Below are positions 1-64,000 of a stretch of 64,000 bases of DNA, in pieces (positions within the stretch are counted from its first letter, which is position 1; every line of letters starts with the position of its first letter). The DNA is from a virus (lineage: Duplodnaviria > Caudoviricetes), in the IMG/VR virus record IMGVR_UViG_3300035208_002115. One strand, given 5' to 3'. The translations under genes and the position numbers were made by a program. Below the pieces are notes generated by a model. It searched no databases and was not told the DNA's origin. It saw only the letters and a program-made list of their open reading frames with translations.

Positions 1-1
1 T

Positions 2-766
2 TTTACTGATGAGGTTGATAATAAAGGAAAGAAATACATTCAAGCCCATAGATATCCAAATTATGGTGAAGAAGATGTCAGTCGAGACCAAATAACTGGA
101 GCATTATGTGGATTAAAAGTTAATGGAGATATTGATGATTTGAAACGAATCATAAAGGGATTAAAATGGAGAATATCCAAAAAATTCCAACTCACACCAG
201 ATACATGGATGTGGATGCAAGCTTTAAAAGGTAGTTTATTCTGGTCAATCATGTTTTGTTTCATCGATATGATATTTGTAGCACCTTGGTCAGTATTATA
301 TGATAAATTTTTATATAAATGGGCTGGTTTAATACAAGTGTCACCTGAAGAAAAGGTTGGTGAGATAAACGTAGAAACTAATAAAAAAAAGAAATTTGCT
401 ACGGATGTTCATTATCCAATGTATGCACGACATCTATTCGCATGGCAATTACACACTGTAAGAAATAATCCCTTTAAATGGGTATGTCAAAAATGTTTGT
501 TGATTGGATTACACGATTCTAACATTTTAATGAAACTATTAGCAGGGAAAAAGGTTAAATTATCAGACGTTTATCATTATAAAGCAATGACTGGTTTTCC
601 TTGGCAAAATATTTTTTTTAAATATAATTATAGTGCATGTGAAATAATTGAATTACATAAAGGGTATAAAGAACTTTATAATAATTCAGCTAATGTTTTG
701 GATAATGATGTTCTTTGGTATATGTATGAAAAATATCCAGAATTATTTATAAATGATATTGATTAA
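2..766 (+). CDS. Hypothetical protein, 5' end runs off the window
   Basis: The frame of ORF 140..766 is open back to position 2 (FTDEVDNKGKKYIQAHRYP...). Confidence 0.75.
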   Translation, partial: FTDEVDNKGKKYIQAHRYPNYGEEDVSRDQITGALCGLKVNGDIDDLKRIIKGLKWRISKKFQLTPDTWMWMQALKGSLFWSIMFCFIDMIFVAPWSVLYDKFLYKWAGLIQVSPEEKVGEINVETNKKKKFATDVHYPMYARHLFAWQLHTVRNNPFKWVCQKCLLIGLHDSNILMKLLAGKKVKLSDVYHYKAMTGFPWQNIFFKYNYSACEIIELHKGYKELYNNSANVLDNDVLWYMYEKYPELFINDID

Positions 767-768
767 AA

Positions 769-1194
769 ATGAAAATAAAATTTTTTAATAATTTTATTAA
801 TGAGAATAACCAGAGTCCAATTATATCTGATGCTGTTAAGCTGATGACAAAAAAATATAACGATGAATACGGTGTTTCATGTGATATAATAAATCAGGGT
901 GATTGTTCAAATTTTGCTGAAGAACTATATGATTATTTAAAAGAAACAGGTATTAATGGTGAGATATTAAGTGATGGTTTATTTTATGACCCATTTAATG
1001 ATGTAGAACCAGAGATGTTATTAGACGTGAATGAGTATGGGAATAAACCAATTGATTTTGAAAAAATTGGTCTACCTTCGCATTATTGGTATTATTACGA
1101 TAGAAAACATTATGACAGTGATACACCTGAAGGTGTAACAGATATGTTTGAATTACCAATTATTAAAAAATTCTATTTAAAATATAGAAAATAA
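769..1194 (+). CDS. Hypothetical protein with N-terminal capsid-targeting-like motif
   Basis: Starts MKIKFFNNFINE; acidic body. Confidence 0.7.
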   Translation: MKIKFFNNFINENNQSPIISDAVKLMTKKYNDEYGVSCDIINQGDCSNFAEELYDYLKETGINGEILSDGLFYDPFNDVEPEMLLDVNEYGNKPIDFEKIGLPSHYWYYYDRKHYDSDTPEGVTDMFELPIIKKFYLKYRK

Positions 1195-1198
1195 TAAA

Positions 1199-1396
1199 AT
1201 GTCTAAAAAGTCTAAAAATAAAAAAACTTTTAGCTTCGAAGATTATATAAAAGCTAATAGACGTGGTTCAAGAGAAGCAGAGCTTGAAGATTCTACGGGG
1301 TGGAATAGTGTACATAAAGCACACGCCACGCCAAAGGATTATAAAAGAAAGGGTAAACATAATAAACCGCTTCTGGATGAAGAAGATGAAGATTAA
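1199..1396 (+). CDS. Small basic protein, possible ArfA-like ribosome-binding factor
   Basis: C-terminal KDYKRKGKH resembles ArfA GSYxRKGKH. Confidence 0.4.
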   Translation: MSKKSKNKKTFSFEDYIKANRRGSREAELEDSTGWNSVHKAHATPKDYKRKGKHNKPLLDEEDED

Positions 1397-1427
1397 TTTT
1401 ATATTTATATTTTTTAAATTTTATATT

Positions 1428-1841
1428 ATGAAAAAGTTAGGTTATATTATTTTTACGTTGATATCATTATCATTTATGGTATCATGTGGGTTTTTTCAAC
1501 AAAATATCCATGAAATTTCAACTATTGATTCTAATAATTTTTATCAGGTTTTTGATAGTGCAAAATATCGTACACCAAAACCAGTGGCGTGTTCCGATTC
1601 TATTTATATATCTAAAGGGTCATTATACACAATTACCAAATTAAAAGCTGCTAATTTGGATTCTAACAATATGTCAGAATTATCTTTTAAATTATTTGTT
1701 ACTTATTCAAATTTAATAGAATCTATTATGATGAACAGTAAAGATTCAACTATTATTTTAGTTCACCATAAATATTGCTTAACTAACTATGAAATAATGG
1801 AGAATCTTGTTATGAACGGTGCAATTTTAGTAAGAAAATAA
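1428..1841 (+). CDS. Putative lipoprotein
   Basis: ATG at 1428 gives MKKLGYIIFTLISLSFMVSC, a signal peptide plus lipobox Cys. Confidence 0.7.
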   Translation: MKKLGYIIFTLISLSFMVSCGFFQQNIHEISTIDSNNFYQVFDSAKYRTPKPVACSDSIYISKGSLYTITKLKAANLDSNNMSELSFKLFVTYSNLIESIMMNSKDSTIILVHHKYCLTNYEIMENLVMNGAILVRK

Positions 1842-1879
1842 ATTTTTACTGAATGTGTATTTAATATAGAATAAATAAT

Positions 1880-1887
1880 TATATTTG
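1880..1887 (+). promoter_or_regulatory. Bacteroidota-type -7 promoter element (TAnnTTTG)
   Basis: Intergenic TATATTTG. Confidence 0.4.
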
Positions 1888-1933
1888 TTGAGTGATATTT
1901 TAAATATCCGCATATTGTATATTTTTGGTTTGT

Positions 1934-1965
1934 AAACCAGCTTTCGAAATGGAGCTGGTTTATTT
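1934..1965. terminator. Bidirectional intrinsic terminator
   Basis: AAACCAGCT...AGCTGGTTT hairpin between convergent genes. Confidence 0.75.
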
Positions 1966-2497
1966 AATTAAAGTTGCGATGCTTCTTAAAAACTTCGTAG
2001 GCAGCATTTAACTTCTGAAAATTTCTTTTGGATATTTCTTGATTTTCTACTGTATCGATTGACCATTTATCTGGATGCCAAATGGTAGCAAATTTTCTAT
2101 AAGTTTTTTTAATATCTTCAATAGTACATTCAGGTTTTAATTTAAATAATTGATATGCTTCGGCTAAGTTATCTCTTGTACGAGGTGTTAATATTTGTTG
2201 TTGATAATGATATTTATATTTATTCTCCATATCATTAAACATATCTTTAATAAACTTCTGGTAATACTCTTTATTGTATTGATACTGTTTATTATTTCTA
2301 AGTTCTTGTAATCTTTTATTGGAGTAATATTCGACAATATTGCCAATTAAAGAAGCCAACTGTATGAAAAAAAATACAAATAAACATATTGTAGTAAAAT
2401 GATTACTACTATAATAAAAAGATATTAAAAATATAACAGACCATATAGAATTTTTAATTATTTTCCTTCTTATTGTAAGTAGTGTGTTTTTATCCAT
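1964..2497 (-). CDS. Membrane-anchored DnaJ (J-domain) protein
   Basis: Two N-terminal hydrophobic segments; C-terminal J-domain with WHPDK and FQKLNAAYE. Confidence 0.85.
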   Translation of the reverse strand: MDKNTLLTIRRKIIKNSIWSVIFLISFYYSSNHFTTICLFVFFFIQLASLIGNIVEYYSNKRLQELRNNKQYQYNKEYYQKFIKDMFNDMENKYKYHYQQQILTPRTRDNLAEAYQLFKLKPECTIEDIKKTYRKFATIWHPDKWSIDTVENQEISKRNFQKLNAAYEVFKKHRNFN

Positions 2498-2560
2498 AGT
2501 ATTTTTAATTATTAGACAAATATATCTAAAAAATAAAAATATAAAAAATTAAATATAATA

Positions 2561-3196
2561 TTAACTTAAAATATCGTTAATTTTAAGGTCTCTTATTAAG
2601 ATAGATAATTCTTTCTGTATTTCTTTATCATGTATTGACCTTATTATTTCATATAATTTATTTACTTCATATGAATGACCATGTTTTGAATACAAATATT
2701 CAGATACTTTCTTAACGAGTAAACCTCGTTCGGTATAATTGTTTTTTGATTCGATAGTTTTTATAACATGACAAGTCCTATCTTCATCATCATTCACATA
2801 CAATGAAATAGTAGCATTAATCAAAACATTTGTACTTAATTTGTAATCATCGTGTACAATAACCTTATCAATAAATTTATAATCAACAAGTGTTGCTGGT
2901 ATTGCTAAGACTGATGTAGTATTATAAAAAGTTGACGGCTTATGTGAGAAGTTAGATGATACAAATGGATAATATACACCTTTTAAGAATGATGAATTTA
3001 TGCGTTTTTTATAATATATAATATCACAACCAAAATGATAACTTTTAACCATTTGTAAATCGTTATCTTCGTCTGAATTTTTAACGTACAAATATTTATA
3101 ATCATTATTAAAAATTATTTCACCAGTAACTGGGTCAAATATTATAATGGTATAAAATCGGTATTTATCGTTTAGTTTATTGAATTTGATAATCAC
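2561..3196 (-). CDS. Hypothetical protein with C-terminal RxxKIxxIL tail
   Basis: Ends IRDLKINDILS. Confidence 0.7.
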   Translation of the reverse strand: MIIKFNKLNDKYRFYTIIIFDPVTGEIIFNNDYKYLYVKNSDEDNDLQMVKSYHFGCDIIYYKKRINSSFLKGVYYPFVSSNFSHKPSTFYNTTSVLAIPATLVDYKFIDKVIVHDDYKLSTNVLINATISLYVNDDEDRTCHVIKTIESKNNYTERGLLVKKVSEYLYSKHGHSYEVNKLYEIIRSIHDKEIQKELSILIRDLKINDILS

Positions 3197-3202
3197 ATTT
3201 AA

Positions 3203-3379
3203 TCATGAGGGGGCATTACATTTAGCATTGGGGTCTTTTCGACCATGACCATATTTACATTCTTCACAGGTTAAAATAGATTCGTATTCACAATCGAATT
3301 CGTATCCCCATGATGTCCAATATTTATATCCTTTACAATTTGGATTTGTACTGGTAAATTCTGGTGAAAATATACTCAT
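3203..3379 (-). CDS. Small Cys-rich protein (58 aa, below ORF-track cutoff)
   Basis: Hand translation MSIFSPEFTSTNPNCKGYKYWTSWGYEFDCEYESILTCEECKYGHGRKDPNAKCNAPS; fills the gap between co-oriented genes. Confidence 0.65.
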   Translation of the reverse strand: MSIFSPEFTSTNPNCKGYKYWTSWGYEFDCEYESILTCEECKYGHGRKDPNAKCNAPS

Positions 3380-3427
3380 ATCAAAAGCTTTGTGATATGT
3401 ATAGTTTAAAAAAGTGAAAAGGTCGAA

Positions 3428-3721
3428 TTATTTTTCGTCTTTTTCTTTAATATTTTGAATAGTTTTTAATGCTGAGTCTAATACATTGTCAGACTTATCT
3501 ATATTGGCTGCAAACGCTAACATACTTGTAGCTTCTTTTCTATCCCCCACCTTTTTTAATAAATCGGATGCTAATTTTTTACCAGACGTATAAACATCAG
3601 TTATCTTTTTATCTTCTGGGATACCAAGAATTTTATGCATTTTACCTTTTTTAGGTTCAACATCTGCTGTCCATTTTTCTTCATTAATAAATAAATCAAA
3701 TGTTTTAACAATTCTGTTCAT
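3428..3721 (-). CDS. Hypothetical protein with capsid-targeting-like N-terminus
   Basis: MNRIVKTFDLFINE; TTAATATATA upstream at 3741-3750 (minus). Confidence 0.7.
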   Translation of the reverse strand: MNRIVKTFDLFINEEKWTADVEPKKGKMHKILGIPEDKKITDVYTSGKKLASDLLKKVGDRKEATSMLAFAANIDKSDNVLDSALKTIQNIKEKDEK

Positions 3722-3767
3722 TTTATATTTTTATTTTAGGTATATATTAAATATCAATTTTTCTATA

Positions 3768-4742
3768 TTATTTAAACCATTTTTTCCTTATATCATATTT
3801 ACCAGTATCATTCTTCTTTAAATTATATTTGATAACAGCATTTTCACTATTCAATTCAGAAAGAGATTTTTTACTACCGTCTTCTTTCAAATCAAAATTA
3901 TAACCCATTTCCCACCATTTTTTCATCATAACTGGGTCAAAAACAACTGTACCAGCACCCACATTAAAATTATCTGGAAGATAATAATAATTTATATTTA
4001 TATTTTTAAGTTCTCCTTCTATTTTTCCTAAGTGTACATCATCTCGTGTAACACCCAATGATAATATATCTAAAATTCTAAACATAACATTAAAAATATT
4101 TTTAGATTTCCATTTAGACATATCCTTATTTTTTTCAGATAAAATAACAACATCTATTTCTTCAGCTCCCAAATCTATGGCTCTTTGTATGGGGACATTA
4201 TCAAAAATTCCACCGTCTAAATATTCAAAACCATTTTTTTTAAATACTTCAAATGCAATAGGTACAGAACAAGAAGCTAACATCCAATCGCAGAAATCTT
4301 CATAATTACATTCTTTTTGAGATTTATATTCTGAATTAGCGGTGGTCACGTTACCAACTGTAATATTGATTAGTTTATTCATTTCAATAGATTTATTATA
4401 ATCTTCTTTGGTGAAAATATTTTCAATATTTTTTCTTAAATTTTTTCCTTGCCCTATTGAGGTTTTCCCTGTAATTACACGCATTAAAAGATTAAATATT
4501 CTAACTTTTCCATTTTGTTTAAATGGCCTGATATTAAAAATATCTTTATTTGAAACATTTGTATATTTTTCTTTTAATTTGTCAATTGATTTAATAGAGA
4601 TAAGTGGGACTAATAAACTACCAGTAGATGTTCCAATAAAAATTTCCCATTCTTTGTTTTTTAGTTTCATTAAATTTTCGACCAAACCACCACCAAATGC
4701 TCCACGACTACCGCCCCCCGACACTACTAATGCCTTTTTCAT
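3768..4742 (-). CDS. Patatin-like phospholipase
   Basis: GGGSRG oxyanion loop, GTSTG nucleophile, DGG motif. Confidence 0.92.
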   Translation of the reverse strand: MKKALVVSGGGSRGAFGGGLVENLMKLKNKEWEIFIGTSTGSLLVPLISIKSIDKLKEKYTNVSNKDIFNIRPFKQNGKVRIFNLLMRVITGKTSIGQGKNLRKNIENIFTKEDYNKSIEMNKLINITVGNVTTANSEYKSQKECNYEDFCDWMLASCSVPIAFEVFKKNGFEYLDGGIFDNVPIQRAIDLGAEEIDVVILSEKNKDMSKWKSKNIFNVMFRILDILSLGVTRDDVHLGKIEGELKNININYYYLPDNFNVGAGTVVFDPVMMKKWWEMGYNFDLKEDGSKKSLSELNSENAVIKYNLKKNDTGKYDIRKKWFK

Positions 4743-4751
4743 AAATAAGAA

Positions 4752-4865
4752 TTAATTTTTATTTGTGTTAATTATAACAGTATTACAAACATTACATATC
4801 ATACAGTCACAAGTATCTGGCATATATAATACTTCACCGCAAGAACAAACAACCGTGTTTTTCAT
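4752..4865 (-). CDS. Small zinc-ribbon protein (37 aa)
   Basis: MKNTVVCSCGEVLYMPDTCDCMICNVCNTVIINTNKN, directly upstream of patatin. Confidence 0.55.
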   Translation of the reverse strand: MKNTVVCSCGEVLYMPDTCDCMICNVCNTVIINTNKN

Positions 4866-4904
4866 AATAAATTTTTAATTTTATATATAAATAAACATAA
4901 AATG

Positions 4905-4930
4905 AAAAAGAGGCTTTTGGCCTCTTTTTT
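4905..4930. terminator. Intrinsic terminator
   Basis: AAAAAGAGGC-TTTTG-GCCTCTTTTTT. Confidence 0.8.
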
Positions 4931-4950
4931 CAATAAAATTATTTTTATTT

Positions 4951-5526
4951 TTATTCCACAGCTAATCGAGTAGTCCAACAAAGTTTTTGATTATCCAAAA
5001 TCATAATGTTTTGTACCACTATATATAAAAATATTTTTTTATTTTCATTTTCTTCAACAAGTTTATTTATATATTCAGCAGTAATCGAGCAGATATATTT
5101 TTCTATTCCATCTAAATCCTCTAAAGAAAAATTAGTATTTTTGTCTTTAAACGATTCGTCTGGGTCTCTTAATATTTCTGATAATTGTCGGGTAAAGTAA
5201 ATATTACCAGCTCTAATATTCTTATCATAGTATGAGTATAATGGAGCATTGACTATAATTATATTTTTAAAATTATTTATTTCTTTAAGAATTTTCAATG
5301 ACACTGGAAGTGTTGTTGAATTTAGTCTACTCTCATCTGATAGTTGGTCAAACGTGGTCATACCACCACCTACACTTTCTGATATATCATGATAGTGTGC
5401 GTATAAACACATTTTTTCTTTTTTTGTTAATTTTTCAACATCTATCTCTGGGTCACTATTCAATTCATCGATTATAGGTGACCATTTTTTAAAAACATTT
5501 AGTAATTCAGATATTTTCATTTTCAT
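4951..5526 (-). CDS. Hypothetical protein resembling the N-terminus of a gp23-type major capsid protein
   Basis: KKWSPIIDE ... YAHYH ... LPVSLKIL. Confidence 0.4.
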   Translation of the reverse strand: MKMKISELLNVFKKWSPIIDELNSDPEIDVEKLTKKEKMCLYAHYHDISESVGGGMTTFDQLSDESRLNSTTLPVSLKILKEINNFKNIIIVNAPLYSYYDKNIRAGNIYFTRQLSEILRDPDESFKDKNTNFSLEDLDGIEKYICSITAEYINKLVEENENKKIFLYIVVQNIMILDNQKLCWTTRLAVE

Positions 5527-6647
5527 TATTTTATTTTATAATACGCCCTTAACATTTTTTTAGCTGTATCAAGATTCATTGCCAGTAAACGTTTATTACC
5601 TCTACGCTCAATAATTTTTAAGTAAGTAGTCATTTTAAAGAAACGTTCCAAATCATAATTAGAAGATTTTAAATCACTCAATTTTGCAATTTCTTGAATC
5701 GCTGCTGCTGTTGGAAGTTCATCGTTAATATCCATCCCCTCAAAAAATATATCCATCATTTTATCATACATCATCCATTTCTTAAATGTTGGTGTATCCA
5801 TCACTTCAGTTCGATATTCTGCCAGTATCTTACAATTAAAGAACTGTGTGAAATATATACCAAATAATATAAACGATTCAATAATAAATGATAACAATAT
5901 AAAAATTAAAACATTATATTTATTTTCCGATTTAAAAGAGTCTAATTTTGTTTGTTCAGCTTGTGTTATACCAGCAATTTTAACATCTCGCTGGTCTTCA
6001 TAATACCTTATATTTTCTAAATTTTTATCAATTTTTATATTATTTTGTTTAATAAGGTCACCATACATTCGAGCATACTTTTCTTTTGAAATTTCAGCAT
6101 ACTGATTATTTTGGTCAGTCAACTTTTTATTTTCTTCCTGAAGTGCATTAATATAAGTTGTCATATAATAAGCATTAATAGAGTCAGCCTTATTGTTGAC
6201 AACGACTTCGGTTTGTGTTGTCACGGTTTTTTCTCTATTTATAAATTCTTGCGCCCCATTTAGTGATAAATAAAAAGAAATAATAATTACAGCAAATACT
6301 CCAACTACTAATATAGAACTTGTTTTTTTCTCATCATCAGTTCGTGATTGAATTAAATCGATTGAAAACTGTCTGAATATATATCTTTTTAATAATTCAA
6401 AAAATGATAGAAATACAACAACTAAAAAACTCATTAATAACATTCCACTTCCAGCCGTAACAATACCCATGAATAACTCACGTACAAAAAAGTAAGCTAA
6501 AAACACGGATATACTATTACCAAACCATGAAAAATAATACAACAATTTTTGAGCAGCACCAAATCTCTCACCATAACTTTGGCGCAGTGTATTTTTTTCA
6601 AGTCTTAAAAACTCATCATGTGATAAAAATCCCCTTTTTGTTGACAT
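5526..6647 (-). CDS. Multi-pass membrane protein with coiled-coil region
   Basis: Four hydrophobic segments flanking an N/Q/K-rich helical region. Confidence 0.7.
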   Translation of the reverse strand: MSTKRGFLSHDEFLRLEKNTLRQSYGERFGAAQKLLYYFSWFGNSISVFLAYFFVRELFMGIVTAGSGMLLMSFLVVVFLSFFELLKRYIFRQFSIDLIQSRTDDEKKTSSILVVGVFAVIIISFYLSLNGAQEFINREKTVTTQTEVVVNNKADSINAYYMTTYINALQEENKKLTDQNNQYAEISKEKYARMYGDLIKQNNIKIDKNLENIRYYEDQRDVKIAGITQAEQTKLDSFKSENKYNVLIFILLSFIIESFILFGIYFTQFFNCKILAEYRTEVMDTPTFKKWMMYDKMMDIFFEGMDINDELPTAAAIQEIAKLSDLKSSNYDLERFFKMTTYLKIIERRGNKRLLAMNLDTAKKMLRAYYKIK

Positions 6648-6663
6648 TTTATATTTTTATTTT

Positions 6664-7542
6664 TTACAGTATGTTTTTAATTTTAGCCATTCGAGACAAA
6701 TTCTTTATACTCTTTTCATCTGAAATATTTATTCGTCTAAACCCTTTATAAGAAACACTCCCATTGTCTATTATCATATATCTATTTTCATCCACAAACA
6801 AAGCATCAATATCCATATCAATATTAAATTTGAAGAAACTGCCTATATTTGTTTCGAAATATTTTTCGATACTAATTGATTCAAATTCTCTTTTTTTAAC
6901 ATTTGCGAATATCAGACAATCAGTTTTATAAAAAACCAAAAAATCGCCAAAATATTCTATTAAAGCTTTATAAATGTATTGGTTATAAAGATTTAACACA
7001 TTTAAACCATTAAAGTCACACTGGTATATATTAATTTTCTTATTATAATAAAGAACAAATAGATAGTTTATAAAATCTTTGATTAATTTGAAATTATCCG
7101 ACTTTTGTAAATAATCAATATGTTCTAATATATTGTGTATTATAATACCAAAACATTCATCATCAAAAATTATTTTATCATTTAACCAAAATGTATTTAA
7201 TATGTTTGGATATAATAAATCAATATCCATTTTATTAGAATTAACTATTCTATTCTCATAAACCTTATTTAAGTAAACAATATTTTTTTTATCATTCACA
7301 ACTTCCATATTGGATATAGTCTGTAAAAATTTATCATAAATGAAATCAAAATATTTTGTTTTTCGAGTTTCTTTATAATCAGAAATCTGATATGATGACA
7401 CCGACACATGGGCTAATAATTCCTTACGAATATTATACCATGTATCGTAATCTATTTTTATATCATCTTCCAAGTGTTCAAAAACCGATAATATAACATC
7501 TATTATGTGCTTTTTACTGTCCATTACTCTTTTTAAATCCAA
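6664..7542 (-). CDS. Degenerate family-B DNA polymerase palm-like protein with RxxKIxxIL tail
   Basis: DIDLLYPNI (motif A), KDFINYLF (motif B-like), YKTDC (degenerate motif C); ends SRMAKIKNIL. Confidence 0.6.
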   Translation of the reverse strand: MDLKRVMDSKKHIIDVILSVFEHLEDDIKIDYDTWYNIRKELLAHVSVSSYQISDYKETRKTKYFDFIYDKFLQTISNMEVVNDKKNIVYLNKVYENRIVNSNKMDIDLLYPNILNTFWLNDKIIFDDECFGIIIHNILEHIDYLQKSDNFKLIKDFINYLFVLYYNKKINIYQCDFNGLNVLNLYNQYIYKALIEYFGDFLVFYKTDCLIFANVKKREFESISIEKYFETNIGSFFKFNIDMDIDALFVDENRYMIIDNGSVSYKGFRRINISDEKSIKNLSRMAKIKNIL

Positions 7543-8698
7543 TAGGTTCGATGCTACTTTTGTTTAATTCGTTGGCTTCAACTAAATCAGTTGATTCCGA
7601 ATTGAATATTTCAGCAAGAGAAACATCTTTTTTAAATTCCATAATTATATTATTTTTTTCAGCTACTAAACTGGCTTCCTTGGGTGTTAATTTTCTAAAC
7701 ATATGATTTACTCTTAATCTTCCTTTTCTTGTTAAAGCCTCATCTATAATTTTTTTAGCCACATTGAAGGTTGCTATTATTTGAATATCTATGGCATCAT
7801 TAAGTAAACCATCACTCATATTAAGTATATTAGAAACGGCCTGATTTCTATCCTGTTGACTTAATCCAAGAACATTTTCAGCATCTTCCAGAATTAATAT
7901 AGAATCTTTAAATTGAGATATAAATGAAATTAAATCTGGGTTTGCTAATTCGTACATAAGATATGAAGGTATATAAATGAATGTTTTATCTTCACTTAAT
8001 TCTGATATTATTCTACGAATATATGTAGTCTTACCAACACCTGAATCACCATGAAATAAATAAAGACCTTTAGAAGATTTTCTCATATCATCAACTATCT
8101 TCTTGTGTTTCTTAGAAAATCCTTCACCATAATTTAAATCCAAATCAACATCTATTTTTCTAATATATGAACCTCTCAGTTCATATCCACCCATACTGTT
8201 TATTGATATAATAAAAAATTGATTCTTAATACTTGGGAAGTGAATCAATTTTTTAATTTCGGGTATTAAAGTTTCAGTTACAAATTTTGTATTTGTATTA
8301 GTATAATAAATTTTTAATGAATTTATTTTATTACTTTTTTCCGATTCTGCTACTAATTCTAAGAAATCGTTATCATCTAAATTTTTTTCTTCATCAAAGA
8401 ATGATAAATACACACCTTCAGTTTCCAGATATATTAAATATCTGTGTGTCTTCTGTTCTCTGTTTTTTAAATCGACTGTGAAATCTGTTGATATATGAAC
8501 ATTTTCATTTGTTATTTTATATGTCTCATTTAAATACGCCCAGAAATTTGCTGAATAAATTTCGTGAAGTATATTATAACAATTTGGTAGACGATTGAAA
8601 TCCATAGCAATTAATGTATATTCATTATCTACACTGGTTTGTGATACATTAAAAATGTTAATCTTAGTACGTAAATCGAAATTTTTTAATAAACCCAT
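7514..8698 (-). CDS. AAA+ ATPase
   Basis: Walker A GDSGVGKT, Walker B LILEDAE, ALTRKGR arginine finger, IGF near the C-terminus. Confidence 0.9.
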   Translation of the reverse strand: MGLLKNFDLRTKINIFNVSQTSVDNEYTLIAMDFNRLPNCYNILHEIYSANFWAYLNETYKITNENVHISTDFTVDLKNREQKTHRYLIYLETEGVYLSFFDEEKNLDDNDFLELVAESEKSNKINSLKIYYTNTNTKFVTETLIPEIKKLIHFPSIKNQFFIISINSMGGYELRGSYIRKIDVDLDLNYGEGFSKKHKKIVDDMRKSSKGLYLFHGDSGVGKTTYIRRIISELSEDKTFIYIPSYLMYELANPDLISFISQFKDSILILEDAENVLGLSQQDRNQAVSNILNMSDGLLNDAIDIQIIATFNVAKKIIDEALTRKGRLRVNHMFRKLTPKEASLVAEKNNIIMEFKKDVSLAEIFNSESTDLVEANELNKSSIEPIGFKKSNGQ

Positions 8699-8729
8699 AA
8701 AATTATTCTTTGTTTTTATTTATATATTT

Positions 8730-9398
8730 TTAGTATCGGGTTCTAAGTAAAGAAATAATATCCCATGCATCAGAAAGTGCATTATGTTTTACTTCACCTT
8801 CAATTTTAGCTCTTTCTTTACATCTCGATAAAGATGGGACTTCCATATCATTCTTCCAATCAATAAAATATAACGCTGGGTCTATTGCTCTATGTGAAAT
8901 ATTCATAAATTTATTCCACTGTGGTAATTTCTTTAATAATGGAATATCTTTTGAGAATAAATTCTTACCAGCCAATATTAAATTGAAAGGTGGTATTCCT
9001 TTTTGGTTTATATCGGGAATCATTTTATCCTCAACTCTTTTAATATACTGTAAATTAAGCAATTCCATATTTTTAGATAATGGGTAATTGTTTAAAAACA
9101 AAAATTCCCACATTTTCCCTGCTATTTCATAATCGTTTAAGATATCGTGTTCTTTACGATAATCATTTACATTTTCTGCTCGTTCTAAACCAGCTAAAAC
9201 TTTTAGTATATTAGCATTCATACTTAATGCTGCTGGTGACCCAATAATTGTTTTGTAGTTAATTAAACAATGAAACTTTGGACATTCTTCATAAGATAAT
9301 TTTTTAGTTGTATCTTCTAAGATGATTCCAATTTCTAATAATTGAGCTTCCTCTAATTCCAAAGAAGTAAACTCAGTGTCTATTGATAAATATTTCAT
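8730..9398 (-). CDS. DEDDh 3'-5' exonuclease
   Basis: SIDTEFT (ExoI) and HNALSDA (ExoIII). Confidence 0.85.
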   Translation of the reverse strand: MKYLSIDTEFTSLELEEAQLLEIGIILEDTTKKLSYEECPKFHCLINYKTIIGSPAALSMNANILKVLAGLERAENVNDYRKEHDILNDYEIAGKMWEFLFLNNYPLSKNMELLNLQYIKRVEDKMIPDINQKGIPPFNLILAGKNLFSKDIPLLKKLPQWNKFMNISHRAIDPALYFIDWKNDMEVPSLSRCKERAKIEGEVKHNALSDAWDIISLLRTRY

Positions 9399-9414
9399 AT
9401 AAAATGTTTTCTTT

Positions 9415-9441
9415 TTATATTAAAAATAAATGTCTTTGTTT
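9415..9441 (-). promoter_or_regulatory. Putative phage middle promoter AAAC-N18-TATAA
   Basis: Exact 18-nt spacing, recurring at several loci. Confidence 0.6.
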
Positions 9442-9450
9442 TAATATATA
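9441..9450 (+). promoter_or_regulatory. Putative late promoter TTAATATATA
   Basis: Motif recurs upstream of many genes. Confidence 0.6.
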
Positions 9451-9455
9451 GATAC

Positions 9456-10106
9456 ATGAAATACCTAAATAATTATATAGATTTTGTGTCTGAATCAGTT
9501 GAAGAATTTGTAGAATTGGCTGCTGATGTGAATATATTAGAATCAATTGTAACTGATTCAGAATCGTTATTAAAATCTATTCAAGCTAAAGAAGAAGATT
9601 TATATAGTACATTTGAGTTGAATCCAGAAAAATTCCCTCGTAATATGATAATTGAAAAATTATATAATTCACCGACATTCAATAAAAAGTTAGTTTCTAA
9701 GAAATTGAAAAAGTCAACAATGGAAGAAACTGAGGATATGGAAACTTTTTTGGAAAACATTTTAGATGTCAAATTTTTTTTGATACACGAACAAGATAAA
9801 AGTAATTTGGATAAACCAGAATTTATTGTTTTCCAATCTAAAAAAAGAGAAAGTTCAACATGGACTGAAATAAAATTATATTCAGTTCATGATGACATTA
9901 GAAATTTTTATGATAGATTAACTAATAAAACAGTGGAGTTGAAAAAGGGTGATAAGACCTATATTTATTTTACCAGTAATTCAGGTAACAACTGGCAGCT
10001 TCAGAATCTTGAAGTTGCTGATAATATATTTAAAGATTTACTGGATAATGAAGAAATAAAAATGATTTTAAGAGATAAAGATATTACTATTACAATTATA
10101 TCATAA
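9456..10106 (+). CDS. Hypothetical protein with capsid-targeting-like N-terminus
   Basis: MKYLNNYIDFVSE. Confidence 0.7.
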   Translation: MKYLNNYIDFVSESVEEFVELAADVNILESIVTDSESLLKSIQAKEEDLYSTFELNPEKFPRNMIIEKLYNSPTFNKKLVSKKLKKSTMEETEDMETFLENILDVKFFLIHEQDKSNLDKPEFIVFQSKKRESSTWTEIKLYSVHDDIRNFYDRLTNKTVELKKGDKTYIYFTSNSGNNWQLQNLEVADNIFKDLLDNEEIKMILRDKDITITIIS

Positions 10107-10123
10107 AAAATAAATAAATAAAC

Positions 10124-10336
10124 ATGAAACATTTAAAAACATTTGAATCCTATCAAGATACGAACGAAAGTACGGACTTAGAAGTTTGGTTCGCACAATT
10201 ACCATTAAAACAACAATTAGAAATAACTGGGATTAAAAATACAGGTAAAACAGAAGCACTCTGGCATGAAGCTGAATCAGAATGGTATGCAATGCCAGAA
10301 GATAAAAAGAAAGAATGGTACGATAAATTAAATTAA
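10124..10336 (+). CDS. Small protein with capsid-targeting-like N-terminus
   Basis: MKHLKTFESY. Confidence 0.7.
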   Translation: MKHLKTFESYQDTNESTDLEVWFAQLPLKQQLEITGIKNTGKTEALWHEAESEWYAMPEDKKKEWYDKLN

Positions 10337-11444
10337 TCATTTATTCCTACATAACCCTTTACAATCACATCTGGTTACAGTATCAGAATAACACCAATCA
10401 AGGCCATCTTTTTCATCGAAGACGGCCTGAATTTTTTTAATAGGTATTTGTACTCGTTGACCTTTTTTATATCGTTCGAAATCCCATTCACAACGTTCCA
10501 GTTCACCAATGAATAGGTTTTTATTAAAATCTATTGATTTAATTCTGAACCACACATTTCGTTTACCATCACTGTGAGACAATCTAACAGACACCAATTG
10601 GTCACATAGAAACTCCACCACCATGTCCACCAGTCCCCATTTTTTCTTTGGTTTTTTGTTTATCTTTTGGATATTTACTATTAAAATAATACTTGAATAT
10701 TCTTTCTATTCCAGAAACAATTATACCAACTAATACTAATATAAACACCCCATACCAAAAAAGAGTAGAACTATCTTGGCTTTTTAAAAATTCGTATAAA
10801 TTATTCATATATTTATTTTTATTAATTACCAAATTCACCAGATACAGCATTATACAGACTTTGAAATATTTCTTTTATCTCGTCAGCCGATAACCCTTTA
10901 GATAATAATGTCTCAGATGCTTCATGAAATGCATCAGCATTTGAATCATCCCACCATTGACCATCATTTGGAAGGTCACTGTTTATAAACTCTTTTAATT
11001 TTTTGTTTGTCATAATTCAATTATTTTATTACAATTCATTTATTTCACCAAGGTCATTTGGTTCTTCAGTAACTTTTCTAAATGATTCAATCCAACCACC
11101 ATTACAACATGCCATAATATGGATAGCTCCAGTACTATGACAAGAACAATTACAAGGGTAATAATCAACAATATATTCAACCCCATTTATCACCCTGCGT
11201 TCTGGGTCTGGCTTTAATATTGGATAGAAATTTTTCATTTTCTTGATTTCTTTTTATAATTATTAATATCAATCGGATGTTTATCTAAAAACAATGATTT
11301 AAATGCTCGTTTAATATTTTTAAATCCACTTTCCAGTGGTAATTTTCTGGATACCTTGGCACACTGACGTTTATCTTTCAGATTTCCCTTTCTTCCAGCG
11401 AAATGGGACACACTTACTTCATTTGTATACCTGCTCCGTGACAT
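10337..11444 (-). CDS. Run of five small hypothetical genes (10337-10630, 10602-10850, 10822-11013, 11029-11238, 11235-11444)
   Basis: Co-oriented, abutting ORFs; one has a TM helix, one is Cys/His-rich, one is basic. Confidence 0.6.
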
Positions 11445-11935
11445 TATAAATCATCAAAAATAGATTCCAAAATATTTTTCCTATATAATTTAGTAAAATC
11501 TTTTATTGGTAAACTAACGATATCTGCGTTATTAAAATAATTTTTCTTAAATCTTGAAAAATAATATTTATCATTAATTTTTAAAATAAAGAAAAAAAGT
11601 ATTGAATTTAATGCCGTATTATATATGTTGAAATATTCTCTCGTTTCAGCATCTAAAGCATTAACATCATATTTAATTTTTAAATCATCAACTTTAACAA
11701 GATGGTATTCTATTTTTTCTTCAAATTCAACAAGTGATATACCTTTTATTTCGATAATGGGTAAATCCAATAAAGAATTTAAAATATTATCATTAATACC
11801 AACAAAAGAAAATAAATCGATTTCTTGGTCTGAATATTCATACATTTTATATATGGATAAAAAAAACATTTCTTTATCAATCTTCGAATGAATATTAGTA
11901 AACACCTTTTTAATCAAAATATCCATACTATTCAT
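11444..11935 (-). CDS. Hypothetical protein with variant C-terminal tail
   Basis: Ends LYRKNILESIFDDL. Confidence 0.65.
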   Translation of the reverse strand: MNSMDILIKKVFTNIHSKIDKEMFFLSIYKMYEYSDQEIDLFSFVGINDNILNSLLDLPIIEIKGISLVEFEEKIEYHLVKVDDLKIKYDVNALDAETREYFNIYNTALNSILFFFILKINDKYYFSRFKKNYFNNADIVSLPIKDFTKLYRKNILESIFDDL

Positions 11936-12854
11936 TTGATAAATATAGATAATTATTATTTATTTTATAAGTAAGAACAGACATTTCATTCATACCAGAA
12001 AAAACAATAACATCATAATTATAATTATTTATATTTGAATAAATTTTATCAGATGATTCATATTTTTTAGCTGAATCATCTTCATATTTATTTCTACTAT
12101 CCATATAATGAACCAAGGGTTTAATACTATTTTCCCATGTAGATAATGATAGATTTAAAGCTTCTTTTTCTGATAAATGTCCTGAAAGATTATCATGATA
12201 TAATTTATTAAAAACAATAGGGGTTCTTATTCTAAGATATAACAAATTATAAAGTTCTTGAACTGTATAACCACCCGTTTTATAATCATTCGTTAAAGCC
12301 AATCGTTTACGAGCATTCTCTGATAACGTAAAGTATAATTCACAGAATCTATCACACGCAATATATTTATTATTATAAGAACCACCCACAAATGTGATTA
12401 TAGTATAGTAATCAATTGCTGGTAATCCCATATAATCAAAAAAAGATGATATTTTATCTATTTCTGATTTAGATGATAACGCAACATTAGAAACATTCGA
12501 AGATAATTTACATGATTTAGATGTTTGTATAGAAACTCTAAGTTTATTAATTTTAATAAAACTCCCCAACCCCCTAAGTTTTCTTTTAATAATAAAAGAT
12601 TTTGGTAAGTCATTTATATTAAAATCAATATTAACTGGGAAAAAATCGAATGGTAACGAATAGTTATATATACCATGATACATATTCCATTCGAACACTT
12701 TAAGCAGAACATTTATATTATTATTTATAACACTGTAAACTAAATCTAAACCGTGTTTTTCGAATTGTTTATTGGTAATTTTTTTAAATTTGAAATCCTT
12801 GCGAAATAAAGTCAGGTTTTCACCCTCATAACCAATAAAAAAGTGTTGTTCCAT
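11928..12854 (-). CDS. Hypothetical protein
   Basis: 308-aa ORF overlapping the next gene's start. Confidence 0.65.
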   Translation of the reverse strand: MEQHFFIGYEGENLTLFRKDFKFKKITNKQFEKHGLDLVYSVINNNINVLLKVFEWNMYHGIYNYSLPFDFFPVNIDFNINDLPKSFIIKRKLRGLGSFIKINKLRVSIQTSKSCKLSSNVSNVALSSKSEIDKISSFFDYMGLPAIDYYTIITFVGGSYNNKYIACDRFCELYFTLSENARKRLALTNDYKTGGYTVQELYNLLYLRIRTPIVFNKLYHDNLSGHLSEKEALNLSLSTWENSIKPLVHYMDSRNKYEDDSAKKYESSDKIYSNINNYNYDVIVFSGMNEMSVLTYKINNNYLYLSNE

Positions 12855-13157
12855 TTTGAACTATTTATTTTTGAAGAATACATCTAAATCGAAGGACACC
12901 ATTTATTCTATTATATTACCTGCTTTTTTTGAACATCTTCAATCACTCTTTTTTATCTATATCTATATCTATATTTGTGACTGAATAATGTTCGCAGAAT
13001 AATATATATTCTCCTAAATCGTAACGAATTTTTTGTCTGATTTCGCACAGCAAATATCTAATATCTTCGGTTTTACGATTTAAATGTATTCATTAATCAT
13101 ATATACAAAATTACTAAAAAGTTTTAATTAAATATATGTTCAAATATACTAAAAGTT

Positions 13158-13490
13158 TTAATAATCAAATATTTCTTTTAATTTTTTCTTTCGTTCTTCA
13201 ACTAAATAATATCGTTTCAATTTATTTTTCAAAACACCATCTTTGGTGTATTCTAATATATTTGTAGTGTTAATAAATGGTGGTATATCATGAATCTTCC
13301 TGTATTCACCTCGTATTACATCTTCCAGAACACCCAATAATGTTAAGCTCCGTCTATACACATCTAAACTTGGTGAAGGAAAATAATTTACCAAATCTTT
13401 TCTCAAAATTAATACACCAACTTCTAATTTATTGATGTATTCTACAATTTCAGAAAAATAACTATAATCACTTAATTTATTCTTTGCCAT
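13158..13490 (-). CDS. Hypothetical protein with C-terminal tail
   Basis: Ends EERKKKLKEIFDY. Confidence 0.7.
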   Translation of the reverse strand: MAKNKLSDYSYFSEIVEYINKLEVGVLILRKDLVNYFPSPSLDVYRRSLTLLGVLEDVIRGEYRKIHDIPPFINTTNILEYTKDGVLKNKLKRYYLVEERKKKLKEIFDY

Positions 13491-13948
13491 GTTTGAATAG
13501 TAAAGGGTATTTCATCAAGAATAATTTCTGAATTAATAAGCTCGAATTCTTTTTCATTTATCTCTGGGAAAAAAACATCACCATCTAATATATCTATATC
13601 GATTAAACTACGATAAATTCTTGTCACGTATGGCATGGCTTGTTTATATATCTCACCCCCACCAATTACAAAAATATCACGGGTAGCCTTTTCAAAAGCC
13701 TTTTCTAACGAATTGACTACAATAACATCACCATGTATGCTATCTGAGTTTCTTGTTATAACTATGTTTTCTCTATTTTTAAGAGGTTTTCCTAACGTAT
13801 CCCAAGTTTTTCTACCCATAAGAATACTATTTTCAGTTGTCATTCGTCTGAAAAACTTCATATCTTCTGAACAATGCCAAGGAATCGTTCCATTTTTAGC
13901 AATCACGTTATTCTTCGATGTTGCTACTATTAGTGAAATTGTTTTCAT
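13472..13948 (-). CDS. folA: Dihydrofolate reductase
   Basis: IPWH..EDMKFF, MGRKTW, PLKNRENIV, VIGGGEIY, GDVFFP. Confidence 0.96.
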   Translation of the reverse strand: MKTISLIVATSKNNVIAKNGTIPWHCSEDMKFFRRMTTENSILMGRKTWDTLGKPLKNRENIVITRNSDSIHGDVIVVNSLEKAFEKATRDIFVIGGGEIYKQAMPYVTRIYRSLIDIDILDGDVFFPEINEKEFELINSEIILDEIPFTIQTWQRIN

Positions 13949-14558
13949 GTCTATAATGATAATTATGTGTTTTTGTTTTTATTACATTGTAATTATATCG
14001 GGATAATAATTCCTCAATTGCCTTAACTTCTTCATCCAAGCTTCTAATATTTTCGAAAATTATAATTTTTGGGATTGGGTTACAACGAACGACCTGAGAT
14101 AAAATTATTCTATTATAACCCTCGGTGTTTAAATATAAAATATCATATTTATTAATAAAATATTTTTTTATAATATGTTCATATGGTACACATTCAACTG
14201 GTGTCGATACAATATTATCTTCAGATATTCTATGTCTTATTAAATTAATCTTATCTAATGATGAAATGTGTTTGGTTATTTCTTTAGTGACAGTTGAAAC
14301 TTTAAACAATTCCTGTGTACCATAATTCTTAGAAATGGCAACATTCTCAAAATATAATTTATAATAACCAGTATAGTTGTCAATAAGCTTTAAAAACATA
14401 TCCTGATTTGGTTCTATTAATACACCTTCCCAATCATGTTTTGTTATGTATGGGTATAAAATATCATTATATATACCATCACTTGCACCTATTTCAACAA
14501 AAAATACACTATGGTACAAGATATTCATCTTGCTTAATATCAATTCTATCGTCTTCAT
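13908..14558 (-). CDS. FkbM-family methyltransferase
   Basis: VEIGASDG SAM motif, LIEP, ENVAIS, LNTEG (variant of DxEG). Confidence 0.8.
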   Translation of the reverse strand: MKTIELILSKMNILYHSVFFVEIGASDGIYNDILYPYITKHDWEGVLIEPNQDMFLKLIDNYTGYYKLYFENVAISKNYGTQELFKVSTVTKEITKHISSLDKINLIRHRISEDNIVSTPVECVPYEHIIKKYFINKYDILYLNTEGYNRIILSQVVRCNPIPKIIIFENIRSLDEEVKAIEELLSRYNYNVIKTKTHNYHYRHENNFTNSSNIEE

Positions 14559-16275
14559 TTGTTTTAATATCGGAAAATTGTGTGTTTATTACTTTAATAA
14601 CTCGGTCAAAATTGTTAGTATCAACATCTAAAATACCGTGATGCATAGTTATGACATTCGTATTAAGGTCTATCGATAACTTTTTCAGTAATTTAATAAG
14701 CATTGATATGTATTCAGTGTCAATAGATACAAATATTTCGTCTAAGAACAAAATGTTAATAGATTTCATACTTCTTATCATCTTAATATAAGAAAATGCT
14801 ATTATAATATTTATAATTTTCATTTCACCATTCGATAATACTTCTGGATTGATTTTAGTGATGCCAAACTCATAAACAGTGGCGTTGAAATCGTCATTCA
14901 ATACTGCCCTGTATTTAAAATCAATTTCATTTAAAAATTCATCAATATATTGATTTATAGGTTTGACCAAACTTCTAATAATACTTTTCCTTATTCCAGT
15001 ATCATCGAATAGATTTATTAATTTTTCATAATCATCTTTTTTCTTATTGGACTTGTCCAATTCAGTAGTTAAAATAATATTTTTATTTTTTAGTTCTGTG
15101 ATTTTATTCTGTAAACTGTCGGCTGTGATATTATTAGTATCAGATTTTTCTGCTGACAGATATTCTTTTTTTATATTTTCAAGTTCCAACTTTAATTTAT
15201 TATTCAATTCCGCATAATTATTACGTTTTCTGATAACAACATTATAAGAAACCTCAGTTTCTCTACCTTCACGGTTAACCTTATTTATTTCTTCGTTGAG
15301 GTATTCAACTCTTTTATTGTTTGATTCTTTAGTTTTATAATAAACAGTTAATTGTTCTATGTGTGAATGGTCTTTTAACTTAGTATTACATAAAGGACAA
15401 TTTCCAGATTCAAATACTTTTATTTTTTCATCAAGAAGTGAATTATCATTTGTTAAGGCCGATATTTCTTCTTTTAATATTTTTATTTTATTTTTTAGTT
15501 CTTGTAATTTTTCACTTATCGTGGAATATTCGATATCAATTTTTCTAACTTCTTCTTTTATATGTTTACGTTTTTCCGATTTTTCCTGACCATCTTTAAT
15601 CAATGCAACCATTTTTTCCTGTTTAGAAGTGGACACTTGTGCATAAATTATTTCAATAGTGGATGAATATTCTTCTATTAGATTATTATTGTTTAATATT
15701 TCATCTGTTAGAGCTTCAATTTTTTTCAATAAATTTTTAAGTAAATCCTTTGTAATAGATAAATATGAATCTAATTTTTCAAGATTGAATATTTTATTCA
15801 ATAGATTTTTCTTATCAACTGATTGTAATTGAATAAAATTTAAGAAATCATTTATACTCATCGATATAAATGATTTAAACGTATCGTAGTTGAACCCTAT
15901 AAGTTTATCTCTATCATCATCAGTTAGGGTCTTAAATCGTTCTGTATATGGCTTGTCGTTTAATTTAACATCAAATGCATTGGGGTTGACATTTCGTTGG
16001 ATATTTATTTTCTGTTCGTTGTTGTTAATAAAATCAACAATAACTTCAAGATTCTTATTTCTTCTGTTTGGTAAATCGATAAGAGGAATTGACTTTTTAT
16101 TTTTCCCTCTTACTTTGGAATAAATAGCCAAATCTATCGATTCTAAAATAGACGACTTACCAGCACCAGTTCTACCTTGTAATAGAATTAGTTCTGGCTT
16201 CTCAGAAAACTTAACAACCTGTTGTTTATTTCCGTAAGACTTAAAATTTTTGAATCTTATTTCTTTTATAATCAT
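14509..16275 (-). CDS. SbcC/Rad50/T4 gp46-like recombination ATPase
   Basis: NFKSY, GRTGAGKS, coiled coil with CPLC zinc hook, LSNGE signature, FLDE. Confidence 0.93.
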   Translation of the reverse strand: MIIKEIRFKNFKSYGNKQQVVKFSEKPELILLQGRTGAGKSSILESIDLAIYSKVRGKNKKSIPLIDLPNRRNKNLEVIVDFINNNEQKINIQRNVNPNAFDVKLNDKPYTERFKTLTDDDRDKLIGFNYDTFKSFISMSINDFLNFIQLQSVDKKNLLNKIFNLEKLDSYLSITKDLLKNLLKKIEALTDEILNNNNLIEEYSSTIEIIYAQVSTSKQEKMVALIKDGQEKSEKRKHIKEEVRKIDIEYSTISEKLQELKNKIKILKEEISALTNDNSLLDEKIKVFESGNCPLCNTKLKDHSHIEQLTVYYKTKESNNKRVEYLNEEINKVNREGRETEVSYNVVIRKRNNYAELNNKLKLELENIKKEYLSAEKSDTNNITADSLQNKITELKNKNIILTTELDKSNKKKDDYEKLINLFDDTGIRKSIIRSLVKPINQYIDEFLNEIDFKYRAVLNDDFNATVYEFGITKINPEVLSNGEMKIINIIIAFSYIKMIRSMKSINILFLDEIFVSIDTEYISMLIKLLKKLSIDLNTNVITMHHGILDVDTNNFDRVIKVINTQFSDIKTNEDDRIDIKQDEYLVP

Positions 16276-16281
16276 TGTATG

Positions 16282-16308
16282 TTATAGTCTAATATGAGAA
16301 AAATGTTT
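16282..16308 (-). promoter_or_regulatory. Putative middle promoter AAAC-N18-TATAA
   Basis: Immediately upstream of the gp46-like gene. Confidence 0.6.
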
Positions 16309-16310
16309 AT

Positions 16311-16337
16311 AAAAAAGGGGCTTCCTGAGAAGCCCCC
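16311..16337 (-). terminator. Intrinsic terminator
   Basis: Minus strand GGGGCTTC-TCAG-GAAGCCCC-TTTTTT. Confidence 0.85.
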
Positions 16338-16385
16338 GTTCGAAATGGAAATGTATAACATGCGTGGGGAAATGTCATACTTAAC
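16311..16385 (-). ncRNA. Candidate ~70-nt small RNA (or 23-aa peptide ORF 16307-16378)
   Basis: TTAATATATA at 16386-16395, then a GC-richer stretch with 2x ACATTTCC, then a strong terminator. Confidence 0.4.
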
Positions 16386-16411
16386 TATATATTAATTTTT
16401 TCAAAAAATAA

Positions 16412-17383
16412 TTACATTATTCGACCATTGGAAATTAATTTCCCCTTTTCATTAGTATATTTATATCTAATATCGTCCTCGGTTTTTAAAATAACAAATG
16501 AGTTACCTTTCCATATCTTTTTTTGGTCTGGTTTATTTAAGTATTTTTCAGCATCGGTGGAGTTTTTAATTTCTTCACCCGTTACTGTAATAGTAATAGT
16601 TTTCTCACCTGTCCAACCAGATTTTGTCTTTTCTATTTTATTTTTTTCATTCAAAAAATTTCCAAATTTAGTTTCCATCTTTATTATTTTTTTTTTAATT
16701 TCTTAATTTAAATCCAAGTTGTTCTCTTTCCTTGGGTGAAAGTACAATTTCATTCTGGTCTAATTCTACATATTGACCATCATTTCCTTCCCACACATCA
16801 AAAACAGTGTCTAAAGACTTCACACCATCATCACCCATAAAAGTGACTTTATCACCAACTTTATATTTGTATTCACTTTCTGAGTTGGTTTCATTGATAA
16901 AATTAATAAAATTCAATAATTGTTTCATATTTATTTCTTTTATTTTGTTATTTCAGTTTCTTTAAAATAATCGTCAGGACTATTTTCATTTACTTTCCAT
17001 TCATCGTGAGACATCAATTTAGTAGTGAAAAAATCTAATTCTTCTATTTTAATAATTTTGAACTTCTGTGGATGTAAATAATAAATATTTAATAGTCTGT
17101 CAAATGCGAATTGCAATCTCTTATAAGTTCTTGGGGATATCATACCACTTGGATATGGTAGTACTACTATATTATTAATTTCATCAATATTATCGAAAAA
17201 ATTTGTATGCTGTTCCTGTATATTATATACAACTGGATTATCAAAATAAATATTAATGAGTTCTATTGATTGTTCTTCAGTCCTACTACCATATGTTAAT
17301 TTAGGATGGAAAAAATAAATATGTATTTTTTCGGTAATATCTTCTTTTAAAAAATTTATAAAATTATTAACCTTTTTCATCAT
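16412..17383 (-). CDS. Three small proteins with capsid-targeting-like N-termini (16412-16678, 16695-16928, 16940-17383)
   Basis: METKFGNFLNE, MKQLLNFINFINE, MMKKVNNFINFLKE. Confidence 0.7.
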
Positions 17384-17391
17384 GTAGTATT

Positions 17392-18243
17392 TTATTTTAA
17401 AATCGTACTGGTAGCAATTAAATCTACATAATCATAAAATTCTTCAACTTGGGATATGTTTCTTATACCACCACTTACAACAATTTTAATATGTTCTGGA
17501 AGAATTTCTCTCATATATTTCACTTTAGTTAAATCAGCACCTTTCATATTACCAGTAGATGTCATTACGCATTCTGCACCACCTACATCACATAATTCAC
17601 AAGCCTTTTTTAACTCATCTGTTGTTAATTCACCAGCCTCAACAATAACTCTTAAAACTACACCGTTTTTAGTACAAATTTCAGCGACATCTTTTATCTT
17701 AATTTCAATCTTATCATACATACTTTGAATAGTTTCCTGTTCATCTTTTATTTCTTCTTTTGTCAATTCGTTTTTCTTGATATTTGAACTTAAAATATTT
17801 TCCAGAACTTTTGCTTCTTTTAAAACTTTATAATCTATCACAAAATTAACTATATCAGCACCTTCGGATATAGTATCCAAAGCCTCTTTTATATTTTTTT
17901 CTGAATTATTTTCACCAGTTGGATAATTAACCACCGTTGATATTTTAACATCATCTTCTTCAAGAAAAGCATAAGCTTCTGGTACATAGTATGGTAGAAT
18001 ACAAATAGAATAATAACCTTTATCTTGGGCTATCTGACATAATTCTTTTATCTTATCCAAATTGATATCTTCTTTAAGATAAGTATATTCTATCATATCA
18101 TTATATTTATTCAATTTTTCTTCTTCTTTTTCGGAAACTTTTTTTGCAGGTGTTTCTACTTCTGGTTCTTCTGATTGAGTTTGACCAGTTACACCGCTTG
18201 TCTGAATGTTTTCTACTAAAAATTGTAAATAATTCTTAATCAT
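17392..18243 (-). CDS. DeoC (deoxyribose-phosphate aldolase)-like protein, probably inactive
   Basis: TVVNYPTG, GADIVNFVID, LRVIVE, MTSTG, SGGIR; catalytic lysines absent. Confidence 0.85.
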   Translation of the reverse strand: MIKNYLQFLVENIQTSGVTGQTQSEEPEVETPAKKVSEKEEEKLNKYNDMIEYTYLKEDINLDKIKELCQIAQDKGYYSICILPYYVPEAYAFLEEDDVKISTVVNYPTGENNSEKNIKEALDTISEGADIVNFVIDYKVLKEAKVLENILSSNIKKNELTKEEIKDEQETIQSMYDKIEIKIKDVAEICTKNGVVLRVIVEAGELTTDELKKACELCDVGGAECVMTSTGNMKGADLTKVKYMREILPEHIKIVVSGGIRNISQVEEFYDYVDLIATSTILK

Positions 18244-18336
18244 AATAAAAAATTATGTTTTTCTCTATATATAAAATATAGACTATGAAAAAAATATTTT
18301 TATATATAACAATAAATTATTAATAGATATATTTTT

Positions 18337-19377
18337 ATGAAATATTTATTCGAATTTAAAGAATATTTAAATAAGAATTTCTGGGTGTGGTTTGAGAATT
18401 CAAAAGTAGTTGATAAAAAAGGTAACCCCCTAATTGTTTATCATGGAAGTTCTGTAAATAAACTTTTTAATAAATTTAATGAAAATAGTCCCATATGGTT
18501 TTCTACATATAAAGGATACGCAGATGCATTCACTGACTATAAAGGTAAACTGTTTAGCGTATATTTAAAATTAGAAAATCCAATATATGTTGGTTTTATA
18601 GATGGTATTGCAAATGACAATAGTATAAAGCACTTATCTGAATTAACAAATATAGATTTCGACACCTTAAAAGAAATATTAAAAAAATCAAATGGTGTTA
18701 ATTTATTTAAAATTACAAACAGTTTAGAATTTAAAGAGCTGGTACAAGAAATGGGTTATGATGGCATTGAAGCAAAAGAAGGTGGTGGTCTAACCTCATT
18801 TGCTGTTTTTTCTTCAAAGCAAATAAAATCTGCAACAAATAACAATGGTAATTTTGATTTAAAAAGTCAGAACATTAATGAAAACACCAATAAAAAATTA
18901 CAAAATATAAATCAGAATATGAAACATTTAAAAATATTTGAAGGATTTAATTATGATAAATCACGGTATGTTGAAATTCTTAACAAAATAAATAGTGCTA
19001 AAGTCGGTGATATTTTACCAGAAGATATAGTGTATCAATATGTTGAATATTTAGTTGTTTCTGGGTCTTTGACACAAGATTATGGAAGCTCTTTTGTAGA
19101 TGGTGATTTAGGTGAAAGAATAGAAAAATATCCAAGTTATAAATTAATGGAATTACCGATTGGTGAGATAGATTTAGATGAATTTGAATTAGATGAAGAA
19201 ATTGCTGATGAATATGCTGAAAAATTTGAAAAGACAAAATACTATCCACCTCTTGTAGTTGGAGCAAAAAACCCAAAATTTGGAACATACAGAATAATAG
19301 ATGGTAACCATAGAGGAAATGGTTTAAAAATAGCTGGTGAAGAATTTGTACTTGCATTTGTTGGAATTAAAAATTAA
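18337..19377 (+). CDS. Fusion of ART-PolyVal-like domain and ParB/Srx-like domain
   Basis: WFENSKVVD.KGNPLIVYHGS, GYDGI, QIKSA..NNGNFD; C-terminal PPLVV...IIDGNHR; internal MKHLKIFEGF at 18919. Confidence 0.7.
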   Translation: MKYLFEFKEYLNKNFWVWFENSKVVDKKGNPLIVYHGSSVNKLFNKFNENSPIWFSTYKGYADAFTDYKGKLFSVYLKLENPIYVGFIDGIANDNSIKHLSELTNIDFDTLKEILKKSNGVNLFKITNSLEFKELVQEMGYDGIEAKEGGGLTSFAVFSSKQIKSATNNNGNFDLKSQNINENTNKKLQNINQNMKHLKIFEGFNYDKSRYVEILNKINSAKVGDILPEDIVYQYVEYLVVSGSLTQDYGSSFVDGDLGERIEKYPSYKLMELPIGEIDLDEFELDEEIADEYAEKFEKTKYYPPLVVGAKNPKFGTYRIIDGNHRGNGLKIAGEEFVLAFVGIKN

Positions 19378-19404
19378 TATATAAATAAAAAACAATTTCT
19401 GATA

Positions 19405-20208
19405 ATGGAATATCTAAAGACATTTGAATCTTTTTTATCTAAAGACATTAGAAAAGAGTTGGATAAATTGATAAAGAAAAGAAAAAATTTATTAAAATCA
19501 GATAAATCTGATAAAAGTATTAATAAATTGAATTCTGAAATTAAAGAATTAAAAGAAGATTTATTTTATCAGAATGATGATAAATACTATAAAAAATTTA
19601 TATCTCTTTCAAAAGAAAAAATTGAAGATTTGAAAAAGGAATACCGAGAATTAAAAAAAGAAGGTATCAAAAAGCTAAATGATGAATTGAAAGAAGAAGG
19701 TCATGAAGGTAGTATAACTGCAATAGACCTATCCGATAGTGAAATATTTTATTATTTAGATAAAGCGGAATCAGAAAAGTTTAATGAATATGCCAGAATA
19801 CTTGATTTTGTAGATGGTTATAAACCTAAAAAATCTAAAAAGGTGAATGAAAATGTTGAAACTTCTGACAAATTAATCAAAACAACATATCAAACAGTAA
19901 CACCAGAAAGTGCAGCTAAAGGTGGTTTTGAAGACCAAGGTTGGGAAGATGAAGAAGGTAAATCTATGTCACCTGATGAATATGATATAGAAGAAGGTGT
20001 AACTGCTATTGATAAAGCAGTTGAATTTTTAAAAGATAATGGTGCTAATGAACCATCATCATCACAGTTTAATACTGGTGTATGGTATTCAACTCCTGAT
20101 GGTGAAAAAAATTATACAACGGGAGAAGAAAAATTTCATAGTTTTCATTTAAAAGGTTTTACACCAGAGGAAGAAGAAGAAATTTACAATAGAATGAAAC
20201 TAAGATAA
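19405..20208 (+). CDS. Hypothetical protein with capsid-targeting-like N-terminus
   Basis: MEYLKTFESF; TTAATATATA at 19374-19383. Confidence 0.75.
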   Translation: MEYLKTFESFLSKDIRKELDKLIKKRKNLLKSDKSDKSINKLNSEIKELKEDLFYQNDDKYYKKFISLSKEKIEDLKKEYRELKKEGIKKLNDELKEEGHEGSITAIDLSDSEIFYYLDKAESEKFNEYARILDFVDGYKPKKSKKVNENVETSDKLIKTTYQTVTPESAAKGGFEDQGWEDEEGKSMSPDEYDIEEGVTAIDKAVEFLKDNGANEPSSSQFNTGVWYSTPDGEKNYTTGEEKFHSFHLKGFTPEEEEEIYNRMKLR

Positions 20209-20242
20209 AATACCAAAACAAATTTTTTTATAAATATATTTT

Positions 20243-20272
20243 AAAAATCCATCAAATTTTGGTGGATTTTTT
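20243..20272 (+). terminator. Intrinsic terminator
   Basis: AAAAATCCATCAAA / TTTGGTGGATTTTTT inverted repeat. Confidence 0.75.
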
Positions 20273-20283
20273 ATTTTAATTAA

Positions 20284-20310
20284 AAACAAAGCATCAATAA
20301 CTAAATATAA
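20284..20310 (+). promoter_or_regulatory. Putative middle promoter AAAC-N18-TATAA
   Basis: Upstream of the radical SAM gene. Confidence 0.6.
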
Positions 20311-20335
20311 TATGAAATTAAAATAATAAATCCGT

Positions 20336-21163
20336 ATGACAGAATTTAAAAGTTTCTATAAAAAAGTTGGTGGTAATGAAGGAAGTAAGTGTGTGTATAA
20401 CGAACGTCTTGATACTTATGGTTGTGGGTGTCAGCATGATTGTTCTTATTGTTACGCAAAAAGTTTATTAGAATTTCGCAATTTATGGAATGCTGAAACA
20501 CCTAAAGTTGCAGATATAAATAAAATAAAGAAAATTATACCAAAGTTGACAAAAACTATTCGGTTGGGTGGTATGACTGATTGTTTTCAGCCTTTAGAAC
20601 AAAAAGAAAAGGTAACATACAATACAATAAAATTATTAAATGCTGCTGATAAAAGTTATCTTATTGTAACCAAATCAGACTTAGTGGCGACTGATGAATA
20701 TGTTGAAATTTTAGATAAAAAATTGGCACACATACAAATATCAGTCACTTCTACTGGTGCAGAATTGTCCAGAAAAATGGAAAAGGCTGTGTTACCAGAA
20801 CGAAGATTAAAAGCTGTCGAAAAATTATCCGAGTTGGGATTTGATGTGACTATGAGATTGTCTCCATTTATACCAGAAATACAGGATGTGGATATTCTTA
20901 ATAATGTTAAATGTGATAAAGTCTTAGTTGAATTTTTACGAGTTAATCACTGGATTAAAAAATGGTTTGATATTAATTATGATTTATACACACTCAAAGA
21001 AGGTGGGTATAATCATTTACCACTGAATATAAAATTAGAATATTTGAAAATGTTAACTCATAAAAACATCTCAATATGTGAAGATGTTACTGAACATTAC
21101 GAATATTTTAAGAATAATATTAATCCAAATAAAACCGATTGTTGTAATTTAAATCAATATTAA
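20336..21163 (+). CDS. Radical SAM protein (SplB/Rv2578c-like)
   Basis: GCQHDCSYCYA (CX3CX2C), GGMTDCFQP, IVTKS, RLSPFIP. Confidence 0.88.
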   Translation: MTEFKSFYKKVGGNEGSKCVYNERLDTYGCGCQHDCSYCYAKSLLEFRNLWNAETPKVADINKIKKIIPKLTKTIRLGGMTDCFQPLEQKEKVTYNTIKLLNAADKSYLIVTKSDLVATDEYVEILDKKLAHIQISVTSTGAELSRKMEKAVLPERRLKAVEKLSELGFDVTMRLSPFIPEIQDVDILNNVKCDKVLVEFLRVNHWIKKWFDINYDLYTLKEGGYNHLPLNIKLEYLKMLTHKNISICEDVTEHYEYFKNNINPNKTDCCNLNQY

Positions 21164-21164
21164 T

Positions 21165-22823
21165 ATGTTTGTAAATTGTTTCGATTGTAACTGGAGTCAA
21201 GATGATTTCTGGGATTATCATATAAAATGGAAAAAGATTTTAAAATGGAGAAGTAGGCCGTTTGGTTATAATCCATTATCTATCTTATTGGAAGATATAG
21301 CCACTTATTGGTTTCCAAGAAAAATAAATATGGATTCATATTGGGCAAGAGAAAAAGGATTTAAAACAAATCGTGTCCATTCTTGGTGGTTTTTTAGAGA
21401 GGGGTTTAGACGATATAAAAAGGTTAAAAAAAGTATGGTATATAAAACATATGATGAATATGAAAAAGCAAGGAAATTGGGTAAAACTAAATGCCCAAAA
21501 TGTGGAAGTTACCATTTAGATGTTGATTAAAAAATATTTTTATTTTAATATATAATAGAAAATATTTTTTCTTATGAAACATCTCGAAACTAACATAAAT
21601 GAGTATTTGAATCTTTTTCAAAATAAACCACAAACTATTTCTGAATTATCTAAGGAAATAGAGATAAAGGTTTATAAGAATAATATTTCCAAATTATTTT
21701 CATTTGTTGGGGATGGTATTTGGGATGTTAAATTTATATCCCATAAAGATAAACATGATAAATATAAGAATGAAATAACTGTCAAATTTCACTCAGATTC
21801 TGGTATATCAAGTTCGGTGTGGGATAAAGTAAGAATGATATTAGATAAACTTAAAGGTGAAGGTGGTTTTGAAGATTATAATATTAATCAGGGTATTGAT
21901 AGTATAGTATTAATATTTAATTCTGACTTCCCAATGATAGAACATTAAATGTTTTAATTTTATGATTATAAATAATAAATTAACTTACCAAGAAGCAACC
22001 GACTTAATCAATATTTATATTACAAAAACTTTAAATGAAAAGGAACAAATTGATGATAAAGTTTTTAATCAATATATAGCTGACAAGTTCAAAAACATTT
22101 TAAAGTATTTAGAACTCGAATTGAACCATCCAGAAGAATTTGAAAAATACGGCTTTAAAATATTACCAATTATTCATGAATATTTTAATATTACATGGTT
22201 AGAAAAAAATGAATATTACGAAATATATCGTTTATATCATTTGTTGATAAACAATCATGATGATTATTTAAATTGTACATTAAAACTTATAAATATTAAA
22301 CTTAAATATTTAATTCAAAAATAAAAATATAGTTATGGATATATACGGAGATTATGAACAGACAAAAAAGATTAAATATAAATGTCCAGTTTGTCTAAGT
22401 GAAGATATAAAAGACATTAGCACATATAAAAGTAATGGTATTATAGGTTCGGGTTCTTCATCGTGGAAAACATCTGATTTAAGGGGTTGTAATAATTGTG
22501 GGGTTATATTTATGCCAACCAAAGGAAACACAATCGAATAAAATAATATATAATATCAAAATAAAAATCATAACATGAATTTTTTAAGTTGGATACCAAA
22601 TGAATATTTCAATCAAAATAACAATTCAAGTCTTGAATATTTTTATTACTATGAATTAATTGAAGAATATACACCTGAACATCCAGATTTTAATACGTGT
22701 CCTCTTAAATTAAGAAAAATATTAAAATGGGCGAAAATTTCAAACGGTGAACACACAGTAATTGTGGCTTGTAATGAACGGACTGATAGTACTATAATAA
22801 TTATGAAAAAAATATTAATATAA
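21165..22823 (+). CDS. Five hypothetical genes (21165-21530, 21574-21948, 21962-22324, 22335-22541, 22575-22823)
   Basis: Two carry CxxC pairs (zinc ribbons); 21574 starts MKHLETNINE after TTAATATATA at 21545. Confidence 0.6.
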
Positions 22824-22920
22824 TAGTTTAGCCTTTTATGGTCTCGGAATTTTTTGTAAAGCCTCTTGCATGATGCAACGTAACAAATGCCAAGGTGAAG
22901 ACGTTCACTATACTATTTTT

Positions 22921-22948
22921 AACTCATACTATCAAGTATGAGTTTTTT
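22921..22948 (+). terminator. Intrinsic terminator
   Basis: AACTCATACT-ATCA-AGTATGAGTT-TTTT. Confidence 0.8.
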
Positions 22949-23032
22949 ATTTTAAACAAAAAATATATTTTTATCTATAATAAATATTCAAATTAATAAA
23001 TATCTTTGATTAATTTTTTATAAACTAAATCT

Positions 23033-23212
23033 ATGAAATCAATTAAAAATTATTTTCATGAAGTAATATTCAATACATCTTGGGTATTCGTTGGATTAAT
23101 TGTATTCTGGGTTAATATTATTTCATTATTTTCCCACTCATTTTTTAATTATAAATTAAACTTGGGGATTTTATTATTGGTTTTATTATTTCATCTTTAC
23201 AAAAAGATTTAA
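23033..23212 (+). CDS. Small membrane protein (59 aa)
   Basis: Hand translation MKSIKNYFHEVIFNTSWVFVGLIVFW...; downstream of TATCTTTG (23001) and AAAC-N18-TATAA (22954). Confidence 0.6.
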   Translation: MKSIKNYFHEVIFNTSWVFVGLIVFWVNIISLFSHSFFNYKLNLGILLLVLLFHLYKKI

Positions 23213-23251
23213 TTATTCTAAAATCATTTATTATAAAATGAAAAATTTTTA

Positions 23252-24124
23252 ATGATAAGTAAGTTTACGCCATATGAATTTGAGTGTGAATTATATAAAC
23301 ATAATAATAAGTTAACTATTATAGGTGACTATAAATCGACTCATAAAAAATTATTTGTAAAAGATGAAGATGATATTATCTATTATATATCTCCTAAAGA
23401 ATTATTAAAGATAAAACACCCAACTATACGAACAGCTATAAATAAAACTAAAGCTTTTAATATTAAATTAAGTAAAATTTTACACGGTTATAAATTAATT
23501 GAATATACAGTTGGGAGTGTTAAATCTTTAGTAGTAGACGAGTTAGGAATAAAATATCTTGTAAAACCAGAAAGTTTATTAACAGGTTCTAAACCAACTT
23601 TAATCACCGCAATAGATAAAAATGACGCATTTAAAAAATTAGCTAAATGTATACACGGTGAAAAATATAATTATGATTTAGTTAATTATATAGGCAATAA
23701 AGTTGATGTTTTTATAATCTGTAAAAAATGTAACACAACATTTAAACAAAGACCTAATAATCATTTATGTGGACAGGGGTGTCCGAATTGCGTAAAATCA
23801 AGAGGTTGGTCTAAGAAAGAATGGTGTAAACACTCAAAAGATAAACAATGTACGTTTTATATAATAAAATGCTACAATAATGAAGAAGAATTTATAAAAT
23901 TTGGAATAACAACAAAAACAATTAAACATCGTTTCTTTTATAAGAAATATATGCCATATAATTATGATATAATATATAATGTTAATGGTTCACCCGAAGA
24001 TGTTTGGGATATGGAAAAGAAATTTGACAAGGAATTTAAGAAGTATAAATATACACCAAAATTTTATTTTAAAGGTTACACTGAATGTTATAATATAAAT
24101 GTTCAAAAATTTTTTGAAACATGA
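23252..24124 (+). CDS. Putative free-standing homing endonuclease (zinc-finger repeat plus GIY-YIG-like C-terminus)
   Basis: HG.KYNY, CKKC..F.Q.P.NHL.GQGCPNC, FYIIKC...IKFGIT...RF, GYTEC. Confidence 0.65.
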   Translation: MISKFTPYEFECELYKHNNKLTIIGDYKSTHKKLFVKDEDDIIYYISPKELLKIKHPTIRTAINKTKAFNIKLSKILHGYKLIEYTVGSVKSLVVDELGIKYLVKPESLLTGSKPTLITAIDKNDAFKKLAKCIHGEKYNYDLVNYIGNKVDVFIICKKCNTTFKQRPNNHLCGQGCPNCVKSRGWSKKEWCKHSKDKQCTFYIIKCYNNEEEFIKFGITTKTIKHRFFYKKYMPYNYDIIYNVNGSPEDVWDMEKKFDKEFKKYKYTPKFYFKGYTECYNINVQKFFET

Positions 24125-24589
24125 CACCTACACAATTGAGAGAGATAGGTACTATCGAATTACTGGAAATATTAAAAGTCAAAGGTAGGTGTATACATAG
24201 TGAGATTATTGCTAAGAAAGTTTTAAAAGAACTTAAAAGAAGATTGGGTGGTGAGATAGTATGGCATATTGAACTCGAAATGAATCATGTGTTATTAGGT
24301 GAAAGAGATGCTGAATTCAATGATAGTTGTGATGAATTAATTAATGCAATAAAAAATTTAAAACATGGAAACTAATAATATAGAATTTTATATTATTCTT
24401 CAGGAATTTAACAGTCCATTACTTAGTGATAACAGAAAAGTTATATCATCTGTTAAAAAGGATAAAGTTGTTATCATTAACAATGATGTTTGGATTGAAG
24501 ACAAAAGTCAGGGTGACGATGTATTTGTAAAACCCATATATAGTGTTGCTTTTGTTAGAATCAATAAAAAAATTTTCAAAAAACAGTAA
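24121..24589 (+). CDS. Two small hypothetical genes (24121-24375, 24365-24589)
   Basis: Overlapping start and stop codons. Confidence 0.55.
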
Positions 24590-24613
24590 TGTAATTCAAA
24601 AAAAAATTATTTT

Positions 24614-25474
24614 ATGTTCAGGGAAATAAACAATATTTATCTTTTAAATTTAGAAAAACGAGCTGACCGTTTAAATGATTGTATAATGCAATCATTAAAA
24701 TACGATTTCACACTTGATATAGTAAAGGGTGTGGACGGGGATGAACTGAATTTAAAAGAACTGTTGAAAAATAAAACTATTAATGATGAATTTTTTTCAC
24801 CAGATGGTCACCATCTTTCTATGGGTGTATACGGATGTGCGCTGTCACACTATAATGCATATTTGAAGATGATTCAAGATGATGTTGAAATGGCTTTAAT
24901 ATTCGAAGACGATTTTGTAATAAATACAATATTCAATGCCCAAAGGTATTATGAGAATATAAAGGAAGAAATATTTGCATCAGATTGGGATATATTATTC
25001 TTAGGTAAAAATAAAACCCACGTTGTAGGTGAACATATAACTGAGCATTTAATAAAGACCGATGAAAGTTGGGTTCATAAACCAGTCGATGAACGGGAAA
25101 TGGCAACAGCACCATTTCAACTTTGGGGCGCACATGCTTATATTGTAAGACGAAAAGCTGCTGAATATTTAATGGAAAACACATTACCCATCAGAATGCC
25201 AGCCGATGTGTGGTTACAATATCTTTCATACAAAAGTGACCTTAAAATATATTGCACTGACCATTCTATTGTTATGCAGAATTCTGAACACGAAGTAGAA
25301 AAAAGGGAATTGGAAGGATATGAATTTTCTTATCAGGAAGAAAAATTGATGATTGATTCAGATACCATCTGGAACAGAAATAAACGTGGTGATTTATATT
25401 GGTTACAAATGCCAGACTTTACTGAGTCAATAAGAAAAGATAAAGAATTTTTTGTATTTAAATTAAAGAAATAA
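24614..25474 (+). CDS. Glycosyltransferase family 25
   Basis: LNL..R.DR, GVDG, GCALSH, IFEDD, GAHAY, PAD. Confidence 0.9.
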   Translation: MFREINNIYLLNLEKRADRLNDCIMQSLKYDFTLDIVKGVDGDELNLKELLKNKTINDEFFSPDGHHLSMGVYGCALSHYNAYLKMIQDDVEMALIFEDDFVINTIFNAQRYYENIKEEIFASDWDILFLGKNKTHVVGEHITEHLIKTDESWVHKPVDEREMATAPFQLWGAHAYIVRRKAAEYLMENTLPIRMPADVWLQYLSYKSDLKIYCTDHSIVMQNSEHEVEKRELEGYEFSYQEEKLMIDSDTIWNRNKRGDLYWLQMPDFTESIRKDKEFFVFKLKK

Positions 25475-25476
25475 TT

Positions 25477-27373
25477 ATGGATATTGCAGGTAAATATGGT
25501 GAAAATGGTATTATAATTAACAAATTAGTACAACGAATTTTGTCTATTGTAGTAGTGCGTTATTTAATCAGCAAATTCACAATGAAAAATACAGGTAAAT
25601 GCTTATTTGTGGATAAAGTGAACGGTAGAGAAGTTTGGTTATACATCGACTGTTTCAAAAAAGAATATATGGCTCAATCAAAATGGGAAATGCGTTGTGA
25701 ACGTGCTTAATACCCCATAAATACTCATAAAAATGGAGAACTATATATTGTGAATACTTAAATATTGTATATCCAACTAAATAATTTTTTTAGTATTTTT
25801 TTTTCTATTATATTTGTAAAAAAAAATTATCTATATGTCTGAAAACGTACAAAAAATAAAAGAAGAAAATGCTGAGATAATGGAAATGCCTCTATTTAAA
25901 GATATGTATAGTAGATTGGTAGATGGTTATAAATACAAATCTCGGACAGATGATGAGTTAAAAGAAATAGCAAAATGTTTATATCATGGTAGTATCTTTA
26001 GTGATAGACATTTAGGTACACATAATCAACATATGCTTCCAAGCATCTTTATGCCCTTGGCTTTAGGTGCATTTCCAGATATAACATGGGACATGGAAAG
26101 CCGAGAAGGTAAAATTATTAATTTAATTTTATGTGATTTAGAACCAGAATATAATAAACGCAGGGATAAATATAAAAAGGATATAGGATTTATTTACGAA
26201 TACGTTAAAAACGCTGGCCCGATGGCTATCAACGGGTTTCCCATCTTCACATCCTTTAATATGTTATCAAAAAAAGATACAGATAGAATGTTCTTATATT
26301 ACGATAAATATAAAGAACTTCAAGAAAAAATAAATGACCAACTATGAGTAATACCGACAATGAACTCATATTTAAAAGTATTCAAAAAAGTCATTTAAGT
26401 GGTTGGTATTACGAATCACCCTATAAAACATTAGGTTGTATATTACACTGGTTGTGTGTATTTGGTTTAATTGAATTAAAAGAACAGACCATTATTACAA
26501 ATGATGAAATAATTTGTGACGGTGATATCATTCTTAAATATACATGGGACGACCAATTTCTCATGCCTGTTTTTCAAACAATAAATGCAGAATATTTTTT
26601 TATTGAAGAAAAGCAAATGATATTTATAGAACAAGCCAAATTAAAAGCTAATGTCGTATTGGAGCATTTGACGTTACCAGACAGGGGATTTAGGTTTTGG
26701 TCTCAGAATACTGATAATAATACAAAATTATATACAGGTGAAATAGTATATAGTCCAATATTATATACAGATGATAATGATGAAGCTATTCAATTTTCCA
26801 GATATACCAACTCTAAAGAAGTAGCATCATTTAGTGAAATGATGAAGTATTACAAAAATCTATATAAAAATTATTACGATGAAGAAGAAACAACGGATGA
26901 TATACTCGATTAATAATATATCTGAGGAACAAATAATGGTCATTGCAAAAGCATTGGATACTTATTGTAGACTTGGCCTGTTACAATTAGACCATGCAAT
27001 CATTGATGATATACGTTTTGGTGAAAATTTTGATTTTACAAAAAATCTAACAGCTATTGATAATCATATAACTGAAATAAAAAGATTAATTATACAAAAC
27101 AATTCCAAGGAATCAATAAAAGAAGCATCGTTGTTAGGTGATTTGAGAGGCTGGAGTTTGGGTATAACCAGTGATGGTGTACCTGAAAATGCTCTTAGAG
27201 CATATGAAATGAGTAAAGCTATTTATCATAAACGGTGGAAAGAAAATCCACCAAAACATTATTCTGTTGATGGTAATGAAGGTTTAAAGTTGACATCTGA
27301 TATGAGTATAGTTGTTGAAAGTGAGTCTGAAAGACAAGTTAAAATAAAAAATATATTAAATGATGCTGTTTAA
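25477..27373 (+). CDS. Four hypothetical genes (25477-25710, 25835-26347, 26344-26913, 26879-27373)
   Basis: TATATTTG at 25809 precedes 25835; the last ends ERQVKIKNILNDAV (tail motif). Confidence 0.65.
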
Positions 27374-27447
27374 TTTTTTTTTATAATAAATTATGAATAT
27401 TTTTGGTGAATTAATTGAAAGATTAAAACAATTGAAAAAAGATAAAA

Positions 27448-29151
27448 ATGGCTGAAGAACTTAACAATACGGGAGAACATCTATCACCAATAGAGATAGA
27501 AGATATATCATCTAAGGCACAAGTAGCTAAAGTGGTATCTGATATCATTCTTACTATTACAGGTCAACAAAAAGTTATTAAACGTAACATAATTCACCCA
27601 AAATTTGAGGCTGCAAATATTGAAATGCTTTCAACTGGTAATTTACCTTATTATGGTGAATTTAATTTGTTTGTTAATTTTCATGAAGCTAATATTGGCA
27701 CATGTGGTGTAAATGTTACCAGTACTGGTATGCACTTTTATTGGGATAGAGGGTTTGTAGATTCGTTAGAACCTAAAGAAGCCAACTTTTTACTTATTCA
27801 CGAAGATTGTCATTTACTATTTGACCACATTAAAAGAACTGTTGGTTATGACCAAAAATTAGCAAACATAGCCCAAGATATGATTATCAATCAAATCATA
27901 CATGATGATATCATGCAGTCATCTTCTCTGAAAGGTTTCATAACAATACCAGTAAGCCATGATGAATTCATTAAACGACCAGATGGAACATTTGTATTTG
28001 ATAAAAAAGGAAACACAATAAAGAATCCAAATTTTGGTCGTAATACTGCAATGTTTGTACCTAAGAAATATAAAGGTGTATTAATATTTGAAGAATTATA
28101 TGAGTGGTTAGTTGAAGAACTTCAAAAATATAAAGACCGTCAAAGGGGCGGTCAAAATAAAAAACAAAACCAGAATCAACAAAGTAACGGTAACCAAAAT
28201 GGTGACAAAAAAGGTAACCAAGATGGTCAAGGGGGTCAACAACAAGACCCCAATGGTAAAGGTAAACCTAACGGTGATGGTCAAGGTGGCAGTGACCAGC
28301 AAGATGACCAAAGTAATGACGGTAATGGAAACGATGGTCAACAAGATAAGCAAAATGGTAAAGGTAATAAACCTAATAATTGTGGTGAAGGTGGTAATGA
28401 ACCAGATTATGGCAATTACGGACAGAACGACCTTGATATGTGTCATCTTGACAAGATTTTTGAAGACCTCGACACATCTAAAGGTGAAACCTTAGATAGA
28501 CATTTAACTGATGAAGTTCCAGAAGAACTTAGAAAGGAAATCATTCGGGATATAATGGAAAACCTAAAGAGTCGTGGTTTGGAATCTGGTGAAATGGAAT
28601 CTATTCTTCAAAAATTGAGAAAATCAAGAAAAGATTATCTCAAAAAAATTAAGAGAGTTATCACCAACGAAATTTTTGGTTCGATTAAAGAAAAAACCAT
28701 AACTCGACCAAACAGACGTACTATTCAAGGATTAAAAGGTAAGAAAAAATATCAGAACTGTATTAATGCAATTCTTGATACATCTGGTTCTATGAGTGGT
28801 GAGTTTGAAAAGGTTTTGGCGTACATATTCCAGAATGATGTCAATATTAATTTGATTCAAATTGATACCCGTATTCAAGATGTTGTAAAAATAAAGAATA
28901 AAAAAGAACTTGAAAAAATGAGAATTAAAGGTCATGGGGGTACGACTATTCAACCATCTATTGACTATATTGTTGATAAAAAGAATGGACTTAATAAATA
29001 CAATACTATCATTCTGACTGATGGTTGCACTGATAGTTTGAATTTTAAGGGTGTAAAAGGTAAATCTTTAATATTATCAACATCCACAGAATGCCCCATT
29101 GATTATAATAATGGTCGTTTGAAACAAATTATAATTGAAAAGAATAGTTGA
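27448..29151 (+). CDS. DUF2201-like metallopeptidase plus vWA domain protein
   Basis: HEDCH (HExxH), NIAQDMIIN, G/N/Q-rich linker, DTSGS MIDAS, GGT, LTDG. Confidence 0.88.
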   Translation: MAEELNNTGEHLSPIEIEDISSKAQVAKVVSDIILTITGQQKVIKRNIIHPKFEAANIEMLSTGNLPYYGEFNLFVNFHEANIGTCGVNVTSTGMHFYWDRGFVDSLEPKEANFLLIHEDCHLLFDHIKRTVGYDQKLANIAQDMIINQIIHDDIMQSSSLKGFITIPVSHDEFIKRPDGTFVFDKKGNTIKNPNFGRNTAMFVPKKYKGVLIFEELYEWLVEELQKYKDRQRGGQNKKQNQNQQSNGNQNGDKKGNQDGQGGQQQDPNGKGKPNGDGQGGSDQQDDQSNDGNGNDGQQDKQNGKGNKPNNCGEGGNEPDYGNYGQNDLDMCHLDKIFEDLDTSKGETLDRHLTDEVPEELRKEIIRDIMENLKSRGLESGEMESILQKLRKSRKDYLKKIKRVITNEIFGSIKEKTITRPNRRTIQGLKGKKKYQNCINAILDTSGSMSGEFEKVLAYIFQNDVNINLIQIDTRIQDVVKIKNKKELEKMRIKGHGGTTIQPSIDYIVDKKNGLNKYNTIILTDGCTDSLNFKGVKGKSLILSTSTECPIDYNNGRLKQIIIEKNS

Positions 29152-29176
29152 TATTTAAAAATCTAATTTATTCAAT

Positions 29177-29692
29177 ATGAAAGCATTATATCTTTTAATT
29201 AAATTTTATTTTCGGACACATTTTCCGAGTATGTTTTCACCATATGTTAGTTTAAAACTAATATTAAGAGAAAATATAAATAACACAATCAATGTTATTA
29301 TTGATACATCTGGTTCTTGTATTATGCCAGAGTATAAAATTAGAAATGATTTTTTTAATATTTTATTTTATATTTTAAATAAAAAATATTCAATCAATCT
29401 TATTCAAATAGATACCCAGATAAATTCTATATCGACCTTAAAAGGATTTGAAGATTTATTAAATCTTAAATTAAGTGGTGGTTGTGGTACAAAATTACAA
29501 CCTGCCATAGATTATATTGTTGATTCACGAAACAGATTGAATACAAATTCGACTGTATTATTAACTGATTCATTATTCGATACTTTAAATTTCAAACATT
29601 ATCACAATAATGTCTTGATTGTCGTGGATGAAATAATCGAGAACCGTATAATTGGTAACTCAAAATTTGTTAAACAGGTTTTAAGTAAATAA
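29177..29692 (+). CDS. Stand-alone vWA domain, paralog of the upstream gene's C-terminus
   Basis: IDTSGS, INLIQIDT, QPAIDYIVD, LLTD match 27448-29151. Confidence 0.85.
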   Translation: MKALYLLIKFYFRTHFPSMFSPYVSLKLILRENINNTINVIIDTSGSCIMPEYKIRNDFFNILFYILNKKYSINLIQIDTQINSISTLKGFEDLLNLKLSGGCGTKLQPAIDYIVDSRNRLNTNSTVLLTDSLFDTLNFKHYHNNVLIVVDEIIENRIIGNSKFVKQVLSK

Positions 29693-29713
29693 ACCTCATT
29701 AATAAAAAATATT

Positions 29714-29747
29714 AAAATCCGAATTTTTATAAGCTCGGATTTTTTTT
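29714..29747 (+). terminator. Intrinsic terminator
   Basis: AAAATCCGA...TCGGATTTTTTT. Confidence 0.7.
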
Positions 29748-29793
29748 ATTCATGTATACCTTGTATTTTTGATATGAATTAAAAATATGTGAT

Positions 29794-30192
29794 ATGGAAA
29801 ATATAGAAAATATTTTAAGAAAGATAATCTTTACTGTAATGATTATAGTTGCATCGATATTGATATTTAATCAGTATGATATATCCCACAATCAGAAAAA
29901 AGGAACTACTACCAGTATGTTCAGCCAGATAATATTTAAAGGTGTTCCTAAAATATTCAAAGAAATTTTTAATAGTGGTATTAAGCAAGAAATAAAAGAA
30001 GGATATCAAATAATAAAAACTGATATTAAAGAGGGGAATAATGGTATCTACAATGATGTTGATTCCACTAAAATTAATTTGAAAAAAATAAATAATGAAA
30101 AAAATATTGAAAGTGAAGACGGTCTTGTAAGTGTTGAACCTGCTACTGAAAAAGAATTGAGAGAATATAATATATACATTGAAAAAAATTAA
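29794..30192 (+). CDS. Membrane-anchored hypothetical protein
   Basis: N-terminal hydrophobic helix. Confidence 0.6.
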   Translation: MENIENILRKIIFTVMIIVASILIFNQYDISHNQKKGTTTSMFSQIIFKGVPKIFKEIFNSGIKQEIKEGYQIIKTDIKEGNNGIYNDVDSTKINLKKINNEKNIESEDGLVSVEPATEKELREYNIYIEKN

Positions 30193-30348
30193 AAACTTTC
30201 TTTAATTTTTACGGTAATAAAATATTATTTACTTTATATTTGTATAGATGAAACACTTTTTAATTATACAATTTTTTTTCCTTAATTATAATACTTAATT
30301 TTATTGCTAATTAAAATAATTAAAATATAACTTCAAATATTAATACTT

Positions 30349-31641
30349 ATGGTTATTAAAGATGCACTAACAATGTTCACGGGGGTCACGAAACCCGAAC
30401 TTTTGAAAAAGATGAACACTCTTAATAAAAAAGAGTTGACTTATTTCAAAATAATGCTTGCTAAGTCTGGTGTGCTGGAAATCCGTTCGAAACCCGGTAT
30501 TGCTAAATCTGCTATCATGAAAGAGGTTGCAGATAAAATGGGATTCAGATTTTTTGATATACGTTTGTCAATGGTCGATGAAACTGATGTTGGTTTATAT
30601 CCCATTGTCACTACAAAAACGGAAAATGATGTAGAAATGAAATTCATTGAACACGTACCACCATTGTGGGCTTATGAAGCAAATCAAAACCCATCTATAA
30701 TTTTCTTCGAGGAAATGAATAGGGCTAATTTAGCTGTTCGTAACGCTGCCCTTCAAATCCTTCTGGAACGTACCATAGGTTATAATTTCAAGTTTAACAA
30801 TAATGTTTTGATGTGTGCCTCTGGTAATCTTGGTGAAGAAGATGGTACAGATGTTGAAGAATATGACTCAGCATTGAACAACCGTCTTATTCATATGAGA
30901 CACGACCTTAATATTAAGGAATGGAAAAGTGGTTTTGCTGATGATTTTGTTCTACCAACCATCGTAAGTTTCTTAACAAGTCACGGTGAACATTATTACA
31001 AAACAAAAGGTGATAAAGAAAATGATGCTATGGCTGCTTATGCAACCCCACGTTCATGGACATTCTTGTCAGATTATATTTTGACTAATTATCCACCAAC
31101 TATTGATACTGATGCACACGGTAATTCATTATTTATCAATGATAAAGAAGAAATCGTTGAAGGTGGAACTAAAGGTGCAATGCCAAAATTGGTTTATCCA
31201 CCTATTAGAGATTGGTTACCTGATATCAAAGAAATTTCGATTAGTTACGTAGGTGCTTCTGCACACAGATTTATTCGCTATTGCGAAGAATCACTCAGGA
31301 TTGGTGTTGATGATGTTATAAATCGTTACCCTGAAATCGCAGAAGACCTTAAACGATTCAACAGGGATAAAAATAGCGAACTTTTGAACGGTCTTAAAAA
31401 GTACAAAATTCCTGATTGGGATAAAAAACAGAGTGAGAATGTTAAAAACTTCCTACTCACCGTTTCTAAGGACGAATTAACTGGTTACCTGATATATGTA
31501 TTGGATGACCATTACCGTCTAAATGATGATAGCAATGACAAGAACACTAAGATTGTCAAAGAATTCATCAAAGACCCAAGGTTCAAAGAGGAATTCAGGA
31601 CTATTTACAAACATTGCGACCATAACAATGAGACTAAATAG
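30349..31641 (+). CDS. MoxR-like AAA+ ATPase
   Basis: SKPGIAKS Walker A variant, DIRLS, FFEEMNRA, ASGN, ALNNR, TPRSW; TATATTTG at 30235. Confidence 0.9.
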   Translation: MVIKDALTMFTGVTKPELLKKMNTLNKKELTYFKIMLAKSGVLEIRSKPGIAKSAIMKEVADKMGFRFFDIRLSMVDETDVGLYPIVTTKTENDVEMKFIEHVPPLWAYEANQNPSIIFFEEMNRANLAVRNAALQILLERTIGYNFKFNNNVLMCASGNLGEEDGTDVEEYDSALNNRLIHMRHDLNIKEWKSGFADDFVLPTIVSFLTSHGEHYYKTKGDKENDAMAAYATPRSWTFLSDYILTNYPPTIDTDAHGNSLFINDKEEIVEGGTKGAMPKLVYPPIRDWLPDIKEISISYVGASAHRFIRYCEESLRIGVDDVINRYPEIAEDLKRFNRDKNSELLNGLKKYKIPDWDKKQSENVKNFLLTVSKDELTGYLIYVLDDHYRLNDDSNDKNTKIVKEFIKDPRFKEEFRTIYKHCDHNNETK

Positions 31642-31664
31642 ATAGATATTCATACATTCATTAT

Positions 31665-31700
31665 AAAAAAATCTGAATTATTTTTAGTTCGGATTTTTTT
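31665..31700 (+). terminator. Intrinsic terminator
   Basis: AAAATCTGAATTA...TAGTTCGGATTTTTT. Confidence 0.7.
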
Positions 31701-31732
31701 ATTTTATACATTTGGAGAATAAAAATTTATTT

Positions 31733-32332
31733 ATGGAAAATAATTTATTAAAAAATGTTAATGATGTAATTCTAAAACAAATCATTTTCATATCAGAAAA
31801 TTATAAACCTGCTTATTTTTGTGGTAGTATAGCACTTAACACTTTTGGAATAATAAATAGACCAGTCAAGGATATTGATGTGTGTGTTCACCATTCGGAA
31901 GCCGAATCAGCTAAGAGTTATTTTAAATCACTTGAAGATAATAAATGGGATATAATGAAAATTAGGAAACCTCGTAGAAACAATTCTCATATAAGATTTG
32001 TGATAAATAATATAGAACATTGTTTATTTCTTAATAATGATATGTATTGTATCGAGGTGGAGATAAAAAAAGATTTAAAAATAAAAATATCTTTACCACA
32101 AGAAACAATAGCTGCAAAACGACAATACATAAAAGATAATTCAGGTGGATATGCCATTGATTATTCTGTAAGTAAACATGAAAAAGATGTTGAAATGTAT
32201 GATAAGATTGAGAAATCTATATTAAGACAAATAAAAATAAAAACCTTAACAGAAGAATTCAGATTAGTGTCTACTATCACCCACAAATACATAGAAAGTG
32301 ATTTAATATATAATGAAAAAGGAGAACTTTAA
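31733..32332 (+). CDS. Nucleotidyltransferase-like protein
   Basis: GSIAL...RPVKDID (GS...DxD); LRQIKIKTL tail-like motif near the C-terminus; TACATTTG at 31707. Confidence 0.65.
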   Translation: MENNLLKNVNDVILKQIIFISENYKPAYFCGSIALNTFGIINRPVKDIDVCVHHSEAESAKSYFKSLEDNKWDIMKIRKPRRNNSHIRFVINNIEHCLFLNNDMYCIEVEIKKDLKIKISLPQETIAAKRQYIKDNSGGYAIDYSVSKHEKDVEMYDKIEKSILRQIKIKTLTEEFRLVSTITHKYIESDLIYNEKGEL

Positions 32333-32334
32333 TT

Positions 32335-32712
32335 ATGACACATGTTAAAACATTTGAAAACCATTCTGGGGAATCTTCCAATAGTATAAAATGGGAAACT
32401 ATAAAAAAACATGTAGCAAATCAATTACGTAATTTGTTACAACCAAGGGATATCATCATAAAAGAAGCTGGCAAAATATTAACATATCTTGTTAAAAGAA
32501 GAATTAATAACGAAAAAGAATTGACATTCACTCAGACATGGGATGTATTCAAAGAAGTTAAAAATGATTTAATCAGTATTGTGGATAATTGGGATATTAG
32601 AATGTGTGACAAATTGATAGAACTATATCCAAAAGGTGTTCCTTCTTTCGTTAAAAATAAAAAATATAAAGCCGAATTAACTGATGATGGATGGATTTTA
32701 GTGAAAACTTAA
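32335..32712 (+). CDS. Hypothetical protein with capsid-targeting-like N-terminus
   Basis: MTHVKTFEN; TTAATATATA at 32303-32312, inside the upstream gene. Confidence 0.7.
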   Translation: MTHVKTFENHSGESSNSIKWETIKKHVANQLRNLLQPRDIIIKEAGKILTYLVKRRINNEKELTFTQTWDVFKEVKNDLISIVDNWDIRMCDKLIELYPKGVPSFVKNKKYKAELTDDGWILVKT

Positions 32713-32723
32713 TCGATTAATAT

Positions 32724-32755
32724 TTTGGTAGTTATTTAAAATATGCGTACCTTTG
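32724..32755 (+). promoter_or_regulatory. Canonical Bacteroidota sigma70 promoter
   Basis: TTTG-N20-TACCTTTG. Confidence 0.8.
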
Positions 32756-32780
32756 CACCCTTATTTTAAATAACATAACA

Positions 32781-33149
32781 ATGCGTACCAAAAGAGATGA
32801 TATTAAAAGAAAATATAATAGTATTTTCAAGGATTTCGCCACTAATTTTAATACAGAAATTGAGACATCAGATAAACCATTAATTTCCATGTTCAATGGA
32901 TATAATGATGAAATATTTCACAATTTTCATTTTCAATTTAAAAATGGTATTAAATTTTATACTATAATAAGTGATGATACTAAAAAAATCACTTATCTAA
33001 GTGTTAGGATTCCAGACCCGTCTACAAGAAAAAAGTTACCAGAATATCTAAAATACATAAATCAAAAGATGAATGTACCAATAGTGGAAGGCTTTGTAGA
33101 AAATGATGTATCCAACCCTATTAAATTAGAACCAGTCGATGCTGAATAA
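32781..33149 (+). CDS. Hypothetical early protein
   Basis: Lies between the host-type promoter and a terminator. Confidence 0.7.
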   Translation: MRTKRDDIKRKYNSIFKDFATNFNTEIETSDKPLISMFNGYNDEIFHNFHFQFKNGIKFYTIISDDTKKITYLSVRIPDPSTRKKLPEYLKYINQKMNVPIVEGFVENDVSNPIKLEPVDAE

Positions 33150-33158
33150 ATAAAATTC

Positions 33159-33184
33159 AATCCCACAAAATAGTGGGATTTTTT
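33159..33184 (+). terminator. Intrinsic terminator
   Basis: AATCCCAC-AAAATA-GTGGGATT-TTT. Confidence 0.8.
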
Positions 33185-33419
33185 ATTTAATATAATAATT
33201 AAAAATATTACATTTGTTAGTAATAAAAATAATACCTATGAATGGTCAGAAATTAATAGATTATATCGAAAAACATAACATGAAGGATAAAGAAGTTATG
33301 GTTGTAGTTCCCATCAATGGTTGGTGTAGAGCTTACGATATAAAAGACATTGGTAACGAAGCCGATGATAATACGGTTTTTATTTCAATTGAAAATATAA
33401 TATATAAAAATGAAGAAAT

Positions 33420-34193
33420 ATGAAAATTAGAAAATTGATTTTTAAGTGGTTGACAGGATGTACTGTTGAAGAATTAAATTCTGGTCGAAGACCAGTTACA
33501 TATGAAAACGGGCGTATTCATATAGCACCATCAAGTGGTAATTCTGAGTTACAGGATAATTATCTATTTGATTTCAAAAATTATGCGAGTCAATATAACT
33601 CTTTTGGTGGTGGTAATATTTCTGTTCCAACTGAAGGAAATATTGTAAGTGGTGGAGAAACTTATAAACCCACTCAGAAAATAAAAATTAAACCCATCGA
33701 GGTTTTAGAAGAACTTGAAAAAGTCCCAACCCCCTTTTCGATTACTCTTTTAGATGAAAAAATTGAAATGTTAAAAGATAAAGAAAAATTGATTGCTCAG
33801 TCATATGCCAAACGGGAAATATCTGCTCTGTTAGAACGATTAGAAAATAGAAAATATTACGTAGATAATAAAAATTTCTTCGATAGTTTTCAAAATACGA
33901 CTGATGAAAAAATTCAGATTTTATTGGATAAATATGAATTGGTTATGAAAACGTCAGACATATTTGTTCCAGAGTTCCCCAAGGAAGCTATTGAGATTAT
34001 GAAAAATTATACCAAACTGGTTGGAAAGATTTGTAATAAGAAACCCTATTATTATGTGATTGCCACATCTGATAATTTCAATGAAGTTGATAAAAAAAGA
34101 GACCCGATTTTATTGGTTCAAAGTCCGTTCGGTTTCTTCTGGCAAATTTTGGGAGCTTGGGATAAAGAAATGTTAATATTATCCGAATTATAA
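33420..34193 (+). CDS. Hypothetical protein
   Basis: 257 aa; conserved-looking C-terminus DPILLVQSPFGFFWQILGAWD. Confidence 0.7.
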   Translation: MKIRKLIFKWLTGCTVEELNSGRRPVTYENGRIHIAPSSGNSELQDNYLFDFKNYASQYNSFGGGNISVPTEGNIVSGGETYKPTQKIKIKPIEVLEELEKVPTPFSITLLDEKIEMLKDKEKLIAQSYAKREISALLERLENRKYYVDNKNFFDSFQNTTDEKIQILLDKYELVMKTSDIFVPEFPKEAIEIMKNYTKLVGKICNKKPYYYVIATSDNFNEVDKKRDPILLVQSPFGFFWQILGAWDKEMLILSEL

Positions 34194-34378
34194 TGAAAAA
34201 AATATTTTCACTTACTCAATTAGTTGATATAATAGAACATAAAGAAAATGTTTATCAGGAAATTGGTGGTAAAATGTATGAGATAAATTTCATACTTATT
34301 TTACAAAAACCATTAATCGAGTTGATAACATCTGTGAGAGACGGCATCTTATATTACAACTCTGAATACTAAATTATA

Positions 34379-35308
34379 ATGACTACTGAAGATATAAAAT
34401 TAAAAGCGTTCGAATTACATCATATGGCTAATAAGTTATATGCTGGGCAACCATATTCATTTCATTTGGAAATGGTATATGATTTTTATAAAAAATATGA
34501 ACGTTATTTAACTACCGAACAACGAATAATAGTAGAAAATGCTTTGTGGTTTCATGATGTTGAAGAAGATTGTGGAATGAGTTATCATGAGATTTCTAAA
34601 ATAATTGGGGAAGAATCTGCTGACATCGTTTTTAATGTTACTAATGAACAAGGTAAATCCAGAAAAGAAAAAATTCTTAAAACGTTATATAAAACATCCA
34701 CAGCATATGAATCTATATTTTTAAAATTGTGTGATAGGCTGGCGAATATGACTTTTTCTTTCACAGAAAAACTTAAAAATGAACAATCTGATATGTATGA
34801 TACATATGTGAATGAATATTATGTTTTAAGATATACATTAAATCGCAACGGTTGGTTCAAAGATATGTGGGTAGAATTGGATAGTTTAGCTGGATACTAT
34901 AAAGGTATTATTTATCCAAACAAAAATTATATTGAGCATCTTGTCAAAGAAAGAAGTGAATTATGGGATATGTATCAGAAATCTTTCGACCCATCAATAG
35001 GCGAATATGGTGATTATGCTATACCTGAACCAAAAGAAATTGATATACTTGGTGATAGGATTTATAAAATGGTTAAAGCAAAATCTGACCAATTACCTTT
35101 TGATTTCATCATAGAGACTTTAACCAGCCTTGGACAAGCACCTAATTTATTATATGATGATAATGGTCATTTCTGTTTAACAAGTGAAAGCTTCCAGAGT
35201 GTGTCAGCAGGTGATGAACCTTCGGACACTGAAATTAATATATTTGTATCCAAACATCAATGGAAAAATAATATTAAAGATGCCCTGAAAGAATATTTAA
35301 AAGATTAA
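34379..35308 (+). CDS. HD-domain hydrolase, Mesh1/small alarmone hydrolase-like, plus unknown C-terminal domain
   Basis: GQPYSFHL, HDVEED, KLCDRLAN. Confidence 0.75.
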   Translation: MTTEDIKLKAFELHHMANKLYAGQPYSFHLEMVYDFYKKYERYLTTEQRIIVENALWFHDVEEDCGMSYHEISKIIGEESADIVFNVTNEQGKSRKEKILKTLYKTSTAYESIFLKLCDRLANMTFSFTEKLKNEQSDMYDTYVNEYYVLRYTLNRNGWFKDMWVELDSLAGYYKGIIYPNKNYIEHLVKERSELWDMYQKSFDPSIGEYGDYAIPEPKEIDILGDRIYKMVKAKSDQLPFDFIIETLTSLGQAPNLLYDDNGHFCLTSESFQSVSAGDEPSDTEINIFVSKHQWKNNIKDALKEYLKD

Positions 35309-35313
35309 ACCGT

Positions 35314-38300
35314 ATGAAATTTTATATGTGGCAGATTTTAATATTTAAAATTTTATATAAAAAATATTGTAAATTAATATGTCATTGGAGTGGTCATATA
35401 TATACCGCATTCTGTAATAACGGTATTATTTTCAACGATGAGGTTTATCCATCAATTTTTTATGTTTGTTCAAGATGTAATAATTCATTATCACCAGAAG
35501 AATATAAACAGTATGAACGTAAACAAAAAATAAAAACAATCCTATAATATTTATGTTCAATGTTCCCCCACATAAAGAATTTTCACATAAGTTCACTTTT
35601 AAAATTATATGTGACTGGTTAAAATATAATTTCGTTATCCTTAGAATAAAATATAATTGTTCTATTCATGGACATAAATATAAATTACTTTATGAAAAAG
35701 GTAATTTTGGAAAAATATCATTGAAAGACGACATATATCAATGTTCAGTTTGTCAAAAAAGAATAATGGGAAATGACCTTTTAATGGAAGAACGAAAAAG
35801 AAAAATAAAAAGCATACTATGATAGTAATATACAAAGAAAATGATTACCCTATTAAGTCATTAAAAAATGAACAGAAATATTTAATTAAAACTATCACTG
35901 ATGATAATGTTGAATTGTTTAACATCCGAGGGATATTTAATAAATCTAATTTTTTAGATGAAGACGGGAATGAGATAAAGAGCGAAAAATATACCAATAA
36001 ATATATCATCACTAAAAAAAATACAGAACGTGGTGACAGGGTATTGTGTGTTGATAATTTTGGTGATATGCGATTAGGTGTAGGTAGTGTTTATAAAGTA
36101 GAAGATGTTGTACATTACATGGATAAATCATTTAAATTAGATTTAGTACATGATACAGATTTTATACCACAGTCAGGCTGGATATATACTACCATGAGAG
36201 GTGCTGAATTTAATCCAAATGCATTTATTAAGTTCAATAAAGAAACAGAACGATATATAAAATGTTTGAAAATTTTTGATGATATAAACGTTTTAAAATT
36301 GGAATAATATGAATGAACTGGAAGAAATGAAATCAGCTAAAGCTGAATATGACCGTATATGTCAAATTCATGAAGATTTCATAAAAGAACATACAAACCA
36401 AACACATTCCGATGTCGATGCTGTTTCTAATATGATGTCACGTTCTTCCATTGAAAATATGTCAACCATTGAAATTAAAACCATTGAAGATGTTATTCAA
36501 TGGAAAGAGATAGAAAATAAACGTTTAGAATATCATAAGAAATATGTAGATTTGTATATCAAAGCTAAACAAAAAGGGTTAATACAATGAGTATATTTTT
36601 TGATGTTGAGAAAGGTAGCATTCTTCATAAAAAAATGCTAATATGGAGTTCTTTTTCAGTATTATTTGCATTAATTGTTAATACTATTATATTGTGGTGT
36701 TTGACTTTTCATAATGGTATGGATAAAAAACCATCTTCTACAAACAGCACAATAGTCGGAATATACTGTATATGGTTTTTTTATAGTTTATTCACAATAA
36801 AAGAGATAAATAAAAAATCATTATTAACACATGCGCCATTGACTATACCAATTTATACTTTCTTATTCTTTATTTACAGATACCTACGTAATAAATATCC
36901 ATGTGTAGGTGATATAAACATTAAACGTAAAATATTAATAAAAAGATGGGGATTAAAATAAAACAAATAAAAGAGGGAAGTGAACTATTTCATAAGATAA
37001 ATAGTTATACCGTAAAAACATTCTACCTATCAATTTTAATTCAATTTATAGGCATTATTGTCTCTTTATTAATAATACACAACGTATATTATTTTATCGC
37101 AAGTGTATCGTATTTTATATGGATAATAATGTCACTGGTTTTAATAAATAAAGTAGTGGCAAATTTTTCTTTTATAAATTTAAAATTTTTTCCCGTAATA
37201 ATAATAGTTATACCAATTTTATATTTTTATTATTTTTTATTTAGAAATAAATACCCAGCATCAAAAGATGCTGATTATTTAAAGAATTTTTATAGGATGA
37301 GAAAGATAAAAGATATCTTATGATATGAGTACAAAAATATATGATGGTATGATTTTCGAATCAGATAATCTATCAAAATTTCACAAAGTCATAAAACAAT
37401 TGCATTCTGAAGCATCAATTATCAAAGATGAGTTAGCCCTTAAACTTATAGCCTATAAATATCAAACATATTTCGATAATAAAACCAGAAAAGAAGAAAT
37501 AGCAAATGATTTTAAAAGAAAATTAGATGAAAAGACTGTCAATTTTATTTTAAACAACAATTATGTATTTATTAATATCCTAACAGAATTAATAAATAAA
37601 CGCTGCAAATCTGTATTAAATTCAATTGAAAGAGATATATCATATGATTTAGATTTAGTGGTAAACTTTGCGCCAGTAAATAAAAGAATATTAATATATC
37701 CATATTATGAACAAAAGGAATATGGCATTTTATTGAATAAATATTTTAAACAATTCGGGTATTGGAACAACACAGATAAACCAGATAATGTATTGGGTCG
37801 GGATTGGACTATTAGAAAAAAAATGTGGGATAAAGTAGTGGATGAGAAGATGTTAAAATACACACTCATTAACTCTAATGATATTATAATATCTTATCCG
37901 TATTCATTCGATAATTTTAATGATTTCTCAACTAAATTAATATCATATTTCTCACCCTTACCAGAGAGAGCTTCTGAATACGCTAAAAAGAAATATATCG
38001 AAGAATTTATAAAGAATAATCAAGACTCAGAAACAACAGGTTTCGAAAGCGTTTTTAGTGCCATAGATTCTTTGAAAGAAGAAAAGGTGAAAGTCACCAT
38101 CAAGAGATACACAGAAGAAATATTAGCTACTCTACAAGAAATAGATGTTGATATATTAAACCATTATCGGCTGGAAAAATAATTAGATGAAACATAATAT
38201 TCCCAACCCACATAGAGATTATCTAAATGATTATTTAATATATTTCAAAACAGAAAAAGGTTTCGAATTATATTACGAAGCTTATGCTTTATATTTTGAA

Positions 38301-38652
38301 CAAAGTCCTAATCAATTTAGATGGACATTTCCAACATTTATTAGAAACCCCACTGGTTCTGAACGTGATAAGTATCTGAATTTAGTTAAATTAAAACATA
38401 GAAAAGAAAAAATTGAAGATATATTAGATGAAACCCCCACAACTTGATTATTATGATAGTAAAGGCACTCTTATTGACTATGACCTTTATTGGATGGCGT
38501 ACCATAATTATATTTACGAATGTAAAATGGGTGAGCATGTTTATTCTTTTACATATTTTATTAATAATGGTGTAAGTGATAAATATATTATAAATACCAA
38601 ACAAACTCACAGGAAATTAAAAATAAAAGAAATATTTAGTGATATAGAATAA
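35314..38652 (+). CDS. Operon of nine small/medium genes, most with the C-terminal tail (35314, 35553, 35819, 36309, 36587, 36946, 37325, 38187, 38428)
   Basis: Tails ERKQKIKTIL, ERKRKIKSIL, RYIKCLKIF, RMRKIKDIL, RKEKIEDIL, RKLKIKEIF; includes two zinc-finger paralogs and two membrane paralogs. Confidence 0.7.
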
Positions 38653-38711
38653 TCAATTATAATTTTTTTCTTATTTAATTATTGATTATTTTTGTTTAAA
38701 ATATTATAAAA

Positions 38712-40085
38712 ATGTTACAATTAGAAGGTAAAATAAATAAGGACTGTCAAATATTTATAGATGATGTTTAGCCACAAGCCATATCGACTATAATGAATAT
38801 TTTGAACAACTCATTGACAGAAAATGTTCCGATTCGTATTATGCCTGATTGCCATGAAGGTAAAGGTATTGTAATAGGATTTACTATGCCACTCAATAAA
38901 GGTGTCATACCCAATTGGATTGGGGTTGATATTGGATGTGGTGTGCTTGTATCAAGTTTTCCCAAATCTACAAAAATGAGTTTGGAAAAAGTAAATGCTA
39001 AAATAATCGAAACTGTCCCAACAGGTGTAAATATTCATCAGGAAAACATTTTTGGTGATATACCGTTCAATATACCACAACGCATTGCTGATTTATTCAC
39101 TGTTGAATTCAATAAAAAATTTGGAACTACTTATAAAGCACCAGTATACAATCAGGATTGGTTAGACCAAAAAATGAATGATATTGGTATATCTGATTTG
39201 ATTTTTTACAATTCCATTGGAACGCTCGGTGGTGGAAATCATTTCATTGAAATTGGTGCTGGTTCTAAAGATTATTGGGTGACAATTCACTCAGGAAGTC
39301 GTAATTTTGGTTTAAAGATTGCTAATTACTGGACAAAAGTTGCTGAAGACTCGATATCCAAACCAACAAAAGATTATAATAAGAAATTGGATGATATCAT
39401 TCAAAATACAAACGATAAAAAGTTGATACCAGAAAAAATAAAAGAATTAAAAAAATCTTTCAACATGGGTATCAATAGAAATGATGCATTCTTATCTGGA
39501 GATAATATGATGGGGTATTTATATGATATGATATTCGCCCAATTATACGCTTCATGGAGTCGTAAAACTATGTTGGGTATTATTCAAAAGATTCTTAAAG
39601 TAAAGCAGTTTTCAGAATCATTCGAAACAATACACAATTATATTGATTTTAATGACTTCATTATGCGTAAGGGTGCAATATCCTCATATGAAGGTAAAAA
39701 GATGATTATACCTCTTAATATGCGTGATGGTGTCCTTTTATGTGAAGGTAAGTCCAATGCCGACTGGAATTTTTCTGCACCGCATGGTGCAGGTAGAATA
39801 ATGTCAAGAGGTGAAGCCAAACAAAAGGTTGATTTGAAAAAATTCCAAGAAACAATGAAAGGGGTTTACTCGACCACAGTATGTAAGGAAACATTGGATG
39901 AATCACCATTTGCTTACAAGAAATCATCGGTGATAGAAGCTGCTATTGAGCCGACTGCTATCATATTGGATAAAATTAAGCCAATACTGAACATAAAAGA
40001 TGCAGGTAAACAAATGTCTTGGAAAGAAATACGAGAAGAAAAAAAACATCGTAAAGCTACTCAATATGAAAGAAAACGTAGATAA
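38712..40085 (+). CDS. rtcB: RtcB RNA ligase; in-frame TAG at 38769-38771
   Basis: IMPDCH, GVDIGCG, GTLGGGNHFIE, IHSGSR, HNY, RKGA, SAPHGAGR, DESPFAYK; upstream in-frame ATG at 38712. Confidence 0.93.
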
Positions 40086-41922
40086 TATCACCGTAGAAAT
40101 TAATGAGAGAGCCATAGTTGAAGTTATCAACTTTGATGAAAATACATCTTGGATTAGATGGTATCTACCAGATTTTTCAGATAATGGTAATATAGATTTA
40201 CCTAAAGGTGGTAATTATCAACTGAAAGAGAGAATAGGCAACATAGTTACTGTTGAATATTTGGTAAAATAATACGAATGTGATTAAAGTAGACTGGGAT
40301 AATCTAAACAAAGATGATAAGGAATTGATGTTAAAATTCCGTTATATTATTGATGCGTATGATGATGAATCGATTGATTCCACTAAAATAACTGAAGAAA
40401 AACGTGAATTTGTTACAGCCATTCACGATTTTTTAAATTATATACAAAGTTTCGAAAAGGCTCATGATGATGTTATTGGTCACATTTTAAAGTATCAAAG
40501 GCATATTATTGAAAATTTTGTTGTAAAATTCTATACAACTATTGATTTGAAAATATTCCGAAAGAAAAAACTTGATAATATATTCAATGAAGAATTTGAT
40601 ATTATTAAATAAATTTGTTAAATTGTTTAATGATAAATTCAAAGTCGTTATAGATATGAATTTTGATTTTAAAAATGAATATCATAAAGATAATACGACT
40701 TTTTATATTACATATGGACTTGATTATAACTATAACCCAGTTGCTGTTAATAAGATAAATGAATATGAAAGATATATTGATAAGCATCTTATGAATTTCA
40801 ATATTGATGAAACAGAAAATCAACCGCTTCAAGATGAAATAAATGAGGTTTATAAAAAAATACATTCAATATTAATTGAATATGGTTATCTTTCATTTCA
40901 AAAAACTCTTGATACATACCAATTAGTACAAAGAAACTGGTTTAGAATATTAAAAGAATATGATTCATATGGTTCTTCATTAATTTATGATGAAGAATTT
41001 AAAATTGCATATTCTATTTATAATAATTATGATGATATAGCATGTATTAACCGAGATAAATTAACTATCTACACTTTATTCATCATTCGGGAAGATTGGG
41101 TGTGTGAAGTTGGAGACGTTTGCTATAATATAGATAAGCAACAATTTTATTTGAATAATTATAACACATTTTATTTCCCAGAAGAATTAAGAAAAATTCC
41201 TTTAGATGTTTTTTCTGGAAAAGCTGCATTTTATTACCATCCTGAAATAAATACTGTTGTATTAAAATGTGATGATTTTACAGTCACAAAAATACCGTCT
41301 TCAATTATTCATTCCAATGGTTATATTAACTTGGTGTATGATAAATCTTTATTGAGAAAAATAAAAATAGAAAATATTAATATTTAATTGGTGTTTTATA
41401 AAAAAAGGTATACCTTTCCATTAATTTAAATTTCATATTTAAATTCAAAAATAATGTATAAAAGATATGGAATGTTTAACAGTAGATAAATATGATTATA
41501 AAATCAATTGGTATAATTCTGAGTTAAAAACCTTAAAAAATAAAATAATAGATACTCGCACAGATAATATTATTAAAGAATATTTATACAAGCCACTTTA
41601 TTTAACTTTAAATATTTATCCAAAACATTTAATAGACGTAATTCATAAGACTTGTATAGAAAATAATAATACTGATGTTTCTATTTCTGAATACAAGAAA
41701 CTATATCAACCTTTTAAAATAAAAATAAAAGATGATTCTAAATATGTAATTAAGAGAACCTATTTAGTTAATGAAAGATTTAGAGTAGAAGAATATAACA
41801 CCAATGTTTTATTTATCATCGAAGATGTAATAAAAGAAATTACTTCGATGTTCGTTAACAGTGAACAAATAATAAAAGTCGTAAAACCACAACTTTATCT
41901 TCGTATGGCTACTTTGAATTAG
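40066..41922 (+). CDS. Four hypothetical genes (40066-40272, 40280-40612, 40572-41387, 41467-41922)
   Basis: Two carry the tail (FRKKKLDNIF; LRKIKIENI). Confidence 0.65.
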
Positions 41923-41983
41923 TTATTTTAACTTAAAAAAATATTATTTATTTTTTAATATATAAAGAAAAATAATATTTTAT

Positions 41984-42472
41984 ATGAGCCATATATTAAA
42001 CTTTAACAATTTCCGTATACATGAATCTAAATTCGATAAATCTGAATTTGATTCAGTAACAGAAGATATTAAAAATATCCTTAATATGAACTTTTCTCCA
42101 GCTAAAAATATCTTTTATAAAGTTGGTGAAGAATTTTTAGATTACCCCAAATACTTAGCAACCAAAATTATTCCAACAGCCGTGCGTTTCAATGTGACTG
42201 ACCAAGATTTTAAATATACAGACCCAGATGATGAATTACGGAACGAATATACGGAAGGGGTTCTTTCAAAAAGAGCCAATGATATTGGGTTAATGCCTGT
42301 TGATAAATATGAAGAAAATGGTAAATTTTTTATGGAATATGAGGTTATTCTACATGATGTAGATTTAAACCGAGCTGTTAAATATGGGGATGATGATGAC
42401 GAAGAATCTTTTGATGGTAAATACTCTGACGATAATGAAGATGATGGAGAAGGTTTAAAAGGAGTTTTTTAA
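41984..42472 (+). CDS. Acidic protein with capsid-targeting-like N-terminus
   Basis: MSHILNFNNFRIHE; TTAATATATA at 41955. Confidence 0.7.
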   Translation: MSHILNFNNFRIHESKFDKSEFDSVTEDIKNILNMNFSPAKNIFYKVGEEFLDYPKYLATKIIPTAVRFNVTDQDFKYTDPDDELRNEYTEGVLSKRANDIGLMPVDKYEENGKFFMEYEVILHDVDLNRAVKYGDDDDEESFDGKYSDDNEDDGEGLKGVF

Positions 42473-42497
42473 TATATTTTTTTCCAATCTTATTTTT

Positions 42498-42529
42498 CCC
42501 AAGTTGTATATAACGACTTGGGTTTTTTT
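42498..42529 (+). terminator. Intrinsic terminator
   Basis: CCCAAGTTGT-ATATA-ACGACTTGGG-TTTTTTT. Confidence 0.8.
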
Positions 42530-42548
42530 ATTATATTTGTAATAAAAA

Positions 42549-42803
42549 ATGTTAGACAAGAAAGTAAAGTCCATATTAAAATTCTACTCTGAACAACAAG
42601 ATTTAAAAAAATCTTACGAAAGTTATATCGAAACTCTCAAAAGACGGGTTAAACAGGAAGAAGATATTAATAAGATTACAGATGACCACAATAAACTTCT
42701 TAAAGCTAAAATAGAACGTTTAGAAGCTACAATTAATAATTTGAATACCCAATTAAAGATGAAAAGTAATCGTGGTTTTTTTTCAAGATTATTAAACCTA
42801 TAA
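42549..42803 (+). CDS. Coiled-coil protein
   Basis: Heptad pattern; ends RGFFSRLLNL; TATATTTG at 42532. Confidence 0.65.
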   Translation: MLDKKVKSILKFYSEQQDLKKSYESYIETLKRRVKQEEDINKITDDHNKLLKAKIERLEATINNLNTQLKMKSNRGFFSRLLNL

Positions 42804-42812
42804 AAATTATAA

Positions 42813-43160
42813 ATGTTTCATACACCACCTAATAATTTACCCCTATCTCTGCGTGTAGCTGCCCAAACAATTGAATTGGATTATATACAAATTACACCAA
42901 CAACCGTTAAACAAAAATTATACTGGTTTATTATATTCAGACCAATAATATATAAAAAAGAACACAATTTAGTTATTGATTTTACACCATCGCAACATTT
43001 TGAAGAATTCTCAGTTAATAAAACCTCGGATATATTAAACAAAAAAATAAGATTAGCATTACAAAAAAATAAGAACGCTGTTTTTTATGTATATTTAATA
43101 TTTGATATTCAACATTATCCATTTTTTTCCATTATAAAAATGGATTACCAAATTAAATAA
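42813..43160 (+). CDS. Hypothetical protein with capsid-protein-like segment
   Basis: LPLSLRVAAQTIELDYIQITP. Confidence 0.45.
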   Translation: MFHTPPNNLPLSLRVAAQTIELDYIQITPTTVKQKLYWFIIFRPIIYKKEHNLVIDFTPSQHFEEFSVNKTSDILNKKIRLALQKNKNAVFYVYLIFDIQHYPFFSIIKMDYQIK

Positions 43161-43203
43161 ACGACACTTTTTTTATATATAAGTAAAAAATATGTTGGTT
43201 TAA

Positions 43204-43650
43204 ATGGGTAAATATGTAAAAGGAAAACAATTCGAGAATAATTCCATAACTTCAAATTTATTTAATTTAACTACTCCGAACTCTGGAGAGACTTTATCTG
43301 GGGCAACTAAAGAATATGCTGATGCGTATGGTTCGGGTAGTATTTTTACTCACAATATAGCAAATTTTGATATGTCATCTACTACTACAACGGAAGATGG
43401 TCAATTAGCATGTGATATACCTTTATTATCTGCGCCAAAAAGTCTTGTAAGAGTTATTATTAATGGATTAGAAATTCAGGTAGGTGTAGGTAAAGAATGT
43501 TATTTTTCTGGTGATAATGGTGTTACAGCCCGTGAAAATGGAGAAGAAACTATTGGAGATTATTTATACTGGAATGGTAGTATTGCAGGTTATGAATTAA
43601 GTGTTTCTGATGATGATGAAATAGATTTTGTATATTTGATAGATAAATAA
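43204..43650 (+). CDS. Putative virion structural protein, paralog 1 of 3
   Basis: KGKQ.ENNSIT...LACD...NGL...FSGDNG...GD.LYW...GY.L...IDF.YL shared with 43667 and 45071. Confidence 0.6.
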   Translation: MGKYVKGKQFENNSITSNLFNLTTPNSGETLSGATKEYADAYGSGSIFTHNIANFDMSSTTTTEDGQLACDIPLLSAPKSLVRVIINGLEIQVGVGKECYFSGDNGVTARENGEETIGDYLYWNGSIAGYELSVSDDDEIDFVYLIDK

Positions 43651-43666
43651 AAAATAATTTATATTT

Positions 43667-44170
43667 GTGTTTAAGGGTAAACAATTAGAAAACGAGAGTA
43701 TAACGCAAAACAAGTTGAATCTTGAAACAGTATCAACATCGACTGCGTTGGCTACTGTTGAATATGTAAATATAAGTGGTGGTACAAAAAGTTCTTGGTC
43801 ACTTAAAAATTATAATATGTCAGCATCGGTAACACATTATGATAGTGATTTAGCATGTAATACGGAAATTGCTGATGTACCAATATCAACAGTAATTGTC
43901 ACCTTAAATGGTTTAGTATTAAATGTTGATAGTGGTGCAACGGCAGATGCATATTTCTCAGGTAATAGTGGTGCAACGGCAAGGGGGAAAGGTGAAGAAC
44001 AACAAGGTGATTTATTATATTGGAAATATAATAACACTGGTTATCATTTAGAAAATACCGATATCATAGATTTTATTTATTTAACAAAATATAATCAACA
44101 AACGAGTTTAAGTCTGGTTTTCCAGACTGACCAATCAACGAATAAAACAGTGACGTTGACATTAAAATAA
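43667..44170 (+). CDS. Putative virion structural protein, paralog 2, with C-terminal extension
   Basis: Same motif set; extra ~29 aa after IDFIYL. Confidence 0.6.
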   Translation: MFKGKQLENESITQNKLNLETVSTSTALATVEYVNISGGTKSSWSLKNYNMSASVTHYDSDLACNTEIADVPISTVIVTLNGLVLNVDSGATADAYFSGNSGATARGKGEEQQGDLLYWKYNNTGYHLENTDIIDFIYLTKYNQQTSLSLVFQTDQSTNKTVTLTLK

Positions 44171-44180
44171 TTTAACATGG

Positions 44181-44843
44181 ATGGCTATTAATATTAACTG
44201 GGGTGATTCGACTAATACTGGTACAACATTAAATGGTACAAATTATTTTTATTTATCAAAAACTTATTCTGGTAATTCAACTTATAGCATAACATTAACT
44301 GGGAGTGATTTAACTATGATTAAAGAACTCTCTCTTAGTGGTTCAAACTTAATATCTTGTCCCGATTTTTCAGATATTAGATATGATATAGTTATATTAA
44401 ATTTAGATAATAATTTATTAACTACATTTCCAACGGTTAATTCTAAATTAAGAAATATATATTTGAATAACAATATATTATCTACATCAGCCATTTTAAA
44501 ATTGACTTCTTCAAACTTAGAAATAATAGAAATGACGGAGAATTCTCTTACAGGGAATATACCAGCACCATCGGCATATATAATAGCCTATAATATGTCT
44601 GTAAATTCATTCACTGGTTATACACAAAGGGGGTCAAACTTTAGTGCTTATATACAGGCTTTCAATGATAATAATTTATCATCAACTGAAGTGAATAAAG
44701 TTTTATCTGATAATCAGAATTATAATATATCTGAATCAGGTGTTATAGATTTAACTGGAGCAAACATGGGTGCGCCAAATGGTCAAGGAATAACAGATAA
44801 AGCCAGTTTAATTGCGAGGGGATTTACAATAGTATCAAATTAA
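44181..44843 (+). CDS. Leucine-rich-repeat protein with N-terminal INWGD (PKD-like) segment
   Basis: LSLSGSNL, LNLDNNLL, IYLNNNIL, NNLS repeats. Confidence 0.7.
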   Translation: MAININWGDSTNTGTTLNGTNYFYLSKTYSGNSTYSITLTGSDLTMIKELSLSGSNLISCPDFSDIRYDIVILNLDNNLLTTFPTVNSKLRNIYLNNNILSTSAILKLTSSNLEIIEMTENSLTGNIPAPSAYIIAYNMSVNSFTGYTQRGSNFSAYIQAFNDNNLSSTEVNKVLSDNQNYNISESGVIDLTGANMGAPNGQGITDKASLIARGFTIVSN

Positions 44844-44856
44844 TAATATATAGAAT

Positions 44857-45078
44857 ATGATAACAATAAAAAATATATTAGTACATCAACTGTGGACATT
44901 AGTTTATGAAGAAAAAACTAAGATAATACATTTAAAAGAATATTTTGAATATAATAATTTAGGTACTAAACATAAGGTTATGTTTTTTGATAATGAAGAA
45001 GAAATGAATGAGAAAATAAAAGAATTAAATCTTATCACATTAAATGAATATTTAAAATTAAACAGATACAATGTCTAA
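44857..45078 (+). CDS. Small hypothetical protein
   Basis: ORF within the same operon. Confidence 0.55.
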   Translation: MITIKNILVHQLWTLVYEEKTKIIHLKEYFEYNNLGTKHKVMFFDNEEEMNEKIKELNLITLNEYLKLNRYNV

Positions 45079-45499
45079 AATTAAAGCTAAACAGGTTGAA
45101 AATAATTCAATAACACAAAATAAAATATTTTTATCTATTCCAATTTCATCAACTTCACCAGCATCTGTTGATTATGTTAAGTCAATTAGTGGTAATACAC
45201 TTAAATATTCAATTGTAAATTTGGATATGGTTGCTTTAATAACAGACACAGATGGTGACTTAGCTTGTGACACCGCCATTTTAAATGTTCCTATAAGTGT
45301 TGTAACAGTGAATGTTAATGGATTATTGGTAAATGTTGGTAGTGGAACAACGGCTTCTTGTTTTTTTTCAGGTGATAATGGTTCTACTAAACGTAACATA
45401 GGAGATGAACAACAAGGTGATAAATTATATTGGGTCGGGTCAGTATCTGGATATGAATTAGCCAGTGATGATATAATAGATTTTATTTATTTAAAATAA
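45071..45499 (+). CDS. Putative virion structural protein, paralog 3
   Basis: Same motif set as 43204 and 43667. Confidence 0.6.
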   Translation: MSKIKAKQVENNSITQNKIFLSIPISSTSPASVDYVKSISGNTLKYSIVNLDMVALITDTDGDLACDTAILNVPISVVTVNVNGLLVNVGSGTTASCFFSGDNGSTKRNIGDEQQGDKLYWVGSVSGYELASDDIIDFIYLK

Positions 45500-45521
45500 A
45501 ATGTCACTTATATTTACTTTT

Positions 45522-45896
45522 TTATTCTTTGCTCCAAATACCTTTTTGAATTGCAACCTCTTTTAATGTAGTTTTGAACTCATATCCTCGGATAGGTTTT
45601 CTAACATGCTCATCAAATATACTATTACCATCCAAATCTTTTACACTTAATGCTGATAAAGCTATAATAACACTATCTGGTTTTTCTTCTCTAATTTTTT
45701 TTGTTGCTTTCCAACCATCTACATCTGGCATCATAATATCCATAATTATAATATCATAATCTTTTTCTAATGCCATATCAATTCCTTCTTGTCCAGATTT
45801 TGCACAAACAATAGTAAAGTCGTTATTATATTTAAAAATGTCACATACTAATCCTCGAAATACTGCATCGTCATCAACGTATAATACATTAATCAT
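45522..45896 (-). CDS. Stand-alone response regulator receiver (CheY-like)
   Basis: VDDD, MDIMMP.VDG, ALSA, KP. Confidence 0.92.
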   Translation of the reverse strand: MINVLYVDDDAVFRGLVCDIFKYNNDFTIVCAKSGQEGIDMALEKDYDIIIMDIMMPDVDGWKATKKIREEKPDSVIIALSALSVKDLDGNSIFDEHVRKPIRGYEFKTTLKEVAIQKGIWSKE

Positions 45897-45970
45897 TTTA
45901 TATTTTTATTTTTATACCCACTATTTATAACGGTGCAAAAAGCATTCCATTGTACGCCTATATATTAATT

Positions 45971-48130
45971 TTATTTTAGTAAATCATTCATAGTATTTAT
46001 ACACTCAATCTTAGTTTTAAACCAAAATATTTTATTACTATCATCAACTAAAACAAAACCACTTTTTCTAATGGTGTATTCGGAAGTTACTGCAAAATAC
46101 TTATTAATATTTAAATAAATTCCATTCTTAACGTCCTCATTAAATTTCTTAGTTTGAACTTCATTAAATTTTACAACCGACATTATTTTCATGATTCTTT
46201 AAATATTTTTTTCAATTTTTCTTTTCTTATTAACCTTTTAATTTCATTTAAATAAATATCAATATCGCTTGTGTGGAGTGTCAAAAACCCATAAAAAGTT
46301 AAACTGGGAATATCCTCATTTTCATTTATATACATAATATAAGCTTTTATATATAAATATATATCACCATCTATACCAGAATTTATGAAAGAATTTTTAT
46401 AGTAATTCATTAATTCATCGGAAATGCTCTTTAAATATAATAAGTTTGTTATTGGGTCTCGGAGAATTTCCATATCTCAGTTATTTTTTTCTTCCTCTCA
46501 TAATTTTTAAACTTCTGAATGTATATATTTAGTTTTTCAGATATTAAAAAACCGTAAAAGGTATAATTAAGTTGTTCAAATGCATTTTTCCATTTATAAT
46601 ATTGGTAAGCTTCAACTGATAATACAAAATCTGATTCACTATCAATTAATGAGGTCGTATTATTTTGTTCAATAAAATCAATGAATTCATAACGATATTT
46701 AGCATATTCTATATAATCCAGATTCATAATTCATTATTAAATATTTCTTTTAATTTCGATTTACGTAATGACATATTAGCTTTATTGATATCATCTTGTG
46801 ACATAATAGACTCCACATACTTGCTAAATGATGCTGCATCAACTGAACATCTATCTAAATAGATAAAATATGCAGTTTTATAAAGTTCAAAATTATTATA
46901 ATATTTTTTTAAATCAAGATTATCCATCTAAAATTTGTTCTATTTTAGCTTTTCGAATTAAAAGGTTAGCCTGTTGTAAATAAGGAGACTTGTTTTTTGA
47001 TGTAATAAATCCATAAAAAGAATATCGTCCTGTATCTTTTGCTTTTTCAAAATAAATATCATAAGCAATACGATATATATGATATTGGTCTTTATCATCA
47101 CTGATTCTATCAAAAAAATACTGACGTTCCTCTTTTACAACAACCGCCTTAGAATTTATATATTCGTTTGAATTTTCATCTTTTAAATATCGATAACTAA
47201 AAAGACTATATTGGACACCATTAGTCAATTTCATAATTTTTCCAATTTTTCATTTAACATTTTAATAAATTCTTTTCGATTAATATTAAAAATTGGTTCA
47301 TCATTTATCGTGAAAACGTATCCAATTTTCCTTGGAGTTAAATTTTTTGTTAACATCACATATTTATCCATCATGACATGTTTTCTTCTTTTATCTAAAC
47401 GATGTTTATGATACAACTCTATGTTTCCATTATTAAATTCGGAAACATGTGCGATTGTTATGTTTAATATTTTAGGTTTTCTTTTTGACATTGTTATTGT
47501 CAATTTTTTTATTTAAAAATTTAATCTATCATCATTTTTTCTAATTTTAACTTCCGAAGGATTTTCTTCGCTTCATCAAAAATATCTTTAAAATGAACTT
47601 TCATAGTATTAAAATAATCAGGTTTTAATGCAGTTGAGAAAAAAACTAAACTATTATTATATCTAATGAGATATTTTTTATAAGCATACTGGTTTATAAA
47701 TGATTCATCATCATAATAAAAAATATCAACCAATATACCATCGATATATAAAGCAATATTTTTATTTTCTTTTGCCAAGGACTTCAGTTTTTACTCTAAT
47801 CATTTCTTGGCGATTATGTTCATCTATTAAAGCTTGTTCTTGCATGTGGATTTCAAATTGTGTGTCGGACATATTTAATAAATCTAATATATCTTTACTA
47901 TAATTTTTTAAACATTCCATATAACCAATTTGGTGTTGATAATTTGTAAGGGCATCTAATTTATAATCTTTGTTTTCACAAATAGTATCGTCTGAAAATT
48001 TAACCCCTGTACAATCATTTGGAAGCTTAACATAATAACCCATTTCCTTTTGACAATTTGCTATATGTTTTTCAGCATATGAGATATTATTTTTTAATTC
48101 TTTCTTTAGATGAATAATACTTTTTGACAT
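45971..48130 (-). CDS. Operon of eight small genes, five with the C-terminal tail (46189, 46449, 46724, 46920, 47521)
   Basis: IRKEKLKKIF, ERKKKITEIW, LRKSKLKEIF, IRKAKIEQIL, LRKLKLEKMM; shared AYxxY core. Confidence 0.7.
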
Positions 48131-48148
48131 AATATTATAATTTATTTT

Positions 48149-48832
48149 TTACGTGATGCACGGTGATAATTTATCCCACATCCCCTTTAAAGCAAAAACA
48201 TCACCTTCACAATATTTAACTATTTTTTGAATATTGTCCTCAATCCAATATGTATAGTGAACTTTATCTCCTGATAATTCACCCTTTGGTGATGGTAAAT
48301 CAAGTTCATAAGTTACTTCATCCAATGAACTCCAATATCGACCAGTGGTTTTCCACGCATCAGATAAGTCTAAAACACCAGTTGTCCAAGGTTTTTTATC
48401 AAACAATTGAATATTATATGGAATTCTTAAACCATATTTAATCATTTTTTTATTTATCCAAGGTAAATCGAATAATATAATATTGTAACCACATGGTACA
48501 AAACCAGCTTTACCAGATTTTAGAAATATCTTCTGAACATTTTCTAATATTATCTTTTCGTCCCCAGTGTATGATTGTACTACCCATTTATCGGTTTCGT
48601 CAGTATACCCCAAACTTACACACACTATCTTACCATATTCTGGTATAAGTGGTGACATTCTAAGATATAAATCCTCAATTGTTTCACTACCCCAGCGTTC
48701 TTTATCACCAGAATTTTTAAACTTTTTTTCCAATAATTTAAAAAGTCTTTCATCAGATTTTTTCAACTCATCCGCATCCTGAAATTTTCCGACTGTTTCA
48801 ATATCGAAGAAAAGTAGTTTATTATAATTCAT
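48149..48832 (-). CDS. PolB-type 3'-5' exonuclease (stand-alone)
   Basis: FFDIET, GYNIILFDLP, YCEGDV. Confidence 0.88.
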   Translation of the reverse strand: MNYNKLLFFDIETVGKFQDADELKKSDERLFKLLEKKFKNSGDKERWGSETIEDLYLRMSPLIPEYGKIVCVSLGYTDETDKWVVQSYTGDEKIILENVQKIFLKSGKAGFVPCGYNIILFDLPWINKKMIKYGLRIPYNIQLFDKKPWTTGVLDLSDAWKTTGRYWSSLDEVTYELDLPSPKGELSGDKVHYTYWIEDNIQKIVKYCEGDVFALKGMWDKLSPCIT

Positions 48833-48879
48833 GATGATATAATCTTTTAAATATAGATAGTTAAAACCATATAAAAAGT

Positions 48880-50210
48880 TTAAAAATAGTATGGGTGAGA
48901 ATTAGTTTCTTTAACCTTTTCCAATTTTCCAATTTTAGAATCAATTTCTTCCAATTGCTTTTTATAGAAATTGAATTTATCACGATTTCCAAATTTAAGA
49001 GAATATTCCAAATTTTTAAGAATCGAAGCTCGTCTTTCTGTTAATAAATTTAAATCTTTCATTTTTAATCGTTTAGAATTTCTTGGATTTTTAATCTCCT
49101 TAATTTAACATTATTCATTGTAAAAACCAATGCGTTGTATGAAAAATGTTGACTTGGTTTTGTTATTTGTATAAGTTTATCTATTTCTTCTCTGTATACA
49201 ATTTCATCATTATTATTAAAACCATGAGTATATCTCATACCTGATTTTTCATCAATAAATATAAATGGTATTAAACAATCAATAATTTCTGATGAAAAAA
49301 CTTTTTCATTAATATAAATAAGATGGTCTTTCATTCTTTCCATTAATAATGTTATATTATCACCCCATGAAAATTTATTATGATGAAAAGAATAAAATGT
49401 GAAATTATTTATTTTAGTTTCTTTTAAATATATCGGAATACCGTAATATTCCATAATTGCTGTTCTTCTTTGTGAGTCAGTTGCATAGAAACCCAATTTT
49501 TTATAAACATAGTTATCTAAACCATATTCAAATAGTGTTTTTTTAATAGTACTCATAAATCAAGAATTTCTTTAATTTTTTCCAGCCGTGCTAAATTAAT
49601 AGGTAATGAATTCAAAAAATCTTCATTAGCTTTTTTATTTGCATCAAGATATTTTTGTTTTTTAATATCACTGAAATACTTTTTGAGAATGATATAATAA
49701 CCAGTTCGTAAATCTTTATTAAACCAAAAATTGAATATGGATAAAAAATGAAATTGTACCCCGATATTTTTACTTACAACTTGTACCTTTCCAAAAATAT
49801 TTCTTTTATGAATCTTAATGACAACCATCGGATATTCAACCATAAGATAATTATAATAAAAAGAATATCCATCACCACTTTGGTATTTATGTTCATATTG
49901 AGAAAAATCCTTATATAAGGATGCTATTAGAATTTTTCGATAAGTACTTTTAGTCTCTTTAGATGGTTTCATATGTTTACTTAATAAAAAGCAAATATAT
50001 GAAATTCCACCCAAAAATGACAATAATTTTTTAAGATAATAACAGTGGTATTCTATAACCTTTTTGGGTTTTTATTTCATTTAATTGTTCATCAGTTAAA
50101 TTATCAACATCCCACCCCTTTTTTATTGCATATTGAGATGCAAAGGTTTCTCTTAAAGCTTGTAAGTCTTCAGTTGTAAGACCCGTTTCTTTTATTAATT
50201 GTTCTTCCAT
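48880..50210 (-). CDS. Four hypothetical genes (48880-49062, 49065-49556, 49553-49972, 50031-50210)
   Basis: Two have tails (LRRLKIQEILND; ARLEKIKEILDL); 50031-50210 hand-translated (59 aa). Confidence 0.65.
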
Positions 50211-50274
50211 AAAAAAAAAATTATTTTTTACATTCGCATGTTTAATACTTACTTATATATTTATAAAAAGAATT

Positions 50275-50301
50275 CAACTTTTTCTTTTTTCAATGATATA
50301 A
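50275..50301 (+). promoter_or_regulatory. Putative middle promoter CAAC-N18-TATAA
   Basis: Upstream of the primase gene. Confidence 0.55.
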
Positions 50302-50316
50302 GGATAAAACATAAAA

Positions 50317-51483
50317 TTGATGGACGAATTAAAAACCTATACTCTCGATAAAAGTTATGTGAAAAATAAAATATCTAACATAATTGATAAAGCCCATCGA
50401 AATCCGCAGAAAAAAAATGTCAGGGAACACCACGACAGATTGAATTTTGCTTGTCCTGTTTGTGGGGATTCGGAAAAAATTGCATCCAAGAAAAGAGGAA
50501 ATCTTTATTTCAAGAATTTAATGTACAAATGTTTTAACTGCGGTTATCATGCATCTTTCGTGAAATTATGTGAAACATTCGATATAGAAATTGATATAGA
50601 AAAACGTCTGGAAATGTATGATTATATAGATAATAATACATTTTATAGAAAGGATGATGATTTTGTTCTCACCAAACTTGATAAATTGCTCCCTTTAACT
50701 GACGTGGTAGATTTTTACAACACACATCCAGAACACAAATTAACAAATGTTAGTCCAATTCAACAAGGTGGAGCAGTGTATCAATATCTTTTATTAAATA
50801 GAAACATCAAAAATGACCCAAATCTATATGAAGGAGTTTATCACTTTACTGAAAAATGGAAAGAGCCTGTTGTAATAATCCTTAATAAACACGAGAATTT
50901 ATTACTTGGGATGCAGTTAAGAAATTTAAAAGAAGAAAAAAATAAACGTTTTTATCACATCATCGAATTCAGTGAGATATACAATCTTTTACATCCTGAT
51001 AATATATTAGATGAATTTGAATCAATAGCTTATAATAAATTATCACATTTTATCAATGTATTAAACATTGATTTCAATGAGATAGTTACAATATTTGAGG
51101 GTTACTTCGATTCAATATTTTTTCCAAATAGTATTGGGGTGGTTGGTGTTAATACTGATATTTCTTTTTTATTAAAAGATGAAAATGTGAAAGTGAGAAT
51201 GTTTTATGATAATGATGATGATGGATATAAAAATTCCATTGTGATGTTAAAAGATGGTTATCAGGTATTTTTATGGAAACTATTATTCAAAACTATTTTA
51301 AAGAACAAACCCAATAAATATGAAGCTCAGAAACGTTTAAATAAAATAAAAGATTTGAATAAGTTGGCTATCGAAACTAAAAAATCACCATATGATTTAC
51401 TCAAACTTGAAAATTATTTTTCAAAAGATGTATTTGATATGATATATTTGGATGGAAAGAAAGAAATAATTAATTATTTATAA
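50317..51483 (+). CDS. DNA primase (T4 gp61-like)
   Basis: NFACPVCGDS..KRG..CFNCG zinc finger; TOPRIM FEGYFDS and YDND; KDLN. Confidence 0.88.
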   Translation: MMDELKTYTLDKSYVKNKISNIIDKAHRNPQKKNVREHHDRLNFACPVCGDSEKIASKKRGNLYFKNLMYKCFNCGYHASFVKLCETFDIEIDIEKRLEMYDYIDNNTFYRKDDDFVLTKLDKLLPLTDVVDFYNTHPEHKLTNVSPIQQGGAVYQYLLLNRNIKNDPNLYEGVYHFTEKWKEPVVIILNKHENLLLGMQLRNLKEEKNKRFYHIIEFSEIYNLLHPDNILDEFESIAYNKLSHFINVLNIDFNEIVTIFEGYFDSIFFPNSIGVVGVNTDISFLLKDENVKVRMFYDNDDDGYKNSIVMLKDGYQVFLWKLLFKTILKNKPNKYEAQKRLNKIKDLNKLAIETKKSPYDLLKLENYFSKDVFDMIYLDGKKEIINYL

Positions 51484-51739
51484 TAAACAATGGAAAATCA
51501 ACATGACATCGCACTATCAGTAGTAAAACATCATCTATTAAATAAGAATAGTTTTACATATTCCGAAATTCAACAAGAGGTATTAGAATGTGGCGGTATA
51601 TTACGAATTGGGATTAATTTCACTCTCGGTGAATATATCACAGAACTTGAAGAAGATAATTTAATTAAGTTTAATCCAGTGACCACAAAGTATGATGTTT
51701 ATTAAAAAATAACAATTGGTTATAAAATTAATACAAAAA

Positions 51740-52207
51740 ATGAAAGAATCGGTTATAAATATTGAAACAGTAATAACTGATGAAACAATCAAAGTTCATA
51801 CTGTATTATGCGCTGCCTTTTGTGGTACTGGTAAAACATACATTTGTGAAAAAACAGTTATTAATGCTGTTGAAATTGAATATTGGAAATATAAAGACGA
51901 AGGAAGACAAAAAGAATATGTTGAGGATATAAAAAAACACTTTGGTAAAGTTGATTATATTTTTATTGCTACTGACCCAGAAGGATTGAAACTTCTACAT
52001 GATGAAGGATTTGATATAACTATTATTTATCCTGAAAATGAATTAAGAAACGAATATCTCGACAGGTATATAGAAAGAGATAGTCCACATGATTTTATTG
52101 GAGTGTTTATGAAATATTGGAATCCTTGGATTAATGAACTAAAAGAACAAACATACTGTAAACATATTATTCTAAAAAGTGGTCAACACTTATGTGATGT
52201 TCTTTAA
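51740..52207 (+). CDS. P-loop kinase-like protein
   Basis: AAFCGTGKT; IYP...EYLDRY..R. Confidence 0.6.
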   Translation: MKESVINIETVITDETIKVHTVLCAAFCGTGKTYICEKTVINAVEIEYWKYKDEGRQKEYVEDIKKHFGKVDYIFIATDPEGLKLLHDEGFDITIIYPENELRNEYLDRYIERDSPHDFIGVFMKYWNPWINELKEQTYCKHIILKSGQHLCDVL

Positions 52208-52381
52208 AAATAAAATAATTATTATGTTTAAAACCAGAGTTAAATTTCGTGTCAGAGGTAAAGATGTATTACAAATAGGATATCTAATTAAGGATAAATC
52301 ATACGGTGGTTTCAAGGTTAAATCTTCTGACAATCTGACTGAATATGGAATTTGCATACTTGATATATTAGAAAGAATATA

Positions 52382-53260
52382 ATGGGGGAAAAATACGACA
52401 AAATTCTACAAAAAAAGAATAACGAATTAATTTATTATATTTTAGATTGGGATGATAATGTATTATACATGCCTACTAAAGTATTACTTGACAAAAAAGT
52501 CAACAATGAATGGATACCCAGAGATGTTTCAACATTTAAATTCCGAAATATAAAAGACCATGTTGATGCATGGCAATATAAAGAATACGGTGATGATGAT
52601 ACTCTTTATAAATGGAGATTCAGGGACGATGATATTGACATGGCCTTATCATATTTCAGAGATTATGGAAAAAGAGGTAGTTTACAGTTTTTATATGATG
52701 TAAAAAATGCAATCAAGAAAAAAGGATTTGCACCATCTTGGAGCATATTTATAGAAACATTGATTAATGGTCGTATATTTTTAATTTGTACAGCACGAGG
52801 CCATGAACCAGATAGTATACGAAGTGGTGTAGAATACATAATATTTAATTTTCTATCTGAGATGCAGAAAGAAAAGATGTTAGAAAATTTAATGGAGTGG
52901 GAAGATACTGACTGTAATTGTTTTAAAACATTAGTAAAAAATTATTTAGACCACTGTCTATTCATCGGTGTACAATCTGAATATTTTAAAGAAAAATACT
53001 CAGTTGATGGAAGAAATATTAAAGTAGAAGAATCCAAAAAAATAGCTATTATAAGTTTCATAGAATATCTCACAAAAGAATATTTACCTATGTACAATAA
53101 TCCGAAAGCTAAAGTTGGATTTTCAGATGATACAATATCGACACTCCTTAATATAGAAAAATTAATGAGGAACGAATTGTCCCTCATTTACCCTTTAGAT
53201 TTTTATGTTATTGATACGTCCGACCCAATGGTCGATGGTGGTATTAAACGTAAAGTTTAA
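52382..53260 (+). CDS. HAD-superfamily phosphatase-like protein
   Basis: LDWDDN (DxD), TARGH, conserved K, GFSDD. Confidence 0.7.
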   Translation: MGEKYDKILQKKNNELIYYILDWDDNVLYMPTKVLLDKKVNNEWIPRDVSTFKFRNIKDHVDAWQYKEYGDDDTLYKWRFRDDDIDMALSYFRDYGKRGSLQFLYDVKNAIKKKGFAPSWSIFIETLINGRIFLICTARGHEPDSIRSGVEYIIFNFLSEMQKEKMLENLMEWEDTDCNCFKTLVKNYLDHCLFIGVQSEYFKEKYSVDGRNIKVEESKKIAIISFIEYLTKEYLPMYNNPKAKVGFSDDTISTLLNIEKLMRNELSLIYPLDFYVIDTSDPMVDGGIKRKV

Positions 53261-54064
53261 TATTTTTCAGTTGCAACCAGAGCTTCTGATATTTCATGGA
53301 TATTTCCTTGGAATCCAGCTCGTTTATTATCTTCGGATGTGTTATCTAACTTATAATCTTCAATCCACAATTCATCAATACCTTCACCAGCATCCCACAC
53401 TTTATAATTTCTATCATTTATTTTAACAGTTGCATATGCACCTTGATAATTATCAAATCCCTCAACATTTATTAGTTCAAATGGAAATCCTTCAGGTAAA
53501 ATTTCTTTTAAATCTTCCATTTGGTCAGCCATATATTTGATACGACTGGTATATTCGTCTACATCATCGGGATTATCCTTAACATATTGCCAATCCAAAT
53601 CAGAAGGCCACTCACCAGTTTCATTTATTTTACCTGTTGTAACATTCTCGTTGAATTTATTGAATTCTTTTAAATATTTCATAATTAATTTTTTATTTTT
53701 AGTGTATATATTTTTAATTTTTAATCGGCATTTCCATTTTATTATTTTTAAGTCCTATTGATTTGTCAAATGCATCTCTTTGTTTTGACCATTCATGTTT
53801 ATCATATGGGGTTTTATATGGTAATAAATTTAAAGCTTCTTTTTCTTTGCCTTTAAGTTGAGATAACACAAAATCAACAATTTGTCTTTCATCTCTTTCA
53901 CCATTGTATGGTGATTCAATTAAACCATTTTTTTCTAATTTATCAATGGCACTTTTATTTAAAGACATAGCAGAAGTAGGTTCATCTCTTTTCCATAATA
54001 CATCTTCTATTTCTTTTCTTAAAAAATCTTCATTATAATTTTCAAAAGTTTTTATAAACTTCAT
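53257..54064 (-). CDS. Two proteins with capsid-targeting-like N-termini (53257-53682, 53714-54064)
   Basis: MKYLKEFNKFNE, MKFIKTFENYNE; TTAATATATA at 54091-54100. Confidence 0.75.
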
Positions 54065-54424
54065 ATACCTACATTAATTTTTATATTAATTATATATTAA
54101 CATTTTAAAATGAATTTCTTATTAAAAAATTATTCAAAAAAAAATCATTTATAATTCAACAAAATTGTTAAATTATAAATGATTCTTCTATTAATTAAAC
54201 TATTACAATATATCCAGATGGATATAATTATCATATTGAAACGCTTATACTAACTAAATTTAAACAAACGCTTGTTTCTTTTCACTTAAAATTAAGTGAT
54301 ACTTTTTTATAAAGTTTTCCTTAAACGTTTTTTCTTCAATAGTTTTATCAATACTCTTTTCTGAATCAATTTTAGATTTCTCTGTTGAGCTGTCTAATAA
54401 CATCGTTGTTCAAAAAATTATTTT

Positions 54425-54742
54425 TTACTTCTTTTTAGCAAGAATAGCTTTTAACTTTTCCATAAAATTCGAAAAATTAGTATCTAATTCTCCAGCATCT
54501 TTACTTATATCAGCAAGTAATTCTTTCACCATTGGTGTTAATTCTTCAATTTTAGCAAGAATAGCAGCCTTTTCGGTTTCATCTAATTTTTTATCTGATA
54601 ACGCATCTAAGATTACTTTAGAGAATTCTTTGAACTTTTGAGAGATGGCTTTAAATTTATTATAATACATAACTGCGCCAGCAAAACCGCCTAATAAAGC
54701 TATCCCAAAAACCACGATTAAAACAATTGTTAAAATTTCCAT
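54425..54742 (-). CDS. Membrane-anchored helical protein
   Basis: N-terminal TM helix; TTAATATATA at 54763-54772. Confidence 0.6.
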   Translation of the reverse strand: MEILTIVLIVVFGIALLGGFAGAVMYYNKFKAISQKFKEFSKVILDALSDKKLDETEKAAILAKIEELTPMVKELLADISKDAGELDTNFSNFMEKLKAILAKKK

Positions 54743-54853
54743 ATTCTAATTTTATTTTTCTCTATATATTAAAATTTTAAGACCTATTTTTTCTTTTTTA
54801 TAAAAAAAGATGATTTTTTACCTAAAAAAACATAAAAAAATAATATATACCAG

Positions 54854-55381
54854 CTAAAGATATGGTACAAGATAGTTCACAAAGCTAAGTGAAACTAACG
54901 TTGTACCAAATTTCTTTTCAGGAATGAAACTATTAGATATCATATTTATATCTTTCATTTCAAAATCCTGAAATCCATTGATATATAATTCATTAAGACT
55001 TTTATGTAATAAATTTTCAATTTCTTCTACTTCATAATTACCATTATGTTCACACACTAATCCACCATATTTATGATTACCTTTATCATATAACCAGCCA
55101 TAAATTATTCCAGCACTTATTATATCTCCACTATTTCCAGTTGAAACCGCCATAATAGATTCTAAAACAGAACCAAAAATCATATTTGTTGGCTGTTTTA
55201 TTAATGTAGCTTCTTTTGGTAATATTGAAGAATAAGTCATAATATTAAATTTTTCAATATTGGCTTCTTTCAAAGCCAAGTGATATGACCCAGCATGAAC
55301 TGTTATATCACTTTCACCCGAACCCTTAGTGATAAAAAAATCCTTTGGTATTCGATTTCCAACAAGAAAGCTTTTATTCAT
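54854..55381 (-). CDS. pdaD: Pyruvoyl-dependent arginine decarboxylase
   Basis: PKDFFIT.G.G, SYHLAL..ANIE.FNIMTYSSILP (Ser-Ser cleavage site), GGLVCE. Confidence 0.85.
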   Translation of the reverse strand: MNKSFLVGNRIPKDFFITKGSGESDITVHAGSYHLALKEANIEKFNIMTYSSILPKEATLIKQPTNMIFGSVLESIMAVSTGNSGDIISAGIIYGWLYDKGNHKYGGLVCEHNGNYEVEEIENLLHKSLNELYINGFQDFEMKDINMISNSFIPEKKFGTTLVSLSFVNYLVPYL

Positions 55382-55454
55382 TATTTTAATATTGTTTATT
55401 TTTTGTTAAAAAAGGTATATATTAATTATTGTATCATTTTTTTACTTAATCTGG

Positions 55455-56141
55455 TTAGTTTTTTAAATTAATTCGACCTTCTGGAAAATTACTAAGTATA
55501 TTATATTTTTTTAAAATATCCCGACCATATTTTTTTAAATATCCACACTTAACCACTTCAAAATACCATTTTACTGATTTTAATAATGTGAATATTCTTG
55601 GTTCGAGTGTTCTTATTCTATTTGTAGCATTTATTTCATTAGACCAAGGATTTTCACCTTTACACATACATTTTTTGTAAAATTCACGTTTCCAGAAGCC
55701 CGGGTGATGACTAACCAAAAACCTACTTCTTGTATTATCCAACTGAATATAATTTTCTCCTTCCACATTTGATGTTACACAATAGAACGTATTATGATTT
55801 CTTAGTAATCTTAATGCATCAAAATCATATTTTACAAAATCATAGTAATAACTTTGAATATCTATGGGTTTAATCATCCATATATCTTCTTGAAGATATA
55901 GTAAATTGTTTTCTTTTATTTTATCCAATATAAATAACAACCTGTCCGAAAATTCGTTCTCACCAGTCTTTAACTGTATTATTTTTTCATGTTTAAATGG
56001 TAAATCAATAACCTCGTTACAAAAATATATTTTATATGGTAAATTAAAATCCCAAAATTCATTAAAACTGTGATACCAACCTTCCCAAAACAATTCATAT
56101 TTATCACAAGTTTGAATAACTATCGCTAAATCTTCATCCAT
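55455..56141 (-). CDS. Glycosyltransferase-like protein
   Basis: IQTCDKY, LYLQED (DxD-like), NPW..E. Confidence 0.55.
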   Translation of the reverse strand: MDEDLAIVIQTCDKYELFWEGWYHSFNEFWDFNLPYKIYFCNEVIDLPFKHEKIIQLKTGENEFSDRLLFILDKIKENNLLYLQEDIWMIKPIDIQSYYYDFVKYDFDALRLLRNHNTFYCVTSNVEGENYIQLDNTRSRFLVSHHPGFWKREFYKKCMCKGENPWSNEINATNRIRTLEPRIFTLLKSVKWYFEVVKCGYLKKYGRDILKKYNILSNFPEGRINLKN

Positions 56142-56226
56142 ATTTAATTTTTTATTTTTTTTGTTATATATTTCAATTTCTGCATTCCTGAAATTAATAT
56201 ATAAATAAAAATATTATTAGAAAAGT

Positions 56227-57642
56227 ATGTCTAATTTTTCATCAAAGTATTTAAATGACTTCAATATACTTAAAAATGCTTTTATAGGATTTGAATTTGA
56301 ATTTTTTACCAAAGATAATATATCTTATTATAAATTATTAGAAAAATTAAACAATTCATTCAGAGAATTAAACATACAAGTTCAAGGGTTCAGAAAATAC
56401 CACCCAGAAACAAAACCTACTAATAATAATTATTTAATAACACCAGACTTCTCAGGTGGTAGTTCAATGGTTGAATTTATCACAAGTAAAATAAAATATA
56501 GTTTTGCCAGAATTGTTTTATTAAAATCTTTAGAATTTATTAGAGAAAATGGTTATACTAATGAAAAGTGTTCATTACATATAAATATTTCATTTGACGA
56601 TAACCCAGATGGAAAAACCATTGATAAAGTGAATAGACTAAAATTAATACTTAATGTTGATGAAGAACTCATTTATAAATATTTTCCAGAAAGAAAAGAT
56701 AACTATTACGCCAAATCAATTAAAAGAATTATACCATTCAAACAGTTTAATTATGCAACTGACGGCTTGAATATCTTACAATCGAGTTTAGAATTACCAG
56801 ACAATGATAGATATTACGGTATTAATTTTATGGTTCTTTCTGATGGAAGATTAGAATATAGGTATATTGGTCATAATGATTATGAAAAAAAAACAAATGA
56901 GATATTACAGTTAATGGATTATTTCATAGTATTAACATGGAATTGTATAAATGAACCTCTTACTGATGATGATTTAGATGAATTGGAAGAATATTTAGGT
57001 AAAAATATAAATGTTTATAAAAATTTCAATAGTTTGGATAATTTCATAGGTAGTTTTCCAACTATAAATTTAGAAGTTGATAGAAGCTCATCTATGACTA
57101 CAATAACTGTTCATTATGGTGACATTTATAACGAATTATACGACTTAATATCAAATACTTTCAATTTGAATAATTGTACAATAAATTATAACACAGACAC
57201 AAAAGAATTAGAGTTGGTCGATTCGACTATGACTGGTATTTTTGATATCAGTAACTGGACTATCATAGACAGTACAATAAATGGCGGTGTTTTTGACCAC
57301 TGTAAATTTATAAATTGTACCATTAATAATTCTATGATTAAGAATTCAGAAATATGTATAACAGATGTATTTAATTGTAAAGTGAGTACTTCTACTGCTG
57401 ATAGTGAAACTCTAATATCAATGTCATTTTTTTATGGTGGTATTATGAACGGTGAAATGCCAGATGGCATCCTTAGAATGTCTAAAGTTGGTGAAACTGG
57501 AGTAATTGGAGATGAAGTTAAAGTCGTAAGTGATAATGATGACTTCTTTGGTATTACAAGTCAAAACAACTATGATGAAAAAGATAAGGGGGCTAAAAAA
57601 GGTATATTAATAGATACTACCAAAAAAGGTAAAACATGGTAA
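56227..57642 (+). CDS. Putative amidoligase (COOH-NH2 ligase) with C-terminal beta-helix-like repeats
   Basis: GFEFEF, VEFIT, CSLHINIS, RYYGIN, LEYRYIG; TTAATATATA at 56194. Confidence 0.65.
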   Translation: MSNFSSKYLNDFNILKNAFIGFEFEFFTKDNISYYKLLEKLNNSFRELNIQVQGFRKYHPETKPTNNNYLITPDFSGGSSMVEFITSKIKYSFARIVLLKSLEFIRENGYTNEKCSLHINISFDDNPDGKTIDKVNRLKLILNVDEELIYKYFPERKDNYYAKSIKRIIPFKQFNYATDGLNILQSSLELPDNDRYYGINFMVLSDGRLEYRYIGHNDYEKKTNEILQLMDYFIVLTWNCINEPLTDDDLDELEEYLGKNINVYKNFNSLDNFIGSFPTINLEVDRSSSMTTITVHYGDIYNELYDLISNTFNLNNCTINYNTDTKELELVDSTMTGIFDISNWTIIDSTINGGVFDHCKFINCTINNSMIKNSEICITDVFNCKVSTSTADSETLISMSFFYGGIMNGEMPDGILRMSKVGETGVIGDEVKVVSDNDDFFGITSQNNYDEKDKGAKKGILIDTTKKGKTW

Positions 57643-57756
57643 TCCTTTAAATAAGCACAATACAAAAAAATAATTGAAAAAAATATTCTTTTTTCTTGTA
57701 TTATTATAAATCTTTTACATAATTTTACATAAAACAATTTAAAAATAGGCGATTAC

Positions 57757-58152
57757 ATGAAACAACTACTTTTTACCATCCTTTTTTTGGGGTTAACATT
57801 AACTACATTTGGACAGCAATTATTAAACAGTTCTACGAAACAAACAGAAGAATATGCTTACTTAACTATTGAAAGCGAGACAATTATAGTGTCTGGTGAT
57901 GCAGAAAACACACAGTCTAAAACATCCGATATCATATTTAAAGTATATATCACCAATGGCGTTAATACAGAATTTATTACAATAAATAAAAAATTTAATA
58001 GTGAACTTTATTATATAAATCAACTTGCTAAGTTAGGTTGGTTATATGTAGAAAATGTAAATAGGATACAGTTAGAAGAAAGTATAACCTTTGCCACTAC
58101 GGATAAATATACAATTTGTAAAACCTTTTTGTTCAAAAGACACACTGATTAA
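57757..58152 (+). CDS. Secreted/periplasmic protein
   Basis: Signal peptide MKQLLFTILFLGLTLTTFG-Q, Bacteroidota-style with Gln after cleavage. Confidence 0.7.
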   Translation: MKQLLFTILFLGLTLTTFGQQLLNSSTKQTEEYAYLTIESETIIVSGDAENTQSKTSDIIFKVYITNGVNTEFITINKKFNSELYYINQLAKLGWLYVENVNRIQLEESITFATTDKYTICKTFLFKRHTD

Positions 58153-58180
58153 ATTCACCTTTAGCATCTATACATAATTT

Positions 58181-58213
58181 AAAAGTGAAAATTCGAAAGG
58201 ATTTTCACTTTTT
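58181..58213 (+). terminator. Intrinsic terminator
   Basis: AAAAGTGAAAATTC-GAAA-GGATTTTCACTTTT. Confidence 0.8.
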
Positions 58214-58247
58214 CTTTTTTATATATAATAAAAAATAATTTTTATAT

Positions 58248-59801
58248 ATGTTAATTAAGAATTTCAATTCATTCATAGTTAATGAAAGTGCTGAATCTGT
58301 CGTTGAGTTTCTAACAAAAGTTAGAGAAGACTTAGATATAATGGGCGAAGTTAAACCTATTCTAAATTCATCTTTCGAACGTCTTAGTAGTAAGAAAATT
58401 AATACAGTCGATGATTTCAGAGAAGCAATGGAAGATGCAACGGGGGCTGATGCAACTAATTTAAGTGGTTTCGACCTTGATAAGCAACTTGACCTGTGTA
58501 TATATGCAGAAGAAGAAGAAGATGGTAATGATAAAGGATGTCCAGCTTGTTCTTTTGATGATTTAGCTGGTATAATAAATGATAATGCTGTAAATGGTTT
58601 GAATTATATAGTAAATAGTTATTTACATCCACTTTTAGATAGAATTGAATCTTTCATGAATAATAATAATTTATCATATAGTAATATTCATCGTTTTGAA
58701 CAATATGATATGTTAGCACCATTATCACAAAAAACAATAGTAAATGGTTCTTATTCAATATATCAAGAAGCTAAAGAAGACCCCAAATTCGCAGAATATA
58801 ACTATATAGATGAAGAACTTGGGACTGAATTCTATATTACAAAAATGAATATTAAATAATGTCAATAAAATCGTATAATTATTTTCTGACCAATGATAAT
58901 AAATCAATTATAGAAAATTATAATAAATTAATATCAGAGGGTGTAGAAGTTGATGATGCTTTATTAGAAACTGCCCAGAAATTTAATAAAGATAAAAAGT
59001 CTATCAATAAAATCGTTATTGGTGTATTATACGAAAACACATATGCGAAGAAATTTGAAGATTATATAGGTAGTACTCCACACATTAATAGAGAAGATAT
59101 AGGTTTAAAACCTGAAGGTGGGGAAGAAAATGAGGAAGAAGAAACACAAACATCTACTGATAAACAAGACCAAGATATTATACACTTCGGAGAATATAGA
59201 AAAGGGTCTGATAAATGGGGTTCAATGATAACTAAGATTATGGAATGGTTACGCCTTAAAAAAGATGAAATGAAAAAAGAGTTGGATAATATTCAAATAA
59301 ATGTTGATGATTTTCAAAGTGAAACAAATATACCATTAACTGAACTTGAAGATTTCGTTAAAGATAAAATTTCAAAAGGTTTATATAATTTTGAAATAGT
59401 CATTGATTATGATAATAACTCAATTAAGTTTTATAACTTATCTGATAGAAACACATTACAAATTGAACAAAATAAGTAAAAATATGAAAAAACATATATC
59501 AACTTTTAATAATTTTTCAAATGAGTCTCTAACAAATATTGGGAACTTGAAAAATACAGTACAAGTATTCAATTGGATTGATATTGATGCGAATAATAAA
59601 TTAAGAGAACTTATATTAAATTTTTATAGGAGTGATTTAAATGGAAGTGATACTTATATAAGATATTACCCAAATGATAATGATTATGACTATATGAACC
59701 AAGAACTACAAACACTCTTAAATGAATATCTTATTAATGATGGATATTACATTGATAAAAATGATGAATACTTTTATATTCTATTAAGAATCGATTGGTA
59801 A
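58248..59801 (+). CDS. Three acidic proteins with capsid-targeting-like N-termini (58248-58859, 58859-59479, 59484-59801)
   Basis: MLIKNFNSFIVNE, MSIKSYNYFL, MKKHISTFNNFSNE. Confidence 0.7.
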
Positions 59802-59867
59802 ATAACCATATTTACATTTAATATTTTATTTTTTAATATATAGAATTATAAAATAAAATCTTAAATT

Positions 59868-60623
59868 ATGGCAAGAATTCCATTGGAACAATTAATTGAT
59901 ATCGTTCAAGCTGATTTAACCTTTTCAGGTGCAATACCAAAAGTTCTTCCTGATAAAGAAGTAAAACGTGTAATAAAAGAACATTGTATAGAATATTTTT
60001 ATAAGAATTATCAATTTGCCTTATTAAAAACCTATTATAAGTTAAATAGAAGCTGTTTAACTCAACTTCAATGTACAGGTGAACAATTCATTCAATTACC
60101 AGAAGAAGTCGAAGGACTTGTTCGTATTATGAATATTGATGACCCATCATTGTTCCGAATTGGGATTCAAGCCCCAAACCTATCTATAAACTTTGGTGTA
60201 ACAAACCAACCGTTTTTAACATCATTTGTTACTAATGTTGGCGAGTTAGCTACATATCGTCAAATATTAAGTGCATTTTCAGATGAGGTGAATAAATTAG
60301 CAAGAAACTTCACAAAGTTCCATTATAACCACGTTAATAAAAGATTAACTATACTGGATGACCTTAGAAATGATTTAATGTTAGAACTGTGGGTGAGAAT
60401 TGAACAGGAAGCATTATTCGACAATCAATTATTTAAAGATTATGTTATTGCATCTTCACAAAAAAGAATGGGTGAATTATTAGGAAGATACACATTCAAC
60501 ATGCCAGGTTCGTTTCAATACAACGCTTCTGATATTATATCTAACGCTGATGCAAAAATAACAGAGATTAAGGAAAAAATAGATAAAGAATCTAAGGTTA
60601 CATGGTTCTACATGAGTAAATAA
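59868..60623 (+). CDS. Neck/head-completion protein (T4 gp13-like)
   Basis: KDYVIA...MGELLGRYTFNMPGSFQYN resembles the gp13 C-terminal LPGG motif; TTAATATATA at 59833. Confidence 0.6.
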   Translation: MARIPLEQLIDIVQADLTFSGAIPKVLPDKEVKRVIKEHCIEYFYKNYQFALLKTYYKLNRSCLTQLQCTGEQFIQLPEEVEGLVRIMNIDDPSLFRIGIQAPNLSINFGVTNQPFLTSFVTNVGELATYRQILSAFSDEVNKLARNFTKFHYNHVNKRLTILDDLRNDLMLELWVRIEQEALFDNQLFKDYVIASSQKRMGELLGRYTFNMPGSFQYNASDIISNADAKITEIKEKIDKESKVTWFYMSK

Positions 60624-60634
60624 TAAGATTAAAT

Positions 60635-61312
60635 ATGATTCTTAAATATAATAAATTCTTAAATGAATCCTTAGACTTTAAATTGAATAATCCTGAATTT
60701 TGGGAAGATTATAAAAATTTATTAAAAAAACTAAATAATCAAGATAACTTTTCATCTTACTGGGAATTTAAAGAAAAGTGGGTAGGTGTTGTATTAGAAG
60801 AAAAACAACTTGAAAATGCTTATAATAAATTATATGTTGATTTACACAATAAAAATATAATTCCTGTCGGAATAACATTCAGTGAAAATATTTACATGTA
60901 CGCATATGGATGGCGAGATATTACTAAATTCTTAAAAAAAGAATATAATATTAATATAGATGACCCCTTTGATTTTATTAAAAATAAATCAGTTAAAATC
61001 TTCAGAGGTGTACCAAAAACTCAATATGAAAATCTTGAATACTTATCTGAAAATAAATTTAAATCTTTTACATTAGACAAAGAATTGGCAATTCGATTTA
61101 CACAATTAGGTTATGTTAGTGGGAGCTGGAAAGATGAATCGCAAAAAAACGGGTTTATTATAGAAACAGATATAACATTAAATGATATTTATATATACAA
61201 CCCAGAAGGTCACGAACACGAATGTATAGTTCGAGGTGAGTTAAATTATAAAAAAATCCATATTGTTGAAAATGGCAAAATTACAGAAGTTGCAAAAATT
61301 ACAGAATTATAA
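60635..61312 (+). CDS. Putative R-S-E ADP-ribosyltransferase with capsid-targeting-like N-terminus
   Basis: IFRG...SFTLDKELAIRF...EHECIV; starts MILKYNKFLNE. Confidence 0.6.
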   Translation: MILKYNKFLNESLDFKLNNPEFWEDYKNLLKKLNNQDNFSSYWEFKEKWVGVVLEEKQLENAYNKLYVDLHNKNIIPVGITFSENIYMYAYGWRDITKFLKKEYNINIDDPFDFIKNKSVKIFRGVPKTQYENLEYLSENKFKSFTLDKELAIRFTQLGYVSGSWKDESQKNGFIIETDITLNDIYIYNPEGHEHECIVRGELNYKKIHIVENGKITEVAKITEL

Positions 61313-62138
61313 AAGTTTTATTAATGAAGATTTAGGATTAATGGAACATGATGGCATATTAATTATAGTCGATGTTCAAAAAGAATTTGGTGATTACATC
61401 CCCGATGATATGGTTAAAGAATTGTTTGAATATTGTAAAGAATTTCATGATGTATATCAAATTTGGGATGCTCATGATGCTGCTACTCCGACTTTTAAAT
61501 TTCCCAATCAGAAGTTATCTATAAAAAAGCAATTCGGTAAAAAATTCTTAGAAAAAGATATTCAAAGTAAATTGGAAAAATTAAAAAATGGTAGTATTGA
61601 AGGTCAACAAATACAAATCGATTCGGATGACATTTTCGTTCGAGTTAAAAATAACCACGATTGGTTTTTTATAAACGAAGAATTATTAAAACTATTTAAT
61701 GAATTAAAAGGTAAAAAGGTTATAATGGTAGGTGGTGCTGACTTTGAATGTTTAAAAGATGTGTTTATTGCATGTAAATCTATGGGTGTTAAGGCCATGT
61801 TAAATCATAAATATATTTACAGTGCCGAAACTAAAAAGGAAGAAATATCCGAAAGTGTTGTATTTAAAGTTAACAATAACACTCCTGAAATTTTTCAAAG
61901 AACCATTTATAGATTACCAACTACAAAAGAATTAGAAAATGTAAATAAATTCAAGTTATCAGAAGAAAAAATTTTAAATGGATTTGTTTATACCATTATT
62001 GGTAGAGGTATTAAAGATTCTAAAAATAAACAAATAATAATAGAATCCATATCAATATTATGTGAATTATATCCAGATAATGAAACATATAAAAAAGCAC
62101 TCATTTTAGCTAAAAATCTGTCATTAAAAAGATTTTAA
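61272..62138 (+). CDS. Isochorismatase/cysteine hydrolase-like protein with capsid-targeting-like N-terminus
   Basis: ILIIVDVQ.EF, D.H, VGGADFEC; KLQNYKSFINE. Confidence 0.7.
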   Translation: MAKLQKLQKLQNYKSFINEDLGLMEHDGILIIVDVQKEFGDYIPDDMVKELFEYCKEFHDVYQIWDAHDAATPTFKFPNQKLSIKKQFGKKFLEKDIQSKLEKLKNGSIEGQQIQIDSDDIFVRVKNNHDWFFINEELLKLFNELKGKKVIMVGGADFECLKDVFIACKSMGVKAMLNHKYIYSAETKKEEISESVVFKVNNNTPEIFQRTIYRLPTTKELENVNKFKLSEEKILNGFVYTIIGRGIKDSKNKQIIIESISILCELYPDNETYKKALILAKNLSLKRF

Positions 62139-62168
62139 AAATTAATATATAAAAATAAAAACATCAAT

Positions 62169-62567
62169 ATGAAATACTTGAAAATATATGAGTCATATAG
62201 CAGTAATAAGTCTGAAAATTTTTATGCCAAATTTTGGATAACTGCATTATCGAATGCATTTAATAGTATTGCTGAAGTTGATAAAAGTCAGAAAATAAAA
62301 CCATTATATGGTGGGGGTGATTATATATTTGTCGGATACAAAATACCAATCCCAGATATAGAAAAAATATCTTATATTATAATAGAAGGTGTTCAAATTA
62401 ATGGTGTTATAGTTAATCCGTCAATAATAGTTTTCGATGAACAAAATATGGGAATGAGTCATGGTGCATTGCATACTACATATACATTCAAAAAGTTACA
62501 TAATGAAAATATAATTGAGGTTATAGAAGCAGCTAAAGATTATATAAAAAAATATTCATCAAATTAA
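62169..62567 (+). CDS. Hypothetical protein with capsid-targeting-like N-terminus
   Basis: MKYLKIYESY; TTAATATATA at 62142. Confidence 0.7.
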   Translation: MKYLKIYESYSSNKSENFYAKFWITALSNAFNSIAEVDKSQKIKPLYGGGDYIFVGYKIPIPDIEKISYIIIEGVQINGVIVNPSIIVFDEQNMGMSHGALHTTYTFKKLHNENIIEVIEAAKDYIKKYSSN

Positions 62568-62600
62568 ATACATTAAAATTAAAAATTAATATATAATGTT

Positions 62601-62747
62601 ATGACCGATGTACTGATGAATATTAGTGAAGAACATAAAAAAATATTAATAACTAAAATAGAATCAATATTTGAAAATGACCCATTGGTTAGGAAGGCCA
62701 AATTAAAAAAAATATTTAACGAAGATGGCATTAGACTTATCGACTGA
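62601..62747 (+). CDS. 48-aa protein carrying the C-terminal tail motif
   Basis: Hand translation MTDVLMNISEEHKKILITKIESIFENDPLVRKAKLKKIFNEDGIRLID. Confidence 0.6.
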   Translation: MTDVLMNISEEHKKILITKIESIFENDPLVRKAKLKKIFNEDGIRLID

Positions 62748-63210
62748 AAAAAGAGAAATCCTAATATACATAACAGTTATCTTGTGGATAGTGTTTGGTG
62801 TAGCAACAGCATTTTATACTGTTACTTATGCTCAAATGGCTGTATACTTCTTATCTCTAACTGGATTTGTTTCGGCTTACATATGGGGAGAAAGTGTTAG
62901 AAAATCTACATCAACATCAATTTTCTTCAAAGGTAGAACGTCTTCAAGAGAAAAGATGATTTATGTAACTGTATTTTTATGGACTGTATTGGGTGTTACT
63001 GGTTTATTGACAAACGCTGATTTTATAAATCTTTCAGCATACTTTGGGGCTTTAACACCATTTGTGTCTGCTTATATTTTGGGTAAGGCATATATGCCTA
63101 ATGGTGATGAAACACCAGATTCCGAAACACCAAATTCTGGTTCTACTTCAGGTATAGTTGTAACACCAGTTGTTCCGACTGTAAATAAACCAGATAGTGA
63201 ATTAGGTTAA
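62725..63210 (+). CDS. Four-TM membrane protein made of two internal repeats (possible holin)
   Basis: RE..IY.TV.LW...GV...YF..LT.FVSAYI.G occurs twice. Confidence 0.55.
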   Translation: MALDLSTEKREILIYITVILWIVFGVATAFYTVTYAQMAVYFLSLTGFVSAYIWGESVRKSTSTSIFFKGRTSSREKMIYVTVFLWTVLGVTGLLTNADFINLSAYFGALTPFVSAYILGKAYMPNGDETPDSETPNSGSTSGIVVTPVVPTVNKPDSELG

Positions 63211-63212
63211 TA

Positions 63213-63801
63213 CTATTCATCCATGAAAACTGACATTGCTTCATAAACAGATTTTCCAGCAATTTCTGTTATAACAACTTGCATGTCTAATGTGAATGTT
63301 TCTCTCCAATTCCAAAATAATAACGAGTAAAACAAACTCACTAAGAATAATACAATAAATAGTATCCACCCCATTATAAATTTTAAAATAAACACAAACA
63401 AAGCCATATTATATTTTTTTTAGTAAAGATATTAATTCTTCGTCTAATATAGTATTATGTTTTTTATATTTTTCATATGGAATATCTACTGAGAATGATT
63501 TATCCAGTCTGAAATCCCAAAGAAATGACTCTCTATTTCCCCAGAAAACAACATTATAAGAACTATCTGAATCCATACGTATTGTGATATCTGTATAATA
63601 TGGCAACCCAATACACGTATCTATTTTAAAACCGTGTTCATTTTTATATATCAAAGATACGTGTTCTATGATATATTTCTTACACTTTTTAGTTGAAATT
63701 TCGGTCGTTAATACCAATGATATTATAAACATTGTAAAACCAGTTAAGGCAGCCAATAAACTAAAAATGTTAAATTTAGATAACTTTTTCATGTTTTTCA
63801 T
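63213..63801 (-). CDS. Two membrane proteins (63213-63407, 63409-63801)
   Basis: N-terminal hydrophobic helices. Confidence 0.6.
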
Positions 63802-64000
63802 TTTTCATTTTTATAAATTCATCGTATGATGTATTATCCTTTTCAATATTACATTTGTTACAACACTCAATAAAATTCTTACTATCTGTAATATCGTCAC
63901 ATTTATCTTTTGGAACTTTGTGGTCAACTGTTATAAGTTCATTTCTGTTATCTTGATACAATTTATTTCTAACTTGAATCTTATATATTTTTTTTCCACA
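63776..64000 (-). CDS. HNH endonuclease, probably partial at the window edge
   Basis: TVDHKVPK...N...CCNKCNIEK. Confidence 0.75.
   Translation of the reverse strand, partial: CGKKIYKIQVRNKLYQDNRNELITVDHKVPKDKCDDITDSKNFIECCNKCNIEKDNTSYDEFIKMKNEKHEKVI

Follow-up and report, generated by a model that had tools for sequence, protein, structure and literature searches.

A candidate capsid-targeting propeptide of the T4 type on at least about 120 genes of an uncultured megaphage

Among the proteins packaged by phage T4 is an enzyme, the ADP-ribosyltransferase Alt. Alt and the internal proteins IPI, IPII and IPIII are unrelated apart from a capsid targeting sequence (CTS) of 10-15 residues at the N-terminus, which is removed by the prohead protease gp21, as summarised in reviews of Mullaney and Black 1996 (PMC9026906, PMC3012670, PMC5694885). 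Mutagenesis assigned residues 4 and 7 (Tyr, Phe) of the CTS to targeting and residues 8 and 10 (Ile, Glu) to processing (PMC9026906). Head and ejection proteins of phiKZ, 201phi2-1 and SPN3US have propeptides that are cut by gp175 or gp245 (PMC5694885, PMC10052503): these are giant phages with about 50 head proteins and a prohead protease, from the related S80 family, that cuts after Glu, and the propeptides are thought to direct incorporation. Polyvalent proteins of phages and conjugative elements, as far as PMC7824862 describes them with reference to Iyer et al. 2017, contain conflict domains, ART-PolyVal and ParB-like ones among them, whose entry into the host along with the DNA is predicted.

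The window, a stretch of 64,000 nucleotides, is part of the 675,678-bp genome (27% GC) of an uncultured, Mahaphage-like megaphage with a T4 core. Variants of M-K-x-[LI]-K-x-[FY]-x-x-[FY]-[IL]-N-E begin 21 of its ORFs (16 clear, five weak), and we found no paper describing such tags. The original prediction had placed tags on exactly these 21 ORFs and at one internal site, and all are present; its figure of about 20 tagged late genes described a tag that is real and far above chance, but understated the scale. The whole-genome motif scan that it had proposed finds 123 of approximately 1,124 genes with a score >=10, to be read as a lower bound (at least about 120), with crude gene calls and a motif matrix from the same genome as is scored. 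Because these N-termini themselves served to train the matrix, the unbiased enrichment figure is the count of an untrained pattern: [FY]xx[FY][ILVF]xE, starting at residues 3-13, is found in 41 genes versus 4.3 expected from internal positions (9.4-fold, Poisson P=6e-26). At >=12 bits, the matrix has 100 N-terminal matches versus 9 across 147,777 internal positions. Hydrophobic-x-Glu is present in register in 47 of the 123 tags and within nine residues in 72; about 40% of the tags have none nearby and cleavage after Glu can thus not hold for all of them. The large tag class without a cleavage ending, MKxLKTFExF, may behave differently.

Matrix scores of the window N-termini, from the matrix trained genome-wide, are 9-19.6 bits in 16 of 21 and 6.6-7.0 bits for the five weak tags (18337, 21574, 41984, 53257 and the internal 18919); for minus-strand genes, the first coordinate is the low end of the ORF. 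The tag of 769..1194 (plus strand; MKIKFFNNFINE, then N; 19.6) lies outside the fold in the AlphaFold model, with residues 1-12 disordered (pLDDT <50) and a folded body from residue 12 (mean pLDDT 90) for which no fold match was found in the PDB; a paralogue of this gene adjoins the capsid gene. Further tagged genes are 3428..3721 (minus; MNRIVKTFDLFINE, then E; 17.8) and 9456..10106 (plus; MKYLNNYIDFVSE, then S; 10.4), the latter with 10124..10336 directly downstream on the same strand (MKHLKTFESY; 15.2; of the class without in-register hydrophobic-x-Glu). On the minus strand, 16412..16678 (METKFGNFLNE, then K; 10.9), last in a four-gene array, lies next to 16695..16928 (MKQLLNFINFINE, then T; 16.3), 16940..17380 (MKKVNNFINFLKE, then D; 15.0; with the second Met of the ORF taken as start) and 17392..18243 (MIKNYLQFLVE, then N; 16.2). 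The plus-strand protein 18337..19377 has two modules: a weak tag (MKYLFEFKEYLNK; 6.9) is followed by an ART-PolyVal domain (residues 26-173; Pfam PF18760, 81 bits), N-I-N-E, a complete internal tag MKHLKIFEGF (nt 18919, residue 195; 6.9) and a C-terminal IDGNHR (ParB-like) module; it resembles two tagged genes joined into one. Also on the plus strand are 19405..20208 (MEYLKTFESFLSK; 19.2), with a Lys-rich linker and a conserved C-terminal domain widespread in phages, 32335..32712 (MTHVKTFENHSGE; 13.7), the weak member 41984..42472 (MSHILNFNNFRIHE, then S; 6.7), which has the aromatic pair and an I-H-E one residue out of register, and 21574..21948 (MKHLETNINEYLNLF; 6.6), a doubtful member lacking the aromatic pair. 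The minus-strand genes 53257..53682 (MKYLKEFNKFNE, then N; 7.0) and 53714..54064 (MKFIKTFENYNED; 16.0) are a weak and a clear member, respectively. A same-strand run of plus-strand tagged genes from 58248 to 62567 is opened by 58248..58859 (MLIKNFNSFIVNE, then S; 16.4) and includes 59484..59801 (MKKHISTFNNFSNE, then S; 14.8), 60635..61312 (MILKYNKFLNE, then S; 10.9), 61272..62138 (MAKLQKLQKLQNYKSFINE, then D; 16.4) and 62169..62567 (MKYLKIYESYSS; 9.0). The second tag of this run, 58859..59479 (MSIKSYNYFLTND; 13.0), has Asp in place of the expected Glu; in T4, an Asp at this place of the CTS (position 10) prevents processing while targeting persists (PMC9026906). RtcB, SbcC-like, AAA and patatin housekeeping enzymes of the window are untagged.

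The likeness to the T4 CTS that had been predicted holds in every sequence feature examined: the IPIII tag MKTYQEFIAE reaches 11.4 bits when scored with the megaphage matrix, and the four most conserved tag columns are those T4 CTS positions (4/7 and 8/10). Both have aromatics at i and i+3, then [IL]-x-Glu, and the pattern recurs at the maturation site of T4 gp23 (F-G-S-F-L-T-E, then A), which is cleaved after residue 65 (PMC9958956). In both phages there is an ADP-ribosyltransferase among the carriers, and the tag alone is conserved while the bodies diversify. T4 has fewer than ten carriers, whereas the megaphage has about 120 or more putative ones, and these are scattered over the whole genome with no clustering at the head module. 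The megaphage tag differs further in being often longer (M-K-x-[LI]-K-x- prefix), in its preference for Asn before Glu and in its large class without a cleavage ending, and its carriers have a slightly negative net charge (median -0.023 per residue versus 0), in contrast to the basic T4 internal proteins of the literature.

The gp21-type prohead protease that the original prediction had suggested locating is encoded in the genome and has the catalytic His and Ser motifs: it matches phrog_207 'head maturation protease' (E=1e-26) and Pfam Peptidase_S80 (27 bits, above cut-off), tblastn finds hundreds of proteases of T4-like phages, and in a pairwise alignment with T4 gp21 (25% identity, E=1e-4) the GE(F/L)(D/N)HP and VSSR motifs align. 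Unlike in T4, the protease is fused to the scaffold, a tandem array in which a 14-residue unit with the tag core (Y-S-E-Y-[IL]-A-E-N-[LV]-D-K-N-I-x) occurs about 14 times. The repeats are conserved in 62 distinct relatives and form a single long helix in the best of five predicted models; a separate 77-residue protein starts with two literal scaffold repeats, followed by a tail. In nearly all of 45 relatives inspected (56 retrieved), the propeptide of the capsid protein ends around residue 44 with [MLIV]-N-E, and Asn comes next; hydrophobic-x-Glu is common to tags, capsid protein propeptide end and scaffold. On comparison, T4 scaffold gp22 has no aromatic repeat of this kind, and mimicry of the scaffold by the tag is therefore no general T4 rule. 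The link between tag and scaffold repeats had been missed in the prediction.

A promoter-like element, TTAATATATA, has 16 copies in the window versus 3.8 expected, a number reached in 0 of 100 shuffles, and its 9-base core TAATATATA lies 14-35 nt upstream of eight of the 21 tagged starts. Copies precede 3428..3721 (3741..3750, minus strand; 28 nt), 9456..10106 (9441; 14 nt), 19405..20208 (19374; 30 nt), 21574..21948 (21545; 28 nt), 32335..32712 (32303; 31 nt), 41984..42472 (41955; 28 nt), 53714..54064 (54091, minus strand; 35 nt) and 62169..62567 (62142; 26 nt), the distances being those of the core for the first two genes and of the element for the others. The remaining tagged window genes sit in same-strand arrays, making an operon arrangement plausible; the claim that most tagged genes lie directly behind the element or in an operon with it holds for the eight and is plausible for the rest. 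Genome-wide, the element is found 20-39 nt ahead of start codons, and TAATATATA precedes 36 of 123 tagged versus 90 of 1,001 untagged genes (odds ratio 4.2, P=3e-9). Genes for tail sheath, fibre and tail proteins likewise have it some 30 nt ahead, and it is this promoter sharing that suggests the label "late" for the tagged genes.

In our reading, the motif is probably a capsid-targeting propeptide of the T4 type; T4 has a handful of carriers, and in the megaphage their number would have grown to at least about 120. We infer docking, entry into and retention in the head, cleavage after Glu and ejection of the tagged proteins. Tagged genes would be transcribed together with the virion structural genes, and the flexible N-terminal peptide, with its aromatics at i and i+3, would dock each protein onto a prohead core built by the protease-scaffold fusion, whose helical repeats present the core aromatic-x-x-aromatic-[IL]-x-Glu. 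After shell closure, the protease would cut after the Glu of hydrophobic-x-Glu: this would dismantle the scaffold, remove the capsid protein propeptide at [MLIV]-N-E/N and free cargo with tags ending in [IL]-N-E, while proteins with other tag endings would be loaded but not clipped. The cargo would stay in the head with the DNA and enter the next host cell together with it; it would comprise many small proteins of unassigned function as well as ADP-ribosyltransferases, an Acb1-like phosphodiesterase, a Nudix enzyme, a SprT-like protease and a DeoC-like protein. If true, the virion may carry the products of about a tenth of the phage genes as cargo. Against this reading speak the size of the set (more than 120 species, some 15-20 times that of T4 and, to our knowledge, without precedent), the many tags with no hydrophobic-x-Glu ending, the slightly negative charge, the scatter over the genome, the two thirds of tagged genes with no element copy of their own and the lack of a comparable repeat in T4 gp22. 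The propeptides of phiKZ, 201phi2-1 and SPN3US differ in motif ((S/A/G)-x-Glu or A-x-Glu), are mostly longer than 100 residues with no shared short tag, and are found on eight to about twenty processed proteins. As an analogy only, the cargo-loading peptides of encapsulins are likewise short, transferable terminal peptides that load unrelated enzymes into an HK97-fold shell, but they usually sit at the C-terminus, bind directly to the shell protein, stay uncleaved and are not known to resemble the megaphage tag in sequence.

Conservation at the start of late genes could also stem from translation initiation or the mRNA, if the host does not use Shine-Dalgarno sites, or from a cassette of promoter and 5' coding region spread by recombination, with no protein signal involved. 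The genome is very AT-rich and no Shine-Dalgarno sequences were found upstream, Met-Lys starts are common anyway, and phages of the T4 type reportedly have mobile regulatory cassettes (PMC2839356). We regard this as very improbable: synonymous codons at conserved tag positions are used much as in the genome (Phe TTT 81% versus 77%, Glu GAA 79% versus 89%), indicating selection on the peptide rather than the RNA, and Ile/Leu/Val and Phe/Tyr interchange. In addition, the core starts 3, 4 or 6 residues from the Met, leaders between promoter-like element and ATG are not conserved, two thirds of the tagged genes lack their own copy of the element, and the same peptide is found internally in the scaffold and in the fused protein. 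In support of the propeptide reading, the tag varies independently of the body. The 123 tagged proteins form 116 BLAST clusters with several different Pfam domains and their bodies are, by sequence, mutually unrelated; orthologues of two window proteins have swapped leaders, mostly with hydrophobic-N-E at the same junction, and some begin right there. This is the case for the body of 769..1194, while homologues of the C-terminal domain of 19405..20208 have the same tag, a different leader (KERLFEV..KTFKPxLNE) or none.

Packaging is deduced from sequence, and a peptide on very many carriers, about 40% of them with no cleavage ending, could instead serve an end other than the capsid: it could address proteins to a chaperone or AAA+ machine of the late phase (the window has MoxR-type AAA and VWA genes) or to a compartment made by the phage, or mark them for regulated degradation, and its likeness to the T4 tag would be convergent. 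This is quite unlikely: it gives no account of the use of one and the same core for the head scaffold of 62 relatives, of the resemblance between tag ends and the site of capsid protein maturation, of the exact coincidence of the four conserved positions with the functional ones of T4, or of the promoter that tagged genes share with tail genes. Alternatively, the tag may bring proteins to the prohead core, with most carriers being expendable core or filler, comparable to T4 gp67 and gp68, that is degraded by the protease and leaves the head: assembly material rather than effectors. The identity of tag core and scaffold repeat, the 77-residue protein with little beyond two such repeats and the slightly acidic bodies agree with this, as does the small size of most carriers, with function mostly unassigned and only 13 Pfam families matched among 121 tagged proteins. 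Still, we judge it rather unlikely, given the folded enzymes among the bodies (about four to six ART-PolyVal, Acb1-like, Nudix, SprT-like, DeoC-like), the confident compact fold predicted right after the tag and a density of cleavage motifs in the bodies that is not raised, unlike in the scaffold. A strong bias towards ADP-ribosyltransferases, mirroring Alt, also favours packaged effectors: six of seven ART-PolyVal genes of the genome are tagged (P=1e-5), compared with one of seven Nudix genes.

Of the enzymes that had been proposed for the window, only one of two ART-like proteins was found (18337..19377), and its ParB-like call has the C-terminal IDGNHR motif as sole basis. A DeoC-like fold for 17392..18243, an aldolase-like (DeoC/LacD) barrel behind an acidic linker, is supported as a lead by the match to a DeoC cluster of the Atlas (features 0.90, TM 0.79 over residues 35-283), together with a weak TIM-barrel match in Pfam. 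For 61272..62138, isochorismatase/cysteine-hydrolase identity is a weak lead (Atlas 0.83-0.86, TM 0.39 by query and 0.66 by Atlas row), with no match in Pfam. By joining ART-PolyVal to a ParB-like module, 18337..19377 resembles polyvalent proteins, but the megaphage effectors are mostly separate small genes with their own tag rather than domains of one giant protein; an 828-residue protein of the polyvalent type is encoded elsewhere in the genome.

The window corresponds to bases 157,370-221,369 of one phage contig of 675,678 bp, which has a GC content of 27% and uses the standard genetic code. The nearest named relatives are uncultured 'huge phages' of 630-735 kb (LR7565xx); the Lak phages of Prevotella are further off. 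Leaders are A-rich and genes lack Shine-Dalgarno sequences, which we take to be compatible with a host from the Bacteroidota. The head genes are found at 543-550 kb: a head maturation protease and a portal protein are encoded there together with a major capsid protein that resembles T4 gp23 (Pfam Gp23, 88 bits). Right beside the intact capsid gene, but on the other strand, lie short Gp23-like fragments (genome 541287-542308, plus strand), perhaps left over from a copy of a capsid gene.

All 21 window ORFs listed in the original prediction as carriers of a common N-terminal tag (variants of M-K-x-[LI]-K-x-[FY]-x-x-[FY]-[IL]-N-E) are present, with N-termini as described. Gene calling was crude: the longest ORFs that do not overlap were taken (1,124 genes). 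A 12-column matrix was then trained around the core [FY]-x-x-[FY]-[IL]-N-E on the N-termini of the same genome: 16 of the 21 ORFs score 9-19.6 and the other five are weak. At 12 bits or more, the matrix has 100 matches with the first aromatic residue at residues 3-12, versus 9 among 147,777 internal positions. Because the matrix had been trained on those N-termini, a plain, untrained pattern ([FY]xx[FY][ILVF]xE) was used as a second test, and this has 41 N-terminal matches versus 4.3 expected (P=6e-26). Such position-specific enrichment rules out chance or composition as the source of the tag. Across the whole genome, the matrix identifies 123 tagged genes at 10 bits or more; the estimate of about 20 tagged genes thus holds for the window, but understated the scale. 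Visibly tag-like N-termini under the threshold suggest that the true number is higher still, and a set of more than 100 carriers is without precedent. One match, an 832-residue GmrSD_N protein (matrix score 11.4), is probably a false positive, as its domain starts 300 residues from the protein start.

A single paralogous family is ruled out by all-against-all BLAST of the bodies, as the 123 proteins, stripped of their tags, fall into 116 clusters; Pfam matches few of the bodies, all different (ART-PolyVal, Nudix, 2H/Acb1-like, SprT-like, HNH). An RNA-level signal or a mobile promoter cassette is ruled out by codon and leader analysis: at the conserved Lys, Phe, Asn and Glu positions the choice among synonymous codons is that of the genome as a whole, Ile, Leu and Val are interchangeable and so are Phe and Tyr, the distance between core and initiator Met varies (3, 4 or 6 residues) and the mRNA leaders of tagged genes are not conserved. 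Together, these four observations indicate that selection acts on the peptide.

The tag is a detachable module. AlphaFold modelled the 769-1194 product with a mean pLDDT of 90: residues 1-12 (MKIKFFNNFINE) come out disordered, and the folded part begins at residue 12. A Foldseek search with this confidently modelled body found no match in the PDB. In other phages, orthologues of this protein have different leaders, MSKDIRKMIDKLKNFKTFVNE and MKLRKFIATTIREYLNE being two examples. Most of these leaders finish with hydrophobic-N-E at that same junction, and there is one orthologue that begins right after the junction. Likewise, the conserved C-terminal domain of the 19405-20208 product occurs with the tag, with another leader (MKKNATKERLFEV..KTFKPxLNE) that is common to other genes of that lineage, or without any leader. 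Related contigs have tags of the type F-x-x-F-I-N-E as well, one example being MKTYEEFINE, from a phage of 233 kb. A contig of 31% GC, from another phage lineage, has its own shared leader, K(E/Q)RLFEVMxKLDKTFKPxL(N/K)E; the contigs with such an alternative KERLFEV...LNE leader are fragments and have no protease on them.

The gp21-like protease, which the original prediction had left to be located, is an 801-residue protein encoded next to the capsid gene. It is a head maturation protease of the gp21/gp175 kind (MEROPS S77/S80) by its match to phrog_207 (E=1e-26) and to Pfam Peptidase_S80 (PF20034, 27.4 bits versus a cut-off of 23.4), while PF03420 gives 13 bits only; tblastn retrieves hundreds of proteases of T4-like phages. 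Identity to T4 gp21 is 25%, and GEFDHP and VSSR align with GELNHP and VSSR of gp21, presumably the catalytic His and Ser motifs. Fused to the protease is a scaffold-like region (residues 255-465) of about 14 tandem 14-residue units, Y-S-E-Y-[IL]-A-E-N-[LV]-D-K-N-I-x, which is kept in 62 distinct relatives with 60-97% identical proteases. The array is weakly predicted to form one helix of about 230 residues, weakly because only one of five models is confident. Each unit includes the core of the tag and is nearer still to the T4 tag (Y-Q-E-F-I-A-E); from residue frequencies, the chance of a given 14-residue unit holding the pattern is estimated at about 0.003. A 77-residue protein (genome 415016-415249, plus strand) starts with two literal scaffold-type repeats (YSEYIVEHLDNSIA and YAEYITEQL), followed by a basic tail. 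Of 56 relatives retrieved, 45 were inspected, and almost all of these have [MLIV]-N-E and then Asn where the capsid propeptide ends, at about residue 44; this end is that of the tag ([IL]-N-E-[N/E/D]). As scaffold, capsid protein and tags have matching motifs, one common cut site is predicted for all three.

In Tenacibaculum phage PTm1, too, protease and scaffold are fused; the scaffold repeat there is another one, of 16 residues, and no common tag was seen within the 77 kb examined. Lak-A1 of Prevotella has no scaffold repeats and has other leaders, few in number; the leaders that its genes share are MNKNIKxL[LM]ESLFDE and MIKFKEKKK.

The likeness of the tag to the capsid targeting sequence (CTS) of T4 extends to single residues. 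The tag of T4 IPIII, MKTYQEFIAE (10.1101/2021.01.19.427310), scores 11.4 bits on the megaphage matrix. In the T4 CTS, residues 4 and 7 are the main determinants of targeting and residues 8 and 10 those of processing, and Asp at residue 10 blocks cutting, not loading (PMC9026906); these functional residues (Tyr4, Phe7, Ile8, Glu10) match the four columns in which the megaphage tag is best conserved. Like a T4-type CTS, the tag is at the extreme N-terminus, lies outside the fold and is conserved on unrelated bodies. Maturation of T4 gp23 removes the first 65 residues (PMC9958956), and the site as read from the T4 record, F-G-S-F-L-T-E|A, equals the tag in its pattern. The T4 scaffold gp22 differs from the megaphage scaffold in having no such tag-like repeat. 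T4 tags are well described, and so are the long propeptides of phiKZ-type phages (PMC5694885, PMC9026906); unlike the latter, which have (S/A/G)-x-Glu and exceed 100 residues, the megaphage tags comprise 10-15 residues with Ile, Leu or Val two before the Glu.

In most carriers the first aromatic residue is at residues 3-9, and both aromatic positions, the columns with the highest information, are F, Y or W in 103 of the 123 tags. Hydrophobic-x-Glu is found in register in 47 tags and within nine residues in 72 (versus 15% background). About 40% of tags have no nearby hydrophobic-x-Glu, and our guess is that these proteins may be loaded but left unclipped, by analogy with the T4 Asp10 variant. 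The tagged bodies are mildly acidic.

Tagged genes also share a promoter-like element. Of its 9-base core, TAATATATA, 148 copies have a gene start no more than 150 nucleotides downstream, and 96 of them are located 20-39 nucleotides before the start codon. The core is found upstream of tail sheath, tail fibre and tail protein genes, with a variant upstream of the protease gene, and precedes 36 of 123 tagged versus 90 of 1,001 untagged genes (odds ratio 4.2, P=3e-9). From this sharing we infer that the tagged genes would be late genes. Tagged genes are less often preceded by a host-type -7 box (TAnnTTTG), a difference that is not significant (odds ratio 0.52, P=0.095). In the window, the longer element TTAATATATA occurs in 16 copies versus 3.8 expected, and the core lies directly before eight tagged genes. 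Single tagged genes behind promoter-like sites are those at 3428, 9456, 19405, 32335, 41984, 53714 and 62169, and same-strand runs of tagged genes are found at 16412-18243 (minus strand) and 58248-62567 (plus strand). A small protein with a signal-peptide-like start (MKQLLFTILFLGLTLTTFGQQ) is encoded within a tagged run, at 57757-58152.

T4 packages the ADP-ribosyltransferase Alt (PMC9958956). In the megaphage genome, ART-PolyVal (PF18760) has seven matches at E<=0.01, of which four pass the Pfam cut-off, and six of the seven genes are tagged (binomial P=1e-5); the window match, at 18337-19374, has 81 bits. The only Acb1-like gene is tagged too; of seven Nudix genes, just one is. The 18337-19377 product is, by its sequence, a fusion of two modules: a weak tag and ART-PolyVal (residues 26-173) are followed by N-I-N-E, a complete internal tag (MKHLKIFEGF) at residue 195 and a module ending in IDGNHR. 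An untagged polyvalent-type protein of 828 residues (genome 397781-400267, minus strand) has a ParB-like GVIDGFHR, an ART-PolyVal module and a CCA/poly(A)-polymerase-like GGAIRD, with K-I-N-E|S between modules (residues 288-290), and may be a protease-jointed polyprotein. Untagged genes of the window include an SbcC-like gene and those for a DUF2201 metallopeptidase/VWA protein with a MoxR-like AAA ATPase (27448-31641), an RtcB RNA ligase (38793-40085) and a patatin-like phospholipase (3768-4742).

Motif match, gp21-type protease, the motif in scaffold and capsid protein, and promoter sharing all support the T4-type interpretation, and it is probable that this megaphage has a greatly expanded T4-type capsid targeting system. 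The tagged proteins would then be packaged and cut and, by analogy, ejected into the host with the DNA. A more tentative possibility is that the tag is one copy of the 14-residue helical repeat of the scaffold: cargo would co-assemble with a coiled-coil core and be freed by the cut that dismantles it. The T4 reviews consulted describe the CTS receptor only as affinity for the core; the scaffold reading, if true, would name this receptor and would explain, in a concrete and testable way, how tags of the T4 type reach the prohead core. In the open-access literature, we found no paper on a short tag shared by more than 100 huge-phage genes or on a scaffold of tag-like repeats, and no proteome of this uncultured phage was found in the literature searched.

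Huge phages have hundreds of genes without a known role. If the tag marks more than 100 genes as virion cargo, this would be the first functional label for a large part of that set. It would also point to the proteins that act in the first seconds of infection: ADP-ribosyltransferases, a phosphodiesterase that is likely anti-CBASS, and many proteins without a known role. On the more tentative scaffold reading, more than a tenth of the genes of this megaphage, mostly without a known function, would form a pre-made proteome that is delivered with the DNA and disarms the host before phage expression. The T4 tag is already in use for loading foreign proteins, and the megaphage tag with its cut site is a natural candidate for loading them into large capsids.

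A different N-terminal sequence, x-K-G-K-Q-[LFV]-E-N-x-S-I-T-x-N-K, starts three consecutive small genes of the window (43204-45499). It also heads many proteins of 550-1,560 residues behind a late-type promoter (genome sites 281850, 312046, 318188, 323791 and 373862) and so makes up another N-terminal module common to many genes, which may serve for attachment to fibre or baseplate.

What the first reader, a model, noticed from the sequence alone, without database searches (positions are those of the whole stretch)
2561..62747. A shared C-terminal tail, R-x-x-K-[IL]-x-x-[IL]-[LF], on ~20 unrelated proteins: candidate docking or sorting system
Seen in sequence: the tail occurs at or within a few residues of the C-terminus in 2561 (RDLKINDIL), 6664 (RMAKIKNIL), 13158 (RKKKLKEIF), 26879 (RQVKIKNIL), 35314 (RKQKIKTIL), 35553 (RKRKIKSIL), 36946 (RMRKIKDIL), 38187 (RKEKIEDIL), 38428 (RKLKIKEIF), 40280 (RKKKLDNIF), 40572 (RKIKIENI), 46189, 46449, 46724, 46920, 47521, 49065 (RRLKIQEIL), 49553 (RLEKIKEIL) and the unannotated 62601 (RKAKLKKIF). 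Variants occur in 11444, 31733 and 35819. The bodies are unrelated: zinc fingers, membrane proteins, an NTase and a dead PolB palm. The invariant Arg uses CGA, CGT, CGG, AGG and AGA codons in an AT-rich genome, which points to protein-level selection rather than a DNA repeat. None of the recognisable core enzymes (primase, DHFR, gp46, RtcB) has it, and it is never on the same protein as the N-terminal tag. Inference: a modular 'variable head plus constant helix' system in which many adaptors or effectors dock onto one common hub (a phage AAA+/protease, a host machine or a compartment), comparable in logic to F-box adaptors. I know of no description of it, but cannot verify novelty.
Basis: partly seen in the sequence, partly recalled or inferred. 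Interest (0 to 1): 0.92.

Follow-up and report, generated by a model that had tools for sequence, protein, structure and literature searches.

The report
Shared C-terminal helix tag, huge phages
About one protein in six of this 676-kb uncultured phage and its relatives (nearly all small, unrelated to each other, and often downstream of host-type early promoters) ends in the same short helix, which behaves like a docking label for one still unidentified partner and which I found described in no paper.

Summary
Confirmed, and genome-wide. About 176 of ~1,120 genes (16%) of this Mahaphage-like genome end in R-x-x-K-[IL]-x-x-[IL]-[FL]; shuffles give ~4. Selection is on the peptide: in orthologues R and K are 97% and 96% conserved (head R 51%, head K 66%), while their codons vary freely. 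Position follows the gene's own stop. Tagged operons are enriched for a Bacteroidota-type promoter element and depleted for the phage late box. They exclude the late, T4-CTS-like N-tag. Relatives carry lineage-specific versions, and shared heads switch version. Heads include Acb3 and tiny fragments of the phage's own capsid, scaffold/protease and polymerase; in the 735-kb phage such fragments carry another tail. Best reading (0.55): a docking helix for one common partner. A clade-specific M16B peptidase is the best correlate; the window's AAA and MoxR were not found in one near-complete tagged genome. Clamp tail, terminal degron and DNA by-product failed tests. The scan noted this RxxK tag on other DNA (e1-5341852) and other tags in other huge phages; I found no paper.

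The parts
2561..3196 (-). tagged ORF, 211 aa, head unknown
6664..7524 (-). tagged ORF, 286 aa; PolB-palm claim not confirmed
11444..11845 (-). variant tail (Asn-Ile in place of x-Lys)
13158..13490 (-). tagged ORF, 110 aa
26879..27373 (+). tagged ORF, 145-164 aa
31733..32332 (+). internal variant copy about 27 residues before the stop
35314..35547 (+). tagged ORF, 77 aa, weak zinc-finger hit
35553..35822 (+). tagged ORF, 89 aa
35819..36307 (+). variant tail (shifted Lys)
36946..37323 (+). tagged ORF, 125 aa, weak M50B-like hit
38187..38447 (+). tagged ORF, 86 aa
38428..38652 (+). tagged ORF, 74 aa; its last 35 aa fold as one helix in the tail alignment
40280..40612 (+). tagged ORF, 110 aa
40587..41387 (+). 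tagged ORF, 266 aa, weak nucleotidyltransferase hit
46189..46473 (-). tagged ORF in a four-gene tagged run
46449..46727 (-). tagged ORF, 92 aa
46724..46927 (-). tagged ORF, 67 aa
46920..47234 (-). tagged ORF, 104 aa
47521..47778 (-). tagged ORF, 85 aa, Met-Met variant
49065..49556 (-). tagged ORF, 163 aa
49553..49972 (-). tagged ORF, 139 aa
62601..62747 (+). tagged mini-ORF, 43-48 aa
7514..8698 (-). AAA+ ATPase ending in an IGF motif; considered as reader, not found in tagged genome G021
27448..31641 (+). vWA/metallopeptidase (27448) and MoxR AAA (30349); considered as reader, MoxR not found in G021

Best explanation
The tail is a portable docking helix. Arg0, Lys3 and the hydrophobic residues at 4, 7 and 8 lie on one helix face that binds a pocket on one common partner in the cytoplasm of the infected Bacteroidota cell, early in infection. 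The heads are fast-evolving, probably host-facing modules, some of them anti-defence proteins or decoy fragments of conserved virion and replication proteins. The tail brings them all to the same place or machine, to be concentrated, protected, processed or used as adaptors. The partner is probably phage-encoded, because the tail version follows the phage lineage; the clade-specific M16B peptidase is the leading named candidate. Shown: enrichment, protein-level selection, exclusion of the N-tag, lineage versions and the identity of some heads. Predicted from sequence: the helix and the early timing (promoter motifs). Inferred: binding, a single partner, and what the partner does.
For: Enrichment about 37-fold over shuffles. 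In 93 orthologue pairs found by heads alone, R0 is 97% and K3 96% conserved, against 51% and 66% for head Arg and Lys, while 45 of 89 conserved R0 codons changed silently. Tails share codons no more than genome usage predicts (0.573 vs 0.571, also among neighbours). Arg is strictly required: R..K 147 vs K..K 11 and R..R 4, although Lys is far easier to encode here. The predicted helix has pLDDT 96 over residues 21-30. 161 of 178 heads are singletons. Versions: this genome 176/1124, G001 118/971, LR756502.1 181/972 (R-D-x-K), LR756501.1 34/1019 (R-T-x-L-I-D); none above background in LR756500.1, PTm1, PAU or half of Lak-A1. Homologous heads carry each genome's own version. An ABC ATPase has the tail here and a clean stop 20 aa earlier in its 80%-identical orthologue. 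Acb3 domain at 17-218 with the tail after it. Tagged capsid and scaffold fragments occur in three RxxK lineages (this genome with G001, LR756502.1, LR756504.1), and with the other tail in LR756501.1. Promoter split repeated in three relatives. M16B found in 9 of 9 near-complete tagged genomes and 0 of 5 comparison genomes, and in only 5 of 50,697 phage records, all of tagged genomes.
Against: No partner is identified. The M16B match is confounded by descent: 44 genes share its profile, and the comparison genomes all lie outside the tagged subclade. One tagged 155-kb record (estimated 83% complete) has none of the three candidates. Only a handful of heads have a known function, so 'host-facing' is extrapolated. 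Early timing rests on promoter motifs only (37% of tagged leaders). Exclusion of the N-tag may simply reflect the early/late split.
Confidence: 0.55

Rival explanations
1. The tail is a generic membrane-binding, self-associating or stabilising helix with no protein receptor; it keeps small unfolded proteins at the membrane, together, or safe from proteases.
For: Basic (net +2) amphipathic helix. Tagged proteins almost never have transmembrane segments (3/176 vs 50/680), as expected if the tail were an alternative anchor. Mutual compatibility of tails would also give genome-wide versions.
Against: Strict Arg at 0 and Lys at 3 is unusual for lipid binding (own knowledge). The hydrophobic moment is modest (0.23). 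No acidic partner position is conserved across versions, so no internal salt bridge is fixed. Decoy-like heads carry an acidic-aromatic tail instead in LR756501.1.
Confidence: 0.17
2. The tail is a proteolytic signal: a removable pro-peptide or degron read by the phage M16B peptidase or by a host protease, timing the maturation or removal of early proteins. This overlaps the best explanation if M16B is the partner.
For: Intact HxxEH M16B gene at G000 233106, related to MPP-beta and bacterial M16B structures, with the best presence profile. MPP reads Arg-containing amphipathic helices (own knowledge). Early proteins often need turnover.
Against: 0-12 variable residues follow the motif and seven internal copies exist, unlike ssrA-type terminal degrons. 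By my count from the alignment, the acidic Arg-binding positions recalled for MPP-beta are not kept in this lineage (inconclusive). M16B also occurs in G003, where the R-tail is rare.
Confidence: 0.14
3. The tail is a second capsid-loading signal, binding the inner capsid wall like the P22 scaffold helix (R293, K296), and is redundant with the N-terminal tag.
For: Same R-x-x-K spacing as the P22 coat-binding residues (PMC9965877). Mutual exclusion with the N-tag. T4 internal proteins are early genes (own knowledge).
Against: The phage's own scaffold/protease does not end in the motif. Tagged operons lack the late box (8% vs 64% for N-tag operons). About 180 more cargo species would be needed beside about 130 N-tagged ones.
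Confidence: 0.1
4. The motif is a by-product of DNA: an A-rich translation-initiation region of the next gene, or a spreading DNA repeat.
For: Tagged genes are more often coupled to the next gene (107 of 178 overlap or nearly so), and the Lys-Ile codons overlap the A-rich initiation region. Tagged genes cluster (113 with a tagged neighbour vs 51 expected).
Against: Next starts fall in all three frames; 38 of 178 tagged genes have no close downstream start. Codons are no more alike than usage predicts, and silent changes are free at Arg0.
Confidence: 0.03

Closest known systems
Phage T4 capsid targeting sequence (CTS) of internal proteins IPI-III (PMC3012670)
   Same: A short shared peptide on a diverse set of anti-defence proteins that sends them all to one destination.
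   Different: CTS is N-terminal and loads proheads. This tail is C-terminal, sits in operons with host-type promoters, and excludes this genome's own CTS-like N-tag.
Poxvirus ankyrin-PRANC / cellular F-box adaptors (own knowledge)
   Same: Variable target-binding head plus a constant C-terminal module on many viral host-interaction proteins.
   Different: One short helix rather than an F-box domain; no Skp1-cullin ligase in bacteria; degradation of targets not shown.
P22 scaffolding protein C-terminal helix, R293 and K296 binding coat D14/E15/E18 (PMC9965877)
   Same: C-terminal helix with R-x-x-K as the invariant residues.
   Different: Different hydrophobic pattern; one essential late protein there, about 180 accessory proteins here; this phage's scaffold lacks the motif.
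Mitochondrial presequences read by the M16B peptidase MPP (own knowledge; PDB 1hr6 matched)
   Same: Basic amphipathic helix with Arg on many unrelated proteins, and an M16B enzyme in the same genome.
   Different: Presequences are N-terminal and have no fixed consensus; cleavage here is untested.
C-terminal clamp-binding tails of T4 gp43, gp55, gp33 and PIP boxes (own knowledge)
   Same: Hydrophobic spacing i, i+3, i+4 near the C-terminus.
   Different: Absent from polymerase, ligase, RNase H, clamp loader and gp55 homologues here.

Membership tests
F-box/PRANC adaptors | variable head with a constant terminal module on many proteins | tested here: met
F-box/PRANC adaptors | F-box-like domain of about 40 or more residues | tested here: not met
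   single helix of about 12 conserved residues; no shared Pfam, NCBIfam or PDB match
F-box/PRANC adaptors | delivers bound targets for degradation | not testable with these tools
   needs cells
T4 CTS | N-terminal position | tested here: not met
   C-terminal; exclusive with the N-tag
T4 CTS | cargo is packaged into heads | not testable with these tools
   no isolate or proteome
Sliding-clamp-binding tails | carried by polymerase, ligase, RNase H and late sigma | tested here: not met
   in this genome and relatives
ssrA-type C-terminal degrons | fixed register to the free C-terminus | tested here: not met
   0-12 variable trailing residues; seven internal copies
P22-type scaffold coat-binding helix | R-x-x-K on a C-terminal helix | tested here: met
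P22-type scaffold coat-binding helix | present on the phage's own scaffold and expressed late | tested here: not met
MPP-type M16B substrate signals | M16B with intact zinc motif encoded with the clients | tested here: met
MPP-type M16B substrate signals | acidic pocket for the Arg near the cut site | tested here: inconclusive
   positions recalled from yeast MPP-beta are not conserved in this lineage
MPP-type M16B substrate signals | signal is cleaved by the peptidase | not testable with these tools
   needs an assay

The most novel reading that the evidence does not exclude
A phage adaptor system on the logic of F-box proteins: about 180 early proteins, among them an anti-CBASS protein and decoy fragments of the capsid, prohead protease, scaffold and polymerase that host immune sensors recognise, capture host factors with their heads and hand them through the shared helix to one phage-encoded machine that destroys or sequesters them.
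Probability: 0.15. Interest if true: 0.92.

Novelty: new variant of a known kind. Interest (0 to 1): 0.7.

Why it matters
A sixth of the genes of some of the largest known phages, mostly dark matter, carry one label. If one partner reads it, finding that partner explains about 180 proteins at once and gives a sequence marker for early host-interaction genes: one labelled gene is a clear Acb3, so the rest are a ready list of candidate anti-defence proteins. With the N-tag, more than a quarter of the genes carry one of two exclusive tags that split by early and late promoter type. The label is short enough to test directly with peptides and reporter fusions, without culturing the phage.

Tried and rejected
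Complex prediction, M16B dimer with the tail alignment: score 0.02, 'no answer'; no evidence either way. Sequencing runs: first call failed, second listed no RNA holder. Tail profile against 1.84 billion proteins and the PDB: too short to score. Single-sequence fold of 49065 was unusable (pLDDT 39); the Atlas gave nothing for 38428. A fixed-length DNA pattern for counting tails per genome was too noisy, so relatives were gene-called instead. No gp45_C or ClpP Pfam match in the genome. Likeness to the last helix of primary sigma factors (own recollection): the phage sigma70 ends in a weak tail-like string, but the LR756501.1 and LR756502.1 genomes gave no BLAST match to it, so co-variation could not be tested. 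Cellular genomes: 1 of 80 pattern loci had two tagged ORFs, against 31 of 66 viral loci with two or more, so no host counterpart was seen. Four literature searches for such a tag or a phage adaptor system found nothing; the library lacks most subscription papers.
Full report
SETTING. The window is bases 157370-221369 of one 675,678-bp virus contig, 27% GC. Its gp46 and T4-type major capsid protein are closest to the 634-735 kb genomes LR745206.1, LR756501.1, LR756502.1 and LR756504.1 (capsid 50-62% identical). PMC7162821 places genomes of these sizes in the Mahaphage clade with predicted Bacteroidetes hosts. I called about 1,124 genes with a dicodon model (91% coding). The caller drops some overlapping ORFs, such as window 35314 and 36946, so counts are slightly low.

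1. THE OBSERVATION. The listed tails are present. Genome-wide the pattern peaks three residues from the stop at 0.044 per position, against 0.0002 inside proteins. Shuffling the last 25 residues gives 4.4 matches against 166 observed, and 0.5 against 16 in the window. An iterated profile finds 176-178 genes at a score with about one expected false hit. The consensus is [IEL]-R-K-x-K-[IL]-[KE]-E-[IL]-[FL], followed by 0-12 variable residues. The proteins are small (median 110 aa) and clustered. 161 of 178 heads have no relative among the other heads.

2. PROTEIN, NOT DNA. Distance to the own stop is tight (mode 33 nt from the Arg codon). Distance to the next start is spread over all three frames, and 38 of 178 genes have no near downstream start. 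All six Arg codons are used. Given the same residue, two tails share a codon 57.3% of the time, as genome usage predicts (57.1%), and neighbours are no more alike. In 93 orthologue pairs with G001, found by heads alone, Arg0 is kept in 97% and Lys3 in 96%, against 51% and 66% for the same residues in heads (p 4e-19, 4e-11); half of the kept Arg0 codons changed silently. Lys does not replace Arg0, and Arg does not replace Lys3. AlphaFold2 on 70 aligned tails gives one helix, most confident over the motif. Positions 0, 3, 4, 7 and 8 fall on one face (helix geometry). Seven internal copies exist, one with a counterpart in LR756502.1, so a free C-terminus is not required.

3. TWO CLASSES OF TAGGED GENES. 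About 115-130 genes start with M-K-[YH]-[IL]-K-x-F-E-x-F, which resembles the T4 capsid targeting sequence (resemblance from memory; the CTS role is in PMC3012670). The two tags exclude each other. Leaders of tail operons carry the Bacteroidota primary-sigma element TAnnTTTG in 37% and the box AATATATA in 8%; N-tag leaders show 9% and 64% (p 8e-6, 1e-16). Tail leaders also differ from all other leaders (p 1e-4 and 2e-4), and the split recurs in three relatives. I read this as early against late. This is inferred from motifs, not from RNA.

4. THE CLADE. Whole-genome gene calls give the tail on 12% of genes in G001, 19% in LR756502.1 (R-[DNE]-x-K-[LI]-N-x-[IL]-L), 13-16% in 50-kb samples of the 634- and 636-kb genomes, and 3% in LR756501.1 (R-T-x-L-[IM]-D-x-M-L). 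LR756501.1 also has a second tail, D-P-Y-G-E-E-x-W, on 41-44 genes. None above background was found in LR756500.1, PTm1, PAU or 270 kb of Lak-A1. Many other viral contigs carry the R-D-x-K version. Homologous heads take their genome's version: G000 560510 has tagged homologues in two other lineages, 442763, 27938 and 557723 in one each, and two head families pair an R-tail with the acidic tail. An ABC ATPase has the tail here but stops cleanly 20 residues earlier in G001. The tail is therefore portable and is kept uniform within a genome, as expected if all copies must fit one reader that changes with the lineage.

5. THE HEADS. Few are recognisable: Acb3 (E 3e-25, residues 17-218, tail beyond it), an ABC ATPase, a receiver domain and ankyrin repeats. 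Profiles of the phage's own core proteins find tagged mini-proteins of 54-95 aa that copy pieces of the major capsid protein (223568, 223918, 542147), the protease-scaffold (541498) and PolB (586527, weak). Similar capsid or scaffold pieces occur in G001, LR756502.1 and LR756504.1, and with the acidic tail in LR756501.1. Earlier notes pointed me to these (e1-5341852) and my test confirms them. That they are decoys for host sensors is inference. Transmembrane heads are depleted, so the set is cytoplasmic.

6. Forty-four genes are shared by the four fully read tagged genomes and missing from the untagged ones. I followed three. The window AAA (7514) and MoxR (30349) are in eight of nine near-complete tagged genomes but were not found in G021, estimated 95% complete and tagged. 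An M16B peptidase (G000 233106, intact HxxEH, MPP-beta and bacterial M16B relatives) is in all nine and in none of five comparison phages. Among 50,697 phage records, only the five records of the four tagged reference genomes have it. This is correlation by descent as much as by function, and one tagged partial record lacks all three. Replication proteins lack the tail, which rules out the ordinary clamp-binding role.

7. MECHANISM. Most likely (0.55) the helix docks on one partner early in infection. Rivals are a receptor-free membrane, assembly or stability helix (0.17), a cleavage or degradation signal (0.14), a second capsid-loading signal like the P22 scaffold R293/K296 helix (0.10; PMC9965877), and a DNA by-product (0.03). 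The bold form, adaptors that route captured host immune proteins to a phage machine, I put at 0.15.

8. KNOWN SYSTEMS AND NOVELTY. Shared terminal peptides read by one partner are a known principle (T4 CTS, clamp tails, degrons, F-box/PRANC, MPP presequences). This tail fails the membership tests for CTS, clamp tails, terminal degrons and F-box domains, and matches no Pfam, PHROG, NCBIfam or PDB family as a group. I found no paper on it. The scan has noted the same RxxK tag in another huge phage and other tags in several more; where such claims were checked later, the bold readings were put at 10-33 in 100. The pattern itself, its scale, its early/late partition and its lineage versions are solid. 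The partner is open.

VERDICT. Real, protein-level, clade-wide, apparently undescribed; new variant of a known kind; interest 0.70.

Noticed in passing
window 10124-10336, 19405-20208, 32335-32712, 53257-54064, 62169-62567 and about 120 more in G000: T4-CTS-like N-terminal tag on about 115-130 genes, with a late-type box AATATATA about 27-35 nt upstream; candidate packaged cargo.
   Followed up: partly
G000 233106-234233 (L009:15923-17050, minus): M16B peptidase with intact HxxEH, found among 50,697 phage records only in the five Mahaphage-type records; 610 homologues in metagenomes.
   Followed up: partly
LR756501.1 (e.g. 145582-146127) and G003: A second C-terminal tail, D-P-Y-G-E-E-x-W, on 41-44 and 12 genes; never with the R-tail, sometimes with the N-tag.
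   Followed up: partly
G000 541079-543260 and 223218-224383: Arrays of 49-95 aa tagged mini-proteins, several copying pieces of the capsid protein or protease-scaffold; one array lies beside the capsid gene.
   Followed up: partly
G000 636116-636829: Acb3 (CBASS inhibitor) homologue with the tail appended; its two database relatives also have it.
   Followed up: partly
window 7514-8698: The AAA+ ATPase ends in an IGF motif, kept in G001 and LR756501.1, like the ClpP-docking loop of ClpX (own knowledge); no ClpP was found in the genome.
   Followed up: no
G000 660703-661554: Phage-encoded sigma70-family factor whose last helix scores weakly as a tail.
   Followed up: partly
L287 and L274: A contig labelled as a giant-virus MAG carries the same five tail endings as a phage contig, so it is probably a mis-binned huge-phage fragment.
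   Followed up: no
G001 166169-166844 and 408782-409045: Two orthologues have the tail-coding DNA shifted out of frame, either decay or assembly error.
   Followed up: no
G000 141078-147029: A run of about 14 tagged genes of about 120 aa with a local version ending in Leu-Gly-hydrophobic.
   Followed up: no
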